IMG/VR virus record: IMGVR_UViG_3300035661_000001 | Span: 310,001 to 374,000 of that record | Direction: 5' to 3' (one strand) | DNA: 64,000 nucleotides | Shown: positions 1 to 64,000 of the stretch, in pieces | Layout of the letters: each line of letters starts with the position of its first letter | Position numbering within the stretch: position 1 is the stretch's first letter | Position numbers and translations under genes: made by a program | Notes under the pieces: generated by a model | Told to the model about the DNA's origin: nothing | The model's database searches: none | What the model saw: the letters and a program-made list of their open reading frames with translations, nothing else

Positions 1-2
1 TA

Positions 3-239
3 GTTAATAGAGTAATTTTTCCTAGTCTTACTTTAGCTTCTGCTTATCCACAACCAATGACTCAATTAGATATTGGTTTATATTATTACCAATTCATTTT
101 ACCTACAGGAGCTATTTCGATAGGAAATTATTTAGTAGATGTAGTCTTTACTAATCCTGCAAATAATACAATTACTACCACTGGTTATCAAATTGTTGTT
201 TCCGCACCTTTTGGTAATTTTTCTACAACAATAGGATAA
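3..239 (+). CDS. 5'-truncated virion protein, Ig-like beta-sandwich domain
   Basis: Frame is open from base 3 (VNRVIFPSLTLASAYPQPMTQLDIGLYYYQFILP...), so the listed ATG at 57 is internal. The pattern resembles the N-terminal domain of the next ORF (VSIVQPSG...GKYSFIYTIP). Confidence 0.6.
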   Translation, partial: VNRVIFPSLTLASAYPQPMTQLDIGLYYYQFILPTGAISIGNYLVDVVFTNPANNTITTTGYQIVVSAPFGNFSTTIG

Positions 240-243
240 ACCA

Positions 244-1143
244 ATGTCAATTAAAGCTCGTGGGGAAGTTATTGATGTTACAGATCAAGTTAATTTAACT
301 GTTCAATTCAAAGACACAGTAGGTAATCCTATAGATACTGATTCATTTCCTCAAGTGTCCATAGTCCAGCCTAGCGGTTTACTTGCGCTTGCACCTACCT
401 CAGCCGGGGTCGCTAAAGTTGGCGCAGGTAAATACTCATTTATTTATACAATCCCTATTAATGGACCCTATGGAGTGTTTAACGATATTTGGAGTGGTTT
501 TATAAATGGTTTCCATATAGAAACTACTTTTTCTTTTATCGTAATACATACTCAGACTCCTGCTATAAACACTGACGGATATATGCATTTAGGAGATGAT
601 GTACCTTTTAATTATTCTCAATGTGCGACTTTAAATATTAATAAATTAATCAAGTCTCTTAAAGCTAGATTAAATAGTTCTGGCAAAGCTAAATCAACAG
701 ATTCATATGGAAACGTTGTCTATGTAGATTGTGATATTTTTTCTATTGATATGTTGACTACATTTTTAGCTACTGCATTGTGGGATTTTAATCAAGTTCC
801 ATATTTTACAGGGTTCACATTTGATGATGATGGTTTCGTTGATCAGTTTGGGGAAATTTTAGTTGAATATGCTACACTACAAGCTTTAGCATCTAAAGCT
901 TTAATAGAAAGAGGTCGTGAATTTCAATTCACAGATAATGGATTGAATTTTAATCCACCTACAGTAAGCGAATTAATGACTACACAGTATAGTACGTTAC
1001 TGAGTCACTACTTCGAAAAACTCAAGATGATCAAAGCGTCACTTCGTCCTAGCCCGAAAGGATTAGGTATATGGGGTATGACAAATGGAGCTAATCCGGC
1101 ATTCAGAAGATTACGTCACTTGAGACAAAGACAGATAATTTAA
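244..1143 (+). CDS. putative head-tail adaptor/neck protein with N-terminal Ig-like domain
   Basis: 299 aa; beta-rich N-terminus and helical C-terminal half (LATALWDFNQVP...LVEYATLQAL...FQFTDNG); lies upstream of the tail module. Function inferred from position. Confidence 0.5.
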   Translation: MSIKARGEVIDVTDQVNLTVQFKDTVGNPIDTDSFPQVSIVQPSGLLALAPTSAGVAKVGAGKYSFIYTIPINGPYGVFNDIWSGFINGFHIETTFSFIVIHTQTPAINTDGYMHLGDDVPFNYSQCATLNINKLIKSLKARLNSSGKAKSTDSYGNVVYVDCDIFSIDMLTTFLATALWDFNQVPYFTGFTFDDDGFVDQFGEILVEYATLQALASKALIERGREFQFTDNGLNFNPPTVSELMTTQYSTLLSHYFEKLKMIKASLRPSPKGLGIWGMTNGANPAFRRLRHLRQRQII

Positions 1144-1940
1144 TGTCGAACTCTAGTTACGCCATCCAAGAAATTTTGTTTAGAGGAATAAGGTCTCAAA
1201 TTATCTAAAGCCCAACATTTCTTAAAATTATCATCTTCCATAGAGATATATTTAAATGTTGATTTTGGAATGATATGATCTATCTGCCATGTCCATGTAG
1301 ATTGATCATCATCATTCCATTTTTTTGCATTATATGCTCCATGATTTTTCCATGTCATCCACGGCTCAAATAATGATTCTAAATGTAATTTTAATATTAA
1401 TATTGAATACTGCAGATAATCTAAACAAGAATTTCCGCCTTTAGATGATCCATTAGATTTCAAATGGAAATTTATATTAGCTGATACTGTAGTTCTAATT
1501 TTGAAATTTGTATTTGTTAATCTTTTATTTTTATTGTAGAAATTACTATATATTCTAATACTGTTTTTATTTTGTATATAATATTTTTTTGCGCCACATA
1601 TAAGTGTTTCTTTATTATTTTGATAATATAGTTTATTATAATCCTGTTTTTCTTCTTTATGTTCTTGATAGTATTCTTTTCTATCTTCGATTATCTCTTT
1701 TTTGTTTTCCTGATAGTATTCTTTTTTATCTTGTAATATTTTTTCTTTATTTTCTTTATAATAGGACGCATCATAGTCTGACTGATATTGTTTCATTTTT
1801 TCTAAATTTTTACTTTTAAATTCACGCATGTAGTTAGTGTTGCATTCTCTGCACCAACCGCCGCTCTTTTTGTAGTGAGATTCTGAAAAATCTTTTTTGT
1901 TTTTGAAATCTTTGCATTTGCCGCATTTTTTATTATTCAT
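1140..1940 (-). CDS. HNH-family homing endonuclease (copy 1)
   Basis: N-terminal CxxC...CxxC, Lys/Tyr-rich helical repeats, C-terminal HLESLFEPWMTW...WQIDHIIP...CWALDNLRPYSSKQN; antisense insertion among structural genes. Confidence 0.85.
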   Translation of the reverse strand: MNNKKCGKCKDFKNKKDFSESHYKKSGGWCRECNTNYMREFKSKNLEKMKQYQSDYDASYYKENKEKILQDKKEYYQENKKEIIEDRKEYYQEHKEEKQDYNKLYYQNNKETLICGAKKYYIQNKNSIRIYSNFYNKNKRLTNTNFKIRTTVSANINFHLKSNGSSKGGNSCLDYLQYSILILKLHLESLFEPWMTWKNHGAYNAKKWNDDDQSTWTWQIDHIIPKSTFKYISMEDDNFKKCWALDNLRPYSSKQNFLDGVTRVRH

Positions 1941-2012
1941 ACAATGAATATAACATTATTGGTAGAAGTTGAAAATTAATCTTATTATATGCGATTATTT
2001 TATCATTAGGTA

Positions 2013-2525
2013 ATGACTTCAAAAAAAAATAAGTTATCATTAAAAGAAGTGAAAAATTTACCAATTGTTTCTTTAAATAGATTGATAAACAAAGCTAAAA
2101 AATATTTGAAAAATGATGAAGTCTGGCATCGTATCTGTAAAGAAAATGAAATGGAGCCGAACATTATAGATTATATTCCAACTAAATTTGGAAACTTAGA
2201 TGTTAGTGCAAAAACTGATCATGGTATTGTAATTTTGAATTACAAACTTTTATGTGAAGGTGATTTTGAGCAAAATTATTCTTATTTGATTCATGAATAT
2301 AGTCATTGGTTTCAGCAATGTTTCGGAAAAAAAGCTACTCAAGGCGCCGACGACGGAAATTATTTAGATAATCCTGCCGAAGAAGAAGGGTTTACAAATC
2401 AAGTAGAATATATTGCTAATAATGAGGGCGAAGGTGAAGCTGAAGAATATGTAGACGATCTTTTAGAATATCATGACGTCGATGACAAAGAAGATAAAAA
2501 AGAAACCTTAATGGCTAAAGTTTAA
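2013..2525 (+). CDS. putative zincin-like metallopeptidase (HExxH)
   Basis: LIHEYSHWFQQ motif, downstream YLDNPAEEEG supplying a possible third ligand, acidic C-terminus. Confidence 0.6.
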   Translation: MTSKKNKLSLKEVKNLPIVSLNRLINKAKKYLKNDEVWHRICKENEMEPNIIDYIPTKFGNLDVSAKTDHGIVILNYKLLCEGDFEQNYSYLIHEYSHWFQQCFGKKATQGADDGNYLDNPAEEEGFTNQVEYIANNEGEGEAEEYVDDLLEYHDVDDKEDKKETLMAKV

Positions 2526-2763
2526 ATTACCAACCATGGTAAGATGAGTCTTACCCCGCAACTTCAATGTAAGTTATTTTATAAATAGTTCTATCAATTT
2601 TATGAGCGTATTTAAAGGTAGTGACGAGTGACCTTATTCATAGACATAGTGTTAGATTATTTTTGTAATACGATCTCTATGTAAGATCTACTTCCCCTAT
2701 AATATGTCCCCAAGTTTTTGTCGAGAGAAGTTTAATTTACCGTAATAAATATGAATATATATT

Positions 2764-4338
2764 ATGCCATACTATACAAATCCAGTTAGAGCGGGATTGG
2801 ACCATGTTCAATCCTTAGGTGATGGAACCACTATTAATATGAAATGGTTTCAAGCCTATCCTGTAATTAAAACAAATAAAATAGCGTACAATATTTATTA
2901 TTCTACAATTAAAGAAAATGTTTTTACGGAAGGTGTAAAATATATTTCCATTGATAGTTCGCTTGAAGCTAATATTATTGATTTGACCCCAGGGCAAGAA
3001 TATTTTTTTAGTGTTAGACCAATAGAATATAATTTAAATAATATTGATTTAAATCAATTACCAGATGCTTATGATACTTTAAAAGTATATCCATTTACTA
3101 TTTTAAAACAAGACATATCTGATACAGATATGTTAATTTCAGTTGTGGACACAACTGGATTTCCTGCAAATGGTATTATAAAAATTGGAATAGAATTAAT
3201 ATCTTATTCATCTATTGATCAAATCAATTTAGATTTTATTGTTTCTGAAAGAGGTTATGGTAATACATTTGCTCGGATGCACTCTACTACTGGGTTTGAT
3301 GGATATTTTACATGGGATCCTATTATAAATTTTTATGTTGAAGGAGAATCAAATCAATTTGATAGAATTTTTGTTTGTCAATCTAGATTTGAGTATCCCA
3401 ATTTTCCAGTAACTTTAATTGATGGTTACCATCAAGTTACAAAAGATTTGTTAACATCTGATTTAGAAGCATCAGATGCTGATAATGTAAAATTTCCTAT
3501 GTATGATTATGCGGGGTATCACCGCACCGATCCGGTACAACTATTAAATGGAACTTGTGTTGGTAGTTATATTGGTGGCGAAATGGGGTGTATAGACGGT
3601 TATGGTAATTACAATATTTTTAGAGGTTTGAATTTACAAGATCAAAATGATCAAAGACAAGAAGTTGAATTATCAGTTACAGGTAGGGTAGCAGTTTTAA
3701 TACAAAGGATGCGAACTGGTATTACATGTTCTTGTTATTTGGCTTCATCAGAATATCCAGATGACCGTTGTCCATTTTGTTTGGGAACTAAATTTGTACA
3801 CGGATATCAACAATATTTTAATCCAAGAAGATCTGATGGTCGAATCTTAATAAGATTAAGTCCAACGGATGAGCAAGTAAAAATGTATGAAGCAGGATTA
3901 GAATCAGAATTTCCAATAACATTTTGGACCTTAACTGTTCCGACAATTAAACCAAGAGATGTACTTGTATTATTTGATATCGCTGGAAATGAAGAATTTA
4001 GATATGAAGTTTTATCAATTACAAGAAATAATACTTTACTTGGTCAACAGGGAGGTCAAATTGGTAAGGCAGCTAGAATTAGAAAATTTGATCCAGCGTA
4101 CCAAATAAGAATTTTCAGAGATACATCTATGTTTCCAAGTAAATTAAATACCACGATTAGTTTTGTTCCAGGTATTCCTCCACATATCCATACTATTACT
4201 AGAAATGAGTCGGATCCTTCCAATTGGTCTCAAACCACATCGGTATCACAAGGTCACAATCACCCCGTTATAATCCAAAACGGATTACCTGTATTAATAG
4301 AGGAGTTGGGTCACACGCATGATGTTATAATAACTTGA
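2764..4338 (+). CDS. multidomain neck/head-closure-like virion protein (FN3 domain, Zn-binding Cys motif, HxH-rich tail)
   Basis: FN3-like N-terminus (AYNIYYS...LTPGQEYFFSVRP), CSC...CPFC motif, head-closure-like segment (PTIKPRDVLV...RYEVLSI), C-terminal HIH/HNH/HTH motifs. Confidence 0.5.
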   Translation: MPYYTNPVRAGLDHVQSLGDGTTINMKWFQAYPVIKTNKIAYNIYYSTIKENVFTEGVKYISIDSSLEANIIDLTPGQEYFFSVRPIEYNLNNIDLNQLPDAYDTLKVYPFTILKQDISDTDMLISVVDTTGFPANGIIKIGIELISYSSIDQINLDFIVSERGYGNTFARMHSTTGFDGYFTWDPIINFYVEGESNQFDRIFVCQSRFEYPNFPVTLIDGYHQVTKDLLTSDLEASDADNVKFPMYDYAGYHRTDPVQLLNGTCVGSYIGGEMGCIDGYGNYNIFRGLNLQDQNDQRQEVELSVTGRVAVLIQRMRTGITCSCYLASSEYPDDRCPFCLGTKFVHGYQQYFNPRRSDGRILIRLSPTDEQVKMYEAGLESEFPITFWTLTVPTIKPRDVLVLFDIAGNEEFRYEVLSITRNNTLLGQQGGQIGKAARIRKFDPAYQIRIFRDTSMFPSKLNTTISFVPGIPPHIHTITRNESDPSNWSQTTSVSQGHNHPVIIQNGLPVLIEELGHTHDVIIT

Positions 4339-4383
4339 CCTATGGTTTTTTGAGCATATATTTTGAACAAATAGAGAGTAATA

Positions 4384-5712
4384 ATGTCAAATACCCCACT
4401 TTCCCCAAATTACAAAAAAGATGTCGGTAGACTAGTAACGGATCGATATGATTTTCAAGAACATATCGAAGGTATTGCTTTTCGGCACAAAGCTAATCAA
4501 ATAGATTTAGAACCTATTTTAACAATTGGATCTATAGTTTGTGAAAATGTTCAAGATGCTATTGATCAATTAACTATAATTGTAACTCCTCCTGTAATAG
4601 CCGACGCTACTACTAGTAGTAAAGGTATAATTCAGTTAACTGGAGATATTGCTGGCACTGCAACTCATATAGTAGTTACTAAAATACAGGGTAGATCTAT
4701 TAGCACACTGCCACCCAATAGTGGTGACGTATTAACATGGGATGGTGGTACTTCATCTTGGATGGCATCAGCTGCCGTAAATGCATTTAGTGCTGGTGGT
4801 GATTTGTCTGGAACTAATTCTTTACAGCAAGTAATAGGTTTAACTGGAACAGCTGGTTCAACAAGAATATCTTCAAATGCTTTGACTTGGACATCTGGCT
4901 CCACCCCCGTGGTTACTCAAACCACGACTGCTTTAACTGATGGCGCAGATTTGACTATCAGGGCTCAAAATAGTACGGGTGCATCTAAAAATGGTGGTGA
5001 TGTAATTGTTACTGGTGGTAGTCCTGGCGCTAGCGGATTAAAAGGAGGCGTTTCATTAAAATTAGACGCCGGTAATTCTACTATGTTGGAAGTGACAGAA
5101 ATAGCTTCTAGTAGAAGAGTGCTCTCATTATTACATAATGGACCATTAACTACTATAGATATGCCCGCTAATACTGGTGATCTTGTAATGTATGTTAGAG
5201 ATGCTTCTACTCCACCAACAATTGGAAATCCTTCCAATGGAACAATAGTATATTCTTCTGGTGGAGAATTATGGATTAAACAACAGGATGGAAATAATTT
5301 TCCTGTTGGCTCTATCCCTAATCCTAGTATTTGGGGATCTACAGGGCAACAATCATATACTTATCGTTCATATGTGACATCTAGTGTTGGTGCCGCTGCA
5401 TTGGCTTTTTCTTTACCATTACCTAGTAATACCTCAATTAAAATTGATGCTACATTTACAGCTAAAGCCACAAGCGCTACAGATGGCGCTGGATTTAATT
5501 TAAGTATGGGTTATTTGAGAGGCGTTGGTTCGCCTGTAGCTATAGGTACTGTTACTAATGCTGATCCTAGAACTACAACGGGTGCCGCGGCAACATGGAC
5601 AATTCCAAATATAATCACATCGGGAGATACTCTCCAAGTTCTTACAGGGTACTCATCAACTAATACTATTAATTGGTTAGTAATAATACAATTAACAATA
5701 TCTCAAGGATAA
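4384..5712 (+). CDS. tail-fibre-like structural protein
   Basis: DATTSSKGIIQL fibre repeat, NVQDAIDQL coil motif, GDVLTWDG motif, Gly/Ser/Thr-rich. Confidence 0.6.
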   Translation: MSNTPLSPNYKKDVGRLVTDRYDFQEHIEGIAFRHKANQIDLEPILTIGSIVCENVQDAIDQLTIIVTPPVIADATTSSKGIIQLTGDIAGTATHIVVTKIQGRSISTLPPNSGDVLTWDGGTSSWMASAAVNAFSAGGDLSGTNSLQQVIGLTGTAGSTRISSNALTWTSGSTPVVTQTTTALTDGADLTIRAQNSTGASKNGGDVIVTGGSPGASGLKGGVSLKLDAGNSTMLEVTEIASSRRVLSLLHNGPLTTIDMPANTGDLVMYVRDASTPPTIGNPSNGTIVYSSGGELWIKQQDGNNFPVGSIPNPSIWGSTGQQSYTYRSYVTSSVGAAALAFSLPLPSNTSIKIDATFTAKATSATDGAGFNLSMGYLRGVGSPVAIGTVTNADPRTTTGAAATWTIPNIITSGDTLQVLTGYSSTNTINWLVIIQLTISQG

Positions 5713-5713
5713 C

Positions 5714-6718
5714 ATGCCACTAGGTAGAGGTTTAATGAATGTCGGTAGATTTACTATCTATCAAACTAACACTACAATTAATAGTATCTCTCCCGGATCA
5801 GCTATTTGCGGCGATACAGTTACTTTTAATATAACTGTTGGAAATAATACTTTGGATGGTCCTATTCCTACAGGAACGGTATCAATTGTAAATATTAATA
5901 GTGGTACAGTATTAGCAACAAATTCTTTGATTTCTGGAATTGTTGCGATAGCGGTATCACCGACCATATCTATGGGAAAATACGTCGCCATTTATAATGG
6001 AGTACATAATTCTTTTGAAGATAGCATTAGTAGTGTGGTAAATTACAACGTCAGCGCAAATAATACTATTACTACTGTTTTAACACCAGATGATCTTTAT
6101 TTTTGTTATAGTGATTTAGTTAATATATCAGCTAATGTTTCGCCGACGACAGGACCATTCCCATTAGGTTCAGTGAGATTTAGATTATATAGTGATAATA
6201 TTTATTTTATAGAATTGTCACCTGGAGCATTAGATGGTTATGGAAATGCTACGAGTATAATTCCATCTAATACAACTACAGATGGATACGATTATTGGTT
6301 GCAGGCATTATATGATGGTTATCACTGCTGGAATTCAAGTGAAAGTCCGTTTGGTATGTTTGGAACAACTTTACATTCTACCACATTTAATACTACTACT
6401 ACGATAAGTGGTGCGAATAGTTTTTGTATAAATTCTGATGCAATATTTAATGTTGTAGTCGCATCAACAAGTATAGGCACAATTACTGGAAGTATAATAT
6501 TTAAAGTTTTGAATTTTGATGAAACAGGACCTACATTGGGACCTTTTGATGTAGATGGTCCAAATACAGGTGTTACAATTCCAGTGACAATTCCACATAA
6601 TAGTTTAGGAGTTCGTATAGGAGAAGATCATTTAATAAGTACCTTTACTCCTAAAGATGGATCTTGTTATAATGGTAGTGTGTCAAATAAATTTGATGTT
6701 ACCGTATTAGAATGTTAA
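5714..6718 (+). CDS. tandem Ig-like (Big_3-like) domain virion protein
   Basis: About three repeats of the TxTTI...PTG(T/S)V.F...A.Y.G...S.S pattern typical of bacterial Ig-like group 3 domains. Confidence 0.65.
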   Translation: MPLGRGLMNVGRFTIYQTNTTINSISPGSAICGDTVTFNITVGNNTLDGPIPTGTVSIVNINSGTVLATNSLISGIVAIAVSPTISMGKYVAIYNGVHNSFEDSISSVVNYNVSANNTITTVLTPDDLYFCYSDLVNISANVSPTTGPFPLGSVRFRLYSDNIYFIELSPGALDGYGNATSIIPSNTTTDGYDYWLQALYDGYHCWNSSESPFGMFGTTLHSTTFNTTTTISGANSFCINSDAIFNVVVASTSIGTITGSIIFKVLNFDETGPTLGPFDVDGPNTGVTIPVTIPHNSLGVRIGEDHLISTFTPKDGSCYNGSVSNKFDVTVLEC

Positions 6719-6774
6719 ATTTATTTAATAAAGCTATACATATTAATTACTTTGCATATCCATAAGGAGTTTTT

Positions 6775-7209
6775 ATGGATAATATACTGCAAGTATTGTT
6801 AAGTTGGCAATTTATCATTTTTAGTTTAAGTATCGTCGCGGTCACCACAGTATTTAAAACCATTATTGAATATTTATTGAAAAATGTTCAAATCATGGCA
6901 AAAGAATCTAAACTATGGGAAGAATTAATACTACCTATCTCTCCAGTTATAGTAGGACTTGTTGGAGCTATACTAATTAAAGAGTATCCTTATCCTGAAG
7001 GTATTTCAACTACTGGTGCTAAAGTTGCGTTTGGATTAGTTGCCGGTTTGTTGTCCGGACTATTGTATCGAATTGTTAAAGCACTTTTTAATCAAAAATT
7101 AGTTTCGGCATTGCCCGCGGGAACTGTTGTTCCACCTGAAGATGCAGATCCAACTGCTGATGCACTGATTAAAAAAGTATCAGAGACCATCAATAAAGAA
7201 CAAGTTTAA
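6775..7209 (+). CDS. small membrane protein, holin-like
   Basis: 144 aa with three hydrophobic segments and a charged C-terminus; AGGAG RBS upstream. Confidence 0.45.
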   Translation: MDNILQVLLSWQFIIFSLSIVAVTTVFKTIIEYLLKNVQIMAKESKLWEELILPISPVIVGLVGAILIKEYPYPEGISTTGAKVAFGLVAGLLSGLLYRIVKALFNQKLVSALPAGTVVPPEDADPTADALIKKVSETINKEQV

Positions 7210-7235
7210 TAACAAAAATGATATGGTGATCTAAA

Positions 7236-10200
7236 ATGAGTGATTTTCCAATTAAATTAGATGATGATGCTACATTACCGCCAGTAAATGATAATATTCA
7301 AGATATTGGAGCAGAAGCTATAAATGCTTTAAGAGATGCTGTTTTTAATATTGAACAATATCTAGGTTTAGATGGACCAGGAACTACAGATTCTTTGGCG
7401 GCTAGAATAGGCGTATCATTAGATCTAAGCGGCAGTATTAAGCCTTCAGCTATTACTAGTTTAGGGTTAGTTACTTTACCTATCACTAATGATCAAATTG
7501 CTGATTCTGCAGAAATTCCAGAATACAAATTAAAACTAGATCACAGAACACAAGATTTATTTAATTATATTTTAGATTTATCTAAAAATGTTAATACTGC
7601 TTTAGGATGGATCTCTTTAACAGGGGTTAAACTAGAGCCTCATTTAAATGGTTTTATTTATAGGCACACATTAAATCAAATAGACGTTAGCATATCTTCT
7701 ACAGATTTTTTGAAAAACAGATTTAACAATTTAAGAAATAATCATGATTCATACACTGTGATTGATGATTTGAATGATGAAGTTTTAAATCATCAATTTG
7801 CAGATGGTACAGGTAATTCTACCCAATTAATTTCTACTATTGGTGGTTCAAATTATCCATCAAATTATGCTCATACTTCTAGTGGCATCTGGTTAAACAC
7901 TAGTCGTTTTTCTGTTATCCCACAAACTGCTACCGATCTACAGCAGTTTGCAGATTTTATTGATAGCTCTAGTATTTTTCTATATGGAACTAGAATTCAA
8001 AATTTATATACAAATGGAATTTCTCGTTCATCTAGATCTTCAAGTTTAACTGCTGATGGATATGGAATAGCTGTTATTCCAAGCACTATAGCTATTGCTT
8101 ATTTATTGAATACTGGCTCTAGTAGTTTTCCAATAGATGATATCGATATAGGCGATGATATCATTGAATTGAAACCTACTGCAAGTGAAATGTCATCAAA
8201 TTCATTTGATGAAAAATTCTCACTCGTTAAAATTGGTGATGTAATAAAAATAAATTATGGTACCGTAGAAGTAAGTTTTATTATAAAAGAAAAAAAATAT
8301 ATACAAAATGGCGGAAATAAAAAATACGTTGTTAGAATTAATGGAAAGAATTTATTTTACACTACAAACGCTTTAATAAGAATAGATAGACCACTATTTA
8401 ATAATAACAAGCATGGTGTTCTAGCTATTTCTCCAGTTAACAATGTTTTTTCAGAGATTCCAAGTTTAATTATTGGTAGCCCATACGGTGCTCAAGTTCT
8501 AGGTATTGGTTTTAATCCAGATCAATTAAATACTACTCATTATTTGATGTATCTTGCACTATATACAACTGGTAATCCACAAGATGGTTTCACCATTTTA
8601 CCAGCAATTGATGTTACCGGAAATCGCGGAGTCACGCCCGGATCATATACTTTGGATTCTGTTGTAGAAGCTACAAATAATGCTTTTAGACAAGCTGGAT
8701 TCAATTATAGATTTATAGCATTTTCTCATCAAGGTGAATTTGGAATAATGCTGGCTGATTCTTACGGAAATGCTGGGTTTTCTATATTGAGTGCAGTTGT
8801 TGCAGACGATGGTACATATGATTCATCGGCTACAGGAGTTAGTTTTCCAAATAATGTTATTGATGTTTTTCCTACGGCTGGCATGGGAACTATTGATCCA
8901 CTAGGATTTGGAATCAATGGTGCTAATTTTGCAAGTCCAGAATATAAAACGTCATATGGATCTGCAGAAGCCGCATTAATTCCAACCAAGATATTTTTAC
9001 CTCTTAAAAGAAATAATTTTTATGTTAACGGTATTGAGAAAGATAAATTAGCTTTAGACATAGATCAATTAATAGATGGTTATGGTGATGGATATTGGAA
9101 TGCTGCAGTTCAAGCTATTAATATATTTCCTGGTCCAAATGGTAGAGTACAAGTTACTTATCGTATACATTTAGATTTGTCAACTTCTGGATTAAAAGTT
9201 GGAAAAACCCTTGTCGTTCAGCCTACCAATCAAACGGGATTGGTAGATTTTGGCAGATATATAATTCAAGATATTACATTTAATATCCCGGACTGTGCAG
9301 ATTGTTCTCCAGTAATTCCAAACAATATTTACACAGATATTACCGTTTACGATGCGGTACATGCTACTGGAGTTTCTCCAACGGCTACATTGGCAATTGA
9401 TAGTTTAGTAAGAATTTATTTTAATGCAGGTTCAGTTTCTTTTAATAGAGAAAGTGCTACAGATTTTAATAGCGTACAACCATTTAAAAGACATTTTGAA
9501 GTTTACGTTGATCAAAACGGAAATACTTTCACTCATGAAAGAGCAAGAATAAATGCTGGTGGATCAACATTTAATGTCAATGGTATACCACTACGTACAT
9601 TCTCAGAATTATCAAAATTAAACATCATAAAAGTAAGTTCAAAATTAAGAGGATATCAATTTGGTTCAGTAAATAAAATTACTTTACATGTTACAGATTT
9701 TAATGATATAACTGGTACATTTATAGCCAATTTAGTGTCTTATGATGGTTCAACATCTACACACAATGGACCAACTACTTTAGGTAAAGTTGGACAAACT
9801 ACTAGATTTTATGATGAAACAAATATAGATTATATTGATATTATATTTGATAATAATGTCGCTATTGCTGGATTTTCGGATCAATATATTGATTTTCAAT
9901 TGTTTCCAACATTATCTTTAGATGAAGAAATAATGTTATTGGGAACTTGTCAAGTTAATGATGTAACGAATGTTGTTAATCTTATAAAAGATGAAAGACA
10001 ATTTGGAAATACTAGTGAAAAAGATTTTAGTACATCTGCACTTGGATTTATTTCTCTTCCAGAAAAATTATTACATTCCAATGGTGTAATTAGAGGATTT
10101 GATTTACAAGATCCAGATATTTTAACAAATCCAAATAGTAATCAAATATATTTGAATGGTGGATTGGTATTAGTTAATGGGAAATTCATATCTGTTAATA

Positions 10201-13133
10201 GTGAAACAGTAATAATTCCAATTGTTAAAGAAAATTTCGGAACACTTAATGATATTAATTGGTTAGTTTGTATTAACGATAAGGGCGAATATCAGCCAAT
10301 ACCATTATTAGATTTTGATCAGTGGTTAAGTACACCTACTGATTCTAATAGGCGTTTTCAGGCAATCAATGTAGTTAATGGATTGAATTATTATATTGAT
10401 GCATCAACTTTTTCTGATGTAGTAAACAAAAGAAAAGATTTAACACCTCTTTATATTGTCGCTTCAACTGTTACAGTTTCTGTTACTCCTGTTGTTAGTA
10501 TGACAATAACAGATGCTAGAAAATATGTAAATGATGCGGATAGTAGTTTGCCGTTAACATTAACATCTGCAGAAGCACAAGGTAATTTTAAAAAGCCGGA
10601 GTCTATTTTAAATTGGATCAAATACAATAACCAATTTAACGGAACTGCTTTTATAAAAGGCGCGAACGCCGGCAATGCTACTATTGACGCAACTATGTAT
10701 TTAGATTTTGCAAACAGTGTAGTAATTGATGGTAAAAATGATGCGTTATTAACAATGAATGGTACGGTTATTTTAGGATCAAATCTTACATTTAAAAATT
10801 TAGATATTGTTTTTAATGGCTCTACTGTTATTCTAGATGGTGTTAAGAATTTAATATTTGATAATTGTAATATCACTGTTAATGTACCATCAACATCTCC
10901 TCCTAATAATATAATTTTCAGTATAATTAATGGAGATAACGTTGTAATTAAAGATAGTTCATTAATTGTGCAATATGCTTCATTATATGATTCATCGCAA
11001 ACTTTTAGAGGTTCAGTATTTTATTTAAACAATACTATTAATTTTAAACTTACCAATACTATAGTTACAGCTAATTACGTTATTTCAGCAGGAGTTGTTA
11101 CTCCTGGAGATGTATTTACTTTGGTAAATTCACCAATCTGTTATATTACAGATTCTATAATAAGTGGAAATTTTAACAAATTAGTAGATATTACTAATTC
11201 CAATTTTTTCAAATTAACAAATGCTATTGTAACTTCAATTTACAATCCTAACGCTGGAGGTACAGCTGACTCGTATAATGGTGTATCATATGATCCCCTT
11301 GATTTAGTTAATAGTGGACAAGGATATATTCATGGAAATGTTACTACAGTATTAGATAGCATTATAATTGATAATGTAGTATTTAATTATACGCCATCGA
11401 TCAATTCAAATGATAGATATAGTTTTATCAATTTTGAATTATCTACAATATTTTCAGTATTAAGTGAATTGCAAGTTACAAATTGTAAATTCAACAACTT
11501 AAATGTTAGTGGTGTTAAAGATGATACTAGGGCAGCAATTTCAATTATAAATAACGCTTCCCCTGTAGCTGCGCCTGCGATACAACCTACATTATTAAAT
11601 GCAGTTATTAGTGGAAATTATTGTAACAAAAATCAAGCAATAGTTGTAACTTCTGTATCTAGATTTGGAGTTATGTTATTCCCAGGAATAACAACACAAA
11701 ACTGTTTAATTTCTAACAATGTTTGTGGAACCATTGGGTATTTAGTTGGATCTGAAACAAAGATTATATCTCTGTCACCGGTCGTTAATGCATTCAATGA
11801 TAAAATAACAGGCTTAACTATTAGCAATAATAGCTGTCACTATATTGCTAATTTAGATAGTACTGGTAAATATTTCTTGATGTCTAAAGTTTCTACAACT
11901 TCTCCATTTACTGGAACTACTGTTAATCAAGTTAATTATTCTACAGGTAATGTAGATATTGTAAATAACAAATGTAGTTGGATTCATACTGGTTTAGCAT
12001 ACGAAGAAAATTCTACGTTAAGAATTTTGAATAACACGCTGAGCGCTTATGATGGAGTTTATTTGGTAAATTATAACGATGCCTTACCAAATGCCATTTA
12101 TAATCCATCGGCATCAGGGGTTAATGTCTCATCTAATTATGCAATCTTTGTAAGTACTAATAAACATGTACTTACAAATTCTCAGGCTCCTGGAGAAGGT
12201 CTTGATTCTTGTTGTATAATTTCAGGAAACATAACTAATACTGGATATTGGAATGCTATTAATTTTGCCCCTGTTCCAATTAAATATGGTTTAGGATATA
12301 TTTATTGCCAATCATCTTGTACTGTAACTAATAATACTTTGAAAGGTGTAGGAGAGACTTTTGGTTTTGGATCTTTGATTTTAGTTGGTGGTAAAAATTC
12401 AATAATAGAAAATAATAAAATCTATAGAAGTTCTCATTCAATTTTTGCTTATGTTGCGTTTGTTAATTTTGAAACTCCTACAGCTTGGAATGGCGCAGAA
12501 TCAACTGGAATTGTAGTTAATAACTTTTTTGATTCGCCATATATTAATGATGTTATACCACAAACTGTGGATACTATTAAAACAATAAGGCTAGACGCAA
12601 CAAGTGCAAATGCTACTAATTGGATTTTAGAAAGAAATATTAATCAAACAGTTACTATGGCTTTTAACTCTTCATCGGGTCAACATACTGGTGGTTCAGT
12701 ACATAGAATTTTCCCAGGAACTTTACCATCTGGTATTGATGCTTGGTCACAAGATGACCCTGCATCAACTGTTAAGATAATTTACATAAGCGGTAGCGGT
12801 CTTTTAGATAATTATCAATGGACGATACCTGCTTACGCACTAATTCCAAAAAGAACTAAAATAGTAAGAGCTTATGTAACAGTTACAAATACTTCTTTAA
12901 CTACTATAAGTAGCCCTTATTCTTTAACAATCATAGATCCGATCGCCGCGACGTCAGATTCAGATTCAGGAAATTTACAATTTTCTTTATCTGATAGCGC
13001 AATTGTTACGCCAACTAGTGTCTATCAAAATACTGAAGATGGTGTAGTAATGGTAAGATTTAATTTAAGTATGCAAAGTGGAAATAGCTTAACAGTCAAT
13101 ATAAGTAATATCCATATTCAGTATCGTTGGTAA
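7236..13133 (+). CDS. very large virion protein with C-terminal parallel beta-helix (tailspike-like)
   Basis: 1965 aa; N-terminal AINALRDAVFNIEQYLG anchor motif; C-terminal third has repeated ISGN/ISNN/IVNN/IENN beta-helix turns. Confidence 0.6.
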   Translation: MSDFPIKLDDDATLPPVNDNIQDIGAEAINALRDAVFNIEQYLGLDGPGTTDSLAARIGVSLDLSGSIKPSAITSLGLVTLPITNDQIADSAEIPEYKLKLDHRTQDLFNYILDLSKNVNTALGWISLTGVKLEPHLNGFIYRHTLNQIDVSISSTDFLKNRFNNLRNNHDSYTVIDDLNDEVLNHQFADGTGNSTQLISTIGGSNYPSNYAHTSSGIWLNTSRFSVIPQTATDLQQFADFIDSSSIFLYGTRIQNLYTNGISRSSRSSSLTADGYGIAVIPSTIAIAYLLNTGSSSFPIDDIDIGDDIIELKPTASEMSSNSFDEKFSLVKIGDVIKINYGTVEVSFIIKEKKYIQNGGNKKYVVRINGKNLFYTTNALIRIDRPLFNNNKHGVLAISPVNNVFSEIPSLIIGSPYGAQVLGIGFNPDQLNTTHYLMYLALYTTGNPQDGFTILPAIDVTGNRGVTPGSYTLDSVVEATNNAFRQAGFNYRFIAFSHQGEFGIMLADSYGNAGFSILSAVVADDGTYDSSATGVSFPNNVIDVFPTAGMGTIDPLGFGINGANFASPEYKTSYGSAEAALIPTKIFLPLKRNNFYVNGIEKDKLALDIDQLIDGYGDGYWNAAVQAINIFPGPNGRVQVTYRIHLDLSTSGLKVGKTLVVQPTNQTGLVDFGRYIIQDITFNIPDCADCSPVIPNNIYTDITVYDAVHATGVSPTATLAIDSLVRIYFNAGSVSFNRESATDFNSVQPFKRHFEVYVDQNGNTFTHERARINAGGSTFNVNGIPLRTFSELSKLNIIKVSSKLRGYQFGSVNKITLHVTDFNDITGTFIANLVSYDGSTSTHNGPTTLGKVGQTTRFYDETNIDYIDIIFDNNVAIAGFSDQYIDFQLFPTLSLDEEIMLLGTCQVNDVTNVVNLIKDERQFGNTSEKDFSTSALGFISLPEKLLHSNGVIRGFDLQDPDILTNPNSNQIYLNGGLVLVNGKFISVNSETVIIPIVKENFGTLNDINWLVCINDKGEYQPIPLLDFDQWLSTPTDSNRRFQAINVVNGLNYYIDASTFSDVVNKRKDLTPLYIVASTVTVSVTPVVSMTITDARKYVNDADSSLPLTLTSAEAQGNFKKPESILNWIKYNNQFNGTAFIKGANAGNATIDATMYLDFANSVVIDGKNDALLTMNGTVILGSNLTFKNLDIVFNGSTVILDGVKNLIFDNCNITVNVPSTSPPNNIIFSIINGDNVVIKDSSLIVQYASLYDSSQTFRGSVFYLNNTINFKLTNTIVTANYVISAGVVTPGDVFTLVNSPICYITDSIISGNFNKLVDITNSNFFKLTNAIVTSIYNPNAGGTADSYNGVSYDPLDLVNSGQGYIHGNVTTVLDSIIIDNVVFNYTPSINSNDRYSFINFELSTIFSVLSELQVTNCKFNNLNVSGVKDDTRAAISIINNASPVAAPAIQPTLLNAVISGNYCNKNQAIVVTSVSRFGVMLFPGITTQNCLISNNVCGTIGYLVGSETKIISLSPVVNAFNDKITGLTISNNSCHYIANLDSTGKYFLMSKVSTTSPFTGTTVNQVNYSTGNVDIVNNKCSWIHTGLAYEENSTLRILNNTLSAYDGVYLVNYNDALPNAIYNPSASGVNVSSNYAIFVSTNKHVLTNSQAPGEGLDSCCIISGNITNTGYWNAINFAPVPIKYGLGYIYCQSSCTVTNNTLKGVGETFGFGSLILVGGKNSIIENNKIYRSSHSIFAYVAFVNFETPTAWNGAESTGIVVNNFFDSPYINDVIPQTVDTIKTIRLDATSANATNWILERNINQTVTMAFNSSSGQHTGGSVHRIFPGTLPSGIDAWSQDDPASTVKIIYISGSGLLDNYQWTIPAYALIPKRTKIVRAYVTVTNTSLTTISSPYSLTIIDPIAATSDSDSGNLQFSLSDSAIVTPTSVYQNTEDGVVMVRFNLSMQSGNSLTVNISNIHIQYRW

Positions 13134-13142
13134 AGGATTTTT

Positions 13143-13970
13143 ATGAGTTTAGGAAATTTTTTCAAAAGTGATCTATTTCCGGTTCATAACATTGTGCAAG
13201 CCTCAATGTTAGTGTATCCAAAAGAAATAATTATTTCTACGTTAAAAGATTTCTTTTCTAAGGATAGTTATTATCATTACTCCAAAGATCAATGGGGTTT
13301 TGCTAATACTGTTGATCATACAGATTTGCCTGCAGGGGCAGATATGCCTAGAGGCACGGGCTCTCATCCAGAATTAAATCCATTTTTAAATTTGAGTACT
13401 AGGGTTTTTATTGGAGAAAATTATAGATATGATGGAATTCATTATCCAGCTATTTTAGTTAAAAATGGTGGGAGTAGATATGTCCCGATCTCTATTAATA
13501 GAGACCAGGGAGGTATTCAATATGAAAATATTATATATGAAGATGGTTATGGTACTCAAAGTATAATTCATTCTCCTAAAGCTTTTATTACAGCAGGTGC
13601 CTGGGAAGGATCTATAATTGTAGATGTTTTTTCCAGAAGTTTAAGAGCTAGAGATGATTTAGCAGAATTAATAGCTATGTGTTTTACTGAAGTTCATTTT
13701 GATACTTTGGTAGATGTTGGTGTAGTGGTCAAACCGCCAGTCATTGGGGCACCCTCAGAATCAGATGATAGAAACGACAAGTTATTCAGATTAAGTATAA
13801 CTTTAGATATTAGAACTGAATGGAGAAGAGAAATTCCAGTCAATAATTTAATAAATACTATTCTTTTCACTGTTAATTTTGCAAATATTTCTAATCCAGA
13901 GGCGATACCTGCGCCAAATTTGACCATTAATACGGAAGTAAGTATCACTGATCTACTACTAAATCTGTAA
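13143..13970 (+). CDS. putative tail terminator/tail completion protein
   Basis: Immediately upstream of sheath; YPAILV...IIVDVFSRSLRARDDLAELI...FRLSITLDIRTEW pattern. Confidence 0.55.
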   Translation: MSLGNFFKSDLFPVHNIVQASMLVYPKEIIISTLKDFFSKDSYYHYSKDQWGFANTVDHTDLPAGADMPRGTGSHPELNPFLNLSTRVFIGENYRYDGIHYPAILVKNGGSRYVPISINRDQGGIQYENIIYEDGYGTQSIIHSPKAFITAGAWEGSIIVDVFSRSLRARDDLAELIAMCFTEVHFDTLVDVGVVVKPPVIGAPSESDDRNDKLFRLSITLDIRTEWRREIPVNNLINTILFTVNFANISNPEAIPAPNLTINTEVSITDLLLNL

Positions 13971-14136
13971 GTACTTGATATTGAGAAAAACAAAATGAAT
14001 CAATATATCAACCCCAATAGTAATATTAATACATTTTAATGATACAACCTATCCAAAAATTAAACATAATTTAAGGACCGATTATGTTAACAAGTTTTAT
14101 AAAAGTGATATTTCAAATCTTTAGAGGAGAACAATA

Positions 14137-16908
14137 ATGGCAAATCAACCTGGAGGCGCTGGTATTTTACCAGGAGTTACGACTGATCTTATCACACAAT
14201 CACGTGGAACATCCATTCCAGGCGGATCGCGTGTTGCAGCCATGATCGGAGAAGGGTCAACAACTGAGACTGTTGTCATACAAGCCGTTGGTAGTGGTGC
14301 TGATGGTCTTAATCCATCTTATAGCTCTACTTCTGGAGCTGATGGTAGACATTTTCAGTTATCAAATGCAAATGTTATTTCTAACAGAACAACTGTTTTT
14401 AAAAATGGTATACCATTAGTAGGATTAGAATCACTTATTGATTCTAATGCATTCAATAATAAATATGATTATAGAGTTGATATCACAACTGGTCGCCTTG
14501 AATTGCAGAGAGCTCATTTAGTTGATCAGGGTGGTGCTTTTTACATTCCTCTTACTACTAACGTTGGATTAGGTACAGTAAATACTTTAACTCTACAAGA
14601 TGCTAATGCTCCGCCAGAAACATGGACTATTAGATGTGTTGGCGTTCAAAGAAATGCATTGAATCAACCTATTGCTGGAACAGCTAAATTTTTAGCTTAC
14701 GGTTCTATTTCTGGTTCTAAATTAGATGCAAATGGAAATCCAATTGTTTGGGTAGCCAACAATAATTTAGTCACTAACGGTATTTTGAGTTTTTCTCTTC
14801 AAGAAACTCAAGTAATGTCAGTTGTTGTTTCTGCATTTAGAGAAGGCGATGCTTTTACAATTAAAATTGCTAGTGGCGTTCTTGTTAGAGACGATTCATT
14901 AACAGCAAATTATATTCCAACCAGTTTCTTGAATGATCCAATTTTAACTCAAGGAATGGGTGATGTAGTTAGAAGACATGGTTTTCCTAGTTTAGATAAT
15001 AATTTATCTTTGGGCGCTCAGTTGGCTTATGCTAATATTGCTCCAAGTTTAATTACTTGTCAGGCTGCACCTCCAATGCCCAGAAGAAGATCATTCATTT
15101 TAGAAGATGCTGTTAATTCTATTTCTGAAAATGTTGATGATTTTATCTTCCCACTTCCATTAGGAGTAACACCTGATTTTAATACTGAAATTCATTTCTT
15201 TGTTAATAACAATTCAACAAATGTAGAGTCACAAATTCTACCTAACAAATTAGAATTCTATTCTTTAGATACTTCTGGATTCCCAACCACTGATCAATTT
15301 GTATTTGATGATACTTCTGCACCAGCTGGATTCTCATACTTCTATACTGTTACTCAAAGTTTAGCTACCATAGCAACTGGAGAAGATGGTTATATTGGTA
15401 GAAATCCATCATTTTTTAATAAAGGTGTTTTTGCTTCTTCAATATCTTTTGATTCTTCTTATGTTGGAAAAACTCTTAAAATTATAGATGCGAATAACGT
15501 TGCTAATATTGGAACGTATGTTGTTGATGCTGTTAGTGGTGGTAAATTGTATGTTACGCATGATGTATTTCCAGATTTCGTTACTGAAAATCCAGTAACA
15601 TTTGAAGTAATTAACGTGGCTACAGGATTACCAATTGCTGGTGGTTCGGGTACAGATGGTGCATTGATTGCGTTAGTGTCAACAACTACAGCAACATTTA
15701 GTAGCGATGTATCTACTGGCGTTGACTTCAGTTTAATTTCTAATATATTGACACGTAGATTACAAATCAATGGTTCAATTGATAACAATGGACTGTATGA
15801 TATCATAGGATATGACAGTTTTACAAACTCTATTACAATACAAAAAGCTCTTGTCAATGAAAATGATATGAGATATGAAATATTGGATTCTTCTGATGTT
15901 AGTAATTATGTTGTTATTAATAAAAACGTTGTTCCAGTTGGTTACGGTTTAAGAGTAACAATAGTTGACACTAAAGAAGCTTCTTTTTATGATGCCGGAT
16001 GGATCAATGCATTAGAATCATTAGAAAAAGTTGAGTGTGATATCTTAGTTCCTCTTCCAAAACAAACTATTTCTGTTATTTTTCAAACATCACTTGCTCA
16101 CTGTAAATCTATGAGTAATATTAGAAACAAAAAAGAAAGAGTTTTGTTTATAGGAGCTATCAATGGTTTGACTCCTGAAAATGTAATTGGAACTCAACCT
16201 GCTGCCGTCGAAAATATTGGTATACTAGAAGGTATTCAAGGCGAAACTATTACTGATGTTTTGGCTGGAAACGTAGAAGATTTGGCAGATTATTCTGTAC
16301 CAAGTGCTTTTGGAAATACTTATAGATGTGTATATTTCTATCCTGATCAAATTGTAGTACAAGCGGGTGCAGACAATGTATTAATTGATGGATTTTATCA
16401 AGCTGCTGCTGCCGCTGGATATGAGTCAGCGGATATCAGAATTGAAAATCCATTAACAAATAAAGTATTAAGTGGTTTTACAATTAACAGAAATAAAACC
16501 TATTCTACTTCTACCTTAGAAAGATTAGCTGCAGCTGGTATTACTACTTTACAGCCAGTTCAAGGTGGAGGCGTAGTTAAATGGGGATTGACAACATCAC
16601 AAAGTGGATTCGTAGAAGAACAAGAAATATCTATCATATTTATTAGAGATAGAGTTGCTAAGACTTTAAGAGCCGGATTTGCTGGATATGTTGGTCAACC
16701 ACAAGATAAAAATACGGGAGCAATCTTAAATACCCGCGCCGTTATTTTGTTAAATTCCCTTGTGTCTCAAGGATTAATAACAAATTATGCAAACTTAAGT
16801 GTTGTTCAAGATGGTGTAGATCCAACACAATGGAATATTTCCGTTAGTGTTCAGCCTGCATACCCACTTAACTTTATCTATATAAAAGTTAGTGTTGGTC
16901 AAATATAA
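14137..16908 (+). CDS. contractile tail sheath protein (with inserted domains)
   Basis: N-terminal PGVTTD motif; C-terminal sheath domain (LAAAGITTL...WGLTT...EISIIFIRDRV...ISVSVQPAYPLNFIYIKVSV); GAGGAG RBS. Confidence 0.9.
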   Translation: MANQPGGAGILPGVTTDLITQSRGTSIPGGSRVAAMIGEGSTTETVVIQAVGSGADGLNPSYSSTSGADGRHFQLSNANVISNRTTVFKNGIPLVGLESLIDSNAFNNKYDYRVDITTGRLELQRAHLVDQGGAFYIPLTTNVGLGTVNTLTLQDANAPPETWTIRCVGVQRNALNQPIAGTAKFLAYGSISGSKLDANGNPIVWVANNNLVTNGILSFSLQETQVMSVVVSAFREGDAFTIKIASGVLVRDDSLTANYIPTSFLNDPILTQGMGDVVRRHGFPSLDNNLSLGAQLAYANIAPSLITCQAAPPMPRRRSFILEDAVNSISENVDDFIFPLPLGVTPDFNTEIHFFVNNNSTNVESQILPNKLEFYSLDTSGFPTTDQFVFDDTSAPAGFSYFYTVTQSLATIATGEDGYIGRNPSFFNKGVFASSISFDSSYVGKTLKIIDANNVANIGTYVVDAVSGGKLYVTHDVFPDFVTENPVTFEVINVATGLPIAGGSGTDGALIALVSTTTATFSSDVSTGVDFSLISNILTRRLQINGSIDNNGLYDIIGYDSFTNSITIQKALVNENDMRYEILDSSDVSNYVVINKNVVPVGYGLRVTIVDTKEASFYDAGWINALESLEKVECDILVPLPKQTISVIFQTSLAHCKSMSNIRNKKERVLFIGAINGLTPENVIGTQPAAVENIGILEGIQGETITDVLAGNVEDLADYSVPSAFGNTYRCVYFYPDQIVVQAGADNVLIDGFYQAAAAAGYESADIRIENPLTNKVLSGFTINRNKTYSTSTLERLAAAGITTLQPVQGGGVVKWGLTTSQSGFVEEQEISIIFIRDRVAKTLRAGFAGYVGQPQDKNTGAILNTRAVILLNSLVSQGLITNYANLSVVQDGVDPTQWNISVSVQPAYPLNFIYIKVSVGQI

Positions 16909-16916
16909 TTGATCAG

Positions 16917-16948
16917 GTATAACCTCTTATATAATTAAGAGGTTATAC
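16917..16948. repeat. 13-bp perfect inverted repeat with TATAAT loop (terminator and/or promoter hairpin)
   Basis: gtataacctctta-tataat-taagaggttatac between sheath and tube genes. Confidence 0.75.
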
Positions 16949-17000
16949 TTAAATTATGCATAAATAAGAATATCAATATCAAATAACTTTTGGAGTATAA

Positions 17001-17699
17001 ATGGCTACCGCACCTAATACCAATTCCACATTAACATTACCTAATGGTGTTAATAAAACCAGTACATCGTTGTCGACCAATATGATTATATTGGTTAATA
17101 ATACAGCTGTGGGCGCTATACAACAAATGGTAATTTCTGAAAAAAGACAGATAAAAATGATAGATGAAGTGGGAAATGATGGTCATATTGATTCTGTTCC
17201 CGTATCATCTACTAATATTACTGGTTCTTGTCAAAGAATTAGATTTGATAGATTAAGAATCACAGAAGCTTTTAGTAGAGGATTTTTACACGCCGCTTCA
17301 CAGGTTTACCCATTTGATATTGTTATTCTTGATAAACAAAAAAGAGATCAAGGCAGTCAAATTTCCACAGTAATTAAAAATGTTTGGATTTCTGGTTTAG
17401 ACTATACTTATGCCGCTAATGATTGGATCATTACTGATACTATGCAGTGGGAAGCAGAAACAATTTTCAGTATTTTAAATGGTGGTTCTTCACCAATTCC
17501 TGGTGGTATGCCTGCTGCTGTTGGTGGTGAAAGAGGAATTCAACACATGGGTGGTGGTCCAAATGGTGTTCTTAATATTGTTAGCGGTGACGGTATTGTT
17601 AATATCGAACAACTTACAGATACTGGTTCTAATGGCAGAAGAGGCTCGCTCGACGCTGCTGGATTGATAGATATTGGATCATCTGGTCTATTATTTTAA
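17001..17699 (+). CDS. tail tube protein
   Basis: Directly follows sheath; AVGAIQQMVISEKR...EVG...PFDIVI...IKNVWISGLDYTY pattern; Gly-rich C-terminal extension. Confidence 0.8.
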   Translation: MATAPNTNSTLTLPNGVNKTSTSLSTNMIILVNNTAVGAIQQMVISEKRQIKMIDEVGNDGHIDSVPVSSTNITGSCQRIRFDRLRITEAFSRGFLHAASQVYPFDIVILDKQKRDQGSQISTVIKNVWISGLDYTYAANDWIITDTMQWEAETIFSILNGGSSPIPGGMPAAVGGERGIQHMGGGPNGVLNIVSGDGIVNIEQLTDTGSNGRRGSLDAAGLIDIGSSGLLF

Positions 17700-17733
17700 T
17701 TAGTCTAATTATAACAGTTTGTGTAATTAACTA

Positions 17734-17774
17734 AAATTATCCTGTAATTGATATATTCAGTTACAGGATAATTT
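17734..17774. repeat. 14-bp inverted repeat enclosing TGATATAT (terminator and/or promoter hairpin)
   Basis: aaattatcctgtaa-ttgatatattcag-ttacaggataattt between the tube and chaperone genes. Confidence 0.7.
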
Positions 17775-17791
17775 AATTTTGTGGAGTATAA

Positions 17792-18478
17792 ATGCCTAGT
17801 TTTGACAGTCCCTTAGGAAGTAAGAAGCTCGCCGCGCAGTCTTTAAAAGAATTTGATATTCCAGATGAAAGTGGATTAACACAAGAACAAGTTGTTAATC
17901 CAGTTTTTAGAAGAAAAGCTGCGATGCCATCATTGGATGAAGCTGCTCTTCAAAATTTTCAACATAGAATAGATCATGAATTTGATCATAGTCCAGATCC
18001 TATAGAAATTGAAAGAGAATTTAAGGGTGCGAGAGAGGCGAAAAGGGCTAAAATTTCTGGTAGAGAAAGATTAAATGATGGCGCGAAAAAAAGATTAGAA
18101 ATGCTATTAGATATGACTCGTACTACTCACGAAGTTAATATCGACGGCACTATTTTTATTTTACAAACTTTGGCAGGCAAATCAATGAGAGAAGCTATTA
18201 TGGAAGCTTCAGAATTTGATGGAACTGTTCAGTCACCTTTTGAAGTTAGAAAACAATTTTTAGCTCGTTCTTTAATAAGTATTGGTGGAGCTACTTTTTC
18301 ACAATTTGTAGGTTCAGATAGTTTAGAAGTAAAATTGGCATTCATAGATGAGTTACATGAGCCTTTATTAAATAAACTTTATGACACATATTTGAAAATG
18401 ACAGAAATTGCTAAAGACAAATATTCAATAAAAAATGAAAATGATGCTAGGGAGATAATTGAAGACCTAAAAAAATAA
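17792..18478 (+). CDS. tail assembly chaperone (gpG equivalent)
   Basis: Lies between tube and tape measure; ends CTA AAA AAA TAA (slippery A7). Confidence 0.8.
   Translation: MPSFDSPLGSKKLAAQSLKEFDIPDESGLTQEQVVNPVFRRKAAMPSLDEAALQNFQHRIDHEFDHSPDPIEIEREFKGAREAKRAKISGRERLNDGAKKRLEMLLDMTRTTHEVNIDGTIFILQTLAGKSMREAIMEASEFDGTVQSPFEVRKQFLARSLISIGGATFSQFVGSDSLEVKLAFIDELHEPLLNKLYDTYLKMTEIAKDKYSIKNENDAREIIEDLKK
18469..18475 (+). other. -1 programmed ribosomal frameshift site (A AAA AAA)
   Basis: The -1 frame from 18475 reads IIYESDHRFAWFLCKEIYKTTPDDVRITD-MDPIQK..., open and in frame with the ORF at 18562-18828. Confidence 0.85.
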
Positions 18479-18828
18479 TATATGAATCGGATCATCGTTT
18501 TGCCTGGTTTTTATGTAAAGAGATTTACAAAACCACGCCAGACGATGTTAGAATAACGGATATGGATCCGATTCAAAAAATGTGGATGTACGAAAATTGG
18601 ATAGCTGATCAAAATGAACAGGCTGAATTAGCTAAAAATCACGCATATCTATTAGCATCATTCTCAAATCCTGAAGCTGTTAAGCAAATTTTGGGAGAAG
18701 GAAATACTCATACTTCTACTGATGAAGAATTTGAAGAATCAACAAGAATGATTAAAACAATTAATGATACGGTAGAGCGTCAAAAAGTTATTCCTAAGAA
18801 AAAACGTCGTCGTATAGCGCAAGGATAA
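18475..18828 (+). CDS. frameshift extension of tail assembly chaperone (gpT portion of gpGT)
   Basis: Open -1 frame reached from the slippery site; includes the listed 88-aa ORF at 18562. Confidence 0.8.
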   Translation: MIYESDHRFAWFLCKEIYKTTPDDVRITDMDPIQKMWMYENWIADQNEQAELAKNHAYLLASFSNPEAVKQILGEGNTHTSTDEEFEESTRMIKTINDTVERQKVIPKKKRRRIAQG

Positions 18829-18831
18829 TAA

Positions 18832-20937
18832 ATGGAAATCTCTTCAAATACTACTGATACACAGATTTTAGAACAATCTTATGAACGATCGTCAGCAGAA
18901 TTAGAAAAATATTCTAATTTAACATCTGCAGCAAAAGATCTTTCAGAAGGATTTTCAAATGTGTTACATGGTGTTAAAGATTCTTTAATATCAATAGGCG
19001 ATGCTTCTAAAAAAAGTACTGCTGAAATAGCTTTATATAATACAGCTATATTGGGAACAAGAAAAATGTTCGAAGGATTAAGTAATATTGATTCGAAAGG
19101 GTTAAATCTATTTCGTAATCAATATGAAGATTTAATTAATTTTATTAAAGAAAGTCCTATCGGTAGTGTTGCTGCAGAAAAAGCCAGATCTGCGATGGCG
19201 CTTTTATTGACACAATCAGGAGCATCAAAAGATATTGTTGCTAAAACAATATCAGCTCCAATAGAGATTTTATCTAAATTAGGAAAATCTTTTATAGATA
19301 GTGCTGATAATGGTTTAAAATTTACCAATGTAATGGTCCAATTAGCTGGTAAAAGTGGTGATTTGGGTAAAATATATGGGGCTGCCGGACCCAATCTTGA
19401 AAATTTTAATTTATTACTAAAACAACAAAGTTTACTTTTAAGTGATGTTGCTGAAGCAAATCATTTACCAATACAAACAATACATGAATATTATGCTCAA
19501 TTAGGCACTATACCTGGAGCTATGAATGCTGTTGTAAAAAGTAGTGAGGCGGCTTCTGATAGTTTTAATATGCTCACTGGAGCTGTTAAATTAGCTAGAG
19601 GATCTGGTAGAACAGTAGAAGAAATAACAGAAGATATGAGGATGGCTTTTAAGAATTATAATATGACAACGGGAGATGATTTTCTTCAATTTTCCGCAAG
19701 AATGACGGAATTAAATACCAAATTTGGAGCTAGTTTTGATGTTGTTAGAGATTCATTAAGAAGTATTTCTTCAGATTTTGTTATGTTTGGAAATAATGCT
19801 GAAAGCGCAACTAAAATATTAAATAATTATATTGGCGGGTTAAAAGCTACAGGGCTAAGTGGTGATGCCGCAACTCAAGTTGTAACTGGCATGGCTAAAG
19901 CTATATCAGGATTAAATTTGGCTCAAAGATCATTTTTATCTGTACAAAGTGGCATGAGCGGCGGATTAATGGGCGGATATAAAATTGAAGATATGATGAG
20001 AAAAGGTCAAACATCAGAAGTAATGGATTTGTATATTAAGCAAATCCAAAAATTATCTGGTGGTGGCAAAATGGTAACTGTTGAGGAAGCATCTAAAAGC
20101 CAAAAGGACGCAGCGATATTAACGAAACAAACACTGTTGTTACAGTCATTTGGTCTTGGTAAAGGTAGCGAGGGTGAAGCTCATAGAATAATAGAAGGTT
20201 TAAGACAAAAGCAAGACGGCAACGGAGTAGAAGAATTAAAAAAGAATATTACACAAGAATTAATGGGCAAAGGAACGCAATTACAACAAATGTCTGCGAC
20301 TGATTTTAGTCAATTAAGATCAGAATTAGAGGGAGTTAGAGTACTAGCGGATATTACTAATTTTGACACTATGAAAAGTATGTTAAGTGCACATGTGGGC
20401 AGACAGGGTGAAATTACAACTGCCGCTCAAGTATCTCATAGGCAATCATTAAAATCAGCTCAAGAATCTGCAGCTGTAAGTAGTGGGGCTAGAAAAAATT
20501 ATTTAGATAAACCATTATCAGGTGTAACTGGCGATGAAAATTTCATATCTGGTCAATTAACAAAAGCAAAAGATCATGTTATGGGAATTGATATTAAATC
20601 TTATACAGATAGTTTACCGTCATCACGTCCAAAACAATCTAATTTAAATCAAGAAAGATTTTTAAAATCTGATATTGATTATAGATTATCTATGGAAAAA
20701 ACAAATGTTGTAAAATCAGCTGCCGTTAGATCAGTTGATGTAAATTCATCTGCACGTAAGCAAGAAGCATTGAATACTAGAGGAGCAGGTGCTCATGGAG
20801 TAGTTAATATGGGTTCGGCAACACCTAAATTAGGGGAGTTAACTGTTAATATTACTGGTTATTGTATAAAGTGTAAAAGAGAAATTGAGGGTGGGCAACA
20901 AGCTGCTGCAGTTAATCCTGCAAGCATGGGAACATAA
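18832..20937 (+). CDS. tape measure protein
   Basis: 701 aa, helical and Ala/Ser/Gly/Leu-rich, directly after the G/GT chaperone; CxxC near the C-terminus. Confidence 0.75.
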   Translation: MEISSNTTDTQILEQSYERSSAELEKYSNLTSAAKDLSEGFSNVLHGVKDSLISIGDASKKSTAEIALYNTAILGTRKMFEGLSNIDSKGLNLFRNQYEDLINFIKESPIGSVAAEKARSAMALLLTQSGASKDIVAKTISAPIEILSKLGKSFIDSADNGLKFTNVMVQLAGKSGDLGKIYGAAGPNLENFNLLLKQQSLLLSDVAEANHLPIQTIHEYYAQLGTIPGAMNAVVKSSEAASDSFNMLTGAVKLARGSGRTVEEITEDMRMAFKNYNMTTGDDFLQFSARMTELNTKFGASFDVVRDSLRSISSDFVMFGNNAESATKILNNYIGGLKATGLSGDAATQVVTGMAKAISGLNLAQRSFLSVQSGMSGGLMGGYKIEDMMRKGQTSEVMDLYIKQIQKLSGGGKMVTVEEASKSQKDAAILTKQTLLLQSFGLGKGSEGEAHRIIEGLRQKQDGNGVEELKKNITQELMGKGTQLQQMSATDFSQLRSELEGVRVLADITNFDTMKSMLSAHVGRQGEITTAAQVSHRQSLKSAQESAAVSSGARKNYLDKPLSGVTGDENFISGQLTKAKDHVMGIDIKSYTDSLPSSRPKQSNLNQERFLKSDIDYRLSMEKTNVVKSAAVRSVDVNSSARKQEALNTRGAGAHGVVNMGSATPKLGELTVNITGYCIKCKREIEGGQQAAAVNPASMGT

Positions 20938-20946
20938 GGATTTATT

Positions 20947-21792
20947 ATGACGCTTAGTGATGTAATCAATGGTATAAATTCTGTTCAAAATGCTTTGAAT
21001 GGCAATTCTCTCTCAGGAAATACTAATCAATTTAAATCTGACGGTTTTCTTTTACCTGCTACTTATTCGTCAGATGGTAATGGTTTGCCTTCTAATAAGG
21101 TTGGCACATACCGTGACGCTCAGTCAAAAAGAAATATTATAACTTGGTTTGTTCCACAAATTGGAATAGTTAGAATGTACGTGAACCCTTCTGCAATATC
21201 TTACTCACATAGAAAATTGATTTCTAAAGATAGGACAAAGGGCGGATATACTTTACAATACTGGGGCGAAGAATTAGACAGTATCAACATTTCAGGAACC
21301 ACTGGCAGCGCAGGCATCGAAGGAATTAATGTTTTGTATGAGATTTATAGATCAGAACAATATTCGTTTGATGGCACCGCTTTAACCATGGCGTCTAATA
21401 ATACACAAACTGCCCTTGGCAGCGCTTTCTCTGGTATTGGTGGGGCATTGGGCGGAGAAGTCGGAAGTGCCGTTGGAGGCGCTATTGGAGGAATATTAGG
21501 AACAAGCGCGCCCAATGGTAATTTAGCTGCACAAAACATACCTTCTTTAGCTCAATTAGCATTCACTGTCGAAATGTATTATAATGGTTGGGCGTATCGT
21601 GGATTTTTTGAAAACATGACAGTTAATGAAAGGGCAGATAATTTTTTAATGGAATATCAAATGACTTTTATAGCAACGCAACGTCGTGGTTATAGACTTA
21701 ATTACTTTCCATGGGCAAAATCAGCTACCAATGGACCAAGTCAATATACTTCTCCACAATCTTTTTCTGGTAATGTTAAGACAGGATTTTAA
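20947..21792 (+). CDS. baseplate tail-tube initiator-like protein
   Basis: MYVNPSAISYSHRK...RTKGG...YWGEELDSINISGTTG...YRGFFENMTVNE pattern; follows the tape measure. Confidence 0.6.
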   Translation: MTLSDVINGINSVQNALNGNSLSGNTNQFKSDGFLLPATYSSDGNGLPSNKVGTYRDAQSKRNIITWFVPQIGIVRMYVNPSAISYSHRKLISKDRTKGGYTLQYWGEELDSINISGTTGSAGIEGINVLYEIYRSEQYSFDGTALTMASNNTQTALGSAFSGIGGALGGEVGSAVGGAIGGILGTSAPNGNLAAQNIPSLAQLAFTVEMYYNGWAYRGFFENMTVNERADNFLMEYQMTFIATQRRGYRLNYFPWAKSATNGPSQYTSPQSFSGNVKTGF

Positions 21793-21794
21793 AT

Positions 21795-24700
21795 ATGAGT
21801 TTTTTGGGCGATCTTGCAGGTCAAATAGATAGTCAATTTTCCACAGGAGAAAATAATAATCGTAACTTGGATGCCGTTGTTGATGGTCAAAATGTCAAAT
21901 ACGGTACGCTTGGTGATTTTTCATCTCAATTTGATCAATCAGCTCAAAGAAAATATGTTGAAGAAGGATATTTAAGAAGAGATCCTTTTAATTTAGATCC
22001 TAAACAATTAGAAGTTCTTTTTCAAGAACCCAATGCAACGGTCCTTGTTAAGAAACGTATGTTTTCTTCAATAGCAGAAAATTTTCGTTCGGACTTCATG
22101 GACCAAGATGAAAAGCTTTATTACAGGGCTATGAAGTTTTTATTTCAAAACAAATGCAGAATTATTTCTGCATATGAAAAGTTATCTAAAATTCAAAGAA
22201 TAACATCTGCTGCAGGAACTATAAGCGATCAATTAGTTCCTATCATTTCAACTCTATCAGATATTATCAACACTGGTGGTAGTGGTGGATTATTTAGTGC
22301 TATTAGCGGTGGTGGTTTCGGAGGAACTTCTGATAATGGTGGGAAAACTCCTACTGATGCTAGTCATCTATCTCAAGTGATGGATAAAGTTAGAAGAATC
22401 TACGGATTCAATACTACTAATTCTACTACTAATTGGATTACTGATAGTACTAATTTATTTCAATCACAATTTGGACAAGGCACAGGCGTAATTGAAATAA
22501 CTAATTTTACAAACCTAAGTACAAATACAACTGTAGAGCTTAAGAATCCTGGAAATTTTAATTTAACTATTTCCGATCCTTATCAAGCAATGTTAGTAAC
22601 TGATTGGGATATTGAAAAAGCTATTAGTGATGCTACTAATATGTTTTTCAATCATGGTATTTTTGGATTTGGTAGGCAAGAAGCTGATCAAAATATTGCT
22701 GATGCTCAAAATCGTTTAAATAAATTACGATCCGCTAGGGGCGTCAGTCCAATTACATTACAAGTTAATCCTGATACTTTATTTGGTAGAAGAGTAATTG
22801 CGGTTTTTGATAGATTAGGTGTAGAATTAGTTTTTACATATAATTCGGGATTTGGTGGAATTGGTGGTAGTGTTGATGTCTCACCTGAATATTTGCAAAA
22901 TGGAACTATTGCAGGAGTAGATGGATTAGCAACCAAACGTGGAATAGGTATTGGGACGAATGGAAATATTAGACAATTAGTTCCAGACAATGAGTTGTCA
23001 ATTTTTCAGAACTTAGTTAAATCTGTTTATAATAAAATACAATTAGATGCAAATTCAAAAAACTCTTCGCAAGTTGGGAATAAGCAAACTAATTATGCTC
23101 GTAGAAAATTAAGATTTAATTTTGGTGGGCAACTTATTATTCAAAACATGGATGTTGTCCATATTTACATGAATAGTAAAAGCCGTTTTGATAATAAATT
23201 ATTATCAGGTCTTCAGCAGATGTTTACCGGAGTAGGCTTGTTACAAAATGTTGATAATTCTGTTAATGCGTTATTTAATCCTGGCAGCAGTATTACTTTG
23301 CAAGCCGAAAAAGCAGCTTTTGTGGGGGCAGATTTTCCTAATTATTTATGGAGTAGTTTACGTGGTCAATTTATTAATGAAAAAGAAGGGGCTCATGTTT
23401 TTGCAGGAGTCGTAGATAATGTAAATGATAGTTGGTCAGATGGTAAATTTAGCGTAAACGTTTCTGGTAGAGATAATACAGCTTATTTTGATCAAGGTAA
23501 AGTTAATTTTAAACCTGGAGTTGATTCTTTCAATGGAGCTATTTTTGACACATTAACTCCTTTCAAATCTAATTTTGATACTATCACTAGTAACGCTAAA
23601 GACGAATCTCCACAGTTATTAGATGAGAATGTAATTATTTTAGGAACATCACAAGATAAAAAGGGGTTATTAAAAGCAAAAGCTGGACCCAAAGCTGGGC
23701 AAAAAATAACTAGTGATACTTTGTTTCAACATGTTAATATCGATCCTACGACAGGAAAAACAAGTAGAGAAATATTTGCACCAGATGGATTAGTATATAG
23801 ATGGAAAGAGGGTATTGGAGTTTTTGTACAATTTGGAAATTCATTAGAACTCAATGATCCAAATAAGGTAGGAAATCCTAGTATTTCAAAAGAGCCATTC
23901 GCTGGTCAAGATGTAATGAATGTGGTATCATTGTTGGTAACAGGTCAGCCATATAATTATGCTAATTTTTGGAAAGCCTCTGCAAACATAGACGGTTTTG
24001 GAAGAGATCCTCAAAGTCAACAAGATGCTGCATATTCTTATGTTGCATCATTAAAAAATGATTTGATTAAAAATAATATGTTATGGGGTAATTTTATTCC
24101 ATTCAAAAATTTAACTATAGATGAGCAATCTTTTGCTCAAGCTATGCAGGCGCAATTTAGATGCATTCAAAAAAATCAAGATCTTGACGCAAAAATACAA
24201 AAATTAGCTGATTTGAATAGAACTGCCAATTTGTTTGGAGCAGCCACTGTATTAGGGGATGTTGCTAGTAATTTTAAACCTCAATTTTTAGAGGTTAAAG
24301 CGCAATTGACTAATTTACAAGAATCAATACAAAATGATATTGATGCAATTCAGGAACAAGATTATGATTTTAATAAACTAGTAGTAGCCTCCGGACCAGA
24401 TGCTTCTTTTGATTATTCGCCAACTAATACTTCTAATAAGTTAACGCCATCTAATCCAAATGTCAGAAGAGAATTAAGAAGGAAATTAAATTTCTTAACT
24501 CGTCGTATGTCATATAATGTTCGGGCAAATGAAGATAAAAATTTATTCATTGTTGATGATTTTTATGATAAAGATTATGACATCTTAGCGTATGAAAAAT
24601 CATTGACAGATGGTATTAAGTTATACAATAATGAATTTACCTCTACAAGAGAAAAGATTATCAATACTGCCGAACTTCTTAATTTAGAAGTATTTGCAGA

Positions 24701-26693
24701 TACGCAAGGTCATATTAGAGTTAGACCGCCACAGTATAATAGAATGCCAAGTTCTGTTTTTTATAGAATGATGTATTTAAAAAAAGCTTATGGTATTCAA
24801 ATATTTCCACAATTTTTATCAGATATTTTTGGAAATCAACTTGATACTTTAAGAAAAAGAATAGAAATTGTAGAAGATATGATTAGGTTAGATTGTGCTG
24901 TATTAAATTATACATCTGATGATGCTGCTACTAAATTTTTAATCTCTAGTAGTGCGACAAATGGTACAGGCGATCCATTTAATTTTATTTCTGACACCAC
25001 AGGGGCTATTTCAGATATCAGTCAATTAATAGCCTCTTCGAGCGGGAAACTTCTTGATGATTCAATACAAAATTTATCTTCTTTATTAAATAAACAAGCT
25101 AAATCAACTAAAAGTGTATTTTCTAATTCTCAAAGATACTCTGAAATTGTTAAACAATTATTAGCTCAAAATCTGGGTTTACAAGGATATTCAGTACAAG
25201 ATGTTTTCTCTCCAAGTAACAATACATATATTCAAACTCTTATCAATAGAATTCAAACTAAATCAGGACAAAGAATAGATAAAAAAGATTATATTGCTAA
25301 CAATGATGATGGTCAAAAAGATGTTGTATTACCTTTAGCACAATCTATTGACGTATTTAAAGTAACTAAAGAGTTACAAGAAAAATTGCAAGAAAGACAA
25401 CAGGTAACAAAAGTATTTTACTTAGCAATAAAAAATGCTACAGAATTTAAATCTCTAGATGATCAAAGTAATTCAACTAGTAGCGAATTATTAGCTCCAG
25501 GTATATTTAATAATTCTAATGTTCCAGAAGTTTATGAACATATGATTGAAGATGAGACCTTTGATGATTATGGACCTGGTTCCGGTTCTAGATTCATCAT
25601 TAAAAGAGCACAGATTAGAAGTATACAAACATCTTTTAATCCTCCAGATTTTACTATGGTAGAAGTTCAAGGAGTATTAAATCCATTTGCGCCTAATGCT
25701 TTACCTGAAGGATTAAATTCATTTCCTAATAATGGTAATGGTTTAGTCACAGCTATTGCAGTTGATTATGATGCGTGGAGAGATTATGGTTTCAAAAACG
25801 TTGCAACAGTTAAGGTACCATTTTTAAGTGATCCCAATTCGCAATGTGCGCCATATGCCAGTATGATTTTAAGTAGAAATCGTAAAAATATTAAACGTGC
25901 AACTGTTACTATTTCTGGAAATGAATTTATGCAACCAGGAGAAGTAGTATTCTTGGAAGATAGACAAATGTTATACTATGTAAATTCTGTTAGACACAAT
26001 TTTAATTTTGGTAGCAGTTTTACTACAACATTAGATTTATCATACGGTCATACTCCTGGAGAATATATTCCAACCACTCTAGATATGATTGGTAAAATGA
26101 TTTATAATAATCGTGATATTGCCGGATATACTGTTCAAAGACAAGCTAATTCTGGAAATGAAACTAATCTAGGAGTTGTTATAAAAGATGCCACTAACGT
26201 GGCTAACACTCCAGCCTTATCTTCTCAAAAAACTCCGCCTAATTCATATAGTGCATTTAATAGTAAAACATTAAATAATATTTTATACACGGCTGCCTAT
26301 ACAATTAATGCTAATAATACAAAAGGTAACAACATTACAGCAGAGGTAGAATTAAGATTATACTATGATAATGATCACCCAATAGATGTTAATTTAATTG
26401 CGTTTGCAAATAGTGCACAGGATATTTTAACAGGTAAAAATAATGCTCCAAATGATCCAGTAAATAATCAAGCTTTTCAAGGACAAAATGTTAGAGTTGT
26501 TGCCATAAATATGGATGATGAATCAGATAGAAGATCTCCATCACAAAAAGCAATTGATTCTGCTAGGAATCAAATAAATAGCGGCAACACTTCAGTTGGT
26601 AGTCCACCAGCACCAGTAGATAAAATTAGGCTAGCATTGTTTAGTTATATAGTTGACTGTTGGTTAATCTTTAAACAAAATGGCAATATATAA
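21795..26693 (+). CDS. baseplate hub protein (gp27/GpD-like) with large insertions
   Basis: VFAGVV...VSGRD, LEVFADTQGHIRVRPP and ATVTISGNEFMQPGEVV...YYVNSVRHNF...FTTTLDLSYG motifs. Confidence 0.7.
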   Translation: MSFLGDLAGQIDSQFSTGENNNRNLDAVVDGQNVKYGTLGDFSSQFDQSAQRKYVEEGYLRRDPFNLDPKQLEVLFQEPNATVLVKKRMFSSIAENFRSDFMDQDEKLYYRAMKFLFQNKCRIISAYEKLSKIQRITSAAGTISDQLVPIISTLSDIINTGGSGGLFSAISGGGFGGTSDNGGKTPTDASHLSQVMDKVRRIYGFNTTNSTTNWITDSTNLFQSQFGQGTGVIEITNFTNLSTNTTVELKNPGNFNLTISDPYQAMLVTDWDIEKAISDATNMFFNHGIFGFGRQEADQNIADAQNRLNKLRSARGVSPITLQVNPDTLFGRRVIAVFDRLGVELVFTYNSGFGGIGGSVDVSPEYLQNGTIAGVDGLATKRGIGIGTNGNIRQLVPDNELSIFQNLVKSVYNKIQLDANSKNSSQVGNKQTNYARRKLRFNFGGQLIIQNMDVVHIYMNSKSRFDNKLLSGLQQMFTGVGLLQNVDNSVNALFNPGSSITLQAEKAAFVGADFPNYLWSSLRGQFINEKEGAHVFAGVVDNVNDSWSDGKFSVNVSGRDNTAYFDQGKVNFKPGVDSFNGAIFDTLTPFKSNFDTITSNAKDESPQLLDENVIILGTSQDKKGLLKAKAGPKAGQKITSDTLFQHVNIDPTTGKTSREIFAPDGLVYRWKEGIGVFVQFGNSLELNDPNKVGNPSISKEPFAGQDVMNVVSLLVTGQPYNYANFWKASANIDGFGRDPQSQQDAAYSYVASLKNDLIKNNMLWGNFIPFKNLTIDEQSFAQAMQAQFRCIQKNQDLDAKIQKLADLNRTANLFGAATVLGDVASNFKPQFLEVKAQLTNLQESIQNDIDAIQEQDYDFNKLVVASGPDASFDYSPTNTSNKLTPSNPNVRRELRRKLNFLTRRMSYNVRANEDKNLFIVDDFYDKDYDILAYEKSLTDGIKLYNNEFTSTREKIINTAELLNLEVFADTQGHIRVRPPQYNRMPSSVFYRMMYLKKAYGIQIFPQFLSDIFGNQLDTLRKRIEIVEDMIRLDCAVLNYTSDDAATKFLISSSATNGTGDPFNFISDTTGAISDISQLIASSSGKLLDDSIQNLSSLLNKQAKSTKSVFSNSQRYSEIVKQLLAQNLGLQGYSVQDVFSPSNNTYIQTLINRIQTKSGQRIDKKDYIANNDDGQKDVVLPLAQSIDVFKVTKELQEKLQERQQVTKVFYLAIKNATEFKSLDDQSNSTSSELLAPGIFNNSNVPEVYEHMIEDETFDDYGPGSGSRFIIKRAQIRSIQTSFNPPDFTMVEVQGVLNPFAPNALPEGLNSFPNNGNGLVTAIAVDYDAWRDYGFKNVATVKVPFLSDPNSQCAPYASMILSRNRKNIKRATVTISGNEFMQPGEVVFLEDRQMLYYVNSVRHNFNFGSSFTTTLDLSYGHTPGEYIPTTLDMIGKMIYNNRDIAGYTVQRQANSGNETNLGVVIKDATNVANTPALSSQKTPPNSYSAFNSKTLNNILYTAAYTINANNTKGNNITAEVELRLYYDNDHPIDVNLIAFANSAQDILTGKNNAPNDPVNNQAFQGQNVRVVAINMDDESDRRSPSQKAIDSARNQINSGNTSVGSPPAPVDKIRLALFSYIVDCWLIFKQNGNI

Positions 26694-28705
26694 TGACAAA
26701 CAATCATGTTTTTGATGAACAAGTAGGTCTTTTAAGTACTGGAGCCATTACAGGTTATGATTCTGAAAAAGGAATACTTAAAGTAAAATTGAATGATTCA
26801 TCGTCGATTCGTGGTCAAGCACAATCAATAGATGTTCCCGCGCCGCATGCTCTGTTTTATAACAATGGTTTATTCATTGGTACGCGCCCGGTGCCCGGAA
26901 CTCCTGTAGTAATAAGTCGAGGCAGTGGCGGTCAATATTATTTCGTTTCTTTTTTAGCAGAAAATTTACCAATGGTTCCAGAATTAACTACTGGAGAATT
27001 ATTGATCAGTTCTGCTGAAGAATCAAAAATATCATTAAATATTAATAATGATATTAATATAGGTGGTTCCAATAATAAAATTCATATTAATAGTAAATCT
27101 AATTTGATTACTACTAATTTTTTCAATGAAAATCATTTTACTCAAGCCTCTCGTAGAATAGAAGGTTTAGTAAAAAGAGATTTAAAAATCAATACTAATT
27201 TTGATCAGGATTCAAAATTAGAAAATGATGCCTATGATAATAAATATTATGTAATTGGATTAGACCCAACTGTTAGTCCAAATTCAATTATTGCAGATTC
27301 AAATAAAAACCCACCACTTGTTGAGCAAAGAGAGTTGGTTTATGAATTTCAATATTCTTCAGAGGTGAATGATGATTTATACGAATCATCATTATATGGA
27401 ACTACCGAAACTCCAGCTACTGCATTTACTTTTCCAAATCGTAGAAAAAGCAGAGCGGATACACTAAGTTTGACTTTGGCAGCTCCTAATTATTTAATGG
27501 AAACTGTTAAAGGCACAGTAGTTGATATTTTTGGAAATCTATTAGATTTAAATAGAGTTCCTATATCTATTGGAAAAGATCAAAACACTATAAAAACAAC
27601 TATTAGTACAGATAAAGTAAAATCCTTTCAATTAATTAAAGAATTAGAAAGAAAAACTCTTGCTTATCATTTTGAATTAAATGCTCGTAAAGATTTAGCC
27701 GGAGAAAATGGACAAATAGTATTACCTGATGTAACATCAAATGATGATTATGCTAGAAATAGAAGTAGATTTTTTGTAGATATTGATAAAGAAGGAATGT
27801 TTAAAATAAACATTCCAGCCTCAAGTGAAAAGGGCAACGTGCCTCTTTTGACTAGGTATGAAAATTATTCTACTTTTGGACCAGAGGATAATAGTAATCC
27901 TAATAAATTAATTTATCGAGATGATAATTTGGATATTTTTCAAGACTCTTTTGCGGCACCTCAATTCAATATTAATGATGGTTCATTTAGTAGCGACCGC
28001 GGTTCAATTAGTTTGAATAATGATGGAACGGATGGAGCACCACTAGATAGAATTACAGAGTCTCATATCAGACATGGTACTGCTTACCATGACATTTTGT
28101 CGACTTGTTATGTACATCAAAAATCAGATTTTATACAGTATGTAGCAGATGATGAGAATCCAGTTTTTAGTAAAGCTGCTGTTGCAAATATACCCAAAAT
28201 AGATTCTATTGCAAGTAATTCTATTACTACAGGCGGGAAAAATGCTAATGCCGGCGGTAGAAGTGGTTCTGTTAATTTTGATGGTTCGTTAGATTTAAAT
28301 ATAGGCGCTAATACTTCGGATAGACAATCTCTTTGGGCAGATCTAGCCGGAGCTATGGTTTTAAATGTAGGTCGCGACTTAAATAATATGAGTGGAGCTC
28401 TTTCTATGAATGGAGATGTATTTATACAGATTGGTGGTATGGGAGTATCTACTGATAGCCGATTCATTAAACAAAATAATGGTCATATAGGTGCAGCATT
28501 GGATATTAGAGTATTTAATTCGGGATTGCGTGCCACGATGATTAGAATTGATGATGAAGGAGTAAAAATATTAACTCCAAGCAATTTGTCTATTCATGCA
28601 GGTCAAAATATGAGAATATCAGCTGACGCTGATATTGAAATAGAATGCGAAACTTTAACATTACAAGGTCGTATGGTTATGAAGGAATTTGGTGGTTCAA
28701 TATGA
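26693..28705 (+). CDS. baseplate central spike protein (gp5/gpV-like)
   Basis: N-terminal OB-fold-like segment (GAITGYD...LKVKL...RPVPGTPVVI), C-terminal beta-strand repeats; follows the hub. Confidence 0.6.
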   Translation: MTNNHVFDEQVGLLSTGAITGYDSEKGILKVKLNDSSSIRGQAQSIDVPAPHALFYNNGLFIGTRPVPGTPVVISRGSGGQYYFVSFLAENLPMVPELTTGELLISSAEESKISLNINNDINIGGSNNKIHINSKSNLITTNFFNENHFTQASRRIEGLVKRDLKINTNFDQDSKLENDAYDNKYYVIGLDPTVSPNSIIADSNKNPPLVEQRELVYEFQYSSEVNDDLYESSLYGTTETPATAFTFPNRRKSRADTLSLTLAAPNYLMETVKGTVVDIFGNLLDLNRVPISIGKDQNTIKTTISTDKVKSFQLIKELERKTLAYHFELNARKDLAGENGQIVLPDVTSNDDYARNRSRFFVDIDKEGMFKINIPASSEKGNVPLLTRYENYSTFGPEDNSNPNKLIYRDDNLDIFQDSFAAPQFNINDGSFSSDRGSISLNNDGTDGAPLDRITESHIRHGTAYHDILSTCYVHQKSDFIQYVADDENPVFSKAAVANIPKIDSIASNSITTGGKNANAGGRSGSVNFDGSLDLNIGANTSDRQSLWADLAGAMVLNVGRDLNNMSGALSMNGDVFIQIGGMGVSTDSRFIKQNNGHIGAALDIRVFNSGLRATMIRIDDEGVKILTPSNLSIHAGQNMRISADADIEIECETLTLQGRMVMKEFGGSI

Positions 28706-29043
28706 AATCAATTAAAGATAAATTATCTATTCAGGCTCAAGAGGCTAAATTTCAAGGGATGACTAAATTAGCTGCTGCACTTGAAAATATGATTGAAGAT
28801 CAAGAACTGGTTGAAAGAGGGAAAATATATACTCAAACACAATTAGATGAAGATATTTATCATGATTTATGGCGTGTTGCCACAAGATTATTAGTATATT
28901 ATGGTGTTAATACTAGCGCAGAAAAATTAGATAAATCCATAATAACATTAGCGTCTTTCGTTACTGAAGATTTAGAAAAAACCTTAGAAGTTACTAATGT
29001 TATTAAAGGACCTTTAGAGCCCAAATTGCTTGGCGAAAAATAA
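28702..29043 (+). CDS. hypothetical protein (113 aa; likely start at 28702)
   Basis: ATGA overlap with the upstream stop suggests a start at 28702 (MKSIKDKL...) rather than 28645. Confidence 0.55.
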   Translation: MKSIKDKLSIQAQEAKFQGMTKLAAALENMIEDQELVERGKIYTQTQLDEDIYHDLWRVATRLLVYYGVNTSAEKLDKSIITLASFVTEDLEKTLEVTNVIKGPLEPKLLGEK

Positions 29044-29062
29044 CTGATATATATAAAATCAA

Positions 29063-31240
29063 ATGCCTTGTAGTCCTAATGATGTTAGTATAGCTATTCC
29101 TGATGGTCCAAGTGGTCCTTCCATTCCTGGATTTGGAGTCCCCTTTGCTTTAAATATTCCAAATATCAATCCTTTTCCTACAGGATTTCCGGAAGATCTT
29201 TTAAATATTCTCAATACGTTGCAGCTATTAATACCTCCAGGTGCACTAAAACCATCATTAAATTTGAATTTCGGAAAAGATATTTTTGACGGAATAATGA
29301 AATTGTTGGATCAATTTCTTCCATTCTTAATGATATATAAATTTTTCTTGCCCATTCTTAATATAATAGTTTGTATTATTGAAGTTATTTGTGCAATTGC
29401 AAATCCCTTTAAATTAATACCAGCAATAGTAAAATTATTTACTGAATGTATTCCAGCATTTTTATTATTGTTTCCTATTTTCGCAATCATAATTATGATA
29501 ATTTCTTTGTTATTATTATTGATAGCTCTAATAGAATACATTATAAATCAAATTTTGAAATTCATTCAAGCTATTTTACGTAACGTTTCGATGTTAGTAA
29601 GTGCATTTCAGGAAGCGAATGTTAATTCTGTTTTGTCAATTGCTAAAAAATTGGGAGCACTACTATGTGTATTCCAAAATTTGTTTGTGCTATTAGCTAT
29701 TTTTAATATCATTATTCAAATAATAAAAGATATTTTAGGCATGGCATTTGCTATTCCGCCTTGTGATGATAGCGATTGTTGTACATCAGATGTTTGTCCT
29801 TCATTTATTAAAAATGCTCCATATACAAATACTACAGGTAAATTACAGTATCTTCGTGGATTTGGTGTTAAAACAAATGTAGAGGTTCCTTTACCTCCAC
29901 CAGCAGATCCTATTTTCTTAAGTTATCAGATAAGAAATGAAGCCTGGCAGATCTATGATCCTAGTCAAACTGTTATCCAACAGTTTATGAACATTGTAAA
30001 TGCTTATGACATAGTTCCTTCCAGTGATAATCCAGAACCATTTTTTAAACCTATTTTCTTCCCTACTGATGCGTTTTATTCTGAGAAGACGTCCCCTAAG
30101 CACGCCGCGTATACGATCGATTTAAGAATTCTTTACAATCCCGCAAATTGGGGACGAGTCGGGCTGACTAGATACATTTTATTTAAAGATTGTGTTGTTA
30201 CGGCTATACCGCAACAAATTGTCACAGCTTATAATGGTTTACCTCAAGTAGTGCCTAGTGGAGTATTAAATATTACTGGTGGAAAAGGTTATGAAGATGA
30301 TGGCAAAACCAAGATTACAGGTTTTGCTGCCAATGGTATAACTCCAATAGCAGCTCAGGCAACTTTAAATAATTTCTTACATTTAGAAGATAATATTTCA
30401 ACCACGCCTTCATATTCATTAAGCGACGGATATCTTTATCAAGATATGGAGTATACTTTTAAACCTAACATGGCAACATTACTATCCAAAGAAATGGTAA
30501 CAGCTGGATGTATGCCAGAATTATCTTTAGCAAAAGGATTTGTTAATAATGCATTGGCTGGAGATGTAGCTCTCAAAACACAAATGTTGAAAGATATTTT
30601 TAACGGATCTAATTTCCCAAATCCCGACGCTGCTCAACAATGTTTATCAACAGCACTTTCGGCTCTGCGATCCAATTTAACTCCTCAAGGAGTAGCTGAA
30701 TTTCAAACGACATCAATTTTATGTTTGCAAAAATTAAGAAATGATACTGTTGGTGGATTATCATCAATTATTGGTATAGGATTTGATCCGTGTAAATCAA
30801 CGTTTACGGTAGAGCCACAAACACAATTTACCACTAAGCCAATAATTGTAAAAGTAGATATTAATGAGAATAATGGTCTTCCATTGACAACTGGTATTCC
30901 TGCTGATATTGCAGGTAACTTGGCATCAAGAATCAAAGGTCACACTACATTTGGTGAATTAGGTAATTTCACATATGATGGTTATCAATCTTTTACTGCC
31001 CAGTTAACTAGTAAAGAATCGGGATCAGGACAAATAATGATATCGTTTGATAATAATACCTATTGTAAAAATGATGTGCCAAATTTATCACACACTTTAC
31101 AGGCTTTAGATTATCAATTCGTTTATGTTCCTGGTCAAATTTCTACTCCAATTGGTGACAAGTCTGATGGTACACAACCTTTCCGAGATGCCGGTGATTT
31201 ATCTAACATGGGTGATGTGGGCGGCAAGGATGGTTCTTAA
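29063..31240 (+). CDS. baseplate-region protein with extended hydrophobic/membrane segment and Cys cluster
   Basis: Residues ~80-230 are almost continuously hydrophobic; PPCDDSDCCTSDVC motif; beta-rich C-terminus. Confidence 0.6.
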   Translation: MPCSPNDVSIAIPDGPSGPSIPGFGVPFALNIPNINPFPTGFPEDLLNILNTLQLLIPPGALKPSLNLNFGKDIFDGIMKLLDQFLPFLMIYKFFLPILNIIVCIIEVICAIANPFKLIPAIVKLFTECIPAFLLLFPIFAIIIMIISLLLLLIALIEYIINQILKFIQAILRNVSMLVSAFQEANVNSVLSIAKKLGALLCVFQNLFVLLAIFNIIIQIIKDILGMAFAIPPCDDSDCCTSDVCPSFIKNAPYTNTTGKLQYLRGFGVKTNVEVPLPPPADPIFLSYQIRNEAWQIYDPSQTVIQQFMNIVNAYDIVPSSDNPEPFFKPIFFPTDAFYSEKTSPKHAAYTIDLRILYNPANWGRVGLTRYILFKDCVVTAIPQQIVTAYNGLPQVVPSGVLNITGGKGYEDDGKTKITGFAANGITPIAAQATLNNFLHLEDNISTTPSYSLSDGYLYQDMEYTFKPNMATLLSKEMVTAGCMPELSLAKGFVNNALAGDVALKTQMLKDIFNGSNFPNPDAAQQCLSTALSALRSNLTPQGVAEFQTTSILCLQKLRNDTVGGLSSIIGIGFDPCKSTFTVEPQTQFTTKPIIVKVDINENNGLPLTTGIPADIAGNLASRIKGHTTFGELGNFTYDGYQSFTAQLTSKESGSGQIMISFDNNTYCKNDVPNLSHTLQALDYQFVYVPGQISTPIGDKSDGTQPFRDAGDLSNMGDVGGKDGS

Positions 31241-32907
31241 TGGTTGATAAAATACCTAATCAAGCTAATTATCAAGATGCTCAAAAATTTGAGATTGATA
31301 TTAATAAAGTATATTCTGATTTTATTGTTGTTATCGATAAAGTCAGAAGTAATACTAATTGTGCAGTGATAAGTGCGCAGGCATCTTCATCAATTTTTCA
31401 AAGTGGAGATACTACTTTGGCTAAATTAAAATCACAAACAAGTATTAGCTCTACTCCTCAAGAAAGTAGATGTCATGCATTTTTTAGAATTATTGGGTTT
31501 CCAGTAATATCAAGTGCATATAAAATATACAATCCAGGACATGATATTGTTTATGATAGTTCTAGAACTATTGGTGCTGCTGTTAGTTCGGCAAAATTAG
31601 CTATCGCCGCTAGTCCTATTTCTAAGTTTAGAGAACTATCTTTACAAAGAGAAAATTATGTAACTGGAATAATTGATATTTTTAGCATTCCTAATTCTAT
31701 CGATGCATCGACATTAGCTTTGTCCTCTGGTGCGAAAATAAGACAGTTCGCTGCACCAGTGATTAATAGCTCCGATCCATTCGATATGGATTTTAAAAAT
31801 CAACAATATAAAATAGATTTTAATAGTAATGTGGGTGGTAAGAAAAAAAAACTTACAGAATATGTAGATATTAACGGAAACACTCCTACTAAATTACAAT
31901 CACAAAGAGTTCATATTATAAAATCTTTTATGGTAGATCCTGTTATTGATTTTACTGTTAATGATGTTTCTAAATTAATAGCCGTGCCTTTCGTTCCTGC
32001 GAAAACTTATCTAATGGTTAAAGAAAATGTTTTCGCAAGTCGTCCAATTATAGAACAAGTTATTAGAAATAGGTTTACGATTATAGATCAAACAAATTCA
32101 GTTGGAACTGCTGATCAATCAGTTATTGATTACATGGAAAGTATTCCATCTATTCAAGACGAAGCAATCATTGCTAGTATTAATAAAGGTGATGTTTATA
32201 AATTATCAAAACAAGCGCAATTTGTTAAGTATATAAATATAATTCGAGCAATGATTAATAAATTGGTAGAATCTCAATTGATAATATCAAGAGTTTGTTC
32301 TCAATATTATTGGCTACCAGTTCCATCTACTATTGGTCCAGAAGGAGGGTCATCGGTACAAGGGGTATTTGTTTCAACTAATGTTCCTAGTGATTTTACT
32401 CCTGCCAAGGATAAATCAATAATAAATATTAAAATAAAAACAACAATCAATCAAATAAATTCCCAAACTGCCAACGTTCAAGGTATTCCTGATGTTGGAG
32501 GATTTGCTTTTGATAATTTTAAAAATACATTTGGACCAGATACTAGCGAGTCTTTAGGCGATGCAAGTTCTTCTTCTTTACAAGAATTAACAAGTCAAAG
32601 AAATACTAATTTAAAAAAAGCAAATAACGCATTAAGAACTATTGAAATTATTATGGGTGAATTTAGTGGTTTAGGATTGTGTGATATTATCGCCGTCATG
32701 GGAGCACTTTATATTATGCCTAAAAATGATCTGTTGGGATTTTTAGATGATGACGCGCTTAAGAGAATGAATACTATTTTGAATTTAAACGAGTCAAGTC
32801 CTGGTATTCAGTCAGCAATGAAATCTTTTGTATCTTCCGTAAAAGATTTTTACAATTTGATGGATAAAATCTATCAAGATCAATCTCAAAATAATGGATT
32901 AACTTAA
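31240..32907 (+). CDS. hypothetical virion-associated protein
   Basis: 555-aa ORF translationally coupled to the previous gene within the baseplate cluster. Confidence 0.5.
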   Translation: MVDKIPNQANYQDAQKFEIDINKVYSDFIVVIDKVRSNTNCAVISAQASSSIFQSGDTTLAKLKSQTSISSTPQESRCHAFFRIIGFPVISSAYKIYNPGHDIVYDSSRTIGAAVSSAKLAIAASPISKFRELSLQRENYVTGIIDIFSIPNSIDASTLALSSGAKIRQFAAPVINSSDPFDMDFKNQQYKIDFNSNVGGKKKKLTEYVDINGNTPTKLQSQRVHIIKSFMVDPVIDFTVNDVSKLIAVPFVPAKTYLMVKENVFASRPIIEQVIRNRFTIIDQTNSVGTADQSVIDYMESIPSIQDEAIIASINKGDVYKLSKQAQFVKYINIIRAMINKLVESQLIISRVCSQYYWLPVPSTIGPEGGSSVQGVFVSTNVPSDFTPAKDKSIINIKIKTTINQINSQTANVQGIPDVGGFAFDNFKNTFGPDTSESLGDASSSSLQELTSQRNTNLKKANNALRTIEIIMGEFSGLGLCDIIAVMGALYIMPKNDLLGFLDDDALKRMNTILNLNESSPGIQSAMKSFVSSVKDFYNLMDKIYQDQSQNNGLT

Positions 32908-32974
32908 AATTTGATGTTTTTCAATTTGTCTATAATTGAGCATTACTCTGTATAGGTAATGTGGAGAATTATAG

Positions 32975-33406
32975 ATGTCGTTTGATCTAAAAATACAAAA
33001 TAGAAATTTAATATTAGTTAATGGGCAATTAAAAACTGTTGTAGATAGTGAAAAGCTTATTCAAGATGTATTAAAAATTTGTTTAACTACCGCTGGATCT
33101 AATCCATATCAGCCATGGTATGGATCATATTTATCCAGAACTATCATTGGAAATCCAATTTATACTTCCGTTTTGGTTCAGGTTGCCAAATCACAATTAA
33201 ATACAGCGTTAGAAAATCTCAAGAATTTACAAAATGCTCAGACTCAATCTTTTCAAAGGGTTAGTGCAGATGAGCAAATTAATTCTATTTTGGATATATC
33301 TGTAGTAAGAAATCAAATTGATCCAAGACTTTTTGATGTAAGAATTGGTATTTCTAGTAAAGGGTTAAAACCAATAACCACAGAATTTAGTGTATCCACA
33401 ATATAA
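32975..33406 (+). CDS. baseplate wedge protein, gp25/GpW-like
   Basis: DLKI...KLIQDVLKICLTTAGSNPYQPWYGS...EQINSILDISV pattern; precedes the baseplate J-like gene. Confidence 0.8.
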   Translation: MSFDLKIQNRNLILVNGQLKTVVDSEKLIQDVLKICLTTAGSNPYQPWYGSYLSRTIIGNPIYTSVLVQVAKSQLNTALENLKNLQNAQTQSFQRVSADEQINSILDISVVRNQIDPRLFDVRIGISSKGLKPITTEFSVSTI

Positions 33407-33424
33407 TCTACTAAAGGATAAACC

Positions 33425-36400
33425 ATGGTAACCGTTCGTAGTGCTAATGAAATTATACAAAGTTTAGTAGATTTTTTCAGACTTGCCCAGCCTGATTTAG
33501 ATACAAAGCCAGGTACAGTTGCTAGAGATTTGTTTATAGAAGGACCCTCTAGTCAAATATCTCTTTTGTATGACCAAATTGGAAGTATTTCTAATTTACA
33601 ATCCATTCGTTTAGTTGTAGGGTCTGATTTAGATAAATTATCTAAAAATTTTGGTATTGTTAGAAAACAAACGACCCCAGCAACTGGTACTGCTCTTTTA
33701 ACTTTTTCAGCGATTGTAGCACCGATCAATATCAATAAAGGAGATACGGTAATTGCGAATAATGGAATTTCTTATTCAGTAGCCGCCGGAGTAGCTGTAA
33801 TTCCATCTAATTCAAATTTTTATAAATCAGTTGCTAGTAAATTTAGAGACCAATTAGACACTGCGGGCATATCGGATCAATATGCTGTTCAAGTAACATT
33901 AATAGCTTCATCTGCGGGATCTGCTGGTAATATCGGAGCTTATTCTCTTTCTAGAACTACCATACCTGGCGTGTCTAATGTCACAAATGTTAATTCTTTT
34001 AATGGAGGAACTGATCAAGAGGATGATGCTTCATTCAGAAACCGTGTATTAGCGGCTTTTAGTGGATCTAGTGTGGGCACTGCGTTAGGATACCTTAACG
34101 TAGCTATGAGTACAACAGGAGTCTCTGACGCTTATGTTGTAGAGCCTGGTGACCCTCTTATGATTAGAGATGGCACGATAGTTAAAATAAATAGTGATGG
34201 ATCTAGAACTATTGTTTCTGAAGGTTCGGGTGGAAAAGTAGATATTATAGTTTTGGGTAGTAATTTAATTGAAAATAAAAACACTTTTATTTTCAATGAT
34301 AAAAGCAATACTAATGATCCTACTAGCCCTAAAAACGATGTAGTATTAGGTCAAATTATAGGCGATGAAAATAAAACTATCAATAGAAAAAGAATTGATG
34401 ATATCGCAAATGGAACTGTTCCGTCACAGCCAGTATCTGATATTTTAGAAGTGACTGGATCAGAGAGTGGATCAAATTTCTTACCTAAAACTGTTGATGA
34501 ATTTGGTAGAGTATCCGGTAATTATGAATTGATCAAAGATACTGGTGTATACGGTGGAAGTCCATGGGGATTTGATACTTTTCATATTATATCTAATAAA
34601 ATATCATTATTTAATGAAGATGTAATTAAGGGTCAATTTAACGGGCAAGATGCTGTTACGTTTACTGATGTATTAGAAGTGCCGCAGATACAACAGAATA
34701 TTTCAATTACTAATGAAAATAGTATCGTAACTAGTGATCGATCTATTATTCAATTATTACACACTCCTGCAACAAATGTTACGAGAGTATTTAATGTTCA
34801 TACAGGAGAAAGATATATTGTAGTTAATCAAAACTTTGATGTCACTGGTACTTTTAATTCTACTGGTAGAATAAAAATATCTGGAAACACTTTACCTTCC
34901 CCTAGTGATCAATTACAAGTTGATTATAGTTGGATTGTTAATTATGATCAATATTCTGATTATGATGGTTTAGTAAAAACATCTAATATTAGACCTGTTA
35001 CTGATAGCATTGATTGGGGATATGCATCTATTGTTAATAACGAAAAAATAATTTTCGTTAAAGATGTTTCTAATGGATTTTTTACGGGCACTGCTAATCA
35101 TCCTGTTAGTACAGTTTTATCAGCAAAATCTTTTTCTGAAATTACAGGAACAGTAGTTAAAGTTACTTCTGGAATTTTTGTAGATAGATTATCTATTACT
35201 ATTGGTAATTTACCAATTCAAACACAAACAGTTGATAGTATTACGTTTAAAAATAGCAATACTGAATTGTACAATACTCCGCAAGGAAACGGTATTTTTT
35301 CTAATGTCGCTACGATAGTAGGAATTAATGTAGTTTATAACACTGTTATTATATTACCAATAGATACGCCTGCTAAAAATGGAGACATAGTATCTACATT
35401 TATAAATAATATAGAAGTATTTAATGGAACAAATATAAATGGTAGTGCTACAGGAACACAAATTACTATTCCAGCAGAATTATTAACTACATCAGCGAAT
35501 AGTATTGTTTTGAAAGTTAATTATATTTCTAGTATTTCAGATTTATTTTCTGTTGGTACAACAGCATTACCTATCAGTAGAGTAAGTAATGGATTTTTAA
35601 CTAATGCAAGTAATGGTTTTAATAATTTTAGTATAGTTAATCTTTCTAGAAGAGAAAATCAAACTGTTCAAAAAAATACTAGCAATCAATTTTATGTAAA
35701 CTTAAATGCATTCGCAATTGATTTTTCAATATCTCCGTCGCAGGTTTTATCTATAATTAGACTTTCTGACAATTTAGAATTATGGAATTCTGATAATTTA
35801 GGTAGCATTATTGTGGGTAATACTGGTAATTATCAATTAATTTTGAACGGAGTAAATGCTCCTGCAGTAGGAGATAAAATTTTAGTTATCTATTATGTGG
35901 GAGATTTGAGAAAATTTCAACCATTTAGTTTTGCAAACCAAAATATTTCAAATAGAATAGAAATATTACAAACGGATGCTAGTACCGGGAAATTATATAT
36001 TCCTATAAGTGGATTGACAAATCAAACGAACGTACAGTTCTCCATTATAGAACCAAATACTGATATTGTAATATTTTCTGGAACAGATGGAGTTTTAATT
36101 TCAAATTCTTTATCTGCAACATTGAATAGCGTTGCAGTTGATTTCAGTTCTTCAATTGATTTAACAAACAAAAAAATTAAGATTGTTGGAAGTATCAACA
36201 ATGGTACATACGATATTTCATCATATGATGTTAATACAAATACATTAACATTTATCAATAACATTAACAAATTAACAAACGACCAAATATGTGTTATTAG
36301 AATAGCAGACGGCAAAGAAATATGGAATTACAATGGAATAATAGATATTGCTAATAATAAATTATTATTTGCAAACAATAATTTTACTCATGTTAACGAT

Positions 36401-37510
36401 AAAGTATATGTTATTTTGTTCAATTTTCAAAATTTAAGAAAATCTCCTACTAAAATTACAGGCACTATAGTCGATCAAGTAATTAACGCCGGTGTAATTA
36501 CAATTTCTGGAATGACATTATTTAAAATTCAGGATGTAATTTTCACAGCTACTAGTACAGGATTAAAATTGGATATATCTGAAGCTATTAGAAAAGGATT
36601 AGGTTTATCTAGCTCTGTCAGTATACCAAGTAATATAAAATTAGTTAAAGTAATTAAATTAGAAAAAGTAATTACTGTTAGTGCGGGCAGCGATGAAGTA
36701 GCGCAAGTATCAGCATCATATGATACAGAAAATTCAACTATAAAAAATAATCTTTTATATAGTGACGAAATGTTAAGTGATACAGGATTGAATAATTTGG
36801 AATTAATATTACCAAATACTAACAATAACACATTGAATACTAGTATAAAAAATTTACCAACTTTAGGTGATAAATTAAGAATAACCTTTTATTATACGGT
36901 AGATAATGATTCAGAAAATCTTTCTTATTCTAGAAATGGGATATTGTATACTAACAAAAAATTTGCACTTGTAGATAAAGTGTTTATCTCTAGTGGTTTT
37001 AAAACTTCACAGTCTACTAAATTAACAGGAACTTCTTTTACTCAACCAGGATTAGGATCCAGATATAAAGTTTATTACGATTATCTAGCTCCTAAAGCTA
37101 ATGAAAGAATTGTAGTAAGATATAATTATAATAGATTAATTTCAGATGTTACTTTCAGTGTTGAAAATACCAGACCGATAAATGCAGATGTTTTGGTTCG
37201 TGGTGCAAAACAAGTGTTTTTAGATTTGATTTTAAATGTAGTAATAGCAGACGGATTTGCGTCATCACAAAATACTGTTTTACAAAATTTAAGAGATCAA
37301 ATCAATGCCGCAATGACAACTACTAAATTAGGAGATATAGTAGATACTATTGATCTTATCAATGTTGCGCAAGCAGTTGAAGGAATTGCAAGGGCTAGAA
37401 TTGTTTATTTTAACAAAACTGGAAGCCAAGGACAAGTGTTAAAAGTTCAAGCACAACAGGATGAATATTTGACACCAAACGATGTACAGATAAACAAAGA
37501 AACAAGATAA
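33425..37510 (+). CDS. baseplate J-like (gp6/gp47) wedge protein, greatly enlarged
   Basis: DLDKLSKNFGIVRK..PATG, GSAGNIGA...VTN...GGTDQEDDASFRNR, GVSDAYV...GKVDI motifs. Confidence 0.85.
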   Translation: MVTVRSANEIIQSLVDFFRLAQPDLDTKPGTVARDLFIEGPSSQISLLYDQIGSISNLQSIRLVVGSDLDKLSKNFGIVRKQTTPATGTALLTFSAIVAPININKGDTVIANNGISYSVAAGVAVIPSNSNFYKSVASKFRDQLDTAGISDQYAVQVTLIASSAGSAGNIGAYSLSRTTIPGVSNVTNVNSFNGGTDQEDDASFRNRVLAAFSGSSVGTALGYLNVAMSTTGVSDAYVVEPGDPLMIRDGTIVKINSDGSRTIVSEGSGGKVDIIVLGSNLIENKNTFIFNDKSNTNDPTSPKNDVVLGQIIGDENKTINRKRIDDIANGTVPSQPVSDILEVTGSESGSNFLPKTVDEFGRVSGNYELIKDTGVYGGSPWGFDTFHIISNKISLFNEDVIKGQFNGQDAVTFTDVLEVPQIQQNISITNENSIVTSDRSIIQLLHTPATNVTRVFNVHTGERYIVVNQNFDVTGTFNSTGRIKISGNTLPSPSDQLQVDYSWIVNYDQYSDYDGLVKTSNIRPVTDSIDWGYASIVNNEKIIFVKDVSNGFFTGTANHPVSTVLSAKSFSEITGTVVKVTSGIFVDRLSITIGNLPIQTQTVDSITFKNSNTELYNTPQGNGIFSNVATIVGINVVYNTVIILPIDTPAKNGDIVSTFINNIEVFNGTNINGSATGTQITIPAELLTTSANSIVLKVNYISSISDLFSVGTTALPISRVSNGFLTNASNGFNNFSIVNLSRRENQTVQKNTSNQFYVNLNAFAIDFSISPSQVLSIIRLSDNLELWNSDNLGSIIVGNTGNYQLILNGVNAPAVGDKILVIYYVGDLRKFQPFSFANQNISNRIEILQTDASTGKLYIPISGLTNQTNVQFSIIEPNTDIVIFSGTDGVLISNSLSATLNSVAVDFSSSIDLTNKKIKIVGSINNGTYDISSYDVNTNTLTFINNINKLTNDQICVIRIADGKEIWNYNGIIDIANNKLLFANNNFTHVNDKVYVILFNFQNLRKSPTKITGTIVDQVINAGVITISGMTLFKIQDVIFTATSTGLKLDISEAIRKGLGLSSSVSIPSNIKLVKVIKLEKVITVSAGSDEVAQVSASYDTENSTIKNNLLYSDEMLSDTGLNNLELILPNTNNNTLNTSIKNLPTLGDKLRITFYYTVDNDSENLSYSRNGILYTNKKFALVDKVFISSGFKTSQSTKLTGTSFTQPGLGSRYKVYYDYLAPKANERIVVRYNYNRLISDVTFSVENTRPINADVLVRGAKQVFLDLILNVVIADGFASSQNTVLQNLRDQINAAMTTTKLGDIVDTIDLINVAQAVEGIARARIVYFNKTGSQGQVLKVQAQQDEYLTPNDVQINKETR

Positions 37511-37511
37511 T

Positions 37512-40500
37512 ATGCAAATTCTTAGAATACTCAGTGTAACTATAAATAATAATTCAAGCATTGATGTTTCATTTACTGAAAATTTAACATCAAATCTTGT
37601 ACCGTCAAATATTTCTATTATTTCTGATACACCTAATGTACCTTCATCTGAAGTATTGTTTATAAGAATAACTGGTAATGTATTAAGTTTTGTATGTCAA
37701 CCTTTAACACCTTTAGCTTCCTATTTTATTAAACTGTCAAATACACCTACTAATCCATTTATTTCATTAAATGGAGATGCTAAAATATCAGAAGATGGCG
37801 TATCAAATATGTATTTGATAACAGGACCATTGTCTTCTGATAATCCAGTTAAAAATTTCTTTTTATCTTATTTTAAAGATAATATTTATGATTTAGAAGA
37901 TTCTAATGGTCTTGTCGCCAAATATATTGATTCTCTTAGTGTATCATTAGCAAGAGCCTTATATGATATAGGTCAAACTAAAAATGAAAATTATCTTAGT
38001 TTTACTGTTACAGATGAGCAAAAAACTAGAGGTCCTGGACCTTTTGATAGATTAAATGAAGAGAGTGCTTATGAAATTTTCAGAGTAGGAAGAGGGGCTA
38101 CTACAGCAAATGCTAGTACGGCATTTGTTATTTCTGATTTTCCAGCATACCCAATTACATTACAGAAACAAGATAATATTGAGGTTGTAAAGCCTAATAC
38201 AATAAATCAATCGGGATATTTTAACATCAATAGTTTGATTTTTAATTTATCAACATTACCTATTACCAAAGTAAATAGCATTGTATTTACACAGTTGACC
38301 GCAAATCCAATCTATGTTTACGATATAGAAAATTTTGGATATCAAATTAAAAATTCTAGATATGATCAAGATTTTGCTTTTGATTATTTAGTATTAGAAG
38401 AAAATCAAATTAAAATAAGCGATAAAATTTTAGAAGACTCCTTATTTTCTTTAGATAATATCTTAAGCGTTGAAGTTAAATATGAATCTAAAGATTTAGG
38501 TAGAGTCGTTGATTCTAATACGGTAATTGTCACTACCGTAAAAAAATCTATAAGAGAAGTTTTACCACCTATTATAAATATTTTTAATTTAAAACATGCG
38601 CCTATTACTGATACATCAGGTATAATTATTAATTTGGGCGGGGTAATATTTACTGATCCAAATACTACGACCGGGCTACAACACCCTGCTTTTATTACTG
38701 AATTGCCTTTCAGATTAAATGGTTTGCCATTTTTGCCAGGGCAATACAGCATAGATTATACAACAGGAAATGTATATGTATATGGTGCGGACTTAACTAA
38801 TGATGGTACGGGGGCATTTCCTCCATTAGCTACTTATAATTATTTATTGACTTACAAGCATAATCAAGATTATACTTATGATCCCGATCTATTGGATGTA
38901 GTTTCTTTGCCTCATGGAAATTTGCGAAATTCTAGTGGTACTGTAAAATTTAATTATGAACAAGTATTGATACCAGGAATAGATTACGTAGCTAACTTAC
39001 ATCAAGAAGTTTTGACAGAAAGAATAAATAATAATTTATTGGCTGCTAATTTGATTAAAACTCAATCATCTCCAATTACAAATGTATATAGAATATACAA
39101 TGAAACTTCTGGAGAAATTTATACTTTAGATAGATGGTCAGATAATAAAATTTATTTTAGATACAATACTCCGCCACGCATAGATCAAAAACTAAATGAA
39201 AGAGTTTCATTCAATACTGTGACAAATGAATTATTATTTGTGAATAGTTCACAGTTGAATAATTCTTTTTTAAATATTGTTAAGATTTTTTTAAATAACA
39301 ACACTATTATTTCTGGAACAGAAGACAGTGTTGCTACTTCTTTTAATACTAGTTTAACATTTTCTGATAATAATATCTTTATCAAAGAAAAATGGTTCAA
39401 TAGACAATTAGATGAATCAATTAATATAGATCGATTGGAATCGATCGGTGAATATATGATTGATTATTTTAATGGTGTTGTATATTGCGTTGTTGTTGAT
39501 CCACAGAATTTTAATATAGGTACAGTATCTTATAAGAATAATACGATTTCTCCACAATTTCCACATTTGATAAGTGTAGATGATTTGTATTATCAAATTA
39601 ATATTTTGGATTCTAAAACTAAAACATTCACATACACTTCTTTTGGTGATGGTTTTGTTATTCCAGAATCTTTAGATTATGCTGATGAATTAACTTTAAA
39701 CAATTCTGATGCGATATACCAAATTCATGATGATCAAATTGGTATATTTATGGATGGTATTTTTATTCCTGGAGTAACGAACCAGATTAAATATGTCAGA
39801 TCATTAATTGAGTATGAAGATTTATTAAACAGTACGAATCCTTTGAATTTCGCATCATTCGTTAATAGTGGGGATTTTGATGTTCAAATTGAGCCAATTA
39901 TCGGTCAGTCTTTTGAAAATGTTCAATTTGATGGAAATTATTATGTAGTTATTAATCAAAATATTCCATATTTATCAAATAATATTACATACGCTTTCAC
40001 TGTAACTCGTGTATCTGATTCTGCCACATTATGGAATGGTTCTGGTACTGTAATTCCTGGTGACGTAGTTAAATTAGTATTGCCAGGTATAAATGCGCCA
40101 AATGAAGGTGATCTAGTGAATGTAACTTTCACTTTCACCATTAATGATTTATCAAGAATAGTGATTGATTATAATAAAGGTGAATATTACATTGATTATG
40201 TTTATGTTGCTGATGAGATAATAGTTAGTTACGAACATGGTGATAATGTTTTGGATTTCAGAAAAAGTAAAAATTTACCTACGGGTTCCGTTTATTACGT
40301 AACTTATAAGGTTGGAGCATTGCGAGATGCTTTATTGAAAAATTTTGGTACGCTCGTAAATATTCCTGAATTAGCAAATTTTGATATTAATTTTGATAGA
40401 GAAAGATACCGAGATGCATTGATTGCTGCTCTTAGTTCTTTTATTCAAGGACCTACAATTACAGCTATTAAAAATATTGGTCAAACCATTTCTCATATTG

Positions 40501-43500
40501 AACCGGAAGTAATTGAATCAGTATTTCAAGAATGGTCATTAGGAAGTAGTTTGTTAAATCCAACATCTATTAAAACAAAAGGTGATTTTCAATTATTACC
40601 AGCCAAATTCGATAATGGTGTATTAATAGATTCCACAAATCAAACAATTAATTTCCCTTTTAACTCAAATATAAGATTAGAAGAAGGGACATTTGAAACA
40701 TGGATTTCATCACAATGGAATGGTTTAGATAATGACGCCCTGTTAACGTTTAATATTTTAAAAGACGGCTATGCTATTGATCCATCAAATGTATTTATAG
40801 GTACGGCTGAGGCTCATCCAGAAATAATTAATGGTTCATTTTCTATTTCTAAATTAACAAATATGATTGGTTCTCCAAATAAAAATAAAGATGGAGTATT
40901 CATTTATTATGATACTGATTTATCAGGAACATATTTAAGATGGTATGTTGAAATAATAGATGGATATGTTAGCCCAATTAGTTCTAATTATAAATTCAAA
41001 ATCACAGCCACTGGCTCATTTTATGATACGAAAAGTATTGTAATTCCTAAACCATCTAATTTAACTATTTTTACTGGAACTAGTACTGTTAATTTCAATA
41101 TCATTGGCGGTGGACAAATAGATGAAGGTATTACATTTGTATCAGATGTTGATCATTACATTTTAGATGTTGGAGAAGATAAAACAAAAAATCGTATTTC
41201 TTTATTCAAAGACATTAGTGGATATTTGAATTTTAGGGTATACGATAAAAATAAAACACCATATACAATTAGTTCTGACGTTTCTAATTGGAAATCTGGC
41301 GATCTACATCATATTGCAGTTTCTTGGAAATTAAATACTAGAAATGGACGTGATGAAATGCATTTATTTGTGGATGGTTTTGAAATACCTAACATTATTA
41401 AATATGGTCAAAAGTTAAGACCATATTTACATGAAAAATTCAGAACAATAAATCCAGAAGAAATTATAGGATCGACTAATATAGATATAGTTTCATCAAC
41501 AGATTTATTAATTACAGCTGGTAATGATACGGTTTCTTCTAGTGTTAATTTTAGTGCTTACAATATTTTCGCCGGAGATACTATTTACATTGATGAATTG
41601 GGTTTTTCGGATTCTGGGTATACTATCATTTCAATAAATGGTCAGAATTTAGTTTTATCTCAATTAATGCCAGTAACATTATCAAATGGAAGATTTTCTG
41701 TAAATAGAACGAAATACGAAGTAGTTTCAGATATTGATGTTTCTCCCAATATTACAGTTTCTACAATTCATGCAATGTTATCTGGTACAGATTTGATTGG
41801 TAATTCTGGAAATGATACTGTCATGTCTCCTAGCATCAATTTTACTAATGATAATATTGTGCAAGGATATCTGTTAAAAATAGATGATACGCTTATTACA
41901 AATATATATACTATTGTCGCAGTAAACGGCAATACATTGACTATCAATGATAATTTACCAACTAGTATCTCTAGTACTACATTTAGAATTTATTCAAATG
42001 TTGAAAATGAATTGCCTGGAGTAAGAGCATTAGAACCAGCATACAGTATATCTAAAGATAATAATTTTAATAATGTCTTAACATTATCTAGCCAGGTGTT
42101 TGCCGGAGATTTAATTCTAATTAAAACGTTAGGTTTAAATCACAGAAAAATAAAACAAAACTATTATGTATGGAGTGATGGTGTAGAAAATATTTTAATG
42201 ACAAATTTGCCACCACCTATTTCATTGGATGAGGCAAATATTACTAGAATAATTACACCAACAACTGTTATCAATTCTTCTAATTCGACTTTATCTGGTG
42301 GAGTATTGCATTCCAATAATTTAGATACCGCTAAGCCATCAAATTCTCAAAATGGCAGAACCATAAGCGTTACTATAAGTGGAACAAATATAGATTTTAC
42401 AATACCAGTCCAAGTAACCATAAATGGAGTAAGTGGAATTAATACTATTAGTGAAACTATCATTTTTAATGATTATGGCACTTTAGATTTCACTAATCTT
42501 TATTTGTCTTTAAATTATGTGAATATAAATGTAAAACCAACAAACACTTCAAAATCAGCATGTACAATAACAGTTAAAGAAAAATATTCTATCACACATG
42601 CGGAAAGCAGTGGATACGCTCCAGTAGTAAAATTCAGCTATCAAATAGGTTATGGATATACTTTATACAATAGCGGTATTAACTCTGTTACTGATGATAG
42701 TAAATTATTTAGCGCACTTGATGTTAATAATTATTTAGTAATTAGTTCGCCAGTACAAGCAGCAGGCTTCTATAAAATTACTAGTGTCTCACAAGATCGT
42801 AAAACATTGTTCATTGATCCGACTAGTGCGGCTCCAGTGTTACCTATACCTTCATTTGATAATGGAGTATATCAAATTTTACAGGTTAATTCATATCGAA
42901 GTGGATTGCAAAATGGCTTCTTCACATTTGAAGTTAATGTATTGCCAAGCCAAGCGTATTATCTTGATAAAGGTTTTTACGAATTAGAGTATTTTACCTA
43001 TACTAGAATTGGATTAGACCCAATTAATAATCAAGTATTTTTGGGCAGTGATTATACTGGGCACTTACAATTACATGGATTAATCGATCAAGTTAAAATT
43101 TACTCGACTATGTTGACAGACACTAGAATTGGCGAAAGTATTCCTGAAAATCAGCGTTCAATCACTAAGGATTTCAATTCATTAAAATCCTTATCATCAG
43201 ATGCAACGACATTAATGTTAATAGATTTTAATACTTTTCCTTTTAAGAATGTTGCGGATTTTTATGTTTCACCAAGTCCCATAAAAAAACATTTCTATTC
43301 TTCATTAGTTGTAAATGAAAATTTTGGAAATAGTCTGGTAATGTTGGAAGAACCATTAATTATTTCAAATGATGGTGTTTTGAATACTAGAAAAGAAGGT
43401 ACATTAGAATTTTGGGTTAATCCATTGTTTGATACTTGTAATGATCCTCATAAAAGATTTTATTTTGATGCTTACGGCGCAATAACAGAAGAAATAGTTA

Positions 43501-44642
43501 GCGTTAATAATGTGTCATTGAAATTATCTAGTCCTGCATCACAAATATTAAGTGTAAAGATCAAGAATGGTGATTCAAAATTAGATTATTTTGCTGGTGG
43601 TAAAATAGAAATAGATACTCAAAATGCTATTCAAGAACAAAAAAATAGTATAGGTAATAGTGCCGTGTTAGTTTCCAAACCAATATTACAAGTCATAACT
43701 ATAAAAATTATTGGGGATCTTACTGATACTGATTATTTTGCAAATGGTGCTATTAGTTCTGATATGCAAATTATTTATCTTGGAAAGATTTTACCAAGTA
43801 GTAATTTGCCATTATTAATAACATATCAAACTGCAGAGAATGAAAACAAAATTATTAATACTCAAATAATAAGATTGAATAAAAAACTTCCTTACCAAAA
43901 ATCTCATGTTGTAGTTAATTATATTCCTAAAGGTTTACAAGGAGATCGTATTGCAATTTTTAAAGATGAAATAGGTTATTTAAATTTTGCAATTACTGCT
44001 TCTGGAAAAGATTACGTTATAGGCGCACCAACCTATTGGGCTAGAGATACATGGCATAAAGTGAAAGCTAGTTTCATTATCAACAGTGGTATTAATAAAG
44101 ATGAAATGAGATTGTTTATTGATGGCTATATATATAATAATGTTGTTTTTGGTTCTGATTTGATTGCTGGAACTTTGCCCGCTATAACAGGATCGGTAAC
44201 CATTGGTGATGGCTATGGTAGTTTGGGAAGCATAAAATTTAAAGACTCAATTAATGAAGTGTTCATTGGAGCACAATACGATAAACAATATCCAATATTT
44301 AGTTTGTTAGATAATTTCAGAATTAGCAGTGTCTCAAGACCTATTTATGCACCATACGGTGAGCCTTTAGATGTAGGATACAGTTCCAATTTAGACATGG
44401 TCTTTCCAGTAACAGAAGATTTGTACACCACCTATCTATTAAATTCTGATGCAATTTCATTTATAAATGATGATTTTGCCACCATCAGGAATAGACGATC
44501 TGGTTTATTTGATTTTTCTGTTAATATAATAGATAGTCTCGGTATAGTAAATAGTAGCATAAAATCCAAAGAAGCCTTAGAAAAATTGATTAAAGTCCTT
44601 AAGCCGGCTAATTCCAGGGCATTTATTCAATATATTAAATGA
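37512..44642 (+). CDS. giant baseplate wedge protein with LamG/concanavalin-like domains
   Basis: 2376 aa; LKNFG...RERYRDAL...GPT wedge motif, LamG-like EGTFETW/HHIAVSW/LFVDG and EGTLEFW/WHKVKASF/LFIDG, C-terminal LKPANSR as in GpI-like proteins. Confidence 0.65.
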   Translation: MQILRILSVTINNNSSIDVSFTENLTSNLVPSNISIISDTPNVPSSEVLFIRITGNVLSFVCQPLTPLASYFIKLSNTPTNPFISLNGDAKISEDGVSNMYLITGPLSSDNPVKNFFLSYFKDNIYDLEDSNGLVAKYIDSLSVSLARALYDIGQTKNENYLSFTVTDEQKTRGPGPFDRLNEESAYEIFRVGRGATTANASTAFVISDFPAYPITLQKQDNIEVVKPNTINQSGYFNINSLIFNLSTLPITKVNSIVFTQLTANPIYVYDIENFGYQIKNSRYDQDFAFDYLVLEENQIKISDKILEDSLFSLDNILSVEVKYESKDLGRVVDSNTVIVTTVKKSIREVLPPIINIFNLKHAPITDTSGIIINLGGVIFTDPNTTTGLQHPAFITELPFRLNGLPFLPGQYSIDYTTGNVYVYGADLTNDGTGAFPPLATYNYLLTYKHNQDYTYDPDLLDVVSLPHGNLRNSSGTVKFNYEQVLIPGIDYVANLHQEVLTERINNNLLAANLIKTQSSPITNVYRIYNETSGEIYTLDRWSDNKIYFRYNTPPRIDQKLNERVSFNTVTNELLFVNSSQLNNSFLNIVKIFLNNNTIISGTEDSVATSFNTSLTFSDNNIFIKEKWFNRQLDESINIDRLESIGEYMIDYFNGVVYCVVVDPQNFNIGTVSYKNNTISPQFPHLISVDDLYYQINILDSKTKTFTYTSFGDGFVIPESLDYADELTLNNSDAIYQIHDDQIGIFMDGIFIPGVTNQIKYVRSLIEYEDLLNSTNPLNFASFVNSGDFDVQIEPIIGQSFENVQFDGNYYVVINQNIPYLSNNITYAFTVTRVSDSATLWNGSGTVIPGDVVKLVLPGINAPNEGDLVNVTFTFTINDLSRIVIDYNKGEYYIDYVYVADEIIVSYEHGDNVLDFRKSKNLPTGSVYYVTYKVGALRDALLKNFGTLVNIPELANFDINFDRERYRDALIAALSSFIQGPTITAIKNIGQTISHIEPEVIESVFQEWSLGSSLLNPTSIKTKGDFQLLPAKFDNGVLIDSTNQTINFPFNSNIRLEEGTFETWISSQWNGLDNDALLTFNILKDGYAIDPSNVFIGTAEAHPEIINGSFSISKLTNMIGSPNKNKDGVFIYYDTDLSGTYLRWYVEIIDGYVSPISSNYKFKITATGSFYDTKSIVIPKPSNLTIFTGTSTVNFNIIGGGQIDEGITFVSDVDHYILDVGEDKTKNRISLFKDISGYLNFRVYDKNKTPYTISSDVSNWKSGDLHHIAVSWKLNTRNGRDEMHLFVDGFEIPNIIKYGQKLRPYLHEKFRTINPEEIIGSTNIDIVSSTDLLITAGNDTVSSSVNFSAYNIFAGDTIYIDELGFSDSGYTIISINGQNLVLSQLMPVTLSNGRFSVNRTKYEVVSDIDVSPNITVSTIHAMLSGTDLIGNSGNDTVMSPSINFTNDNIVQGYLLKIDDTLITNIYTIVAVNGNTLTINDNLPTSISSTTFRIYSNVENELPGVRALEPAYSISKDNNFNNVLTLSSQVFAGDLILIKTLGLNHRKIKQNYYVWSDGVENILMTNLPPPISLDEANITRIITPTTVINSSNSTLSGGVLHSNNLDTAKPSNSQNGRTISVTISGTNIDFTIPVQVTINGVSGINTISETIIFNDYGTLDFTNLYLSLNYVNINVKPTNTSKSACTITVKEKYSITHAESSGYAPVVKFSYQIGYGYTLYNSGINSVTDDSKLFSALDVNNYLVISSPVQAAGFYKITSVSQDRKTLFIDPTSAAPVLPIPSFDNGVYQILQVNSYRSGLQNGFFTFEVNVLPSQAYYLDKGFYELEYFTYTRIGLDPINNQVFLGSDYTGHLQLHGLIDQVKIYSTMLTDTRIGESIPENQRSITKDFNSLKSLSSDATTLMLIDFNTFPFKNVADFYVSPSPIKKHFYSSLVVNENFGNSLVMLEEPLIISNDGVLNTRKEGTLEFWVNPLFDTCNDPHKRFYFDAYGAITEEIVSVNNVSLKLSSPASQILSVKIKNGDSKLDYFAGGKIEIDTQNAIQEQKNSIGNSAVLVSKPILQVITIKIIGDLTDTDYFANGAISSDMQIIYLGKILPSSNLPLLITYQTAENENKIINTQIIRLNKKLPYQKSHVVVNYIPKGLQGDRIAIFKDEIGYLNFAITASGKDYVIGAPTYWARDTWHKVKASFIINSGINKDEMRLFIDGYIYNNVVFGSDLIAGTLPAITGSVTIGDGYGSLGSIKFKDSINEVFIGAQYDKQYPIFSLLDNFRISSVSRPIYAPYGEPLDVGYSSNLDMVFPVTEDLYTTYLLNSDAISFINDDFATIRNRRSGLFDFSVNIIDSLGIVNSSIKSKEALEKLIKVLKPANSRAFIQYIK

Positions 44643-44649
44643 GAACAAA

Positions 44650-47600
44650 ATGACAAAAAGAAGCCCTATTTCTGCTCAACAAAATATATGGTTTGATGCT
44701 CAACAAGTAGATAATACTGACTTGACATTGGAACAAGATTTTAACAATACTATAAATTCTGCAGTAATTGGTAATCATATAGGTTCAGGAACCTTGCCTG
44801 AAGTACTAGAACAGATTGTTCTATTTGACTCTTCTCTAGCCTCTGGTTTTTTGGATGGCACAATTGTACAAATCCAAAATCAACCTTCAGATAATAATTT
44901 AGGTAATCAATTAGAAATAGAATTAACCGGTTCTAATGTCGCAGGAAAAAAAGCAATTAAATTTTGCGTAATTGGGTTAGACTTTCAAAGTAATTTAATT
45001 TATGAAACTTTCTATTTCAGAACAAATGAAATACAAGTTACTCGTCAACATTTTGCTCAAATTTTATTATTGTTATTCAATGATTTTATTGGAGATTCTA
45101 CTCTTTCTCTTAATTTGGTAGGCAAATTAATAGTTAGAGAGGCTAGACCTTTAACTATTTCTAGAGATCCAATTATGGTCTCTCAGGCGGTAGAGCCTAA
45201 TTTATTTTTCAGAGATTTTTATGTTGCTGGATTTAGTTCATTATTAAGTTTATTACAAACAGCTTTACCATTATACAATATCGATACTCTTAATATTTAT
45301 ACTGCTCCACTAGATAATAAAATTTTAGGAGTTGGAGACGTTACTACTCAAATTGGACAAAAATTTGTTACAAAAACTAGTAATATTCAAAAGGTCACAT
45401 TATTATTATCAGTACAAAATACAGAAGTAGGTAATGAAGATGATTTAGCCTGGAATGGTGATATCGTTGTTAGTTTGTATCCATTACAATCAACTATAGA
45501 ATGTATTTCTGATATCGCTCCTAATTCTCCTATAGACTTTTCTCCTTCAAACATACCTTTAGCGCAATTAAGTTTTAATTACAACACTTTACAAGCTTCA
45601 GGAACAGTTTTAGATACGGTCCCTCAACCAGTTGATTTTATTTTTAGCAATGGTTCAGTTGCTAATGGAAACCAATTAGTTATTGGTAATTATTATACAG
45701 TTACTATTAAGAGATCGGGCTCAGCTGATAAATGTGATATTTTAATAGCAGCAGGTTCAAATCATACTTTCAATTCAAGAATAACTACATTCACCGGAAC
45801 GTTGTGGATAGATATTCCTGAACAAGATTTGTGGTTTAAAATATGGACAGATGCCGCAAAAGTTTCAGATGGTCAAGTATACGAAAATGGTTATGGAAGC
45901 ATTCTTCCAAAAATCATCGAAGATTCTGACACGCTTGCCACAGTTGATTATTCATTTGGTAATATTCAATTTAAAGGTAACGATATATACAGGGCGGTTG
46001 TCGCAGCAATCACGGAAGAAACTACACCAATTCCTGATCAAAGAACTGGTAATCCAGTTCTTTCTAGACAACAATTTATTCCAAAAATAAATTTATTAAA
46101 TACGATTGACTTAACGAATTTAGAAAAAGCTTCTGATCCATTAATTATTGGTGCTATCTCTGATAAAAATATCAAGTTTTTTGATTCATTATCAGCAGTA
46201 ATTAATTCAAAATTGTATAGCGCCACTATAGTACACGATGAATTAATTGTTAAAATAGTAGATGATTCTACTGATACTGTTAGATTTGATAGCTCTGTCT
46301 CTGGTTTGATCTCTAGTCTTTTGAATGGAGATTTTGTTGGAGCTAAAATTTTTCCAAATGCTGGCGCTATTAATATCTATTATAGAATAGCTTCCTCAAA
46401 ATTAATATCTTGTATACTTGGAGATGTAAATGGAGATGGAATTATAGATGAAAAGGATTTGGAATTATTAAATAGTTATATTGATTATGATTTAAATGTT
46501 GGCTTACCAGTTGATACTGTAGTTGTTACTGATGGTACTACCACCACATTTACCAATAGTTATAATACATATACAAACAATTTTAGTAATTTATTCGGAA
46601 TCACTTTTCAAGTTGTAAATTCAATTACTAATGCGGTAATTGCTTCAGGTACTGATGGCGTATTGGTCGCTCATCCCACAAATAATAGATTAGCTCAATT
46701 TACAAGTTCTAGTATAATATTTGGAGATATTGTTGGATTAGGAAGTCATAAATTAGTATTGATAACACCTAGTAATCAAGAAAATTACGGTGGGTTTGAT
46801 ATCGTATCAATTGATACGTTGACAGATGTATTGACTATTAGAAAAGTGATTTTAACAGGCGATGTAATTATGCAAATGTTAAGATCTGATATTGATGGTG
46901 ATTTTCATGTTACTAATAATGATGGATATTTGTTATCAAATTATATTGAAAAAGCAGTATTATCATCATCTCTTACTAGCACATATCCTGGACCAACAAC
47001 TAATCCATTTACCAAAATCGGAACCAAATTTAATACTATCAGATTTAAATTAGAACAATTTACAGATCGAGCAGATGATTATGCGACAGATCCAAATGAT
47101 AGAGTAAATGTAGTACATCCTTCTCCTGATATCTTTCTGTCGGATGGATATTTTGAAAATCATGATTTTTATACAAGTCCATCTGTTTTATCTTTCCAAA
47201 AACAACTGACATGGGATGAATCTTTAATTGTAACTAATAGTCGCCCACGATTTGTGCCATGTGTGTTCCCAACTCTTTCGGGATTCATGGAAAATAAATG
47301 TTCTATTGAAGGAGTAAATGTTAATATTTACGAATCTAAACCGGATTTTGATTCGGGTAGAGTAGATGTATTTGTTCCTGATAATTTGATTATTGGCAGA
47401 GGTGGGGAAATACATAGACCAGATGGTAATTTTTATAAAGTAGATTTTGAAGTTGGTACTATTGTATTAGAGATTCCTGACGGAATATTTGGAGCAGAAC
47501 GTACCATAAATGTTTTAGATGATTTTATTGCAGATTATACCGGAGATGGTAGAACTCGTTTAGGATTCCCTTCAATGAAATTTGCTGACTGTTCACTAGT

Positions 47601-48189
47601 TAATGCTGACGCTTTAATTAACGATCAAGTGAGATTCTCAGTTGCAGTTCAATCTTTTTCACCTAACACAAATGGACTGAGCACTGATGGTTATGAAGGT
47701 GCTATAGTAGATGGTAAAATTGGAGTAGCAATAGATTATCAGACCGGATTATTAACACTGAATTTTACCAATTTGTATCAAGATACAATTTTACAAACAT
47801 TAAGTACTAAAATTCAAGTAAGCATTTTCTTGAAAAAAGGCGGGTTTAATAACCAACCACTGTTTGTAGATTCAGTAAAAATGCAAAATATGTTAAAACT
47901 AGTTAGCGTATTTAGTGGAGCTGTAGACGGAGGACCATCTGCATTAGTAGATTTACAATCAGACATTACTGGAATACTACCAATTATACATGGTGGTACA
48001 GGATTGAATGATGTTGGTGCTTTCGGAACCGTATTGATTAGTAACGGTAGCGGACTAAGTTATCAATTCATAGTCAGTGATTCTATAGTCTATATTCCTG
48101 CTAATATTACTGATTGGTCTGGTGTTGCACCGGCATCGGTGCAAGAGGCTCTAGACAGAATTGCAGCGGCGATAGGTCCGATCCCATAA
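44650..48189 (+). CDS. baseplate/fibre-attachment structural protein with dockerin/EF-hand-like motifs
   Basis: N-terminal WFDAQQV...DLTLEQ; GDVNGDGIIDEKD and SDIDGDFHVTNND Ca-binding motifs; C-terminal LPIIHGGTG and SVQEALDRI fibre motifs. Confidence 0.6.
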   Translation: MTKRSPISAQQNIWFDAQQVDNTDLTLEQDFNNTINSAVIGNHIGSGTLPEVLEQIVLFDSSLASGFLDGTIVQIQNQPSDNNLGNQLEIELTGSNVAGKKAIKFCVIGLDFQSNLIYETFYFRTNEIQVTRQHFAQILLLLFNDFIGDSTLSLNLVGKLIVREARPLTISRDPIMVSQAVEPNLFFRDFYVAGFSSLLSLLQTALPLYNIDTLNIYTAPLDNKILGVGDVTTQIGQKFVTKTSNIQKVTLLLSVQNTEVGNEDDLAWNGDIVVSLYPLQSTIECISDIAPNSPIDFSPSNIPLAQLSFNYNTLQASGTVLDTVPQPVDFIFSNGSVANGNQLVIGNYYTVTIKRSGSADKCDILIAAGSNHTFNSRITTFTGTLWIDIPEQDLWFKIWTDAAKVSDGQVYENGYGSILPKIIEDSDTLATVDYSFGNIQFKGNDIYRAVVAAITEETTPIPDQRTGNPVLSRQQFIPKINLLNTIDLTNLEKASDPLIIGAISDKNIKFFDSLSAVINSKLYSATIVHDELIVKIVDDSTDTVRFDSSVSGLISSLLNGDFVGAKIFPNAGAINIYYRIASSKLISCILGDVNGDGIIDEKDLELLNSYIDYDLNVGLPVDTVVVTDGTTTTFTNSYNTYTNNFSNLFGITFQVVNSITNAVIASGTDGVLVAHPTNNRLAQFTSSSIIFGDIVGLGSHKLVLITPSNQENYGGFDIVSIDTLTDVLTIRKVILTGDVIMQMLRSDIDGDFHVTNNDGYLLSNYIEKAVLSSSLTSTYPGPTTNPFTKIGTKFNTIRFKLEQFTDRADDYATDPNDRVNVVHPSPDIFLSDGYFENHDFYTSPSVLSFQKQLTWDESLIVTNSRPRFVPCVFPTLSGFMENKCSIEGVNVNIYESKPDFDSGRVDVFVPDNLIIGRGGEIHRPDGNFYKVDFEVGTIVLEIPDGIFGAERTINVLDDFIADYTGDGRTRLGFPSMKFADCSLVNADALINDQVRFSVAVQSFSPNTNGLSTDGYEGAIVDGKIGVAIDYQTGLLTLNFTNLYQDTILQTLSTKIQVSIFLKKGGFNNQPLFVDSVKMQNMLKLVSVFSGAVDGGPSALVDLQSDITGILPIIHGGTGLNDVGAFGTVLISNGSGLSYQFIVSDSIVYIPANITDWSGVAPASVQEALDRIAAAIGPIP

Positions 48190-48213
48190 AAATAATAATA
48201 CATTCGTAAACTG

Positions 48214-48258
48214 TAACCCTTGACATATAGTTTTTTAAACTTACCTTGTCAAGGGTTA
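48214..48258. repeat. 12-bp inverted repeat at the end of the structural operon; overlaps a sigma70-like promoter
   Basis: taacccttgaca...tgtcaagggtta; TTGACA (48220-48225)-N16-TACCTT on the plus strand. Confidence 0.65.
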
Positions 48259-48261
48259 TTT

Positions 48262-48534
48262 ATGAGAAAAAAGAGCGAGAGAAGAATTCCTATTCCTGAT
48301 ATAGTGTAGAATAAAGTAGAAGAAAAATTTGGCACAAATTTAAGATATACAGAGCCAAATACTGGTTATCCAGTACCAGTGATCAAATCTACAGAGTGGT
48401 CAGTGGGATTGAATATTAATTTTGCCCCATGGCTTTTTGTTTTTGATCAAAATGATAATACATATTTATTTCGCAGATTTAAATATTCAGAAAAAGAATT
48501 TCTTAGAGTGCTAGATTTGTTAATTTTTGTATAG
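48262..48534 (+). pseudogene. short ORF with in-frame TAG at codon 16; C-terminal LxxF-family member
   Basis: MRKKSERRIPIPDIV*NKVEEKFG...KYSEKEFLRVLDLLIFV*; the frame is otherwise open for 90 codons. Confidence 0.55.
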
Positions 48535-48573
48535 GAAAAAATCATTCCTGGTAATATTTGATCATATCTTAAT

Positions 48574-49317
48574 ATGGACAATTTAAAATGTATTAAGTGT
48601 GAAATAGAAAAAGAGCAAACTGAAGATAATTTTTATTATCGAAAAGACACTAATAAATGGAAGCCAGTTTGCAAAACTTGTTTGAGTGATAAAAACAAAA
48701 AAATATATGCAAACAATTCTGAAGATATAAAAACCAGATGTAATGTATATAGAGATAAAAATCGGAAAGTAATCAATACTAAAGCAAAAATTTACAATTC
48801 AAAACCCGATGTAAAATTAAGAAATAAAACTTATAGACAAGATAATAAAGTGGCTTTAAGAAAAAAAGAAAAAGCGTGGCGCCTCAAAAATCCAGAAAAA
48901 CACAAAGAAATTGCAAGAAAAAAATCTCAGAAACAAAACAAAAAGCCAATGTCAAAAATAAAACATCACATTTCTTGGTGTGTCAGTAAGGCTCTGATAA
49001 AGCAAAATACTTCAAAAGCAAACAAGTCAATAATTAATTATTTAGGTTATTCAATTCAAGAATTGAAAGAACATCTTGAAAAACAATTTGAATCATGGAT
49101 GACTTGGGATAATTATGGTGTTTATAAATTATCTTCTTGGAAAGATGATGATAAGTCTACATGGACTTGGCAAATAGATCACGTCATACCTCATTCGACG
49201 TTTAAGTATATTTCTATGAAAGATGGAGAATTTAAGAAGTGTTGGGCATTAGAAAACTTGAGACCATATTCCGCCAAACAGAATGTTTTGGATGGTGCAA
49301 ATAAAACGAGACATTAA
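48574..49317 (+). CDS. HNH-family homing endonuclease (copy 2)
   Basis: CxxC...CxxC, HLEKQFESWMTW...WQIDHVIP...CWALENLRPYSAKQN. Confidence 0.85.
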   Translation: MDNLKCIKCEIEKEQTEDNFYYRKDTNKWKPVCKTCLSDKNKKIYANNSEDIKTRCNVYRDKNRKVINTKAKIYNSKPDVKLRNKTYRQDNKVALRKKEKAWRLKNPEKHKEIARKKSQKQNKKPMSKIKHHISWCVSKALIKQNTSKANKSIINYLGYSIQELKEHLEKQFESWMTWDNYGVYKLSSWKDDDKSTWTWQIDHVIPHSTFKYISMKDGEFKKCWALENLRPYSAKQNVLDGANKTRH

Positions 49318-50442
49318 ATGAAAATTCTTATAAGACAATTCCTTGGAAAATCTCATAGCTGGAGCATCGTTGGTTGGGGTATCGCTAATGCTTTAATAAA
49401 AAACCATGATGTTCATTTGTTTTCTACGGATGGTATTAAACATACTCCTCAAAATTTAAAACCCTATGTAATAGGTTATACTGAAGAAAATGATCCCAAA
49501 GTTGTGGGAAGAATTCCTGATGCAGAATATGATTGCCAAATCAGCTATACTTGCATGAAAAATTTTCAATGGACATTGAGTAATGGGAACAAAAATAGAT
49601 TTGGCATTTGGTGCTATGAGTGGGCTGGTAAAAATGTATTACCAAATGGATTTGCAAAATCCTATCAATCTTGTGATCAAATCCTAGCTCCTAGCCAATT
49701 TGCAAAACAAGTTTTTATGGACTCAGGGGTTCCCGAATTTTCAATTAAAGTTATTTCTCATGGAATAAATTCTGAACAATATGTACAGAATACTACTATT
49801 AAACTTCCAACAAATAAAAAATACAAACTATTTGCAAACATAGCTCAACCTCATATTCGTAAAAATATTCCAGGGTTATTAAAAGCTTATGGTAAAGCTT
49901 TTAATAAACATGATGATGTTTGTTTAATTTTGAAATGTGGTAAAACACCCAAGAAAAGATTTGATTTCGAAGTAGCGTTTGATAAATGTTTACATGATTT
50001 TTACACGCAATTTCCAAATCATGCAGAAGTTAAAATTTTTGCCGATTTTGTTGAAGACATCTCGGCTCTTTATAGAAGTGTAGATACGGTAATCACATTG
50101 GCTCATTGTGAAGGATTTTATTTTCCGGGACTTGAAGCTCTTGCTTCTGGCAAATCAGTTATTGCTCCCAGGTGGGGAGGTCAATTAGATTTTCTGAATG
50201 ATAATAATGCTTTGCTCATTAATGGTAAAGAGTCTAGAGCTAATCCACAAAGCATGTATTGGGATAGTAAAAATAATGCAATTTGGTTTGAACCAGACAT
50301 TAATGATGCTGTTGATAAAATGAAATTTGCGTACCAAAATTACGAATCTTTGAATTCTAAATCAGAAGAGAATCGCCCCGCTATTTTAGAAAAATTTGAT
50401 TGGTCTATAATAACAAATCAAATTTTAGATTTATGTAAATAA
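49318..50442 (+). CDS. GT-B (GT4-like) glycosyltransferase
   Basis: PSQF...VISHGI, RKNIPGLLKAY, EGFYFPGLEALASGKSVI (E-x7-E signature). Confidence 0.9.
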   Translation: MKILIRQFLGKSHSWSIVGWGIANALIKNHDVHLFSTDGIKHTPQNLKPYVIGYTEENDPKVVGRIPDAEYDCQISYTCMKNFQWTLSNGNKNRFGIWCYEWAGKNVLPNGFAKSYQSCDQILAPSQFAKQVFMDSGVPEFSIKVISHGINSEQYVQNTTIKLPTNKKYKLFANIAQPHIRKNIPGLLKAYGKAFNKHDDVCLILKCGKTPKKRFDFEVAFDKCLHDFYTQFPNHAEVKIFADFVEDISALYRSVDTVITLAHCEGFYFPGLEALASGKSVIAPRWGGQLDFLNDNNALLINGKESRANPQSMYWDSKNNAIWFEPDINDAVDKMKFAYQNYESLNSKSEENRPAILEKFDWSIITNQILDLCK

Positions 50443-50458
50443 ATAATATTAAGGGTGC

Positions 50459-50487
50459 TTGACACCACTCGGGCTCGTACCTATAAT
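50459..50487 (+). promoter_or_regulatory. perfect-consensus sigma70 promoter
   Basis: TTGACA (50459-50464)-17 nt-TATAAT (50482-50487). Confidence 0.85.
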
Positions 50488-50497
50488 TGATAGACTA

Positions 50498-50728
50498 ATG
50501 AAAATGTTAACAAAAGAGCAGCATTTATTATTGAAAAAATTAAATGCTCGAAAAAATAACTGTCAAAAATCGTCCATTTGGTTTAATTGTGAGTTGAAAA
50601 TTATGATTGGTGATCACTGGGAATGTTTCATTTGCGGAGAAAAACCAGCTTTTAAATCAAGTTTACTTGAAATTGATGAACATGGACTTAATCATTTGAA
50701 AGAAAGTAATTTATTATCATTTATTTAA
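50498..50728 (+). CDS. small C2H2-like zinc-finger protein; C-terminal LxxF-family member
   Basis: Start moved to the ATG at 50498, downstream of the promoter; CFIC-x15-HGLNH; ends ESNLLSFI*. Confidence 0.6.
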   Translation: MKMLTKEQHLLLKKLNARKNNCQKSSIWFNCELKIMIGDHWECFICGEKPAFKSSLLEIDEHGLNHLKESNLLSFI

Positions 50729-51442
50729 TTATACATCGTATTTAACTTTCATTTGATACCCGTATTTGGAAAAACGATCGTCAAGATAGCGTGGCACATG
50801 AGTTAACTTATATGTTTGATATAAATTATATTTTCTATCTAAATAAATAGTTGCATTTTCATAAATCCATTCACAAAATTTTGATACTTGTCGACTACCT
50901 CCAAAATCTAACCGGCAAGTGTTACCTGTATATCTTTCCGGACAATATATTTGTGAATTAATATTTATTGTTTTAAATATATTTTGTAGATATATGTTGA
51001 ATTCTTTTGTTGACACAATACTTATATTAAGTTGATCTTGATGTATATTAATACAGCCATCACCATCAAAATATCCTCTTATAAAATGTTTAACTAATTG
51101 ATCATCTAGCCAACTTGGAAAAACTATATTAAAACTTTTTGCGCCGTGGCAGCCTTTTTCTTTTAAACTATTTGATAGTTTCCTACCATTTAGTTCTAAT
51201 CTATAAGCTTTATATTTTCCCTTGTTTTTTAATTGTAAAAATGGTTCACGTGGTTTACCAAAAAAATTGGCGCACTTGAAAAGATGCTCTTTATCACGTT
51301 CTTGTAATTCGATGATGATTTGTCCGGTTTTTTCTTTGTTGTATGCATCGGCATAAAAGAAACCTAGCCAATATGCTTTTTCTTCAGTATCGATATTATC
51401 CATCAAAATTTGATTTGTACAATATTTTGTTTTAAATGTCAT
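50729..51442 (-). CDS. free-standing LAGLIDADG homing endonuclease
   Basis: Two motifs, AYWLGFFYADAY and HFIRGYFDGDGCI; ends ...IYLDRKY. Confidence 0.85.
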   Translation of the reverse strand: MTFKTKYCTNQILMDNIDTEEKAYWLGFFYADAYNKEKTGQIIIELQERDKEHLFKCANFFGKPREPFLQLKNKGKYKAYRLELNGRKLSNSLKEKGCHGAKSFNIVFPSWLDDQLVKHFIRGYFDGDGCINIHQDQLNISIVSTKEFNIYLQNIFKTININSQIYCPERYTGNTCRLDFGGSRQVSKFCEWIYENATIYLDRKYNLYQTYKLTHVPRYLDDRFSKYGYQMKVKYDV

Positions 51443-51507
51443 GAAAGAATATTAAACTATGCCTAAGATTACCGAAGTAAAATTTATTTTTAATTGTGAG
51501 GTGTACA

Positions 51508-52374
51508 GTGCCGGAAGGGGTTGAGGTGCGAATAAGCAGTGAATTAATTAAACCATTAGTGCAAAGCAAATATATAAGCAAAATTCGTTTTGATGATGAT
51601 AGTAGATATGGTGGACCATATAAATCATCACCTGAAGGTTATGAAAAATTCGTGTCAACTTTTAGGAAATTGGAAAATATTGGATATGTCGTTGAGCCTT
51701 TAAAAATAATAGATGTAAAATGTAAAGGTAAATTCATGTACTGGCAATTTGATAATGGCTGGTATATGTACTGCACATTTGGTATGACAGGGCAATGGTC
51801 TCCAACAGCAGGCAAACATGTTTGTTTACATATGAAATTATACGACGATGAAGATAATTTTAGTAATGTGTATTTTAATGATCCTCGACATTTTGGAACA
51901 ATCAAATTTATAGAAACTGAGGCTGAATTAAAAGCCAAATTAAATGAATTAGGTTGGGACCCTTTATCTGGTTCTGTAGATAAATGGGTGCCTTGGTTAA
52001 AATCAGAATTAACAAAATCTAAAAAACCCATTGGTCAAGTATTATTAGACCAAGCAATATTTGCTGGTGTTGGTAATTATATTAGAGCAGAAGCTCTTTA
52101 TGCATCCCAGATCTCCCCGTGGAGAATCTCTAATACTCTCTCAGGGCAGGATACAGAGGTTTTGTGTAAAGCTATCGTCGATGTTATGGAAGAGTCTTAT
52201 AAATGGCAAGGAGCTACCTTGCTGACTTACAAAGACGCTTATGGTAATGAAGGGAAATACGCTTCTTGTTTTAAAGTGTATGGTAAAAAAATCGATCCTT
52301 TTGGTAATCTGATAAAATCAGAGCCAACACCAGATGGCAGAACTATTCATTGGTGCCCTACAATTCAAAAATAA
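51508..52374 (+). CDS. Fpg/Nei family DNA glycosylase/AP lyase, zincless-finger type
   Basis: GTG at 51508 after GAGGTG gives M-P-E-G (catalytic Pro2/Glu3); KGKFM, FGMTG, FNDPRHFG, H2TH LLDQAIFAGVGNYIRAE; C-terminal GRTIHWCPTIQK without a 4-Cys finger. Confidence 0.92.
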   Translation: MPEGVEVRISSELIKPLVQSKYISKIRFDDDSRYGGPYKSSPEGYEKFVSTFRKLENIGYVVEPLKIIDVKCKGKFMYWQFDNGWYMYCTFGMTGQWSPTAGKHVCLHMKLYDDEDNFSNVYFNDPRHFGTIKFIETEAELKAKLNELGWDPLSGSVDKWVPWLKSELTKSKKPIGQVLLDQAIFAGVGNYIRAEALYASQISPWRISNTLSGQDTEVLCKAIVDVMEESYKWQGATLLTYKDAYGNEGKYASCFKVYGKKIDPFGNLIKSEPTPDGRTIHWCPTIQK

Positions 52375-52450
52375 TTTATAAATTGTTTTGTTTTTTAAAT
52401 TCTGTAACGTGTAGATATAGAGGTAGCAAATCTTTTTATAAGAGAAAAAT

Positions 52451-53443
52451 ATGTCGTTATTAAATAAGATATTGATATTTTTAGGCGTTGCGGTTGTAAT
52501 CTTTGGATTAGGCTTTATTATATACAAGCAAAACGAAATTTCTAACCGTCAGTTAGCAATTGAAGCTCAAATGGTTGGTCAAAAAGAATTGGCTGACAAT
52601 ATTATGAGGTCCCAAAACGGATATGCCACTAAAGATGATATTGAAAAGTTTATTAAAAACAATAATGTAAATTTACAAGCTATTCAAGATGATTTAGACA
52701 AGCTACATGCTAGTTTAATTGCTGCCAATACTATTACTGTCAATAGCCGTGAACAAACGATTACTAATCTACCTAGTAGTGGAACTGGTAGTGTTAATGT
52801 ATCTCCAGTTACGACAGATGTATATGGATATTTGAAAAAAACCCAGCTATTAAATATACATGAAGATTTTAATGGAACCTCAGTACCAATTGGGCAAATT
52901 GGTTTTAGTGCTTGGCAACCTAAGCCTTGGGATATAAAAATTTCTCCCAGAGAATACAAAGTTACAAATATTATAGGAACAGACGATAATCAGCGCGTCT
53001 ATGTTTATAATAAATTCAGCGTTAAAGTTGAAGGTAAAGATTATGATGTAAAAATATCTGCAGCGGAAACTAAACAAGAATTTCCAGAAGCCAAGTGGAG
53101 CTGGTGGAACCCTCGTTTATTTGTTGGTGTAGATGGCGGTGTGAATATTGGTACTACAGCACTGCCAACTAATGGCAGTCGTGTAAAAGGAGAATTTACT
53201 CCCAATCTTAGTCTTGGTATAATGAGCTATGGTAAATTCAAGAATCAACCAGATTTCTCGGTATTACAAATAGGTGTTGGTGTAGGAACAGTCTCCCAAA
53301 AACCACAACTTATAGTCACTCCGGTAGCGTATAATATTGGTAAACATATTCCATTTGTAAATAATACTTATCTAGCACCCTCATTAGCAGTAGGGGTAGA
53401 TGGTTCTGTTTCCCTTATGGGCGGTGTAAGAGTAGGATTATAA
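52451..53443 (+). CDS. N-terminally membrane-anchored protein with coiled coil and C-terminal amphipathic beta-strands
   Basis: Hydrophobic residues 7-25, heptad region, alternating strands ending SLMGGVRVGL. Confidence 0.55.
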   Translation: MSLLNKILIFLGVAVVIFGLGFIIYKQNEISNRQLAIEAQMVGQKELADNIMRSQNGYATKDDIEKFIKNNNVNLQAIQDDLDKLHASLIAANTITVNSREQTITNLPSSGTGSVNVSPVTTDVYGYLKKTQLLNIHEDFNGTSVPIGQIGFSAWQPKPWDIKISPREYKVTNIIGTDDNQRVYVYNKFSVKVEGKDYDVKISAAETKQEFPEAKWSWWNPRLFVGVDGGVNIGTTALPTNGSRVKGEFTPNLSLGIMSYGKFKNQPDFSVLQIGVGVGTVSQKPQLIVTPVAYNIGKHIPFVNNTYLAPSLAVGVDGSVSLMGGVRVGL

Positions 53444-54396
53444 TGAGTAAAAAGAAAGTTTTAATTACAGGTTCGTGTGGTTTTGTAATTGGCAATTTAA
53501 TTAGAAAAGCTATTTATGAAAAACAGCCATATCAATTTGTTAGTGTAGATAAAGTAAGCGTAAATGCTTTAAATTCTATGTACTGGAATAAAAATCATAC
53601 TTTTCATATTGCTGACATAAGAGATCAACATGTAATTGATGTTATTTTTCAATTTGAAAAGCCGGATATTGTTATTCATGGTGCGGCGGCAACTTCTTTT
53701 GATGAAGACCCTAATAGCTTAGTAAGCTCCAATGTATTAGGCACACAAGTTATGATTAATGCGTGTATAAAACATAAAGTGGATAAATTAATTTACATTA
53801 GTACTGATGAGGTGTACGGTCAATTATCTAATGAATCAGATGATTCTTGGACCGAAGATTCTCCAATGAATCCTAGAAATTTTTATGCGGCTACAAAAGC
53901 GTCTGGAGAACTATTGATAAGGGCAGCTCATCAGTCACATGGATTAAAATACAATATTACTCGTAGCTCAAATAATTATGGTCCTCGTCAAACTCCAGAC
54001 AAACTGGTGCCAAAAATAATTAAATGCGTATTACAAGATAGTAAAATTCCGGTATATGGTCAAGGCTTACAAATTAGAGATTGGACCCACGTTTTTGATA
54101 ATTGTGGGGCTATATTGACTATTTTAAATAAAGGTGAAGATAATCAAATATATAATATCTCTTCAAATCAGGAGTTTACAAATATTGAAGTCGTACAACA
54201 CGTTTGTAATGTTTTAAGTAAAGGTCATAATTTGATTGAACATATTGTTGATCCACGCGGAAATGGACATGATTTCAGATACGGTGTAAATTCTACTAAA
54301 ATTCGTTCACTAGGCTGGGAGCCAAAATTTAAATTCAAAGATGGTATAGTAAGTACCACAGAATGGTTCCAGGTAAACCAGTGGTTTATTAAATAA
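53443..54396 (+). CDS. dTDP-glucose 4,6-dehydratase-like NAD-dependent epimerase/dehydratase (RmlB-like)
   Basis: VLITGSCGFVIG, STDEVYG, YAATK, SNNYGPRQ, YGQGLQIRDW, GHDFRY. Confidence 0.88.
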   Translation: MSKKKVLITGSCGFVIGNLIRKAIYEKQPYQFVSVDKVSVNALNSMYWNKNHTFHIADIRDQHVIDVIFQFEKPDIVIHGAAATSFDEDPNSLVSSNVLGTQVMINACIKHKVDKLIYISTDEVYGQLSNESDDSWTEDSPMNPRNFYAATKASGELLIRAAHQSHGLKYNITRSSNNYGPRQTPDKLVPKIIKCVLQDSKIPVYGQGLQIRDWTHVFDNCGAILTILNKGEDNQIYNISSNQEFTNIEVVQHVCNVLSKGHNLIEHIVDPRGNGHDFRYGVNSTKIRSLGWEPKFKFKDGIVSTTEWFQVNQWFIK

Positions 54397-54408
54397 AGAA
54401 CAATAAAT

Positions 54409-54663
54409 ATGTCATTAAAAATTACTCTTGAACTGCTAAAATTAGCACATGATCATATAGAGATCAAGACTGGTCCTTACAGTAAAGGTAAGCACGCTTT
54501 AACGTTAGAAAAAAATGAATTAATGTTAGTAATCAATACTGGACATGAATTCAAAAATTTCTTATTAGATGAGGCGGACTTATTAAAAAATCCATACGAT
54601 TTGATTATGGAAATTAAAAGGATAGTCGAAAAACCCTCCATTAACCTAAGTGAGTTAAATTAA
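54409..54663 (+). CDS. hypothetical protein
   Basis: 84-aa ORF tightly packed between neighbouring genes. Confidence 0.55.
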   Translation: MSLKITLELLKLAHDHIEIKTGPYSKGKHALTLEKNELMLVINTGHEFKNFLLDEADLLKNPYDLIMEIKRIVEKPSINLSELN

Positions 54664-54664
54664 T

Positions 54665-56020
54665 ATGCCAGTAGTGCATTCTATACAACACGATAACCCA
54701 GAAGAATTGGTTGACGATATGACAAACGAAAACGAAGAGAAAGAACAGCAAGATAAATTAGCCGCCCTAAAAGCGAAAAGCCAGGCAAAACAACAAGAAA
54801 AAGAAGGTAAGATGGCTTCAAAAATAGTAGCGAAGAAAGAAAGAAGTTTGAATTTAGGTATTCTTGGTTCAGGTCAAGCCGGATCAAGAATCGCAGAATC
54901 TTTCTATAAACTTGGATACGATTCAGTTGTAGTTAATACTGCTATGCAAGATCTTAAGTTTATTGACATTCCAGATTCTAATAAATTACTGCTTGAATAT
55001 GGTTTAGGTGGAGCTGCAAAAGAAATAGAGATTGGTCGGGCGGCGGCAGAAGCACACCGTGGCTCCATATTAGATCTTGTTAATGACAAATTAGCAAATT
55101 CGCAGGTCAATTTACTATGTCTTAGTTTAGGCGGCGGATCCGGAGCAGGATCATGTGAAACATTAGTAGATCTACTATCTGAATTAGGCAAGCCATTAGT
55201 TGTTATTACTGTGCTTCCAATGGATACGGAAGATTCTCAAACCAAAAGCAATGCCCTAGAGACTTTATCAAAATTAGCTAAATTAACACAATCTAAAAAG
55301 GTTAACAATTTGATTGTAGTAGACAATGCAAAGATAGAAGCAATTTTGCATGATGTTAGTCAGGTAGATTTTTATGGTACGGCGAATAAAGCTATTGTTG
55401 ATCCAATAGATGTTTTCAACACCTTATCTTCAATGGCTTCTTCTACTAAAGCATTAGATCCAATGGAATGGTCAAAACTTTTCATTGACGGAGAAGGTAT
55501 AAGCGTCTATGGCGAATTCTCTGTAGATAATTATCAAGAAGATACTGCTATCGCAGAAGCTGTTATTAACAATTTGTCCGGCAATCTTCTTGCTGAAGGT
55601 TTTGATCTTAAGCAATCAAAATATGTAGGATTCATTATTGCTGCAAATAAGACGGTTTGGTCTAAAATCCCAGCATCAAGCGTCAATTATGCAAGTAGCA
55701 TGATTAACGATCTTTGTGGAAATCCAAAAGGCGTGTTCAAGGGAATGTATATTGTTGATTCTCTTGAAGATACCGTAAAAGTATTCTCTATGTTTTCTGG
55801 TCTTGGACTTCCCGCAGGAAGAATTGAACAGTTAAAAAGCGAAACTAAAGAGCTACAATCAAAAGCTAAGAATAAAGATGATTCTAGAAATTTGACTTTA
55901 CAGCTTGATACTGGAACTAGTGAGACTGTGTCAGCGGCTCAAAAAATCAAAGAGAAGATTGCTCAGAAATCTTCAGCTTTTGGCAAATTAATGGGCGGAG
56001 TTGTTGATCGTCGTAAATAA
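54665..56020 (+). CDS. tubulin/FtsZ-family GTPase (PhuZ/TubZ-like)
   Basis: GSGQAGSRIA, VVVNT, GLGGAAKE, tubulin signature LGGGSGAG, VLP, VVDN; the start could be 54665 or an internal ATG. Confidence 0.88.
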   Translation: MPVVHSIQHDNPEELVDDMTNENEEKEQQDKLAALKAKSQAKQQEKEGKMASKIVAKKERSLNLGILGSGQAGSRIAESFYKLGYDSVVVNTAMQDLKFIDIPDSNKLLLEYGLGGAAKEIEIGRAAAEAHRGSILDLVNDKLANSQVNLLCLSLGGGSGAGSCETLVDLLSELGKPLVVITVLPMDTEDSQTKSNALETLSKLAKLTQSKKVNNLIVVDNAKIEAILHDVSQVDFYGTANKAIVDPIDVFNTLSSMASSTKALDPMEWSKLFIDGEGISVYGEFSVDNYQEDTAIAEAVINNLSGNLLAEGFDLKQSKYVGFIIAANKTVWSKIPASSVNYASSMINDLCGNPKGVFKGMYIVDSLEDTVKVFSMFSGLGLPAGRIEQLKSETKELQSKAKNKDDSRNLTLQLDTGTSETVSAAQKIKEKIAQKSSAFGKLMGGVVDRRK

Positions 56021-56039
56021 AACTGTAATTTAAATGAAA

Positions 56040-56078
56040 ATCTCGGTCTTCTGATATATTTTGTCAGAAGACCGAGAT
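56040..56078. repeat. 15-bp inverted repeat with TGATATAT at the stem/loop junction (terminator and/or promoter hairpin)
   Basis: atctcggtcttctga-tatattttg-tcagaagaccgagat, followed by a T-run. Confidence 0.75.
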
Positions 56079-56084
56079 ATTTTT

Positions 56085-57542
56085 ATGAATGAAATTGTCG
56101 TTTTAAATAACAAAAAATGCGTCATCAAATCAGAGGACACAGAACTATTAAAAAAAGTAAAGAATTTTCTGTCGTTTAAAATGGCAGGAGCAGAGTATTC
56201 ACCGGCTTATCAAAATGGCTGGAATGGTATAACATATTTATTAACTAAAACTAATAAATTTGATTTGGGATTGTTATCCAAAGTAGAGAATTTTCTCACA
56301 GAAAAAGGTTTTGAATATCAAGTCACGGATACTCGTGCCCCCGTGCAATTTAATGAGCCTTTGGCTATTTCTGATAACTTAAAAAAACACGGATTCATAC
56401 CACGTGACTATCAGTTAAAAATGCTAGACGTAGCAATGAAGAACAATAAAGGAATTGTTCGAGCTTGTACGGGTGCGGGCAAAACACTTACTATTGCAAT
56501 GATTACGGCTCAACTAAATAAGCCGACTATGATTTATGTTATTGGATTGGATTTATTAGATCAATTTCACAAGTTATTCAGCAAACTATTTAATGAAAAA
56601 ATAGGTTACATTGGAAACGGCACTGTAGATATTGCACGAATAAATATCGCATCTATATGGACCGTTGGTAAGGCTTTAAAAATAGACAATCCAATTACTG
56701 ATGCTGAAGAATTAAATGATGGAGAAGTTTTTGTAGAAAGCAATAGAGATAAAATTGTAAATGCTCTCAAAGAATCTAAAGTTAGTTTTTTTGATGAGTC
56801 ACACGTTTGTACAACCAATACTATTTCTACAATTTATAAAAACATTAACCCTGAACATATCTACGGATTTAGCGGAACGCCATTTAGAGATGACGGCTCT
56901 GATCTTTTAATAAACGGTATTCTTGGAGAGCAAATTATTAATGTATCAGCCTCTGAATTAATAGACAAAGGTGTTCTAGCTAGACCGCTGATTAAATTCG
57001 TATCTGTGCCTAAAATGAGTTGTTCGGGACAATATCTTTCTGTGTATAAAGATTACATAGTGGAAAATGAAATAAGAAATAATCTTATTGTAGAGAACAC
57101 TAAATCTTTAATAGATAAAAAATATACTCCGCTAGTATTGTTTAAACAAATCAAACATGGAGAAATTATCTATCAAAAATTATTGGATGCAGGAATATTA
57201 TGCGCCATTTTGCATGGCAATGACGATTTGGAAAGACGACAAGAAGTAAAAGATCAATTGGTTAATGGTGAAATTCAAGCTATTGTAGCAAGTACTATTT
57301 TTGATATTGGTTTAGATTTACCACAACTAAGCGGATTAGTATTATGTGGTGGTGGTAAAAGTACCATCAGATGTTTACAGAGAGTTGGACGTGTACTTAG
57401 AATGGTGCCAGGTAAAAAATTTGCCGCTGTTATAGATTTTTATGACCAAGCAAAATTTTTAAAAAAACATGCACAGCTTCGGCACGCCACCTATGCATCT
57501 GAGCCTGGCTTTAAAGTAATAAAATCCAAGGAAATGAAGTAA
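56085..57542 (+). CDS. SF2 DNA helicase, UvsW-like
   Basis: PRDYQ, TGAGKT, DESH, SGTPFR, GLDLP, QRVGRVLR; likely start is the ATG at 56085, because the listed TTG lies inside the hairpin. Confidence 0.88.
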   Translation: MNEIVVLNNKKCVIKSEDTELLKKVKNFLSFKMAGAEYSPAYQNGWNGITYLLTKTNKFDLGLLSKVENFLTEKGFEYQVTDTRAPVQFNEPLAISDNLKKHGFIPRDYQLKMLDVAMKNNKGIVRACTGAGKTLTIAMITAQLNKPTMIYVIGLDLLDQFHKLFSKLFNEKIGYIGNGTVDIARINIASIWTVGKALKIDNPITDAEELNDGEVFVESNRDKIVNALKESKVSFFDESHVCTTNTISTIYKNINPEHIYGFSGTPFRDDGSDLLINGILGEQIINVSASELIDKGVLARPLIKFVSVPKMSCSGQYLSVYKDYIVENEIRNNLIVENTKSLIDKKYTPLVLFKQIKHGEIIYQKLLDAGILCAILHGNDDLERRQEVKDQLVNGEIQAIVASTIFDIGLDLPQLSGLVLCGGGKSTIRCLQRVGRVLRMVPGKKFAAVIDFYDQAKFLKKHAQLRHATYASEPGFKVIKSKEMK

Positions 57543-57544
57543 AT

Positions 57545-57572
57545 TTGACGAACTGCTATTCGGCGTTACATT
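57545..57572 (+). promoter_or_regulatory. sigma70-like promoter
   Basis: TTGACG-16 nt-TACATT, ending 21 nt upstream of the ATG at 57594. Confidence 0.55.
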
Positions 57573-57593
57573 GTAAGTACGTAAATACATACC

Positions 57594-57965
57594 ATGTCAA
57601 AACTTAATAATATTGGAATTATTCATAATGATTTTTATAAAGAACAATCAATTAATAATGTTATTAATGAAATAGAAATTTATATTATTCATCCTTTTCC
57701 AAAATTAGAAGTAATACAATTACCAAATATTTATATTAATCATAGCGCGTTAGCTGACGAGTTTTCAGAAAATGGCATTATGTATTTTTATGATCTTAAA
57801 ATTTGTAAAACAGATTTAGAAGAGTTGGTAACTCTGCGTCAATTCAAAAATGTCATGTTACTTAAAATGGAACATGATTTTTTGTTTGCTGACATGACCA
57901 TGTCTAAATTTTTAGAAGTAGCTAACAAAACTCGTCGGAAATCAAATCTGAAATTATTTTGGTGA
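57594..57965 (+). CDS. hypothetical protein; C-terminal LxxF-family member
   Basis: 123 aa ending RKSNLKLFW*. Confidence 0.6.
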   Translation: MSKLNNIGIIHNDFYKEQSINNVINEIEIYIIHPFPKLEVIQLPNIYINHSALADEFSENGIMYFYDLKICKTDLEELVTLRQFKNVMLLKMEHDFLFADMTMSKFLEVANKTRRKSNLKLFW

Positions 57966-57968
57966 TCA

Positions 57969-58145
57969 ATGCCTAAGAAAAAAGAAATAGATTTAACAGG
58001 AGGAATTTTAAATGAAGTTCCTAATGAATATTATAAGAAATTTTTCGATAAGTTCGAAGAGATAAAAATATTAGAAATTGAAAAATGGAAACCTGTACAT
58101 ATTTTTGTAATGATATATGGAAACAAAAATATGTACAATTTGTAA
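57969..58145 (+). pseudogene. orphan N-terminal fragment paralogous to the 58901 gene
   Basis: MPKKKEIDLTGGILNEVPNEYYKKFFDKFEEIKILEIEKWKPVHIF... aligns with ...GAPNEKYEKFFKKFEEVSILDPSSWSVTHLL of 58901; similarity stops at the HNH start. Confidence 0.75.
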
Positions 58146-58911
58146 TGACGAAAAAGATATTGAAGAATTTTTACTTAGAACTGATTCGGGAACTCGCCGA
58201 AAATCTTGCAAAAAATGCTACAATAGTAAAGTTACAAATTATAAGAAAATTAACAAAGATATTATTTCATTAAAAAATAAAAAATATCAAGAAATAAATA
58301 AAGACAGTAGAAGAACATACAGAAAAAAATATCACACAAATAATAAAGATCGTGAAAATACCCGTAGTATTAATTATGCAAATTCTAATCAAGAAAAAAT
58401 AGCAAGTTATCAAAAATCGTATAGGAATGATCATGTCGAAAAAATTAGCACTTATGGTATAGAGTATCGTAAAAAAAATAAAGATAAATTAAATAAAAAA
58501 CAAAGAATTTATTCAAAAACAAGAAAGAGCATTGACCCAGCATTCAAATTAAGATCTAGATTTTCAACTAGCATATGGATATCCTTAAATTCAAATAATA
58601 GTACTAAAAATGGAAATTCTATATTAAAATATCTTCCTTATTCTATACAAGAATTAAAAGAATATTTAGAAAAACAATTTGAGCACTGGATGAATTGGAA
58701 TAATTGGGGAAGATTTTCTAAATCATGGGATGATAATAATTTAAAAACATGGAAATGGCAAATAGATCATATTATTCCTCAAAGTATTTTACCATATACA
58801 TCTATGGAAGATAGTAATTTCAAGAAGTGTTGGGCATTAGAAAACTTAAGACCTTATTCTGCAAAATAAAATGTATTAGATGGAGTAACTAAAATAAGAC
58901 ATGAAAAATGA
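58117..58911 (+). pseudogene. HNH homing endonuclease (copy 3) with premature TAA at 58867-58869
   Basis: ...LRPYSAK*NVLDGVTKIRHEK*; the other two copies read YSAKQNVLDG / YSSKQNFLDG at this position. Confidence 0.8.
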
Positions 58912-59491
58912 TAATATCAATATAAAATTAGAAGGAGCGCCCAATGAAAAATACGAAAAATTTTTTAAAAAATTCGAAGAGGTATCTATCTTAGATCCAT
59001 CTTCTTGGAGTGTAACTCATCTTTTAGGATATTTTTGTAAAAAATATAAAGAGCAATATCAAACAGATTATAAATTCAAATTCAATAGTCCCACACCATC
59101 CAAATGTTTTGAGGTTTTTCAAATCAAAAAACTAGCAATGAATTTAACAGCCGATCCATTTTTGTTAAAAGAATATATTGATTGGGTGTATGATAATAAA
59201 GTTGTTAAAGCCAAAAGAAAATTAACTTCTATTTCTTTCATGACTAATGAAGGTGTCGTGAATGAATATAAAATAAATGTTCTTTTATCGAATGATAGGG
59301 AATCAAGTATAGATCGATCTGCATTTTTGCCTGAAAAATACAAAAATGTATTTGAAGAAATAGGTATGACCATTAATACTTATGGTGAATTAGCATTCAT
59401 TCATCAAATGGATGACGAAAAGGTAGCTGCGGCTTTTTCAAGAATAGAATTAATTGGTTTTGATAAGTCTAAATTAGAAAATATTGTATGA
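58901..59491 (+). CDS. hypothetical protein, possibly replication initiator-associated
   Basis: 196 aa, helical; located upstream of the DnaC-like and DnaB genes. Function inferred from position only. Confidence 0.5.
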   Translation: MKNDNINIKLEGAPNEKYEKFFKKFEEVSILDPSSWSVTHLLGYFCKKYKEQYQTDYKFKFNSPTPSKCFEVFQIKKLAMNLTADPFLLKEYIDWVYDNKVVKAKRKLTSISFMTNEGVVNEYKINVLLSNDRESSIDRSAFLPEKYKNVFEEIGMTINTYGELAFIHQMDDEKVAAAFSRIELIGFDKSKLENIV

Positions 59492-59880
59492 TATTGGTTA
59501 ATTGTAACTCTTCAGAATATTTAGATGAAGTGGGATATATTTTTCCAACTGATATTTTTGATATGATTCCATTATTGTATACTACAGAGTTTATTAAATG
59601 TAGTGATACTAATGTGAATTATTTACACACTGTTGTTAGAACCAAAATTGAAGAAAAATCGCAATGGGATTTAACTTGGGGCAGACCATTATCATGGTCT
59701 GGTCCATATGATAAATTGAAAAATTTGAATAAAGTAATTGTTTTCTATATGGAATCAGATGATTTGACAAAAAATGAAATGAAAGATATCGTTTTTTGTG
59801 TTGTATGTTCTGAACAATATACAAAAGAACAATTATTAACAATTATGAAGAGATATTCAAAATTGAAGGTGTTTTTATGA
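59488..59880 (+). CDS. hypothetical protein; C-terminal LxxF-family member
   Basis: 130 aa, ATGA-coupled at both ends, ending YTKEQLLTIMKRYSKLKVFL*. Confidence 0.6.
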   Translation: MILVNCNSSEYLDEVGYIFPTDIFDMIPLLYTTEFIKCSDTNVNYLHTVVRTKIEEKSQWDLTWGRPLSWSGPYDKLKNLNKVIVFYMESDDLTKNEMKDIVFCVVCSEQYTKEQLLTIMKRYSKLKVFL

Positions 59881-60278
59881 TTCCACAAAAAGGAAGTCAC
59901 GTTAAGTGTGTAATGCGTAATAATTTAGTTTTGGAGGGAGTTGTAGAGTCATGGTCAGATGATCAGTCTATATTACGATCTTTAGATGACTCATCTCTTT
60001 CTATTATACAGCACTCCTTGGAAGATATAGTGGTGATCAAGGTTATCCTTAAAAAGCCCCTTCAAACAAAAAAAGAATTAGAAATAAAATTTGAAGAAGA
60101 GGTTAAGAAGCCGAGCGATGATAATCTGAGATTGAAAAACATAGTAGAATTAAAAAATATGTTAAATAATCAAGAAAAGAAAATTATCGCAGAGAATTTG
60201 AAAAATCATCATATTGGAGAGATTAAGAAAATAAATTATGGACAACCTGGATTTTTCCCGAAGCCGAGCATTAAATAA
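59877..60278 (+). CDS. hypothetical protein with possible Sm/Hfq-like N-terminal fold and coiled-coil tail
   Basis: GSHVKCVMRNNLVLEGVVESWSDDQSILRS resembles the Sm1 motif. Confidence 0.45.
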   Translation: MIPQKGSHVKCVMRNNLVLEGVVESWSDDQSILRSLDDSSLSIIQHSLEDIVVIKVILKKPLQTKKELEIKFEEEVKKPSDDNLRLKNIVELKNMLNNQEKKIIAENLKNHHIGEIKKINYGQPGFFPKPSIK

Positions 60279-62016
60279 TATTCCAAAAAGAAAGCTGCAT
60301 GAAAAACTCGCAGAAATTTCTAGTACTGACGAAGATATTAAGATAAAAAATGTCAAATTAATTGCGATAAATAGATATGCAGAAAGCAATATTCCAATTG
60401 AATATTGGGGGTTGAAGATGGAAAAAGATTTCACCGGAGACCAAAGATTATTAACAAAATACAACGAGTATTGTGCGGATTTAAAACAATCTTATCGAGA
60501 TGGTGTTTCTATTTGTTTTGCTGGTGGACATGGAAGAGGCAAGCAATTATCATTAGATACAGAATTGCCTACCCCTAATGGTTTTATTAAACTTATGGAT
60601 TTAAAAGAAGGTGATAAATTATTTGATGAGCAAGGTAACATATGTAATGTATTGCAGCTTCATCCCATTAATTTATCGCCTGAATCATATCAAATAGAAT
60701 TTGATGATGGTACAAAAGTGGAGGCTTGCGCTGATCATTTATGGTTTACTTGGGATAGCGCTTCTCGCAAATCATATCAGCGTTCTAAAAATCCAACTAT
60801 TCATCCTCAAGTACGAAATACCAAAGAAATTTTGAAAACTTTAATTTCTAAAGGTAAACGCGGAAAAAATCATTCAATACCATGTATTAAACCTGTTAAT
60901 TATTCTGAAAAAAAACTATTAGTTGATCCCTATGTTTTAGGGTGTTGGTTAGGTGATGGAGAAACAAATTCTGGAGCTATCGAATGTGCTGATCAAGATA
61001 TTTTAACAGAAATTCAAAATGTCGGATATTCTGTTAATTTAACAGAATCTTCGCAACTTCATAATTCTAAATCTCGTCGGTATAGAATTGGTGATTTAAT
61101 AGATATTAAAATAAAAAATACGCCACATAAGATCGGCTTGCTATGTCAACAATTAAAACAGATTAATGTATTAAATAATAAACATGTTCCTGATGAATAT
61201 TTATATTCATCATATGAACAAAGACTATCTTTAATTCAAGGATTAATGGATACTGATGGTTGTTGTTTGAATACTGGAGTAATGGAATATTGTACAGTAC
61301 TACCAGAATTAGCAAAACAAATACAACAGCTAATTCATAGTATGGGAATAAAATGTTCTTTGCACAAAAATGAATCTTGGTTGTATGATAAACGATGCAA
61401 AGATCGATACAGAATAAAAATTATTACACAATTACCAATTTTTAGATTAAAAAGAAAGCTAAAAAACATTAGATTGAAAAAGAATCAATTAGCAAAAACT
61501 ACGCATAGATATATTGTTAATATAATTCCCATTGATCCTAAACCAATGAGATGTATTACAGTAGATAGTCCTAATCATTTATTTTTAATCACAAGATCTT
61601 TTATTCCAACACATAACACTATGGCAGTTAGTTGTATTCTCAAGAAGGCTTGTGGTAAAAACTTTTCATGTCTTTATACTACACTGACAGATATTGTGAA
61701 TACATTAACACAAGCATCAGGTGATGATAAATATCTGGCTCGCCGAGAATTATCTTTGATAGATTTTTTGGTCATTGATGAGTTTGATCCAAGATTTATG
61801 CCTTCTGAAAATGCAGCGGATTTATACGCTCGAAGTCTAGAAGGTATTTTCAGGGCTAGAAGCCAAAATAAACTTCCTACATTAATGTGTACTAATAGTC
61901 CTAACGTAGTTAAGTCATTTCATGGAGCATTGCAGGAAAGCATAGATTCTTTGATGAAAGGTTATTTAACAGTGTTTCCAGTATTCGGTGATGATTTTAG
62001 AAAGAAAGGCTTATGA
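60238..62016 (+). CDS. DnaC/IstB-like AAA+ helicase loader containing an intein
   Basis: Walker A GGHGRGK|T split by the intein; Walker B FLVIDE, R...LPTLMCTN; directly upstream of DnaB. Spliced extein is 234 aa. Confidence 0.85.
   Translation: MDNLDFSRSRALNNIPKRKLHEKLAEISSTDEDIKIKNVKLIAINRYAESNIPIEYWGLKMEKDFTGDQRLLTKYNEYCADLKQSYRDGVSICFAGGHGRGKQLSLDTELPTPNGFIKLMDLKEGDKLFDEQGNICNVLQLHPINLSPESYQIEFDDGTKVEACADHLWFTWDSASRKSYQRSKNPTIHPQVRNTKEILKTLISKGKRGKNHSIPCIKPVNYSEKKLLVDPYVLGCWLGDGETNSGAIECADQDILTEIQNVGYSVNLTESSQLHNSKSRRYRIGDLIDIKIKNTPHKIGLLCQQLKQINVLNNKHVPDEYLYSSYEQRLSLIQGLMDTDGCCLNTGVMEYCTVLPELAKQIQQLIHSMGIKCSLHKNESWLYDKRCKDRYRIKIITQLPIFRLKRKLKNIRLKKNQLAKTTHRYIVNIIPIDPKPMRCITVDSPNHLFLITRSFIPTHNTMAVSCILKKACGKNFSCLYTTLTDIVNTLTQASGDDKYLARRELSLIDFLVIDEFDPRFMPSENAADLYARSLEGIFRARSQNKLPTLMCTNSPNVVKSFHGALQESIDSLMKGYLTVFPVFGDDFRKKGL
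60544..61617 (+). mobile_element. class 3 intein (Gln1) with LAGLIDADG endonuclease, 358 aa
   Basis: Starts QLSLDTELPTPNG; block B ACADHLW; LGCWLGDG and LIQGLMDTDG; block F MRCITVD; ends IPTHN followed by Thr+1. Confidence 0.9.
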
Positions 62017-63422
62017 ACTACAATTTAGATTTGGTCATTTTAAAAATTCTGATTTCCAATAAAAAATACGCTTTAGATTTCGTAAGTGAAAATGATGCCA
62101 AATTATTTTCACCAGAAGTGTGGAATGCTGCAAACATATTTATTAATCATGTTAAAACTTATAAAGAATTGCCTACTCTACGCATTCTCACTGAGAAGCT
62201 AGAAAAAGGTAATAATGGTAAATTAATTGAGAATGTGACTAAAGTTTGGTCGCAGTTGGAATCTATTGATTACGATGATAAAGAATATAAACATGATCTA
62301 GAAAAGATTAAAAAGAGATTTGCTGAGAAGCAAATAGTTTTGATCAAAGAAAAATTAGAATCGATTGAGCCGGGCTCAATTGATGTTGCACGTTCAGTTG
62401 TTGAAATGCAAAAAACGGTTCAATCGATTAAAAACTTAAGCCAAACTAAAGCTTATGAAAGAAAAACCTTAAAAGAAGCTGTACCTATTTTTAGGGAAGA
62501 GTACAACGCCAAAATGGAAGACCCCCATTTTGATCGTGGTATAAAAACTGGATATTCATATTTCGATCATGTTACAGATGGTTTGCGACCTGGAGAATTA
62601 GTTCTTATCGGCGGTGAATCGGGTGGTGGTAAATCCATGTTACTTATGAACATGGCACTTCAGCTATGGATGCAGAACAATTCTATTTACTCTGAGGATA
62701 TTAATTCTACAGGTGGAAACAGTGTTTTGTATTTTTCTCTGGAAATGCCTTTTAAACCGTGTTTGAATCGCGTACTATCCAGATTGTCAAGTGCCCCTTC
62801 AAAATTGATTAGAAATGCCAAGCTGAACCCAGAAGAAGCTGTTAGGTTGAAACGCGCGTTGAAGTTCATCAATAAATATAATCATCAATTTGAAATAGTA
62901 GACATTCCTAGAGGTGCTACTATGGAAAATTTGGAATTAATATATGAGGAAGCGAAGGCTCATTATGATCCCAAAATAATTGTAATTGATTATTTGGGTT
63001 TAATGGATTATGAAGGTGGAGATATGGATGATTGGCTGAAATTAGGAAAGATTTCAGAAAAAATACATGAATTCGCCAGAGTTCATAATGTAATTGTTTT
63101 AAGTGCCGTGCAGTTAAACAGATCTAAAGGCGGAAAAGAAATAGAAGATAAAATTGGATTACATAGGATAGGTCGCTCGGCTTTGATTATGCAGAATGCT
63201 AACATTGCAGTACAAATTGAAACCAGACCAAATGAAAAGCAATATCCAGATATGAAATATCATGTAATTAAGAATAGAGATGGAAGCCTCGGACATGGTT
63301 CTCTAATTAAAGATTTGGCTTGTGGCACATTGTTGGATCAATCAACAAATGAAGACGATACTGAATTTTATGATAGAGATCCTGACGATATTTCTGGAAA
63401 ATTAGATTTACTTGATCTATGA
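62013..63422 (+). CDS. dnaB: replicative DNA helicase DnaB-like
   Basis: GIKTGY..FD..TDGLRPGELVLIGGESGGGKS, FSLEM, IVIDYLGLM, SAVQLNR, KNRDG. Confidence 0.92.
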   Translation: MNYNLDLVILKILISNKKYALDFVSENDAKLFSPEVWNAANIFINHVKTYKELPTLRILTEKLEKGNNGKLIENVTKVWSQLESIDYDDKEYKHDLEKIKKRFAEKQIVLIKEKLESIEPGSIDVARSVVEMQKTVQSIKNLSQTKAYERKTLKEAVPIFREEYNAKMEDPHFDRGIKTGYSYFDHVTDGLRPGELVLIGGESGGGKSMLLMNMALQLWMQNNSIYSEDINSTGGNSVLYFSLEMPFKPCLNRVLSRLSSAPSKLIRNAKLNPEEAVRLKRALKFINKYNHQFEIVDIPRGATMENLELIYEEAKAHYDPKIIVIDYLGLMDYEGGDMDDWLKLGKISEKIHEFARVHNVIVLSAVQLNRSKGGKEIEDKIGLHRIGRSALIMQNANIAVQIETRPNEKQYPDMKYHVIKNRDGSLGHGSLIKDLACGTLLDQSTNEDDTEFYDRDPDDISGKLDLLDL

Positions 63423-63440
63423 TTATTTAAGTATAAAGTA

Positions 63441-64000
63441 ATGGTGAGCCAGGAAAAAATATTCATACAAAAATGCAAAATTGTACATGACAACATCTAT
63501 GATTATAGTAAGACTGCATACAAAAATTCTACTTCAAAAATAATTATTACCTGTAACATTCATGGAGATTTTAGTCAACTTCCTCCCAAACATCTTTTTG
63601 GGCAAGGTTGTCCTAAATGTTCAAAATTTAGGAAGAAAACCCCATTGGAATTTGAAGAAAAAGCTAAAAAGATACATAGCAACAGATATGACTATTCCAA
63701 AACTGATTTTACACATATAAAAAACCGTTCTGTAATAATTTGCCCTATTCATGGCGAATTTTTACAGACAATAGATAAGCACATCAATTTTGGAAGAGGT
63801 TGCCAAATCTGTGGTGGATCCAAGAAGAAAACACAAGAAGAATGGTTGTCTGAAGCAAAATCTATTCATGGAGATCTATACGATTATTCATTATCCATCT
63901 ATACGAATTTTGAATCTAAATTAACTATTCTATGTAAAAGACACGGCGCATTTGATCAGACCCCACATAACCATATAAAAGGTAAGCAGGGTTGTCCTCA
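63441..64000 (+). CDS. 3'-truncated protein with tandem Zn-binding repeats (DUF723-like), probably a homing endonuclease
   Basis: Not in the ORF track because it runs off the window. MVSQEKIFIQKCKIVHDNIYDYS... with three ~60-aa repeats of H..YDYS...C..HG.F.Q....H..G.GC..C. Confidence 0.75.
   Translation, partial: MVSQEKIFIQKCKIVHDNIYDYSKTAYKNSTSKIIITCNIHGDFSQLPPKHLFGQGCPKCSKFRKKTPLEFEEKAKKIHSNRYDYSKTDFTHIKNRSVIICPIHGEFLQTIDKHINFGRGCQICGGSKKKTQEEWLSEAKSIHGDLYDYSLSIYTNFESKLTILCKRHGAFDQTPHNHIKGKQGCP

What the first reader, a model, noticed from the sequence alone, without database searches (positions are those of the whole stretch)
15598..46850. One ~80-aa beta-module (F.I.N..T...I.SGTDG) reused across sheath and baseplate proteins
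Seen in three proteins: sheath TFEVINVATGLPIAGGSGTDGAL...INGSIDNNGLYDIIGYDSFTNSITI (~15600-15840); baseplate J VQFSIIEPNTDIVIFSGTDGVL...IVGSINNGTYDISSYDVNTNTLTF (~36030-36250); and the 44650 protein ITFQVVNSITNAVIASGTDGVL...NYGGFDIVSIDTLTDVLTI (~46600-46840). Weaker copies occur in the sheath (ATGEDG...IGTYVV) and twice in the 2376-aa wedge (SSTD/SGTD, ~41490-41950). Inference: a decoration or adhesion domain shuffled into several tail proteins, which would coat the tail at high copy number and explain part of their oversize.
Basis: seen in the sequence. Interest (0 to 1): 0.6.

Follow-up and report, generated by a model that had tools for sequence, protein, structure and literature searches.

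The report
Reused beta-barrel domain in phage tail
A roughly 90-residue beta-barrel domain really is reused in the sheath (twice), a baseplate protein and a fibre-like protein of a 452-kb phage; it belongs to a wider, uncatalogued family of add-on domains of phage tail proteins, and its function is untested.

Summary
The three segments sit at the stated coordinates and align far above chance (Smith-Waterman z 10-13 against shuffles).

- **Sheath:** the weaker copy is a genuine tandem duplicate, so each sheath subunit carries two modules.
- **Wedge:** the two segments are distant members. HHalign gives 86% probability, and the predicted six-strand barrels share 17 of their top 50 fold matches with the sheath model.
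- **Genome:** the whole 452-kb phage genome holds only these copies.

AlphaFold2 predicts each module as a small closed beta-barrel (pLDDT 89). No solved structure stands out (best Z 7.3-8.5), and Pfam and NCBIfam give no hit.

A profile search of 1.84 billion proteins finds 198 matches. They include T4-like sheaths with three tandem modules in the place where gp18 has its exposed domains.

The copies are ancient paralogues, not recently shuffled. They cluster by protein class, share no DNA similarity, and four relatives keep the 2+1+1 layout (one record, a fragment, lacks the fibre-like-protein copy).

Surface exposure is supported indirectly:
- The modules are the fastest-evolving part of the sheath.
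- Two relatives carry a whole ice-binding-like domain nested inside sheath module copy 2.

Adhesion is plausible but untested. The modules explain only a minor part of the proteins' extra size. This is a new member of a known kind, accessory decoration domains.

The parts
14137..16908 (+). Tail sheath gene (P0001, 923 aa)
   Evidence: PF17482 at residues 831-920 (E 1.8e-6); phrog_2839 tail sheath (3.8e-14).
15310..15570 (+). Sheath module copy 1 (P0001 392-478), the diverged tandem copy
   Evidence: Detected by the three-copy seed HMM in divergent orthologues. Forms the first barrel in the AF2 model, with pLDDT above 90 from model residue 30. Forms its own clade in the tree.
15580..15861 (+).
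   Evidence: Second barrel of the AF2 model.
33425..37510 (+). Baseplate J-like gene (P0002, 1361 aa)
   Evidence: PF04865 at 1.1e-22; phrog_6 at 1.4e-33.
36011..36274 (+). Baseplate J module (P0002 863-950)
   Evidence: The structure search in BFVD finds the orthologue's module.
37512..44642 (+). 2376-aa wedge-like gene (P0004) with a Laminin_G_3 domain
   Evidence: PF13385 at residues 1224-1294. 169 orthologues at E 1e-3 or better, the 120 listed mostly about 2380 aa.
41481..41708 (+). Wedge barrel 1 (P0004 1324-1399), a remote family member
   Evidence: AF2 six-strand domain with pLDDT above 88. HMM score 8.9 bits. Weak match to phrog_1236.
41766..41999 (+). Wedge barrel 2 (P0004 1419-1496), a remote family member
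   Evidence: HHalign 86.1% (E 5e-6) against A5 and 59.6% against A3. AF2 domain with pLDDT above 90.
42630..42830 (+). Possible third wedge barrel (P0004 about 1707-1773), unconfirmed
   Evidence: Best sub-threshold HMM hit in the genome at 14.9 bits, against a best decoy of 9.0-9.9. Not folded.
44650..48189 (+). 1179-aa fibre-like protein with a dockerin-like motif (P0003)
   Evidence: PF00404. The orthologue is named a dockerin domain-containing protein in BFVD.
46579..46860 (+). P0003 module (residues 644-737)
   Evidence: Forms its own clade in the tree with SH-aLRT 97.
46420..46485 (+). First dockerin-like calcium-loop repeat (P0003 591-612), upstream of the module
   Evidence: Dockerin_1 profile positions 2-23.
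46888..46947 (+). Second dockerin-like repeat (P0003 747-766), downstream of the module
   Evidence: Dockerin_1 profile positions 12-56 match nt 46819-46947. The motif is conserved in orthologues.

Best explanation
**Shown.** The module is an autonomously folding, all-beta domain of about 90 residues, predicted as a small closed barrel of six core strands. It belongs to an uncatalogued domain family that recurs, often in several copies, in tail sheath, baseplate and fibre-like proteins of many uncultured phages.

In this clade of freshwater-type phages of about 450 kb it occurs as:
- four old paralogous copies: two in tandem in the sheath, one in baseplate J, and one between the two halves of a dockerin-like motif in the protein that starts at 44650;
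- at least two much more diverged copies in the 2376-aa wedge protein.

**Inferred.** The barrels sit in surface loops of the host proteins and point away from the tail axis. They would then decorate the tail with twelve sheath copies per hexameric ring, plus copies on the baseplate. This rests on four observations:
- In a T4-like sheath the modules occupy the place of the exposed gp18 domains I and II.
- They evolve faster than the sheath core.
- They tolerate a nested 190-residue domain.
- They are inserted within another small domain, which requires their two ends to lie close together.

**Inferred more weakly.** Their job is low-affinity, multivalent contact with cell-surface or environmental polymers. 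This would be analogous to the Ig-like and beta-barrel accessory domains of other phages, with no part in sheath contraction itself.
For: **Homology and significance:**

**Fold**
- AF2 model of sheath 384-584: pLDDT 89.1, pTM 0.77, two beta domains.
- AF2 model of wedge 1295-1500: two six-strand domains.
- A structure search of viral models (BFVD) with the sheath model returns only three hits at E 1e-3 or better. They are a tail sheath (2.8e-18), a baseplate J-like protein (3e-6) and a dockerin-domain protein (2.6e-5) from a related uncultured phage.

**Family breadth**
- 198 of 1.84 billion representative proteins match at E 1e-3 or better, many with 2-7 copies.
- The broad-family profile against the clade profile gives HHalign 98.5%, E 1.6e-15.
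- P0220 and P0321 are phrog_23 sheaths with three tandem modules. In P0220 the modules lie between Gp18_domIII_N and the C-terminal core.
- P0216 lies in a baseplate gene cluster of another phage.

**Age of the copies**
- The tree groups copies by protein class.
- There is no DNA similarity between copies.
- Four relatives keep the 2+1+1 layout; one of these records, a fragment, lacks the fibre-like-protein copy.

**Exposure**
- The modules are the least conserved sheath segments: 55-58% mean pairwise identity, against 66-75% elsewhere.
- A complete Ice_binding domain is nested inside copy 2 in P0055 and P0057.
- In P0003 the module splits a dockerin-like motif.
- T4 gp18 domain I, the outermost sheath domain, is a six-stranded beta-barrel (PMC8570332).
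Against: - No binding was tested.
- The positions conserved across the family (G-x-D-G, F-T-S, N-N-G, alternating hydrophobic residues) look like turns and core, not a ligand site.
- Fold matches to solved structures are at background level (Z 7.3-8.5). They point to a common small-barrel arrangement, not to a family of known function.
- The orientation of the modules in the assembled tail was not modelled.
- The window's sheath has no sequence match to any solved sheath, so 'outward-facing' rests on analogy.
- I could not superpose my two models directly, because no coordinates are available.
Confidence: 0.6

Rival explanations
1. Structural role only. The barrels make lateral contacts between neighbouring sheath subunits and baseplate wedges, and so stiffen the long tail of a very large phage. 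No external ligand is involved.
For: Family-wide conservation is dominated by fold determinants. The same module sits in proteins that are neighbours in the assembled tail: sheath, baseplate J, wedge and a fibre-like protein. The 2+1+1 layout is strictly conserved.
Against: The modules are the least constrained part of the sheath. They tolerate a 190-residue nested insertion, which is hard to reconcile with a tight lattice contact. T4-like sheaths vary in copy number: three in P0220 against none in T4 itself.
Confidence: 0.25
2. Common docking site. The same module in sheath, baseplate J and the dockerin-bearing protein is the attachment point for one shared accessory partner that runs along the tail, such as a fibre or an outer coil.
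For: The same module occurs in three different tail proteins. Phage G has an outer coil along its sheath (PMC8570332). P0003 combines the module with a dockerin-like motif.
Against: No partner was identified. The genome has no cohesin. The paralogues have diverged to 29-39% identity, so a single shared partner is not obviously maintained. No complex was modelled.
Confidence: 0.08
3. Recent intragenomic shuffling or gene conversion spread one cassette among the tail genes. This is the literal reading of 'shuffled'.
For: The shared SGTDG and NNG-YDI motifs look striking in the raw sequence.
Against: Amino-acid identity is 29-39%. No DNA match reaches E below 0.1. Copies cluster by protein class across genomes. 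Divergent relatives keep the same layout.
Confidence: 0.03
4. Chance or compositional similarity in AT-rich, Asn/Ser/Thr-rich tail proteins.
For: The genome is 30% GC and the proteins are rich in N, S, T and I.
Against: z = 10-13 against composition-preserving shuffles. HMM E-values are 1e-38 to 1e-42. The structure search recovers the same three protein classes.
Confidence: 0.01

Closest known systems
T4 gp18 sheath domain I, the outermost domain of the T4 tail sheath
   Same: A six-stranded beta-barrel of about 90 residues, inserted between the N-terminal and C-terminal parts of the sheath core and exposed on the tail surface (PMC8570332). In the T4-like sheath P0220 the modules occupy exactly this insertion point.
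   Different: No sequence relationship: HHalign probability 0.15%. gp18 is absent from the top 50 structure matches. Here the barrel is tandemly repeated and also occurs in baseplate and fibre-like proteins.
Accessory beta-barrel domains of phage proteins with solved structures: the endosialidase beta-barrel (PF12195; 4hiz_A 255-338), lambda gpJ 490-563 (8iyk_J), the Solidus tailspike C-terminal barrel (24qj_A), the Mystique tail-tube insertion (9n71_B 103-183) and the P22/CUS-3 coat I-domain
   Same: Small closed barrels added onto structural proteins of the virion. They are the recurring fold matches of both models (Z 5.3-8.5).
   Different: The Z values are at the background level for this search. 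No Pfam match for the window's copies, and only a 0.049 hit to PF12195 in one family member. Membership is not shown.
E1 FCCH-type beta-barrel (PF16190), annotated in some phage proteins
   Same: Both models match the FCCH barrel of ubiquitin-activating enzyme: 9mc4_A 215-296 at Z 5.6 and 6.2, 4p22_B at Z 6.1, 2v31 at Z 5.4. Atlas and BFVD neighbours include phage proteins that carry this label.
   Different: No hit to the Pfam model even at E up to 10. The Atlas scores of 0.83 are below the level that counts as more than a lead.
Ig-like decoration domains of phage structural proteins (Big_2, I-set, FN3; T4 Hoc)
   Same: The same evolutionary pattern, as I know it from the literature and did not test here: small beta domains added to sheath, tail tube, baseplate and head proteins, dispensable for assembly, and proposed to give weak adhesion to surfaces.
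   Different: A different fold (closed barrel, not an Ig sandwich) and a different sequence family. No Ig-family Pfam hit.

Membership tests
Unnamed tail-protein beta-barrel module family (profiles A3 and A5 built here) | Significant match to the family profile (G-x-D-G ... F-T-S ... F ... hydrophobic strand ... N-N-G-x-[YF]-x-I) | tested here: met
   The four close copies score 1e-15 to 1e-30. A5 against A3 gives 98.5%, E 1.6e-15.
Unnamed tail-protein beta-barrel module family (profiles A3 and A5 built here) | The same match for the two wedge segments | tested here: inconclusive
   HHalign 86.1% (E 5e-6) for barrel 2. Single-sequence scores of 8.9-14.9 bits barely exceed the decoys. The predicted fold agrees.
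Unnamed tail-protein beta-barrel module family (profiles A3 and A5 built here) | Autonomous all-beta domain of about six core strands | tested here: met
   AF2 models at pLDDT 89.1 and at above 90 within the domains.
T4 gp18 domain I | Sequence homology to gp18 residues 98-188 | tested here: not met
   HHalign probability 0.15% against gp18 85-350.
T4 gp18 domain I | Insertion between Gp18_domIII_N and the C-terminal sheath core | tested here: met
   Met in family member P0220, where the modules at 95-335 lie between PF22671 (27-81) and the gp18-like 473-734. In the window's sheath the modules lie between the N terminus and the core at 688-920.
T4 gp18 domain I | Structural superposition with gp18 domain I | tested here: inconclusive
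   gp18 is not among the top 50 VIA-align matches. No direct superposition was possible.
Endosialidase beta-barrel (PF12195) | Match to the Pfam model | tested here: not met
   No hit for the window's copies at E up to 10. Only 0.049 in P0235.
Endosialidase beta-barrel (PF12195) | Fold similarity to 4hiz_A 255-338 | tested here: inconclusive
   Z 6.3 for the sheath model and 5.3 for the wedge model, within the background range.
E1_FCCH (PF16190) | Match to the Pfam model | tested here: not met
   Not listed at E up to 10. Fold Z 5.4-6.2 only.
Ig-like phage decoration domains | Ig or FN3 sandwich fold, or a Pfam Ig-family match | tested here: not met
   No Ig-family hit. The models match barrel folds instead.
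Type I dockerin (flanks of the P0003 module) | Two calcium-loop plus helix repeats matching PF00404 | tested here: met
   Repeat 1 at residues 591-612 and repeat 2 within 724-766. The score is 28.2 bits on the fragment against a cut-off of 22.9. The motif pair is conserved in orthologues.
Type I dockerin (flanks of the P0003 module) | Repeats joined by a short linker; a cohesin partner exists | tested here: not met
   The repeats are about 135 residues apart, with the module between them. No cohesin in the phage genome. A host cohesin cannot be tested.

The most novel reading that the evidence does not exclude
The module defines a widespread, still unnamed domain family that phages use to coat contractile tails and baseplates with hundreds of weak ligand-binding sites. 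It would be a tail counterpart of the Ig-like head decorations. Its loops would serve as a platform for further nested domains, such as the ice-binding-like domain in relatives.
Probability: 0.25. Interest if true: 0.5.

Novelty: new member of a known kind. Interest (0 to 1): 0.35.

Why it matters
- **Annotation.** It gives a name and boundaries to a recurrent domain that current libraries (Pfam, NCBIfam) miss. That would improve annotation of the very large, mostly unannotated tail proteins of huge phages.
- **Biology.** If the barrels bind surface polymers, tails as well as heads would take part in reversible adhesion.
- **Engineering.** The nested ice-binding-like domain in relatives marks a loop of sheath module copy 2 as a natural display site, which is relevant to phage engineering.

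The general idea, accessory domains decorating virion proteins, is well established. This adds to a known theme and is not a new principle.

Tried and rejected
**Searches that found nothing**
- Foldseek against the PDB: nothing at E 1e-3 or better.
- PDB sequence search with the module profile: only chance-level hits, E 0.38 or worse.
- The window's sheath has no sequence match to any solved chain.
- Pfam at E up to 10, PHROGs at E up to 1 and NCBIfam found no family for the window's modules.
- ESM Atlas searches gave TM below 0.5 and feature scores of 0.90 or lower, so they are leads only.
- Cohesin (PF00963) is absent from the phage genome.

**Ideas rejected**
- Homology to T4 gp18 domains I-II.
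- Recent duplication: no DNA-level similarity between copies.
- A fourth weak genomic hit at G000:C1:6079-6186 (E 0.057) was not reproduced by the deeper profiles and was dropped.

**Limits of the analysis**
- The careful tree search did not finish in time. The tree used is the quick one, with SH-aLRT support only and many open forks.

- Complex prediction: I make no claim that particular proteins bind each other.
- The read-laying tools.
- Table 11 was the only genetic code used.
Full report
**Setting**

The window is positions 310001-374000 of a 451,956-bp virus record with direct terminal repeats. GC content is about 30%.

The region of the finding is a contractile-tail and baseplate gene cluster, all on the + strand:
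- a sheath gene at 14137-16908 (P0001, 923 aa; PF17482, phrog_2839)
- a tape-measure-like gene at 18832-20937
- a sheath-initiator (gp25-like) gene at 32975-33406
- a baseplate J-like gene at 33425-37510 (P0002, 1361 aa; PF04865 at 1.1e-22)
- a 2376-aa wedge-like gene at 37512-44642 (P0004; Laminin_G_3)
- a 1179-aa gene at 44650-48189 (P0003; dockerin-like motif)

**Checking the observation**

Pairwise local alignment scores are 89-116, against 30-33 ± 6 for composition-preserving shuffles. That gives z = 10.4-13.5, and none of 2000 shuffles reached the observed score.

An HMM built from the three segments finds them again at 1e-38 to 1e-42 and finds nothing else significant in the window. The same holds for the whole genome.

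No DNA-level similarity links the copies.

**The weaker sheath copy**

The seed HMM contains no sheath copy-1 sequence. It still detects the upstream segment in register in many orthologues, and significantly in the most divergent ones: L038 at 1.1e-5, L037 at 6e-4, L040 at 1.2e-3, P0058 at 1.1e-3. After iteration the segment joins the family. So each sheath subunit has two tandem modules, at P0001 392-478 and 482-575.

**The wedge segments**

With profiles built without any wedge sequence, the wedge gives 14.9, 12.2 and 8.9 bits. The best of about 800 decoys in the window gives 9.9, and the best of about 1900 genome decoys gives 9.0. These three are the best sub-threshold real hits in the genome, and all lie in one ORF that holds under 1% of the six-frame residues.

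Profile-profile comparison of a 26-orthologue wedge alignment gives 59.6% (E 8.9e-5) against the clade profile and 86.1% (E 5e-6) against a profile of the broader family.

AlphaFold2 folds P0004 1295-1500 into two domains, at 1324-1399 and 1419-1496, with pLDDT mostly above 90. Each has six strands, in the same order of motifs as the sheath module.

I take them as remote members of the family, with about 80% confidence. A possible third barrel at about 1707-1773 was not folded.

**Fold**

An alignment of 48 sheath orthologues gave a confident model of P0001 384-584: pLDDT 89.1, pTM 0.77. It shows two all-beta domains.

- Foldseek finds nothing in the PDB at E 1e-3 or better.
- An exhaustive VIA-align search gives a best Z of 7.3 for the sheath model and 8.5 for the wedge model. 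The tool's own notes place these values in the usual background range.
- The matches are small closed beta-barrels, many of them accessory or connector domains of phage virions. Examples are the Solidus tailspike C-terminal barrel, lambda gpJ 490-563, the phi92 endosialidase barrel, the tail-tube insertion of phage Mystique and the P22/CUS-3 I-domain. Cellular barrels also appear: E1 FCCH and the FAD-binding domains of ferredoxin reductases.
- 17 of the top 50 entries are shared by the two lists, and the ones I checked match at the same chain ranges. This supports a common fold class for the sheath and wedge barrels.
- Searching predicted viral structures (BFVD) with the sheath model gives only three hits at E 1e-3 or better. 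They are a tail sheath protein (2.8e-18), a baseplate J-like protein (3e-6) and a dockerin domain-containing protein (2.6e-5) of an uncultured Caudovirales phage. This is an independent, structure-based recovery of the same three protein classes.

**Distribution**

- All 54 sheath relatives found by word search keep the module.
- A profile search of 1.84 billion representative proteins finds 198 proteins at E 1e-3 or better and 43 at E 1e-10 or better.
- Besides orthologues of the three proteins, many hits are proteins of 800-1500 aa with two to seven copies and no Pfam family.
- A profile of these copies matches the clade profile at 98.5%, E 1.6e-15.
- P0220 and P0321 are ordinary phrog_23 sheaths, and P0220 matches T4 gp18. 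In P0220, residues 21-81 align with gp18 22-83 and residues 473-734 with gp18 388-655. Three tandem modules fill the space between, where gp18 has its exposed domains I and II.
- The P0220 modules also match parts of PHROG families labelled tail fiber, major tail and head protein.
- P0216 lies next to gp5-like and gp25-like genes in a 110-kb phage contig.
- A few bacterial giant proteins also match.
- Pfam, NCBIfam and the PDB sequence set hold no model of the family.

**History of the copies**

In a tree of 154 non-redundant copies, sheath copy 1, sheath copy 2 and the P0003-type copies each group across genomes (SH-aLRT 88, 82 and 97). The baseplate J copies sit unresolved near the base. No copy groups with a paralogue from its own genome. 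This is a quick tree with many open forks.

Four related records were searched, among them one whose sheath module is only 34% identical to the window's. Three of them show two sheath copies, one baseplate J copy and one copy in the P0003-like protein; the fourth is a fragment in which the P0003-like copy was not found.

The duplications therefore predate the clade. Recent shuffling is rejected.

**Evidence on exposure**

1. The conserved sheath parts are the N terminus and residues 688-920. The modules lie in the large insertion between them. In T4 the inserted domains are the exposed ones, and domain I, the outermost, is a six-stranded barrel (PMC8570332).
2. Among 49 orthologues the two modules are the least conserved segments: 55% and 58% mean pairwise identity, against 66-75% elsewhere. 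The minimum is at residues 511-540.
3. In two relatives (P0055, P0057) a complete Ice_binding domain (PF11999, profile 1-208) is inserted at this variable stretch of copy 2. It lies between profile positions 48 and 49, and both halves of the module are retained.
4. In P0003 the module, with short linkers, lies between the two calcium-loop repeats of a dockerin-like motif. These repeats are normally a few residues apart. The arrangement is conserved in orthologues. A domain inserted this way must have its two ends close together.

None of this is a direct observation of the assembled tail.

**Function**

- Shown: a modular, fast-evolving, insertion-tolerant barrel at high copy number in tail proteins.
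- Inferred: it decorates the outer surface.
- Weakly inferred: it provides multivalent, low-affinity adhesion. This rests on analogy with Ig-like decorations and with barrel domains of tailspikes, and is my own knowledge, not tested here.
- Against a specific binding site: the family-wide conserved positions are glycine, aspartate and asparagine turns and alternating hydrophobic residues.
- The main rival is a purely structural role in lateral contacts.

**Size argument**

The two sheath modules account for about 180 of the roughly 560 residues outside the conserved sheath parts. The single baseplate J module accounts for about 90 of the roughly 1000 residues beyond a typical 360-380-aa baseplate J protein. 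The modules explain only a minor part of the oversize.

**Verdict**

- This is a previously uncatalogued sequence family within the well-known class of accessory decoration domains of phage virions.

Noticed in passing
window 46420-46947 (P0003 residues 591-766): A dockerin-like motif is split in two. Repeat 1 is at residues 591-612 and repeat 2 at 747-766, with the beta-barrel module inserted between them. The arrangement is conserved in orthologues. The phage genome has no cohesin.
   Followed up: partly
relatives P0055 (residues 566-753), P0057 (558-744) and P0075 (best-scoring stretch 1858-2044): Some related phages carry complete ice-binding-like (PF11999) domains nested inside sheath module copy 2. 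The wedge orthologue P0075 (2832 aa) has two matched stretches of the family. A sheath that displays such a domain at high copy number is unusual.
   Followed up: partly
window 42630-42830 (P0004 about 1707-1773): A possible third barrel in the wedge protein. It is the best sub-threshold hit in the genome (14.9 bits) but was not folded or tested with an orthologue profile.
   Followed up: no
window 41181-41393 (P0004 residues 1224-1294): A Laminin_G_3 (concanavalin-like lectin) domain lies just upstream of the wedge barrels (E 1.7e-10). It is a second candidate carbohydrate-binding element in the same protein.
   Followed up: no
window 18832-20937 and 32975-33406: A tape-measure-like protein (PF20155, weak) and a sheath-initiator, gp25-like protein (PF10934). 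Together with the sheath and baseplate J they fix the region as a contractile-tail and baseplate cluster. Most other large ORFs there have no family.
   Followed up: partly
L005, L041, L046 (IMGVR_UViG_3300035182_002596, 349 kb): A second public record holds a sheath module 100% identical to the window's, and the same three-protein layout. It is probably the same phage or a very close one.
   Followed up: no
P0203/P0328 (about 7187 aa, Gemmataceae MAG, named a DUF4214 protein) and P0233/P0332 (Peribacteraceae MAG): Module-like repeats also occur in giant bacterial proteins and as five or more tight tandem repeats of about 65-70 residues. The family is therefore not strictly viral, or these are prophage or mis-binned sequences.
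   Followed up: no
G000:C1:6079-6186 (outside the window): A weak match to the three-copy profile (E 0.057) in a 152-aa frame. The deeper profiles did not reproduce it.
   Followed up: partly

What the first reader, a model, noticed from the sequence alone, without database searches (positions are those of the whole stretch)
16917..56078. Long intergenic inverted repeats with promoter-like motifs in the loop or stem
Seen: four 12-15 bp perfect stems, at 16917 (loop TATAAT), 17734 (loop contains TGATATAT), 48214 (stem contains TTGACA) and 56040 (TGATATAT at the stem/loop junction). Each lies between co-directional genes. Inference: terminators with nested promoters, or cruciform/hairpin promoters; N4 virion RNAP is the precedent for hairpin promoters. 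This would couple termination and re-initiation, for example to set sheath:tube:chaperone stoichiometry.
Basis: partly seen in the sequence, partly recalled or inferred. Interest (0 to 1): 0.6.

Follow-up and report, generated by a model that had tools for sequence, protein, structure and literature searches.

The report
Promoters built into phage RNA hairpins
In a 452-kb uncultivated phage, several gene-boundary hairpins carry a promoter at their tip, so that incoming transcripts probably fold and stop while new transcripts start inside the second arm and escape; the design is already known from T4-like phages, here in a new lineage and form.

Summary
All four hairpins are real: perfect stems of 13, 14, 12 and 15 bp, each between + strand genes. 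Shuffled intergenic sequence gives 0.02 such stems in the window.

The motifs are mostly not chance.
- TGWTATAT (W = A or T) is the most enriched word upstream of genes, tRNA T-loop words aside. It often lies exactly 8 nt before an ATG that has no Shine-Dalgarno, so it looks like an extended -10 promoter that can give leaderless mRNAs.
- Site 2 (tube to tail chaperone): 23 distinct orthologues keep a strongly covarying hairpin with this motif at the tip and a T-rich tail. Other relatives have an ordinary terminator followed by the free-standing motif.
- Site 4 (tubulin to helicase): relatives keep the motif inside unrelated hairpins that touch or cover the start codon.
- Site 3: TTGACA, 16 nt, TACCTT, conserved in four relatives' genomes.
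- Site 1: lineage-specific and unresolved.

G.U pairs far outnumber A.C, so the hairpin acts as sense RNA, not as an N4-type DNA hairpin.

Best reading: hairpin-embedded promoters whose transcripts start in the 3' arm and escape the hairpin. The closest known cases are the T4-type PeSL cassettes and the T4 gene e / I-TevI hairpins. No RNA data could be obtained.

The parts
16917..16948 (+). Hairpin 1: 13-bp perfect stem, loop TATAAT (16930-16935). The tip reads TCTTATAT, one mismatch from TGTTATAT. It lies in a roughly 75-nt insertion between sheath and tube that most relatives lack.
   Evidence: dG -19.9, z -7.1. No T tract; not flagged by the terminator scan.
17734..17774 (+). Hairpin 2: 14-bp perfect stem, 18 pairs as RNA with a 5-nt loop. 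It lies between the tube gene and the tail-assembly chaperone gene.
   Evidence: Conserved with covariation in 23 distinct orthologues.
17749..17756 (+). TGATATAT promoter-like element (extended -10 type) at the tip of hairpin 2. The predicted start at about 17764-17765 lies in the 3' arm.
17775..17786 (+). T-rich tail after hairpin 2, followed by GGAG and the ATG at 17792.
   Evidence: Orthologues average 67% T here, against 35% before Shine-Dalgarno sites genome-wide.
48214..48258 (+). Hairpin 3: 12-bp perfect stem, 21-nt loop, 25 nt after the stop of the 1179-aa tail gene.
   Evidence: dG -20.7, z -5.2.
48220..48247 (+). Sigma-70-type promoter: TTGACA (48220-48225, in the 5' arm), 16-nt spacer, TACCTT (48242-48247, at the loop/3' arm junction). 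The predicted start at about 48254 lies in the 3' arm.
   Evidence: TTGACA plus a TAnnnT element 16-17 nt downstream is kept after the orthologous stop codon in G001, G003, G004 and G005. It is one of 10 such intergenic promoters in the genome, 7 of them with 16-nt spacers.
56040..56078 (+). Hairpin 4: 15-bp perfect stem, 17 pairs as RNA with a 5-nt loop, between the tubulin-like gene and the UvsW-like helicase. The tail is ATTTTT, then the ATG at 56085.
   Evidence: dG -28.7, z -7.7.
56052..56059 (+). TGATATAT promoter-like element at the stem/loop junction of hairpin 4. The predicted start at about 56067-56068 lies in the 3' arm.
   Evidence: Orthologues keep GATATAT or GTTATAT inside unrelated hairpins.
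58094..58137 (+). Hairpin 5, not in the finding: 15-bp perfect stem. The 14-nt loop holds TGATATAT and the ATG of an HNH-like ORF.
   Evidence: Probably a different case, at the junction of a homing-endonuclease insertion.
14137..16908 (+). Tail sheath gene (upstream of site 1).
17001..17699 (+). Putative tail tube gene, flanked by sites 1 and 2. Assigned by position only.
   Evidence: Position between sheath and chaperone; 54 relatives. No family hit.
17792..18828 (+). Tail-assembly chaperone with a -1 frameshift: 0 frame 17792-18478, slippery A_AAA_AAA at 18469-18475, -1 frame open to 18828. This is the gene served by the site 2 promoter.
   Evidence: A tape-measure-like gene follows.
44650..48189 (+). 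1179-aa tail gene, last of the long structural block; site 3 follows it.
54665..56020 (+). Tubulin/TubZ/PhuZ-like gene (upstream of site 4).
56085..57542 (+). UvsW-like helicase gene (downstream of site 4).

Best explanation
These are hairpin-embedded promoters.

Each inverted repeat acts as an RNA hairpin on transcripts that arrive from the upstream gene. At site 2, and probably at the window's site 4, the hairpin plus its U-rich tail terminates or attenuates those transcripts. At site 4-type loci the hairpin also, or instead, masks the start region of the next gene.

A promoter sits inside the same repeat. At sites 2 and 4 it is the -10-only element TGWTATAT at the tip. At site 3 it is TTGACA in the 5' arm with TACCTT at the 3' edge of the loop. 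Transcription from it starts about 8-9 nt downstream, inside the 3' arm. The new transcripts therefore lack the 5' arm, cannot fold and are neither stopped nor masked. The downstream gene is thus uncoupled from the upstream one and gets its own expression level.

The polymerase is presumably the host enzyme with the host sigma or the phage-encoded one.

Shown: the hairpins, their excess over chance, covariation, the sense-strand G.U bias, the T-rich tail, motif enrichment and spacing, and the alternative tandem layout in relatives.

Inferred: the transcription start points, termination, masking, and which sigma factor is used.
For: (1) Hairpin excess: 4 against 0.02 in the window and 25 against 0.19 in the genome.

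(2) TGTTATAT and TGATATAT are the top non-tRNA words in upstream regions, enriched 13-14 fold. Of 55 copies, 34 lie in the roughly 12% of the genome that is intergenic.

(3) Seven copies lie exactly 8 nt before an ATG with no Shine-Dalgarno, and 4 more lie at 7-11 nt. No -35 element is conserved. The related genome G003 shows the same enrichment and a 7-9 nt peak, 12 cases.

(4) At site 2, 23 distinct orthologues at 57-91% tube protein identity keep the hairpin. 86.8% of cells are paired, against 37-50% when the partners are slid. 11 of 17 pairs change on both sides, and 0 of 500 shuffles reach this. The motif is near-invariant at the tip.

(5) G.U/U.G 32 against A.C/C.A 5. The sense RNA hairpin is more stable than the antisense one in 18 of 23, by a mean of 4 kcal/mol, p = 2e-4.

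(6) The tail after the stem is 67% T, against 35% before Shine-Dalgarno sites elsewhere. The terminator scan flags sites 2 and 4.

(7) Twelve relatives in the tree (thirteen loci) instead have a GC-rich terminator plus T run followed by the free-standing motif. The tube-protein tree needs at least 6 switches between the two layouts, of which at least 2 are forced by well-supported branches.

(8) The predicted start lies in the 3' arm in 23 of 23 site 2 orthologues and 5 of 8 site 4 orthologues, and at the loop edge in the other three. In L059 and L062 it coincides with an ATG that lies in the 3' arm.

(9) The site 3 promoter is conserved in four other genomes. A second TTGACA-type promoter enclosed by an inverted repeat lies at G000 376019.

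(10) In G000 the motif sits inside stems of at least 8 bp 6 times out of 34, against 0.95 expected.

(11) Experimental precedent exists for both halves of the mechanism (PMC2839356, PMC3014915).
Against: - There are no transcript data.
- TGWTATAT lacks a conserved T at the position equivalent to -7 of a sigma-70 promoter, so its reader is unknown.
- Most motif copies (28 of 34) are not in hairpins, and most hairpins carry no motif. The nested form is a minority layout.
- Site 1 has no orthologues, no TG and no T tract.
- Site 3 has a 21-nt loop and a weak tail, and only one relative (G001) has a short repeat around its promoter.
- Site 4 orthologues mostly lack a T tract, so 'terminator' does not hold uniformly.
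- The stems are AT-rich and long compared with textbook terminators.
- The orthologues are related, so the covariation counts are not independent events.
Confidence: 0.62

Rival explanations
1. These are plain terminators or 3'-end stabilising hairpins. The promoter-like words in the loops do nothing there and are just AT-rich loop sequence.
For: Sites 2 and 4 pass the terminator scan. Loops are naturally AT-rich. TATAAT and TTGACA words are common in this genome.
Against: The loop word is near-invariant in 23 orthologues while the stems change. It is the genome's top upstream word and has a fixed 8-nt spacing to leaderless ATGs. Relatives with ordinary terminators keep the motif free-standing just downstream. 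In L010 and L026 the hairpin stays next to the downstream gene even though other sequence has been inserted after the tube gene.
Confidence: 0.12
2. The structure acts at the DNA level. The inverted repeat extrudes as a cruciform under supercoiling and presents the -10 element single-stranded to a polymerase (N4-like), or it hides the element and works as a supercoil-sensitive switch.
For: The repeats are perfect, long and AT-centred, and the -10 element lies at the tip. Precedent: N4 early promoters (PMC4496689).
Against: G.U outnumbers A.C 32 to 5, and the sense strand folds better than the antisense. A cruciform would not favour one strand. A conserved T-rich tail makes sense only for RNA. 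At site 3 the -10 lies at the loop edge, not at the tip. The motif works without any hairpin at most loci. No T7-like polymerase was detected (though that search had no positive control). The large proteins of the window show no polymerase domains.
Confidence: 0.08
3. The tip, a near-palindrome of the form TTGATATATCAA, is an operator for a dimeric phage regulator that overlaps a promoter. The hairpin is a by-product.
For: The conserved core at site 2 is nearly palindromic.
Against: The outer 10-15 bp of each arm differ completely between loci and lineages yet stay complementary. That indicates selection on pairing rather than on a binding sequence. Free-standing motif copies are not palindromic.
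Confidence: 0.05
4. The loop motif is read in RNA, as a processing or binding site (for example for an endoribonuclease or a translational regulator) presented on a hairpin.
For: The structure is an RNA structure, and the motif is presented at its tip.
Against: Copies lying 8 nt before leaderless ATGs and directly after terminators fit a DNA promoter. In RNA, half of the motif is paired.
Confidence: 0.05
5. These are mobile promoter/stem-loop cassettes or their remnants (PeSL-like recombination modules or miniature repeats), not locally selected regulators.
For: Site 1 is an insertion that relatives lack. Site 3 sits at a junction where the downstream genes differ between relatives. Site 5 flanks a homing-endonuclease insertion.
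Against: The stems are unique, and no other copy of any of them exists in the genome. Sites 2 and 4 are orthologous and stable across the family.
Confidence: 0.05

Closest known systems
PeSL cassettes (promoter-early stem-loop) of T4-type phages: Arbiol et al. 2010, PMC2839356; Comeau et al. 2014, PMC4122927
   Same: Both are intergenic composites of a sigma-70-like promoter and a stem-loop. In PeSLs the stem-loop most often lies between -35 and -10 or overlaps the -10 box, and a Shine-Dalgarno and ATG follow. Terminator and promoter activities of PeSLs were shown with lacZ reporters. The proposed role is the same: insulating neighbouring genes.
   Different: PeSLs are multi-copy elements of about 100 bp with conserved sequence (stems of the G-run, loop, C-run type). 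They cluster in hyperplastic regions and mediate recombination and mini-circle formation. Here every stem is unique. The main promoter is a -10-only TGWTATAT at the hairpin tip. The elements sit at orthologous core-gene junctions and are kept by covariation across a family of 350-450-kb phages.
T4 genes e, soc, 49 and I-TevI: a late promoter inside an inhibitory hairpin (review: Uzan and Miller 2010, PMC3014915)
   Same: Read-through transcripts form a hairpin. Transcripts from a promoter placed within the region that encodes the 5' strand lack that strand and escape. At site 4-type loci the start codon lies in or next to the 3' arm.
   Different: In T4 the hairpin sequesters the Shine-Dalgarno or AUG, and the promoter is the gp55-dependent TATAAATA. 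At site 2 the Shine-Dalgarno and AUG lie outside the hairpin and a U-rich tail follows, which points to termination rather than masking.
Rho-independent (intrinsic) terminators followed by a promoter (ordinary tandem layout)
   Same: Relatives L012, L027, L030, L032-34, L037, L045, L052-54 and L057, and G000 257621, have exactly this: a GC-rich hairpin, a T run, then the motif.
   Different: In the window the two elements are merged into a single hairpin, which is longer, more AT-rich and carries the -10 at its tip.
N4 virion RNA polymerase hairpin promoters (PMC4496689)
   Same: An inverted repeat is centred about 10 nt upstream of the start.
   Different: N4 promoters have a 5-7 bp stem, a 3-nt loop and a GC-rich heptamer. 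They act as template-strand DNA hairpins that need gyrase and SSB, and they are read by a giant T7-like polymerase. None of these features is seen here.

Membership tests
PeSL composite promoter/stem-loop cassette | Intergenic sigma-70-like promoter combined with a stem-loop that overlaps or adjoins it, followed by the downstream gene's start | tested here: met
   Sites 2, 3 and 4: the promoter element lies inside the hairpin and the ATG 4-18 nt after the stem.
PeSL composite promoter/stem-loop cassette | Many copies of a conserved cassette of about 100 bp, with shared stem sequence, able to recombine with each other | tested here: not met
   Each stem is unique. A self-search of the genome finds only the site itself, and no direct-repeat family links the sites.
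PeSL composite promoter/stem-loop cassette | Demonstrated terminator and promoter activity | not testable with these tools
   This needs reporter assays or transcript-end mapping.
T4 e / I-TevI type promoter-in-hairpin translational control | The promoter is placed so that its transcripts lack the 5' strand of the hairpin | tested here: met
   By prediction only: positions +8/+9 after the motif fall in the 3' arm in 23 of 23 site 2 orthologues and 5 of 8 site 4 orthologues, and at the loop edge in the other three.
T4 e / I-TevI type promoter-in-hairpin translational control | The Shine-Dalgarno and/or AUG is sequestered in the helix | tested here: inconclusive
   Met in site 4 orthologues L059 and L062, where the ATG lies in the 3' arm, and nearly met in G001 and G003, where the ATG lies 2 nt after the stem. 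Window site 4: only a weak GAG lies in the arm, with the ATG 6 nt after it. Site 2: not met, since GGAG and the ATG lie outside.
Intrinsic (Rho-independent) terminator | Stable stem-loop immediately followed by a U-rich tract | tested here: inconclusive
   Sites 2 and 4 pass the scan, and the T-rich tail is conserved at site 2. Sites 1 and 3 fail it: no T tract, and a 21-nt loop at site 3. Most site 4 orthologues have no T tract.
Extended -10 promoter (TGnTATAAT) | TG one base upstream of a TATAAT-like hexamer; no -35 element needed | tested here: met
   TG, then A or T, then TATAT is invariant by definition of the word. No information at -35 in 31 aligned copies.
Extended -10 promoter (TGnTATAAT) | Conserved T at the last hexamer position (-7), and a start 6-8 nt downstream | tested here: inconclusive
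   The base after TATAT is not conserved. The spacing is consistent: the ATG of leaderless genes lies 8 nt after the word.
N4-type DNA hairpin promoter | 5-7 bp stem, 3-nt loop and GC-rich core, read as a DNA hairpin | tested here: not met
   The stems are 12-19 bp and the loops AT-rich with at least 5 nt. The strand-asymmetric G.U bias shows an RNA structure.
N4-type DNA hairpin promoter | Phage-encoded giant T7-like virion RNA polymerase | tested here: inconclusive
   PF00940 has no match in the genome, but that search had no positive control. The window's largest proteins show no polymerase domain. A sigma factor is encoded instead.

The most novel reading that the evidence does not exclude
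The nested layout is not just compaction but a coupling device. A polymerase that releases its RNA at the hairpin's U tract stays on the DNA only 10-20 bp from the embedded promoter and re-initiates there. This is one-dimensional recycling, as seen in single-molecule work (PMC6978380, PMC6978322). Downstream expression would then be a fixed fraction of upstream flux. A related version is that transient extrusion of the AT-centred repeat pre-melts the -10 element for a sigma factor. Either would make this a natural terminator-to-promoter hand-off element, kept by selection across a family of very large phages.
Probability: 0.1. Interest if true: 0.7.

Novelty: new variant of a known kind. Interest (0 to 1): 0.4.

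Why it matters
- It gives a first working picture of transcription signals in an uncultivated lineage of 350-450-kb phages. These are a -10-only promoter word (TGWTATAT) that often yields leaderless mRNAs, a separate class of the form TTGACA, 16 nt, TAnnnT, and hairpins that insulate neighbouring genes.
- The merging of promoter and hairpin, described experimentally only in T4-like phages, recurs independently in a distant lineage. There it is maintained by compensatory evolution at orthologous core-gene junctions, and it has swapped with the ordinary tandem layout several times.
- The elements are short (40-60 bp) and have many natural variants. They are therefore convenient test objects for how termination, re-initiation and translational masking can share one sequence, and for annotating promoters in metagenomic phage genomes.

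Tried and rejected
I did not try to reach the same data another way.
- Rfam: no family matches anywhere in the window.
- Generic sigma-70 scan: promoter-like hits are no more frequent than in shuffles (36 against 32.6; 66 against 70.4). The scan alone therefore says nothing. Comparative conservation was needed.
- A conserved -35 partner for TGWTATAT: none. The word GGTAAAAT occurs upstream of a few copies only.
- TTGACA at site 3 as part of a minus-strand promoter: its -10 would be TATATG and it would point antisense into the tail gene, so I rejected it.
- Site 3 orthologues through the downstream gene 48574-49317: that gene is scattered among unrelated phages and is not syntenic. I used the upstream tail gene instead.
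- Phage RNA polymerase: PF00562 has no match. PF00940 has no match, but without a working control.
- Cultured relatives: none. The best sheath matches are 25-29% identical over a third of the protein.
- Site 5 as a nested promoter: the ATG overlaps the motif, so it cannot be the -10 for that ORF. I treat it separately.
- The MAFFT alignment of site 2 misplaces a few rows, so the pair counts are conservative. I did not build a covariance model.


Full report
**Context.** The window is bases 310001-374000 of a 451,956-bp IMG/VR virus record with direct terminal repeats. The genome has 36.5% GC and reads well in the standard code: about 88% is coding and about 675 genes were called.

The window holds a long + strand structural block followed by a replication block.
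- Structural block: sheath 14137-16908; a putative tube gene 17001-17699, assigned by position; a chaperone; a tape-measure-like gene; a baseplate wedge; and very large tail proteins.
- Replication block: a tubulin/TubZ-like gene 54665-56020 and a UvsW-like helicase 56085-57542.

There are no cultured relatives. There are many uncultivated ones of 350-450 kb.

As RNA, sites 2 and 4 extend to 18 and 17 pairs with 5-nt loops.

Perfect stems of at least 12 bp occur 4 times in the window's 2.5 kb of intergenic DNA, against 0.02 in 500 dinucleotide shuffles. Genome-wide the figures are 25 against 0.19. Folding z-scores are -5.2 to -8.1.

**The loop word is the phage's main promoter-like signal.**
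- A de novo count of 8-mers in 356 upstream regions puts TGTTATAT and TGATATAT on top, enriched 13-14 fold. Only tRNA T-loop words come close.
- Of 55 copies of TGWTATAT, 34 are intergenic.
- Seven lie exactly 8 nt before an ATG with no Shine-Dalgarno in between, and four more lie at 7-11 nt. Others lie 14-52 nt upstream with a Shine-Dalgarno in between.
- No -35 element is conserved.

This is what an extended -10 promoter that often gives leaderless mRNAs would look like. The related complete genome G003 (tube protein 84% identical) reproduces both the enrichment (12-13 fold) and the 7-9 nt peak, with 12 cases. The phage encodes a sigma factor with regions 2 and 4 just outside the window. No polymerase subunit was found.

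**Site 2 (tube to chaperone).** Fifty-four relatives of the tube gene were fetched. In the lineages with the nested layout, 23 distinct sequences at 57-91% protein identity, a hairpin of 11-19 bp precedes the chaperone gene. Its arms differ from lineage to lineage but stay complementary, and its tip keeps TTGATATAT or a close variant.

On an alignment that was not fitted to the structure:
- 86.8% of cells are paired, against 37-50% when the partners are slid by 1-3 columns;
- 11 of 17 pairs show changes on both sides;
- 0 of 500 shuffles reach the observed values.

G.U pairs outnumber A.C 32 to 5. The sense RNA hairpin is more stable than the antisense one in 18 of 23 cases, p = 2e-4. The selected structure is therefore a sense-strand RNA and not a DNA cruciform.

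The 14 nt between the stem and the Shine-Dalgarno are 67% T, against 35% elsewhere. Only 2.8% of genes reach that level.

Twelve relatives in the tree (thirteen loci) instead have a GC-rich terminator with a T run, followed by the free-standing motif and then the same ribosome site. The tube-protein tree needs at least six switches between the nested and tandem layouts, at least two of them forced by well-supported branches. In L010 and L026, extra sequence separates the tube gene from the chaperone, and the nested hairpin stays with the chaperone.

The downstream gene is a tail-assembly chaperone with a -1 frameshift.

**Site 4 (tubulin to helicase).** In eight lineages the helicase is preceded by a hairpin with GATATAT or GTTATAT in the loop and entirely unrelated stems.

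Here the 3' arm ends 2-7 nt before the ATG, or contains it (L059, L062). Most orthologues have no T tract; the window has ATTTTT. In L059 and L062 the predicted start coincides with the ATG. This resembles the T4 gene e / I-TevI arrangement, in which read-through transcripts are masked and promoter-proximal transcripts are free (PMC3014915).

**Site 3.** TTGACA right after the stop of the 1179-aa tail gene is kept in G001, G003, G004 and G005, with a TAnnnT element 16-17 nt downstream. The rest of the spacer is hardly alignable.

In the window the -35 element is in the 5' arm. TACCTT sits at the junction of the loop and the 3' arm, and the predicted start lies in the 3' arm. The genome has ten such oriented intergenic promoters, seven with 16-nt spacers. 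A second one, at G000 376019, is also enclosed by an inverted repeat.

**Site 1.** The hairpin lies in a roughly 75-nt insertion that only the window and a near-identical contig possess. In most relatives the sheath stop runs straight into the tube's ribosome site, and a few have a free TGATATAT there.

The tip reads TCTTATATAAT. That is a perfect TATAAT but without TG, with only a poor TTGATC 15 nt upstream, and no T tract follows. Its function stays open.

**Common geometry.** Across sites the shared rule is that the predicted start lies beyond the 5' arm: 23 of 23 at site 2, and 8 of 8 at site 4 if the loop edge is counted. That fits an RNA-level mechanism in which own transcripts escape the hairpin. 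It does not require the -10 to be single-stranded, and at site 3 the -10 is not at the tip.

In G000 the motif lies inside stems of at least 8 bp six times out of 34, against 0.95 expected, P = 3e-4. Most promoters and most hairpins are nevertheless separate.

**Comparison with known systems.**
- The T4-type PeSL cassettes combine a sigma-70-like promoter with a stem-loop that lies between -35 and -10 or overlaps -10. Both their activities were shown with reporters (PMC2839356, PMC4122927).
- T4 e, soc, 49 and I-TevI place a late promoter inside an inhibitory hairpin (PMC3014915).
- The present elements work like these. They are not PeSL members, because their stems are unique and not repeated.
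- N4 hairpin promoters differ in every tested feature (PMC4496689).

**Limits.** No transcript data could be obtained. Start points, termination and masking are inferences. The sigma factor that reads TGWTATAT is unknown.

Noticed in passing
window 18469-18828: A slippery A_AAA_AAA lies just before the stop (18476-18478) of ORF 17792-18478. The -1 frame stays open to 18828 and is conserved as protein in relatives. This is a tail-assembly-chaperone type -1 frameshift. A conserved long-range stem, with arms about 80 nt apart and a compensatory change between the window and its relatives, starts 8 nt after the slippery run. The apparent 100-nt gap is therefore coding.
   Followed up: partly
window 57969-59491: A fifth 15-bp hairpin (58094-58137) holds TGATATAT and the ATG of an HNH-like ORF (58117-58869). 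That ORF sits between a duplicated 5' fragment (57969-58145) and a full copy (58901-59491) of a gene that is uninterrupted in relatives. This looks like a homing-endonuclease insertion. Several other motif-associated leaderless ORFs in the genome also start with CxxC zinc-finger-like N-termini.
   Followed up: partly
window 50459-50487: A perfect sigma-70 consensus (TTGACA, 17 nt, TATAAT) lies in an intergenic gap, so a canonical promoter class exists beside TGWTATAT.
   Followed up: partly
G000 376476-377129 (L101:1315-1968), about 2.5 kb beyond the window end: A phage-encoded sigma factor of 217 aa with regions 2 and 4 (phrog_351, E = 2.7e-14), next to a ribonucleotide reductase small subunit gene.
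   Followed up: partly
window 29045 and G000 120004, 129509, 150709, 186208, 208835, 209942, 257661: These genes have TGWTATAT 8 nt (10 nt at window 29045) before the ATG and no Shine-Dalgarno. They are likely leaderless mRNAs. The same pattern appears in the related genome G003.
   Followed up: yes
window 13971-14136: Upstream of the sheath gene there is an imperfect hairpin. Its right arm carries TGATATAT on the minus strand (14010) and its left arm a near-copy on the plus strand. The orientation is unproductive for the minus-strand copy, and this remains unexplained.
   Followed up: no
whole genome G000, coding regions: Perfect hairpins are also in excess inside genes: stems of at least 12 bp number 26, against 1.45 in shuffles. 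Examples in the window are at 34268 and 49876. The cause is unknown.
   Followed up: no
G003 (L113-L135), upstream regions: The words TTCCCATC and ATAACGGA are enriched 14-17 fold upstream of genes in the related genome. This may be a second regulatory motif or a repeated element.
   Followed up: no
window 54665-56020: A tubulin/TubZ/PhuZ-like gene in a 452-kb phage. I did not look for a nucleus-shell protein.
   Followed up: no

What the first reader, a model, noticed from the sequence alone, without database searches (positions are those of the whole stretch)
48220..59880. Family of unrelated short ORFs sharing a C-terminal L-x-x-F-hydrophobic tag, mostly behind their own sigma70 promoter
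Seen: four short ORFs with no other obvious similarity end alike: 48262 ...EKEFLRVLDLLIFV*, 50498 ...HLKESNLLSFI*, 57594 ...TRRKSNLKLFW* and 59488 ...IMKRYSKLKVFL*. The consensus is an amphipathic helix followed by [D/N/K]-L-[L/K]-x-F-[V/I/W/L]-stop. No core gene in the window ends this way. Three have a TTGAC(A/G)-N16/17-TAxxxT promoter immediately upstream, one of them a perfect consensus. Inference: promoter-plus-ORF cassettes for early host-takeover proteins. The shared tail could be a docking, localisation, packaging or degradation signal recognised by one partner; it also resembles the L-x-x-F core of sliding-clamp-binding motifs. I am not aware of a description of this arrangement. With n=4 it needs whole-genome support.
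Basis: partly seen in the sequence, partly recalled or inferred. Interest (0 to 1): 0.8.

Follow-up and report, generated by a model that had tools for sequence, protein, structure and literature searches.

The report
Shared C-terminal tag in huge phages
Roughly one in thirty proteins of this 452-kb phage and its relatives, all small, fast-evolving and mostly unrelated to each other, end in the same ten-residue tail placed exactly at the C-terminus; it looks like an address label read by one partner that is still unknown, and I found no description of it.

Summary
In the 451,956-bp phage genome, 15 of 735 ORFs end in L-x-x-F-hydrophobic, against 1.0 expected. Two complete relatives give 17 vs 0.9 and 24 vs 1.1. 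Phage G, AT-rich and of similar size, gives 3 vs 1.0. The full motif is [R/K](-9) Φ(-8) x x L(-5) [K/L](-4) [A/V/L](-3) F(-2) x(-1)-COOH. It ends exactly at the C-terminus and almost never occurs inside proteins. Codons vary, so the constraint is on the protein. Homologues keep the tail while the rest of the protein diverges; with the tail removed, 112 carriers fall into 76 sequence clusters. One lineage has L/I at -2 in all five carriers, and a 435-kb relative uses M>L>F there. That argues for a common reader that changes along with the tags. The promoter half of the finding fails. Sigma70-like sites are at chance level, carriers sit tightly packed in operons, and one claimed -35 box is an arm of a hairpin. 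Clamp binding is not supported. I favour tethering to a protease (the phages encode a ClpP pair), with capsid targeting as the close rival.

The parts
48379..48534 (+). Tag-bearing ORF 1 (51 aa as an open ORF; tag = last 12 codons, 48496-48531)
   Evidence: Homologues in L003 and L040 (74-94 aa) end RVLNLLIFV, RILDLLIFV and RLLDLLVFT.
48262..48378 (+). Upstream in-frame part of ORF 1, cut off by TAG at 48307-48309. Either a nonsense-interrupted gene or one read through by the phage's own CTA-anticodon tRNA.
   Evidence: Translation. Residual homology to the longer homologues. Suppressor-type tRNA at genome 80119-80195. TAG is not generally recoded.
48213..48258 (+). 13-bp-stem hairpin just after the 1179-aa gene.
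   Evidence: dG -24.4 kcal/mol, z -5.7, 0 of 200 shuffles fold as well.
50459..50728 (+). Tag-bearing ORF 2 (89 aa from TTG 50459; 76 aa from ATG 50498, the more likely start; tag 50690-50725). A LAGLIDADG-type gene on the minus strand abuts its stop.
   Evidence: No homologue was found in the related loci.
50459..50487 (+). Perfect TTGACA-17-TATAAT match overlapping the start of ORF 2
   Evidence: The genome has two perfect matches and shuffles give 0-3, so function is unproven.
57594..57965 (+). Tag-bearing ORF 3 (123 aa; tag 57927-57962), in the syntenic slot between the UvsW-like helicase and the 196-aa gene
   Evidence: The four homologues all end in K-[L/M/A]-F-W. AF2 model: pLDDT 68, last helix 103-117, last six residues coil with low confidence.
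57545..57572 (+). Weak sigma70-like match (TTGACG-16-TACATT, 9 of 12) upstream of ORF 3
   Evidence: Matches of this quality occur at chance frequency.
59488..59880 (+). Tag-bearing ORF 4 (130 aa; tag 59842-59877). It overlaps both neighbours by 4 nt (ATGA) and has no promoter of its own.
   Evidence: It matched only itself among 5.8 billion proteins. A weak homologue in L040 ends RIVNIKAFI.

Best explanation
The tail is a modular C-terminal address tag, not a leftover of common ancestry or of base composition. Its form is [R/K](-9)-Φ(-8)-x-x-L(-5)-[K/L](-4)-[A/V/L](-3)-F(-2)-x(-1)-COOH. About 25-60 small, fast-evolving accessory proteins per genome carry it in a clade of roughly 430-480-kb phages from mats, sediments and freshwater. 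One common partner reads it, recognising the free C-terminus and burying the penultimate side chain. That partner changes together with the tags: the residue at -2 is F in most lineages, L/I in one, and M>L>F in another. The genome statistics are shown; that a common partner reads the tag is my inference from them.

The next step is inferred. I think the tag most likely tethers its carriers to a Clp-type protease. All six complete or near-complete tag-bearing genomes that I checked encode a tandem pair of one active and one inactive ClpP. The tag would then act either as a degron that times the removal of these proteins, or as an adaptor handle. In the adaptor version the variable body binds a host protein and the constant tail delivers it for degradation, as the C-terminal ClpX-binding peptide of SspB does, or the C-terminal PRANC/F-box of poxvirus ankyrin proteins (both from established knowledge).

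My odds are 0.65 that the tail is a tag read by a common partner. Within that, 0.3 goes to protease tethering, 0.25 to capsid targeting, and the rest to other or unknown partners.
For: Enrichment at C-termini:
- 15 vs 1.0 expected in the window's genome.
- 17 vs 0.9 and 24 vs 1.1 in relatives with 43% and 33% GC.
- No enrichment in phage G, which has 30% GC and 724 ORFs.

Protein level: the Leu, Lys, Phe and stop codons all vary.

Independent position: R/K at -9 in 30 of 33 cluster representatives, although that position was not used to pick them.

Register lock: PSSM>=8 windows end exactly at the C-terminus 21, 13 and 28 times in three genomes. At offsets 1-15 the counts are 0, 0 and 1.

Modularity:
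- 112 carriers fall into 76 clusters once the tail is removed.
- Only 1 of 378 profile-profile pairs reaches 90% probability.
- The bodies include an alpha/beta model, a zinc-ribbon all-beta model, and one that looked to me like MORN-type repeats (by eye, not tested).

Conservation:
- All 27 homologues found through the body alone keep F at -2 and a related tail.
- The tail is more conserved than the body in 51 of 55 pairs.
- Carriers occupy the same syntenic slots between core genes in relatives even where their bodies are no longer recognisably similar.

Concerted change:
- A scorer blind to -2 and -1 finds 56 of 60 carriers with F outside L155, and 5 of 5 with L/I in L155. By my arithmetic from the counts, hypergeometric P = 1.5e-5.
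- Two of the L155 subfamilies are body-homologous to F-bearing proteins elsewhere.
- In G006, 40 ORFs end [V/I/C]-M-x against 2.1 expected. The generic skeleton there gives M 32 vs 0.8 expected, L 16 vs 2.7 and F 13 vs 1.3.

Clp lead:
- Two tandem ClpP genes score 154-157 bits. One has the catalytic Ser and His replaced.
- The pair is present in G000, G001, G003, G006, G008 and G009.
Against: No partner was identified.

The Clp link is only co-occurrence:
- Phage G also has a ClpP-like gene but no tag.
- No ClpX/ClpA-type unfoldase, PDZ domain, S41 protease or proteasome was found in these phages.
- An IGF motif in one AAA protein is not conserved.
- The tag does not resemble known ClpX motifs.

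In the zinc-ribbon subfamily, AF2 models the tail as a confident helix (residues 99-112; pLDDT, averaged over 10-residue blocks, 82-93 there). It could therefore be an integral part of that fold.

The lineage shifts could partly reflect lineage-specific expansions from different founders. No body homology links the G006 carriers to the F-lineage carriers. The L155 lineage is known from a single 11-kb contig.

ORFs were called with a crude greedy caller, and the PSSM was trained on the same clade.
Confidence: 0.65

Rival explanations
1. Capsid-targeting tag. The tail docks its carriers onto the scaffold or the inner capsid surface, so that a varied set of small proteins (for example anti-defence proteins) is packaged and injected with the DNA. 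This would be a C-terminal counterpart of the T4 internal-protein capsid targeting sequence.
For: [quoted passage not shown] It fits the hypervariable bodies, the conserved terminal tag, the conserved slots and the lineage-specific tag variants. From established knowledge, C-terminal docking peptides on HK97-fold shells are known from encapsulin cargo and from P22 and herpesvirus scaffolds. A capsid built for about 450 kb has room for many internal proteins.
Against: None of the 22 carriers lies in the roughly 160-kb block (genome 199-358 kb) that holds the large structural genes. They sit in operons with replication-type genes. 25-60 kinds per genome is far more than the handful of T4 internal proteins. 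No large protein of scaffold size carries the tag. No proteomics is available.
Confidence: 0.25
2. Structural helix of divergent paralogues. All carriers descend from a few ancestral small proteins. Their last helix is kept for folding or self-association, and the tail has no separate reader.
For: The zinc-ribbon subfamily is a true family with 739 clusters at 50% identity. Its conserved helix ...KIKTYLVFS ends the protein, and AF2 models it with high confidence. Tandem arrays of paralogues exist. The bodies evolve so fast that lost similarity is plausible.
Against: A fold element would not be expected to stop exactly one residue after the key Phe in 76 otherwise dissimilar clusters, with essentially no offset variants. 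The predicted bodies have different architectures. In L155 at least two subfamilies changed F to L/I together. In the alpha/beta carrier the last six residues are modelled outside the helix with low confidence.
Confidence: 0.12
3. Sliding-clamp-binding motif. The L-x-x-F-Φ core plugs into the hydrophobic cleft of a phage or host clamp.
For: The spacing Φ(-8)..L(-5)..F(-2)Φ(-1) matches Q-x-x-[LIM]-x-x-[FY][FY], and L-K-A-F resembles the L-S-L-F of QL[SD]LF (motif definitions from established knowledge). Clamp motifs often lie at C-termini.
Against: The defining Gln is absent: position -6 is K/N/D/T and -8 is hydrophobic. Clamp motifs are not locked one residue from the end. No T4-type or DnaN-type clamp domain was detected in the phage. 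The phage Pol III alpha ends ...FLDLDVEFESD and lacks the tag. 25-60 clamp clients of unknown function per genome is implausible.
Confidence: 0.04
4. Membrane-targeting amphipathic helix, like the C-terminal helix of MinD or FtsA, that brings the carriers to the cell membrane.
For: Basic residues at -9, -6 and -4 flank hydrophobic ones at -8, -5, -2 and -1. An aromatic or aliphatic end is typical of interfacial helices (comparison from established knowledge).
Against: Membrane helices tolerate shifts and substitutions. Here F at -2 is nearly invariant within a lineage, the register is exact, and the residue changes lineage-wide. In the main class a Lys at -4 sits inside the hydrophobic arc.
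Confidence: 0.07
5. A signal acting during translation: a nascent-peptide or stop-context element that slows termination and aids coupling to the next gene.
For: It would explain the exact register to the stop codon. 7 of 22 carriers overlap the next gene by ATGA.
Against: All three stop codons are used. Several carriers are followed by a convergent gene or by a gap of more than 150 nt. A 12-residue conserved peptide on folded proteins of 50-200 aa, with lineage-wide changes, is not what known arrest peptides look like.
Confidence: 0.03
6. Chance or composition: AT-rich coding gives many Leu, Lys and Phe codons near stop codons.
For: The motif was defined after seeing four cases, and the genome is AT-rich.
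Against: Eleven further cases lie outside the window, against about 0.9 expected. The motif holds in a 43% GC and a 48% GC relative. It is absent from 30% GC phage G. It is almost absent from internal positions.
Confidence: 0.005

Closest known systems
Capsid targeting sequence (CTS) of T4-type internal proteins
   Same: A short conserved terminal peptide is the only thing shared by small, hypervariable phage accessory proteins encoded in plastic regions (PMC3012670).
   Different: The CTS is N-terminal and is removed by the prohead protease. This tag is C-terminal and locked to the free end, it marks 25-60 proteins per genome, and packaging has not been shown.
C-terminal tethering and degradation signals of AAA+ proteases (ssrA / ClpX C-motifs; the C-terminal ClpX-binding peptide of the adaptor SspB)
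   Same: Both involve recognition of a free C-terminus in an exact register, and a constant terminal peptide on variable bodies. The phages encode a ClpP pair.
   Different: The sequence is unlike LAA-COOH or the SspB peptide. No ClpX-type unfoldase was found in the phage. Neither degradation nor tethering was tested.
HbYX motif (hydrophobic-Tyr-any at the extreme C-terminus of proteasome activators)
   Same: It is the same formal pattern: a hydrophobic residue at -3, a key penultimate aromatic or hydrophobic residue at -2, and a free choice at -1.
   Different: HbYX sits on ring ATPases and activators and docks into 20S alpha-ring pockets. No proteasome subunit was found in the phage, and the carriers here are small monomer-sized proteins.
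PIP box and bacterial beta-clamp-binding motif (Qxx[LIM]xx[FY][FY]; QL[SD]LF)
   Same: The hydrophobic spacing L-x-x-F-Φ, and frequent placement near C-termini.
   Different: There is no Gln and the register is strict. The carriers are not replication or repair enzymes, no phage clamp was found, and the polymerase lacks the tag.
Encapsulin cargo-loading peptides; C-terminal coat-binding ends of P22 and herpesvirus scaffolding proteins
   Same: A C-terminal peptide or helix on unrelated cargo docks to the inside of an HK97-fold shell (established knowledge).
   Different: The consensus differs (encapsulin: G-S-L-rich). Those peptides are not locked to the last residue. There is no evidence that these proteins are in virions.
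Poxvirus ankyrin-repeat proteins with C-terminal PRANC/F-box
   Same: Large, fast-evolving viral families in which a variable target-binding part is joined to a constant C-terminal element that plugs into a degradation machine (established knowledge).
   Different: That case is eukaryotic, uses a domain of about 60 residues, and the partner (Skp1) is known. Here the element is about 10 residues and the partner is unknown.

Membership tests
Bacterial beta-clamp-binding motif QL[SD]LF | Gln at motif position 1 | tested here: not met
   The corresponding position -6 is K12 N8 D4 T4 E2 Q2 among 33 cluster representatives.
Bacterial beta-clamp-binding motif QL[SD]LF | Leu at position 2 and Phe/Leu at position 5 | tested here: met
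   Position -5 is L28 I3 M2. Position -2 is F in all 33, though F at -2 was part of the selection.
Bacterial beta-clamp-binding motif QL[SD]LF | Carried by replication or repair proteins that work on the clamp | tested here: not met
   No carrier has a Pfam or PHROG assignment. The phage Pol III alpha lacks the tag.
Bacterial beta-clamp-binding motif QL[SD]LF | Physical binding to the clamp cleft | not testable with these tools
   No complex prediction or assay was available. No clamp gene was found in the phage.
PIP box (Qxx[LIM]xx[FY][FY]) | Gln three residues before the aliphatic position | tested here: not met
   Position -8 is I8 L7 V4 Y3 E3 M2.
PIP box (Qxx[LIM]xx[FY][FY]) | Two consecutive aromatic residues | tested here: inconclusive
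   F at -2 is constant. Position -1 is W in 10 of 33 and otherwise L/I/V/T.
ssrA-like ClpX C-motif 1 | Small non-polar last residues (LAA-COOH type) at the free C-terminus | tested here: not met
   The tails end A/V/L-F-[W/L/I/V/S/T]. Only the dependence on the free terminus is shared.
HbYX motif | Hydrophobic residue, then Tyr (or Phe), then any residue, as the last three | tested here: met
   Position -3 is A14 V5 L5 I4, -2 is F, -1 varies. The register is exact.
HbYX motif | Located on a ring-forming activator or ATPase that docks onto a 20S proteasome | tested here: not met
   The carriers are proteins of 45-202 aa with no ATPase domain. PF00227 was not found in the phage.
T4-type capsid targeting sequence | N-terminal position with a prohead-protease cleavage site | tested here: not met
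   The conserved element is at the C-terminus, and the N-termini are not conserved.
T4-type capsid targeting sequence | The only conserved element of hypervariable small proteins | tested here: met
T4-type capsid targeting sequence | Directs encapsidation | not testable with these tools
   There is no virion proteome, and no RNA run was listed.
Encapsulin cargo-loading peptide | C-terminal consensus rich in G-S-L (LTVGSL type) | tested here: not met
   The consensus here is [RK]Φxx L[KL][AVL]F x.

The most novel reading that the evidence does not exclude
These huge phages run an addressing system of their own. A phage-encoded receptor, possibly linked to their active/inactive ClpP pair, reads Φ-[F/M/L]-x-COOH on dozens of hypervariable small adaptor proteins. 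Each adaptor binds a different host protein, defence systems included, and hands it over for destruction. The tag 'dialect' (F, M or L at -2) co-evolves with the receptor in each phage lineage. That would make it a bacterial-virus counterpart of the poxvirus ankyrin/F-box adaptor families.
Probability: 0.15. Interest if true: 0.95.

Novelty: new variant of a known kind. Interest (0 to 1): 0.8.

Why it matters
Terminal address tags are known in principle: the T4 capsid targeting sequence, encapsulin cargo peptides and ssrA-type degrons. I found no description of a proteome-wide tag in phages that is locked to the C-terminus, marks 3-6% of all genes and differs between lineages. It gives a handle on the 'dark matter' of huge-phage genomes. 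Dozens of orphan proteins per genome can now be grouped by a shared property, and one pull-down with a 12-residue peptide could name their common partner. If that partner is a protease or the capsid interior, the tag marks the phage's arsenal of host-directed or injected proteins. It could also serve as a portable tag for loading or degrading proteins. The zinc-ribbon subfamily alone has 739 sequence clusters in public data and no family annotation.

Tried and rejected
- DNA-level motif (palindrome, promoter or terminator at gene ends): rejected. The Leu, Lys, Phe and stop codons vary, and the motif survives at 43% and 48% GC.
- Composition artefact: rejected with internal-position controls and phage G.
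- Sigma70 cassettes: rejected. A k-mer search of upstream regions gave no clear promoter motif, only tRNA T-loops and a TGATATA-type word.
- Known families: nothing in Pfam or PHROGs for 30 carriers. The ESM Atlas gave only unnamed viral clusters.
- Fold searches of both models (PDB Foldseek, AFDB clusters, VIA wide): no convincing match. Best TM is below 0.5 and best Z is 6.2.
- Clamp: PF02916, PF00712 and PF02768 are absent. No PolB. Pol III alpha has no tag.
- Other readers of C-termini encoded by the phage: S41 protease, proteasome, PDZ and ClpX-type AAA_2 were not found.
- IGF tripeptides near the C-terminus of the AAA protein at genome 87321-88529, as a possible ClpP-docking element: not conserved in G001, so dropped.
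- Extending the L155 (L/I at -2) lineage: the one new hit (L169) came from a different, tag-less phage, apparently through the body's repeats (by eye). The metagenome scan found nothing closer than 72%.
- Orthologous F-to-M pairs between the F-lineages and G006: no body homology was detectable.
- Expression data: DNA runs from microbial mats and sediments only, and no RNA run was listed.
- One regex had an indexing slip. It is not cited.

Full report
**What the window is.** The window is bases 310,001-374,000 of a single-contig virus record of 451,956 bp with direct terminal repeats. The genome has 36.5% GC and about 735 ORFs of 40 aa or more by a simple greedy caller, 596 of them on one strand, plus 41 tRNA genes. 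It encodes:
- a tubulin/FtsZ-like protein (window 54665-56020), whose nearest match in the phage collection is Bacillus phage G at 23.5% identity;
- a DnaE-type Pol III alpha;
- a RecA-like protein and a tandem ClpP pair.

It is found in microbial-mat and sediment metagenomes. IMG/VR and JGI hold dozens of relatives with 43-88% tubulin identity, several of them 430-480 kb long.

**The observation.** All four ORFs and their tails are there. One correction is needed. The first ORF cannot start at 48262, because a TAG at 48307-48309 closes that frame. The open ORF is 48379-48534 (51 aa). The stretch after the TAG still aligns with the 74-94-aa homologues in related phages. So the gene is either nonsense-interrupted or read through by the phage's own CTA-anticodon tRNA. 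TAG is otherwise an ordinary, rare stop codon here.

**Whole-genome test.**
- L..F[VILMWFY] as the last five residues occurs in 15 of 735 ORFs, against 1.0 expected from its frequency at internal positions (P 3e-13).
- The codons for Leu (TTA, TTG, CTT, CTG, CTA), Lys and Phe vary, and so do the stop codons. The constraint is therefore on the protein.
- Aligning the tails of one representative per sequence cluster extends the motif upstream. R/K stands at -9 in 30 of 33, and hydrophobic residues at -8 and -11, although none of these positions was used for selection.
- A 12-residue PSSM at score >=8 finds 21 C-termini and 7 of 132,564 internal windows.
- A looser variant, K-Φ-K-T-Φ-Φ-Φ-F-[S/I/T], marks a zinc-ribbon subfamily.

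**Replication and controls.** I fetched two complete relatives.
- G001 (480,838 bp, 43% GC) has 17 strict matches against 0.9 expected.
- G003 (432,844 bp, 33% GC) has 24 against 1.1 expected.
- Phage G (497,513 bp, 30% GC, 724 ORFs) has 3 against 1.0 expected and nothing with PSSM>=8.

So this is not a property of AT-rich giant phages in general.

**Register.** In the three genomes the motif ends exactly at the C-terminus 21, 13 and 28 times. It ends 1-15 residues before the terminus 0, 0 and 1 times. Exactly one residue, of almost any kind, follows the Phe.

**Are the carriers related?** Mostly not, as far as sequence can tell.
- 112 distinct carriers from three genomes and the loci have a median length of 114 aa (range 45-202).
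- With the last 12 residues removed they fall into 76 phmmer clusters.
- Only 1 of 378 profile-profile comparisons between tail-less clusters reaches 90% probability.
- No Pfam or PHROG family matches any of 30 carriers.
- AlphaFold models differ. ORF 57594 gives an alpha/beta model (pLDDT 68) whose last helix ends at -7, leaving the final six residues as low-confidence coil.
- The zinc-ribbon subfamily is all-beta with a confident C-terminal helix (pLDDT 88). Neither model has a convincing structural neighbour.
- The zinc-ribbon subfamily is itself large: 739 clusters at 50% identity in public proteins. It nearly always ends ...K-I-K-T-Y-L-V-F-S at the very C-terminus.

**Do homologues keep the tail?** Yes.
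- For the window's ORFs, 57594 has four homologues that all end K-[L/M/A]-F-W.
- 48379 has four homologues ending L-L-[I/V]-F-[V/T].
- 59488 matched only itself in the 5.8-billion-protein search and has one weak homologue ending N-I-K-A-F-I.
- 50459 has no homologue.
- I searched with bodies only, against bodies only. Two look-alikes were set aside: an HNH endonuclease and a protein of unknown function (genome 122013) whose longer homologues lack the tail. After that, all 27 homologues have F at -2 and a related tail.
- The tail is more conserved than the body in 51 of 55 pairs (mean identity 50% vs 28%). Both members of each pair had been chosen for having a tail, so this comparison is biased.

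**Genomic setting.**
- Core gene order around the tubulin is conserved across relatives. Carriers occupy the same five slots between core genes, often with bodies that no longer match each other.
- In the whole genome the 22 clearest carriers all lie outside the 160-kb stretch 199-358 kb, which holds the large structural genes, the polymerase and the ClpP pair.
- They are tightly packed. The median upstream gap is 2.5 nt. Only 18% have 30 nt or more upstream, against 39-41% of other genes. Seven of the 22 overlap the next gene by ATGA.

**Promoters.** Sigma70-like matches are at chance level in the region (68 against 71 +/- 10) and in the genome (221 against 173-210 per shuffle, i.e. 207-224 with the 11/12 and 12/12 classes counted). 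The TTGACA at 48220 is one arm of a strong hairpin that follows the upstream gene. The perfect consensus at 50459-50487 may be real, but it is not statistically distinguishable from chance. The 'promoter-plus-ORF cassette' picture is not supported.

**Lineage-specific dialects.** This is the most telling result.
- I used a scorer that ignores positions -2 and -1 on non-redundant ORFs of the related loci. It finds 56 of 60 carriers with F at -2 everywhere except in L155 (tubulin 66% identical). There all five carriers have L or I. By my arithmetic the hypergeometric P is 1.5e-5.
- Two of the L155 subfamilies are body-homologous to F-bearing proteins in other lineages.
- L163 (59% tubulin identity) shows a [F/Y]-K-K-L-Φ-Φ-Φ-x tail on six small ORFs.
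- In the complete genome G006 (434,688 bp, 48% GC, 61% tubulin identity), 58 ORFs have Met at -2, 3.5 times background. Forty end [V/I/C]-M-x against 2.1 expected.
- With one generic skeleton, observed and expected counts by residue at -2 are as follows:

| Genome | Enriched residue(s) at -2, observed / expected |
|---|---|
| G000 | F 25 / 1.6 |
| G001 | F 29 / 1.4 |
| G003 | F 39 / 1.9 |
| G006 | M 32 / 0.8, L 16 / 2.7, F 13 / 1.3 |
| Phage G | none enriched |

- A small contig holds three tandem zinc-ribbon paralogues ending I-F-A, V-M-Q and I-M-S.
- More distant tubulin-bearing phages (43-55% identity) show no tag within 10 kb of the tubulin gene.

**Interpretation.** Several features belong to a modular address tag read in trans by one partner that recognises the free C-terminus:
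- an exact register to the C-terminus;
- near-invariance of the penultimate residue within a lineage, with concerted change between lineages;
- free choice of the last residue;
- conservation on bodies that differ in architecture and evolve very fast.

They do not fit a shared fold element or a DNA signal. That much is inference from strong statistics. The identity of the partner is not shown.

**Candidate partners.**
- Clamp binding is unlikely. The Gln is missing, no clamp was found, and the polymerase lacks the tag.
- No PDZ domain, S41 protease, proteasome or ClpX-type unfoldase is encoded.
- The phages do encode a conserved tandem ClpP pair, one copy with the catalytic Ser and His replaced, next to a DksA/TraR-type zinc-finger gene. 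Jumbo-phage ClpP has been noted before as possibly host-directed (PMC7824862). I therefore rank protease tethering first at about 0.3, as a degron or as an adaptor handle.
- Capsid targeting in the manner of the T4 internal proteins (PMC3012670) is a close second at about 0.25.
- A purely structural or self-association role comes next at about 0.12. The confident helix in the zinc-ribbon model supports it.

**Limits.**
- ORFs were called by length and overlap only.
- The PSSM was trained on this clade.
- The L155 lineage rests on one 11-kb contig, and I could not extend it.
- No body homology links the G006 carriers to the F-lineage carriers, so founder effects cannot be excluded there.
- There are no expression or proteome data.
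- The host is unknown.

Noticed in passing
genome G000:C1:80119-80195 (outside the window); window 48307-48309: The phage carries a tRNA with anticodon CTA, which reads TAG. TAG is the rarest stop codon (61 of 735 ORFs) but is not generally recoded. The in-frame TAG in tag-bearing ORF 1 could be a target of this tRNA.
   Followed up: partly
genome G000:C1:217120-218653 (L133): There is a tandem ClpP pair. The first copy (217479-218063) has the catalytic Ser replaced by Asp and the His by Asn, like ClpR. The second (218060-218653) keeps both. A DksA/TraR zinc-finger gene precedes them. The pair is conserved in G001, G003, G006, G008 and G009.
   Followed up: partly
window 57969-58869: An HNH endonuclease gene (58117-58869) is a paralogue of 48574-49317 at 38% identity. 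It sits behind a 58-aa ORF that duplicates the 5' end of the 196-aa gene at 58901-59491 (48% identity over 33 aa). Relatives have neither the fragment nor the HNH gene at this place. It looks like a homing-endonuclease insertion with a partial target duplication.
   Followed up: partly
window 60238-62016: This 592-aa ORF corresponds to genes of 234-236 aa in all relatives examined. The extra 358 residues or so in the middle look like an intein with a homing-endonuclease domain. This was not tested against families.
   Followed up: no
window 50729-51442 (minus strand): A 237-aa ORF with LAGLIDADG-like motifs abuts the stop codon of tag-bearing ORF 2 and is absent from this slot in relatives. 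It is probably another mobile endonuclease. The motifs were judged by eye only.
   Followed up: no
window 56040-56078: A 17-bp-stem hairpin followed by a T-run lies between the tubulin gene and the UvsW-like helicase gene. It is the strongest terminator-like site in the region.
   Followed up: no
genome G000:C1:408269-410264 (L054:14269-16264); alignments A2 and A5: A tandem array of five paralogues belongs to an unannotated family: an N-terminal CxxC...C..H zinc ribbon, a beta-sheet body, and a C-terminal helix ...EPDFSD..KL..KIKTYLVFS. The family has 739 clusters at 50% identity in public proteins, no Pfam family, and no convincing structural neighbour.
   Followed up: partly
genome G000:C1:42-243 and 451744-451945: The same pair of tRNA-Arg(TCT) genes lies at both ends of the record, inside its direct terminal repeat.
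   Followed up: no
G006 (L198-L220), tails of tag-bearing ORFs: In the Met-dialect lineage, Cys is 3.6-fold enriched at position -8 (39 ORFs), giving tails such as C-x-[K/R]-[L/F/Y]-x-V-M-x. The F-lineages have no counterpart to this.
   Followed up: no
window 54409-56020: The tubulin/FtsZ-like gene, with a conserved 84-aa gene just upstream, is syntenic in most of the relatives examined (the small gene was not detected in L007, L038 and L016). It resembles TubZ-type partition modules rather than anything tied to a phage nucleus. This was not examined further.
   Followed up: no

What the first reader, a model, noticed from the sequence alone, without database searches (positions are those of the whole stretch)
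54665..56020. Phage tubulin with a charged N-terminal arm and a possible membrane-targeting C-terminal helix
Seen: a tubulin/FtsZ GTPase core, a ~55-aa charged N-terminal extension, and a C-terminal coiled segment ending KSSAFGKLMGGVVDRRK. Established: PhuZ positions the replication compartment of nucleus-forming jumbo phages, and MinD-type targeting helices end in F..L.GG. Inference: a spindle or segregation filament that may anchor itself to the membrane, encoded directly upstream of the replication genes.
Basis: partly seen in the sequence, partly recalled or inferred. Interest (0 to 1): 0.6.

Follow-up and report, generated by a model that had tools for sequence, protein, structure and literature searches.

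The report
Orphan TubZ-type tubulin of a megaphage
This gene in a 452-kb environmental phage encodes a filament-forming tubulin related to plasmid-segregating TubZ, not to the PhuZ spindle of nucleus-forming phages, and its conserved arm and tail look more like partner-binding pieces than a membrane anchor.

Summary
Window 54665-56020 (+) is an intact 451-aa tubulin/FtsZ GTPase with a ~60-aa N-terminal extension and the quoted C-terminal tail.

By sequence, Pfam domains and predicted fold the protein is TubZ/RepX-type, not PhuZ. The complete 452-kb genome (terminal repeats) has no chimallin and no multisubunit RNA polymerase, so nothing suggests a phage nucleus. It also lacks the TubZ partners: no TubR-like gene, no centromere repeats nearby, no MerR/TubY, no integrase or ParB.

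The protein belongs to a family of >1,290 sequences, many on 430-500 kb contigs. The epimerase-tubulin-UvsW gene order is kept across the viral loci examined.

The basic N-helix (31-48) and the tail (421-451) are under purifying selection at least as strong as the core. The fixed tail residues are S437, F439, G440, D448 and R450. The "GG" behind the MinD analogy varies, and membrane-partitioning energy is weak and not conserved. Plasmid TubZ tails, which bind the next subunit, TubR-centromere and TubY, carry similar K-S/L-x-F-G motifs.

Most likely this is a cytomotive filament that moves or positions phage DNA or particles through an unidentified partner. Membrane binding is neither shown nor excluded.

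The parts
54665..56020 (+). Tubulin gene, 451 aa (P0001), TubZ-type
   Evidence: ORF; Pfam PF00091 + PF22453; PDB sequence best hit RepX 4ei7, E 4e-14 over residues 54-398; Foldseek best hits TubZ 2xkb/2xka/4ei7, E about 1e-24.
54665..54754 (+). Residues 1-30: acidic, fast-evolving N-terminal tip (net charge -9)
   Evidence: Charge; mean frequency of the commonest residue 0.54; changed-amino-acid to synonymous codon ratio 5.9; length-variable in alignment A1.
54755..54850 (+). Residues 31-62: conserved basic helix (KLAALKAKSQAKQQ...) and linker KMA.KIV.KKERS leading into strand S1
   Evidence: Conservation 0.84 and 0.81, equal to the core; codon ratio 0.30; predicted helix 24-48 at low pLDDT; motif kept in members of 42-64% identity.
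54851..55354 (+). Residues 63-230: GTP-binding domain with T1 loop GSGQAG (54866-54883) and T4 signature GGGSGAG (55130-55150)
   Evidence: Pfam PF00091; motifs; invariant columns; pLDDT 84-97.
55355..55813 (+). Residues 231-383: helix H7, T7-type loop L-D-P-M-E (55454-55468) and the TubZ-like C-terminal domain
   Evidence: Pfam PF22453; D265 and E268 invariant and aligned with D..E of RepX.
55814..55894 (+). Residues 384-410: long C-terminal helix (H11-like), as in TubZ
   Evidence: AF2 helix 384-410; TubZ structures align over about 375-405 columns, FtsZ over only about 326.
55925..56017 (+). Residues 421-451: basic conserved tail (net +6). It has an amphipathic helix 421-435, the motif S-x-F-G-K-[LF] (437-442; 55973-55990), a variable MGGVV segment and a terminal D-R-R-K (56006-56017).
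   Evidence: Conservation 0.84 / 0.84 / 0.63 / 0.92; S437, F439, G440, D448 and R450 at 1.00; codon ratio 0.26; similar motifs in RepX, Pontibacillus and Brevibacillus TubZ tails.
56040..56084 (+). Terminator-like hairpin (17-bp stem, 5-nt loop) followed by ATTTTT, 20 nt after the tubulin stop codon
   Evidence: Scan and sequence. It overlaps the TTG start listed for the helicase ORF, so ATG 56085 is the likelier helicase start.
54409..54663 (+). orf84, directly upstream; not a TubR and not a conserved partner
   Evidence: Found in only 5 of 63 related loci; AF2 pLDDT 85, alpha-beta3-alpha2 order, not winged-helix; no PDB match; no family hit.
53443..54396 (+). NAD-dependent sugar epimerase/dehydratase, the conserved upstream neighbour
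   Evidence: Pfam PF01370, E 3e-48; found upstream of the tubulin in all 63 related loci (a cut fragment where the contig ends), abutting it (gaps of tens of bases) in most.
56061..57542 (+). UvsW-type helicase, the conserved downstream neighbour at variable distance
   Evidence: Pfam ResIII, Helicase_C and UvsW_N; distance from the tubulin is 9-2840 nt in relatives.

Best explanation
The gene encodes an orphan TubZ-type cytomotive tubulin of a large environmental phage that does not form a nucleus.

Shown here:
- The GTP-binding and GTPase-activating motifs are intact, so head-to-tail GTP-dependent polymerisation with hydrolysis is expected.
- The fold and C-terminal domain are those of plasmid TubZ/RepX.
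- It is the only tubulin gene in a complete 452-kb genome.
- The usual TubZ partners (TubR, tubC iterons, TubY) and the PhuZ context (chimallin, phage RNA polymerases) are absent.
- A basic N-terminal helix and a basic C-terminal tail are conserved as strongly as the core.

Inferred:
- The tail works as TubZ tails are known to work. It is a flexible peptide that contacts the next subunit in the filament and recruits a partner through a short motif (K-S-S-x-F-G-K-[LF] ... D-R-R-K).
- The partner here is an unidentified phage or host factor, or possibly DNA bound directly by the basic arm and tail.
- The filament positions or transports replicating phage DNA or assembling particles during lytic growth in the host cell.
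For: Family assignment:
- Pfam Tubulin + TubZ-like_C.
- RepX is the best solved sequence relative, over nearly the full length.
- Nineteen TubZ chains top the fold search (E about 1e-24, 375-405 aligned columns), ahead of CetZ and FtsZ. PhuZ-type viral models reach only about 1e-11 to 1e-12.
- Catalytic and nucleotide motifs are invariant.

Importance to the phage:
- More than 1,290 homologues, many on 430-500 kb contigs.
- Synteny in 63 viral loci.
- In two relatives a homing intein sits in the T1 loop, the kind of site inteins occupy in indispensable proteins.

Orphan status:
- Single tubulin gene.
- No TubR-like protein by phmmer or HMM.
- No MerR.
- No repeat array within about 6 kb.
- orf84 is neither conserved nor a winged helix.
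- By contrast, all six plasmid and phage-G relatives examined have a 90-120 aa ORF immediately upstream.

Tail as a recognition motif:
- Invariant S437, F439, G440, D448 and R450 down to 42% overall identity.
- Codon ratio 0.26.
- Comparable K-[SL]-x-F-G motifs in RepX, Pontibacillus and Brevibacillus tails.
- Published roles of the TubZ tail in subunit contact and in TubRC and TubY binding (PMC5322520, PMC7762940).

Lytic rather than plasmid lifestyle: terminal repeats, no integrase, no ParB.
Against: - No partner was identified.
- The complex prediction of tail against core gave no verdict.
- The arm and tail are modelled at low confidence.
- The similarity of tail motifs to plasmid TubZ rests on three sequences and was not tested statistically.
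- No expression data: no RNA run holds the gene.
- The host is unknown. The only clue is a related contig binned in a Bacteroidia MAG.
- The cargo (DNA, capsids or something else) is pure inference by analogy with TubZ and PhuZ.
- Absence of TubR rests on sequence searches with six very divergent small proteins. A structurally similar but unrecognisable adaptor elsewhere in the 452 kb cannot be excluded.
Confidence: 0.5

Rival explanations
1. Self-anchoring membrane filament: the C-terminal FGKLMGG segment folds into an amphipathic helix that inserts into the inner membrane. Polymer avidity then tethers the filament, so it pushes or pulls against the membrane.
For: - Hydrophobic moment of FGKLMGGVVDR is 0.60, similar to E. 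coli MinD's tail (0.53), with a net positive charge.
- MinD's real tail, KKGFLKRLFGG, does resemble AFGKLMGG.
- In type III systems TubY's lysine-rich amphipathic tail binds membranes only when oligomeric, and the basic TubZ tail is described as somewhat similar (PMC7762940).
Against: - The GG is not conserved (0.49 and 0.77), and 443-447 is the least conserved part of the tail (0.63).
- The invariant residues are S, F, G, D and R, a pattern typical of a recognition motif.
- The best 8-mer Wimley-White energy is -0.83 kcal/mol, against -1.56 for MinD and -2.22 for FtsA. It ranges from -0.16 to -1.67 across the clade.
- The 42%-identity member has a polar, proline-containing insert after FGKL.
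- The FtsZ peptide, which binds proteins and not lipid, scores the same moment (0.53), so the measure does not discriminate.
Confidence: 0.17
2. Canonical type III partition of a plasmid-like carrier state, as in Clostridium phage c-st: a TubR adaptor and centromere exist elsewhere in the genome, and the tubulin segregates phage genomes into daughter cells.
For: TubZ-type fold and tail. Published suggestions that jumbo-phage tubulins act in pseudolysogeny (PMC7824862).
Against: - No TubR-like gene found, no MerR/TubY, no iterons near the gene, no integrase or ParB.
- The genome ends in direct terminal repeats, typical of a virion-packaged linear genome.
- All canonical relatives keep tubR immediately upstream. 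The megaphage loci do not: none of those neighbours' homologues is found, and orf84, the only ORF in that position, is in 5 of 63 loci.
Confidence: 0.1
3. Host-division interference: the phage tubulin co-assembles with or competes against host FtsZ, or its tail mimics the FtsZ C-terminal peptide, to block division and enlarge the infected cell.
For: - The N-terminal domain matches many FtsZ structures at about 1e-8.
- The overall layout (core, linker, conserved peptide, basic end) recalls FtsZ.
- Database annotations call it FtsZ.
Against: - No FtsZ_C domain was found; the C-terminal domain is TubZ-like.
- FtsZ structures align over only about 326 columns, against about 400 for TubZ.
- The tail lacks the P-x-F-L-R core of the E. 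coli FtsZ peptide (DIPAFLRKQ) and has Gly after Phe.
Confidence: 0.08
4. PhuZ-like spindle around an unrecognised, non-chimallin compartment: the phage builds some other replication compartment and the tubulin centres it.
For: Very large genome; a single conserved tubulin next to replication genes.
Against: - No chimallin by two profiles, with a working positive control.
- No phage multisubunit RNA polymerase, which all known nucleus-forming phages need.
- No PhuZ C-terminal domain.
- The tail is basic, whereas PhiKZ PhuZ ends in an acidic stretch.
Confidence: 0.08

Closest known systems
TubZ / RepX of Bacillus plasmids (pBtoxis TubZ, pXO1-like RepX; PDB 2xka, 2xkb, 3j4s, 4ei7)
   Same: Tubulin GTPase domain plus a TubZ-type C-terminal domain, a long terminal helix and a flexible basic tail. 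These are the best sequence and fold matches. The tails carry K-[SL]-x-F-G-type motifs.
   Different: - Only 18-27% identity.
- No upstream TubR, no tubC iterons, no TubY.
- An extra ~55-aa N-terminal arm with a conserved basic helix.
- Encoded by a 452-kb virion-packaged phage, not a low-copy plasmid.
TubZ of Clostridium botulinum phage c-st (PDB 3v3t, 4xcq)
   Same: A phage-encoded TubZ whose flexible C-tail governs filament contacts and partner binding (PMC5322520). It matches at E about 5e-5.
   Different: c-st is a plasmid prophage with tubR, tubC and tubY, and its tail is acidic (PMC5322520). Here the tail is basic and the partners are missing.
PhuZ of Chimalliviridae (PhiKZ gp39, 201phi2-1 gp59)
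   Same: A phage tubulin without TubR, probably used during lytic growth. The GTPase domain is recognisably related (hhalign probability 91.5% over 120 columns).
   Different: - Different C-terminal domain: PF22334 in PhuZ, PF22453 here.
- PhuZ is about 320 aa, has no N-terminal arm and has an acidic tail.
- The chimallin and multisubunit RNA polymerase genes found in PhuZ-encoding phages such as PhiKZ are absent here.
Bacillus phage G gp138 (FtsZ/tubulin-like GTPase)
   Same: The only relative in the GenBank phage collection (23.5% identity, E 1e-15). Also from a ~500-kb phage without a nucleus system. Its function is unstudied (PMC12484599).
   Different: 376 aa, no N-terminal arm and a different tail. 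It has a 98-aa winged-helix-like gene (gp137) directly upstream.
MinD / FtsA membrane-targeting helices and the TubY tail
   Same: Short, basic, C-terminal, potentially amphipathic segment with a comparable hydrophobic moment.
   Different: Weaker and non-conserved hydrophobic drive. Residue identity is conserved, not the hydrophobic pattern. The GG is variable.

Membership tests
Tubulin/FtsZ superfamily | GTP-binding T1 loop and T4 signature G-G-G-[ST]-G-x-G | tested here: met
   GSGQAG at 68 and GGGSGAG at 156; invariant in 24 sequences; PF00091 above its cut-off.
Tubulin/FtsZ superfamily | T7-loop acidic residues that complete the neighbour's active site (polymerisation-dependent GTPase) | tested here: met
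   L-D265-P-M-E268 after helix H7. Both acidic residues are invariant and aligned with D..E of RepX. GTPase activity itself was not measured.
TubZ protein family | TubZ-type C-terminal domain and a long terminal helix followed by a flexible tail | tested here: met
   PF22453 above its cut-off; helix 384-410 then a low-confidence tail; TubZ and RepX top both the sequence and fold searches.
Type III (TubZRC) partition system | Small winged-helix centromere-binding protein TubR encoded next to tubZ | tested here: not met
   orf84 is in only 5 of 63 loci and is not a winged helix. In most other clade members the epimerase gene abuts the tubulin gene. No TubR-like ORF anywhere in the genome by phmmer or HMM.
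Type III (TubZRC) partition system | tubC centromere: an array of iterons near the operon | tested here: not met
   No multi-copy direct-repeat family within 48000-60000; only two-copy chance-level pairs. The rest of the genome was not scanned for iterons.
Type III (TubZRC) partition system | TubY (MerR-type regulator with an amphipathic tail), present in many systems | tested here: not met
   No PF13411 match in the genome, while 14 of 14 control genomes ring.
PhuZ / Chimalliviridae spindle | PhuZ C-terminal domain (Pfam PF22334) | tested here: not met
   PhiKZ PhuZ hits PF22334 at 1.7e-37; P0001 does not. hhalign covers only the GTPase domain.
PhuZ / Chimalliviridae spindle | Co-occurrence with chimallin and two split multisubunit RNA polymerases | tested here: not met
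   phrog_4795 and PF25677: no match, with a positive control of 1.8e-232 on PhiKZ. phrog_3015 and phrog_3295: no match, though they ring in 10-14 control genomes.
PhuZ / Chimalliviridae spindle | Acidic C-terminal tail that docks on the next subunit | tested here: not met
   The tail here has net charge +6. The PhiKZ PhuZ tail ends in D/E-rich residues. Docking itself gave no verdict.
FtsZ | FtsZ C-terminal domain and a conserved C-terminal peptide (P-x-F-L-R-type) that binds FtsA/ZipA | tested here: not met
   No FtsZ_C family among the Pfam hits. The tail has S-x-F-G-K, against DIPAFLRKQ in E. coli FtsZ.
MinD-type membrane-targeting sequence | C-terminal amphipathic helix whose hydrophobic face is conserved | tested here: inconclusive
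   The hydrophobic moment is comparable (0.60 against 0.53). Partition energy is weaker and variable, and positions 443-447 are poorly conserved.
MinD-type membrane-targeting sequence | Binds lipid bilayers and localises a reporter to the membrane | not testable with these tools
   Needs liposome co-sedimentation and GFP-tail localisation experiments.

The most novel reading that the evidence does not exclude
A one-protein segregation machine. In this megaphage clade the TubZ filament has dispensed with TubR and tubC and binds its cargo itself. The conserved lysine-rich N-terminal helix (KLAALKAKSQAKQQ) and/or the basic tail would bind phage DNA, or the membrane, directly. If so, a single polypeptide is both motor and adaptor for moving half-megabase genomes in the cell.
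Probability: 0.15. Interest if true: 0.7.

Novelty: new variant of a known kind. Interest (0 to 1): 0.45.

Why it matters
Phage tubulins are known from two settings. PhuZ centres the chimallin nucleus, and TubZ with TubR and tubC partitions plasmid prophages. This protein fits neither. It is a TubZ-fold tubulin, widespread in 430-500 kb environmental phages, that has no nucleus genes and no centromere adaptor. It carries two extra conserved peptides whose partners are unknown.

Finding what those peptides bind would show how very large phages without a nucleus organise replication or assembly in the cell. It would also show how a cytomotive filament can be re-wired to new cargo. For annotation, it shows that 'PhuZ', 'FtsZ' or 'CetZ' labels on megaphage tubulins should not be read as evidence of a phage nucleus.

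Tried and rejected
- **Complex prediction** (two core copies 57-400 with GTP, plus the tail 401-451 as partner): score 0.17, below the 0.32 mark, no verdict. It counts neither for nor against tail docking.
- **Maximum-likelihood tree** of 19 tubulins (megaphage clade, RepX-likes, phage G, PhiKZ PhuZ, E. coli FtsZ): outgroup branches of 4-8 substitutions per site and 10 of 16 forks open. It cannot place the clade. No CetZ, pBtoxis TubZ or c-st TubZ sequence was at hand. Classification therefore rests on profile, PDB and fold searches.
- **orf84 as TubR:** rejected.
- **TubR, TubY or a tail-mimic elsewhere in the genome:** none found.
- **Expression:** no RNA run holds the gene.
- **Bacterial and archaeal genome scan:** only one related contig (in a Bacteroidia MAG) and one fragment.
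- **Literature:** I found no description of this clade's tubulin and no report of natural inteins in tubulin/FtsZ genes, in limited searches.
- **Exhaustive representative-protein search:** not run. The operators marked it costly, and the word search plus family scans had already settled the family.
- no alternative genetic code was needed; table 11 gives dense coding throughout.
Full report
**1. The observation**

Window 54665-56020 (+) is an uninterrupted 451-codon ORF starting with ATG.
- Pfam finds the tubulin/FtsZ GTPase domain at residues 66-228 (E 7e-15) and a TubZ-like C-terminal domain at 252-391 (E 6.6e-7), both above the curated cut-offs.
- The nucleotide-binding T1 loop (GSGQAG, 68), the T4 signature (GGGSGAG, 156) and a T7-type L-D-P-M-E (264) are present and invariant in the family.
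- The best solved relative aligns from query residue 54 to its own residue 8. So about 50-60 residues are an additional N-terminal arm.

**2. The genome**

The window is bases 310001-374000 of a 451,956-bp IMG/VR virus record with direct terminal repeats, rated 100% complete.
- GC is 36.5%, and coding is dense under table 11. TAG is a rare but used stop codon, so no recoding is indicated.
- Near-identical DNA occurs in microbial-mat and sediment metagenomes. More distant matches are in freshwater metagenomes. No RNA run holds it.
- Upstream of the tubulin lie a contractile-tail module (sheath, baseplate wedge, very large proteins), a glycosyltransferase, a LAGLIDADG endonuclease, an Fpg/Nei glycosylase, an unknown protein with a hydrophobic N-terminus (read by eye, not tested), and a sugar epimerase.
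- Downstream lie a UvsW-type helicase, an HNH endonuclease and a DnaB-type helicase.

**3. What kind of tubulin**

- By sequence, the best solved relative is RepX, the TubZ of pXO1-like Bacillus plasmids (4ei7, E 4e-14 over residues 54-398). Next come many FtsZ N-terminal domains (about 1e-8), c-st phage TubZ (5e-5) and B. thuringiensis TubZ (2e-3, near full length).
- An AlphaFold2 model built from 24 family members is confident for residues 63-392.
- Its 19 best PDB matches are all TubZ chains (E about 1e-24, 375-405 aligned columns). CetZ and FtsZ follow, FtsZ over about 326 columns. PhuZ is not in the top 50.
- Among predicted viral structures, only a member of its own clade matches strongly. 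PhuZ-type proteins reach about 1e-11 to 1e-12.
- PhiKZ PhuZ carries Pfam PF22334. This protein carries PF22453 instead. A profile comparison with PhuZ covers only 120 columns of the GTPase domain.
- A small maximum-likelihood tree was too poorly resolved to add anything.

**4. The nucleus-forming hypothesis**

- The genome has a single tubulin gene.
- It has no chimallin by the PHROG or the Pfam profile. The PHROG profile finds PhiKZ chimallin at 1.8e-232 as a positive control.
- Two PhiKZ RNA-polymerase subunit profiles also find nothing, although they ring in 10-14 control bacteria.
- The PhuZ context is therefore absent. This fits published remarks that phages above 500 kb lack the nucleus system (PMC12625630).

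**5. The canonical TubZ context is absent too**

- Six relatives were examined: B. cereus, Pontibacillus, Brevibacillus, Cetobacterium and Vallitalea plasmids, and Bacillus phage G. All have a 90-120 aa ORF immediately upstream of the tubulin. Several have recognisable winged-helix character, and B. cereus also has the MerR-type TubY.
- In the megaphage clade the epimerase gene abuts the tubulin gene in most loci.
- The 84-aa ORF upstream in this window occurs in only 5 of 63 related loci. It folds confidently as alpha-beta3-alpha2 with no structural match, so it is not a winged helix.
- Searches of all stop-to-stop ORFs of the genome with the six TubR-like proteins, and with an HMM built from them, found nothing.
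- There is no MerR-family gene, no iteron array within about 6 kb, no integrase and no ParB.
- A 17-bp hairpin followed by ATTTTT sits 20 nt after the tubulin stop codon.
- In relatives the gap to the helicase is 9-2840 nt and holds varying genes. So linkage to the replication genes is positional, not operonic.

**6. The family and its conserved extras**

- A word-based search found more than 1,290 homologues. The best 120 are 73-88% identical, and many lie on 430-500 kb contigs.
- Sixty-three viral loci carry the gene in the same gene order.
- In 35 sequences filtered to below 85% identity, the mean frequency of the commonest residue is:

| Segment | Residues | Conservation |
|---|---|---|
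| GTPase domain | 63-230 | 0.85 |
| C-terminal domain | 231-383 | 0.82 |
| Acidic N-tip | 1-30 | 0.54 |
| Basic N-helix | 31-48 | 0.84 |
| Tail helix | 421-436 | 0.84 |
| Tail motif | 437-442 | 0.84 |
| MGGVV segment | 443-447 | 0.63 |
| Terminal DRRK | 448-451 | 0.92 |

- Codon comparison with 17 orthologues gives changed-to-synonymous codon ratios of 0.30 for the N-helix and 0.26 for the tail. The core gives 0.48 and the N-tip 5.9.
- The arm is therefore translated. Both peptides are under purifying selection at least as strong as that on the enzyme itself.
- Members of only 42-64% identity keep L-x-x-L-[KR]-A-K in the arm, and S-x-F-G-[KQ]-[LF] ... [VI]-D-[RK]-R in the tail.

**7. Membrane helix or recognition motif?**

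- However, G444 and G445 are the commonest residue in only 49% and 77% of relatives. S437, F439, G440, D448 and R450 are invariant.
- The hydrophobic moment (0.60) does not discriminate. MinD gives 0.53, and the protein-binding FtsZ peptide also gives 0.53.
- The best 8-residue Wimley-White interfacial energy is -0.83 kcal/mol, against -1.56 for MinD and -2.22 for FtsA. It varies from -0.16 to -1.67 within the clade.
- The most divergent member has a polar, proline-containing insert after FGKL.
- Selection thus appears to act on residue identity and not on lipid partitioning.
- Tails of plasmid TubZ relatives carry similar short motifs: RepX KKKLNFG and KKKLSF, Pontibacillus KKSLFG and KKSLFD, Brevibacillus KSSGFG.
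- Published work shows that TubZ tails are flexible, contact the upper subunit in the filament, and bind TubR-tubC and TubY (PMC5322520).
- It also shows that membrane binding in these systems has been demonstrated for TubY's lysine-rich tail, and only when TubY is oligomeric (PMC7762940).
- I therefore rate a partner- or subunit-binding role for the tail as more likely than direct membrane anchoring. I keep the latter at about 0.17, because a polymer would supply avidity.
- My one complex prediction, tail against two core copies with GTP, returned no verdict and is not evidence either way.

**8. Most likely mechanism**

Shown:
- an intact TubZ-type polymerising GTPase;
- a single copy in a complete genome of virion-packaged form (direct terminal repeats, no integrase or ParB);
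- conserved gene order across the 63 viral loci examined;
- two conserved basic peptides;
- none of the known partner genes.

Inferred:
- GTP-driven filaments that use the tail, and perhaps the N-helix, to contact neighbouring subunits and an unidentified adaptor or cargo;
- a role in positioning or moving replicating phage DNA or assembling particles.

Confidence that it is a TubZ-type filament former is about 0.9. Confidence in the whole statement is about 0.5. The rivals are a membrane anchor, a canonical partition system with a hidden TubR, interference with host FtsZ, and a PhuZ-like spindle around an unknown compartment. Each is listed with its evidence.

**9. Novelty**

- Tubulins in jumbo phages outside the Chimalliviridae have been noted. 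Phage G's gene has been described only by annotation (PMC12484599), and 'two distinct representatives' of the family in jumbo phages have been mentioned (PMC7824862). The huge-phage survey simply labelled such genes PhuZ (PMC7162821).
- I found no description of this clade, its arm or its tail.
- It is best called a new variant of a known kind. The protein is a TubZ-family member. The system fails the defining tests of both the type III partition system and the PhuZ spindle.

**10. Side finding**

In two related loci, L040 and L054, the orthologous gene is interrupted exactly after GQAG of the T1 loop by an insertion of about 470 aa. The insertion begins with Cys, contains LAGLIDADG blocks, and ends in H-N followed by Ser. 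L040's was confirmed by Pfam as an intein with a homing endonuclease.

Noticed in passing
L040:2366-5137 and L054:2447-5251 (related viral loci, not the window): The orthologous tubulin gene carries an intein of about 470 aa with a LAGLIDADG homing endonuclease. It is inserted exactly after GQAG of the GTP-binding T1 loop (Cys at +1 of the intein, ...THN|S at the end). For L040, Pfam finds Intein_splicing 1.8e-11, LAGLIDADG_3 and Hom_end. A limited literature search found no report of natural inteins in tubulin/FtsZ genes.
   Followed up: partly
window 56040-56084 and 56061-56087: A terminator-like hairpin (17-bp stem) plus a T-run directly follows the tubulin gene. It overlaps the TTG start listed for the UvsW helicase ORF, so the helicase more likely starts at ATG 56085.
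   Followed up: partly
window 57969-59491: An HNH endonuclease gene (58117-58869) sits between a 58-aa ORF (57969-58145) and the 196-aa ORF (58901-59491). The starts of those two ORFs share a 68-nt repeat at 71% identity (58008-58075 and 58928-58995). It looks like a homing-endonuclease insertion beside a duplicated gene start.
   Followed up: no
window 60238-62016: A 592-aa ORF just upstream of the DnaB-type helicase has a LAGLIDADG domain in its middle (residues 327-398) and no other family hit. It may be another intein-bearing replication gene.
   Followed up: no
window 50729-51442 (-): A LAGLIDADG endonuclease gene is the only convincing minus-strand gene in a long run of plus-strand genes. 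Together with the HNH and intein-like elements, it shows this region is rich in homing elements.
   Followed up: no
window 54809-54814 (upstream of codon 50): Met50 is conserved (0.89) and is preceded by a GAAGG Shine-Dalgarno-like sequence. A shorter isoform lacking the N-terminal arm is conceivable. The arm itself is clearly under protein-level selection.
   Followed up: partly
window 51496-52374: An Fpg/Nei-type DNA glycosylase (H2TH and the N- and C-terminal domains) is encoded by the phage. It was found in 28 of the 63 related loci; in others the fetched flank is too short to tell.
   Followed up: no
window 7236-48189: Very large structural-region ORFs (1965, 1632, 1361, 2376 and 1179 aa) lie beside the tail sheath (14137-16908). 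The 1361-aa ORF (33425-37510) has a baseplate-wedge domain at its N-terminus. Most have no PHROG match. The 1179-aa protein has a dockerin-like repeat.
   Followed up: no
L071 (JBMOGB010000001.1, 171,750-bp contig of a Bacteroidia MAG): The only substantial relative in 185,579 species genomes (47% identity) lies on a long contig binned with a Bacteroidia MAG. This is probably a mis-binned phage contig, and it is a weak clue that hosts may be Bacteroidota.
   Followed up: no
related loci, between the tubulin and UvsW genes (e.g. L052:6949-7845): In 28 related loci a gene of about 298 aa occupies the gap between the tubulin and the helicase. From its N-terminal sequence it looks like a GH25-type muramidase. 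It is absent from this window and was not scanned against families.
   Followed up: no
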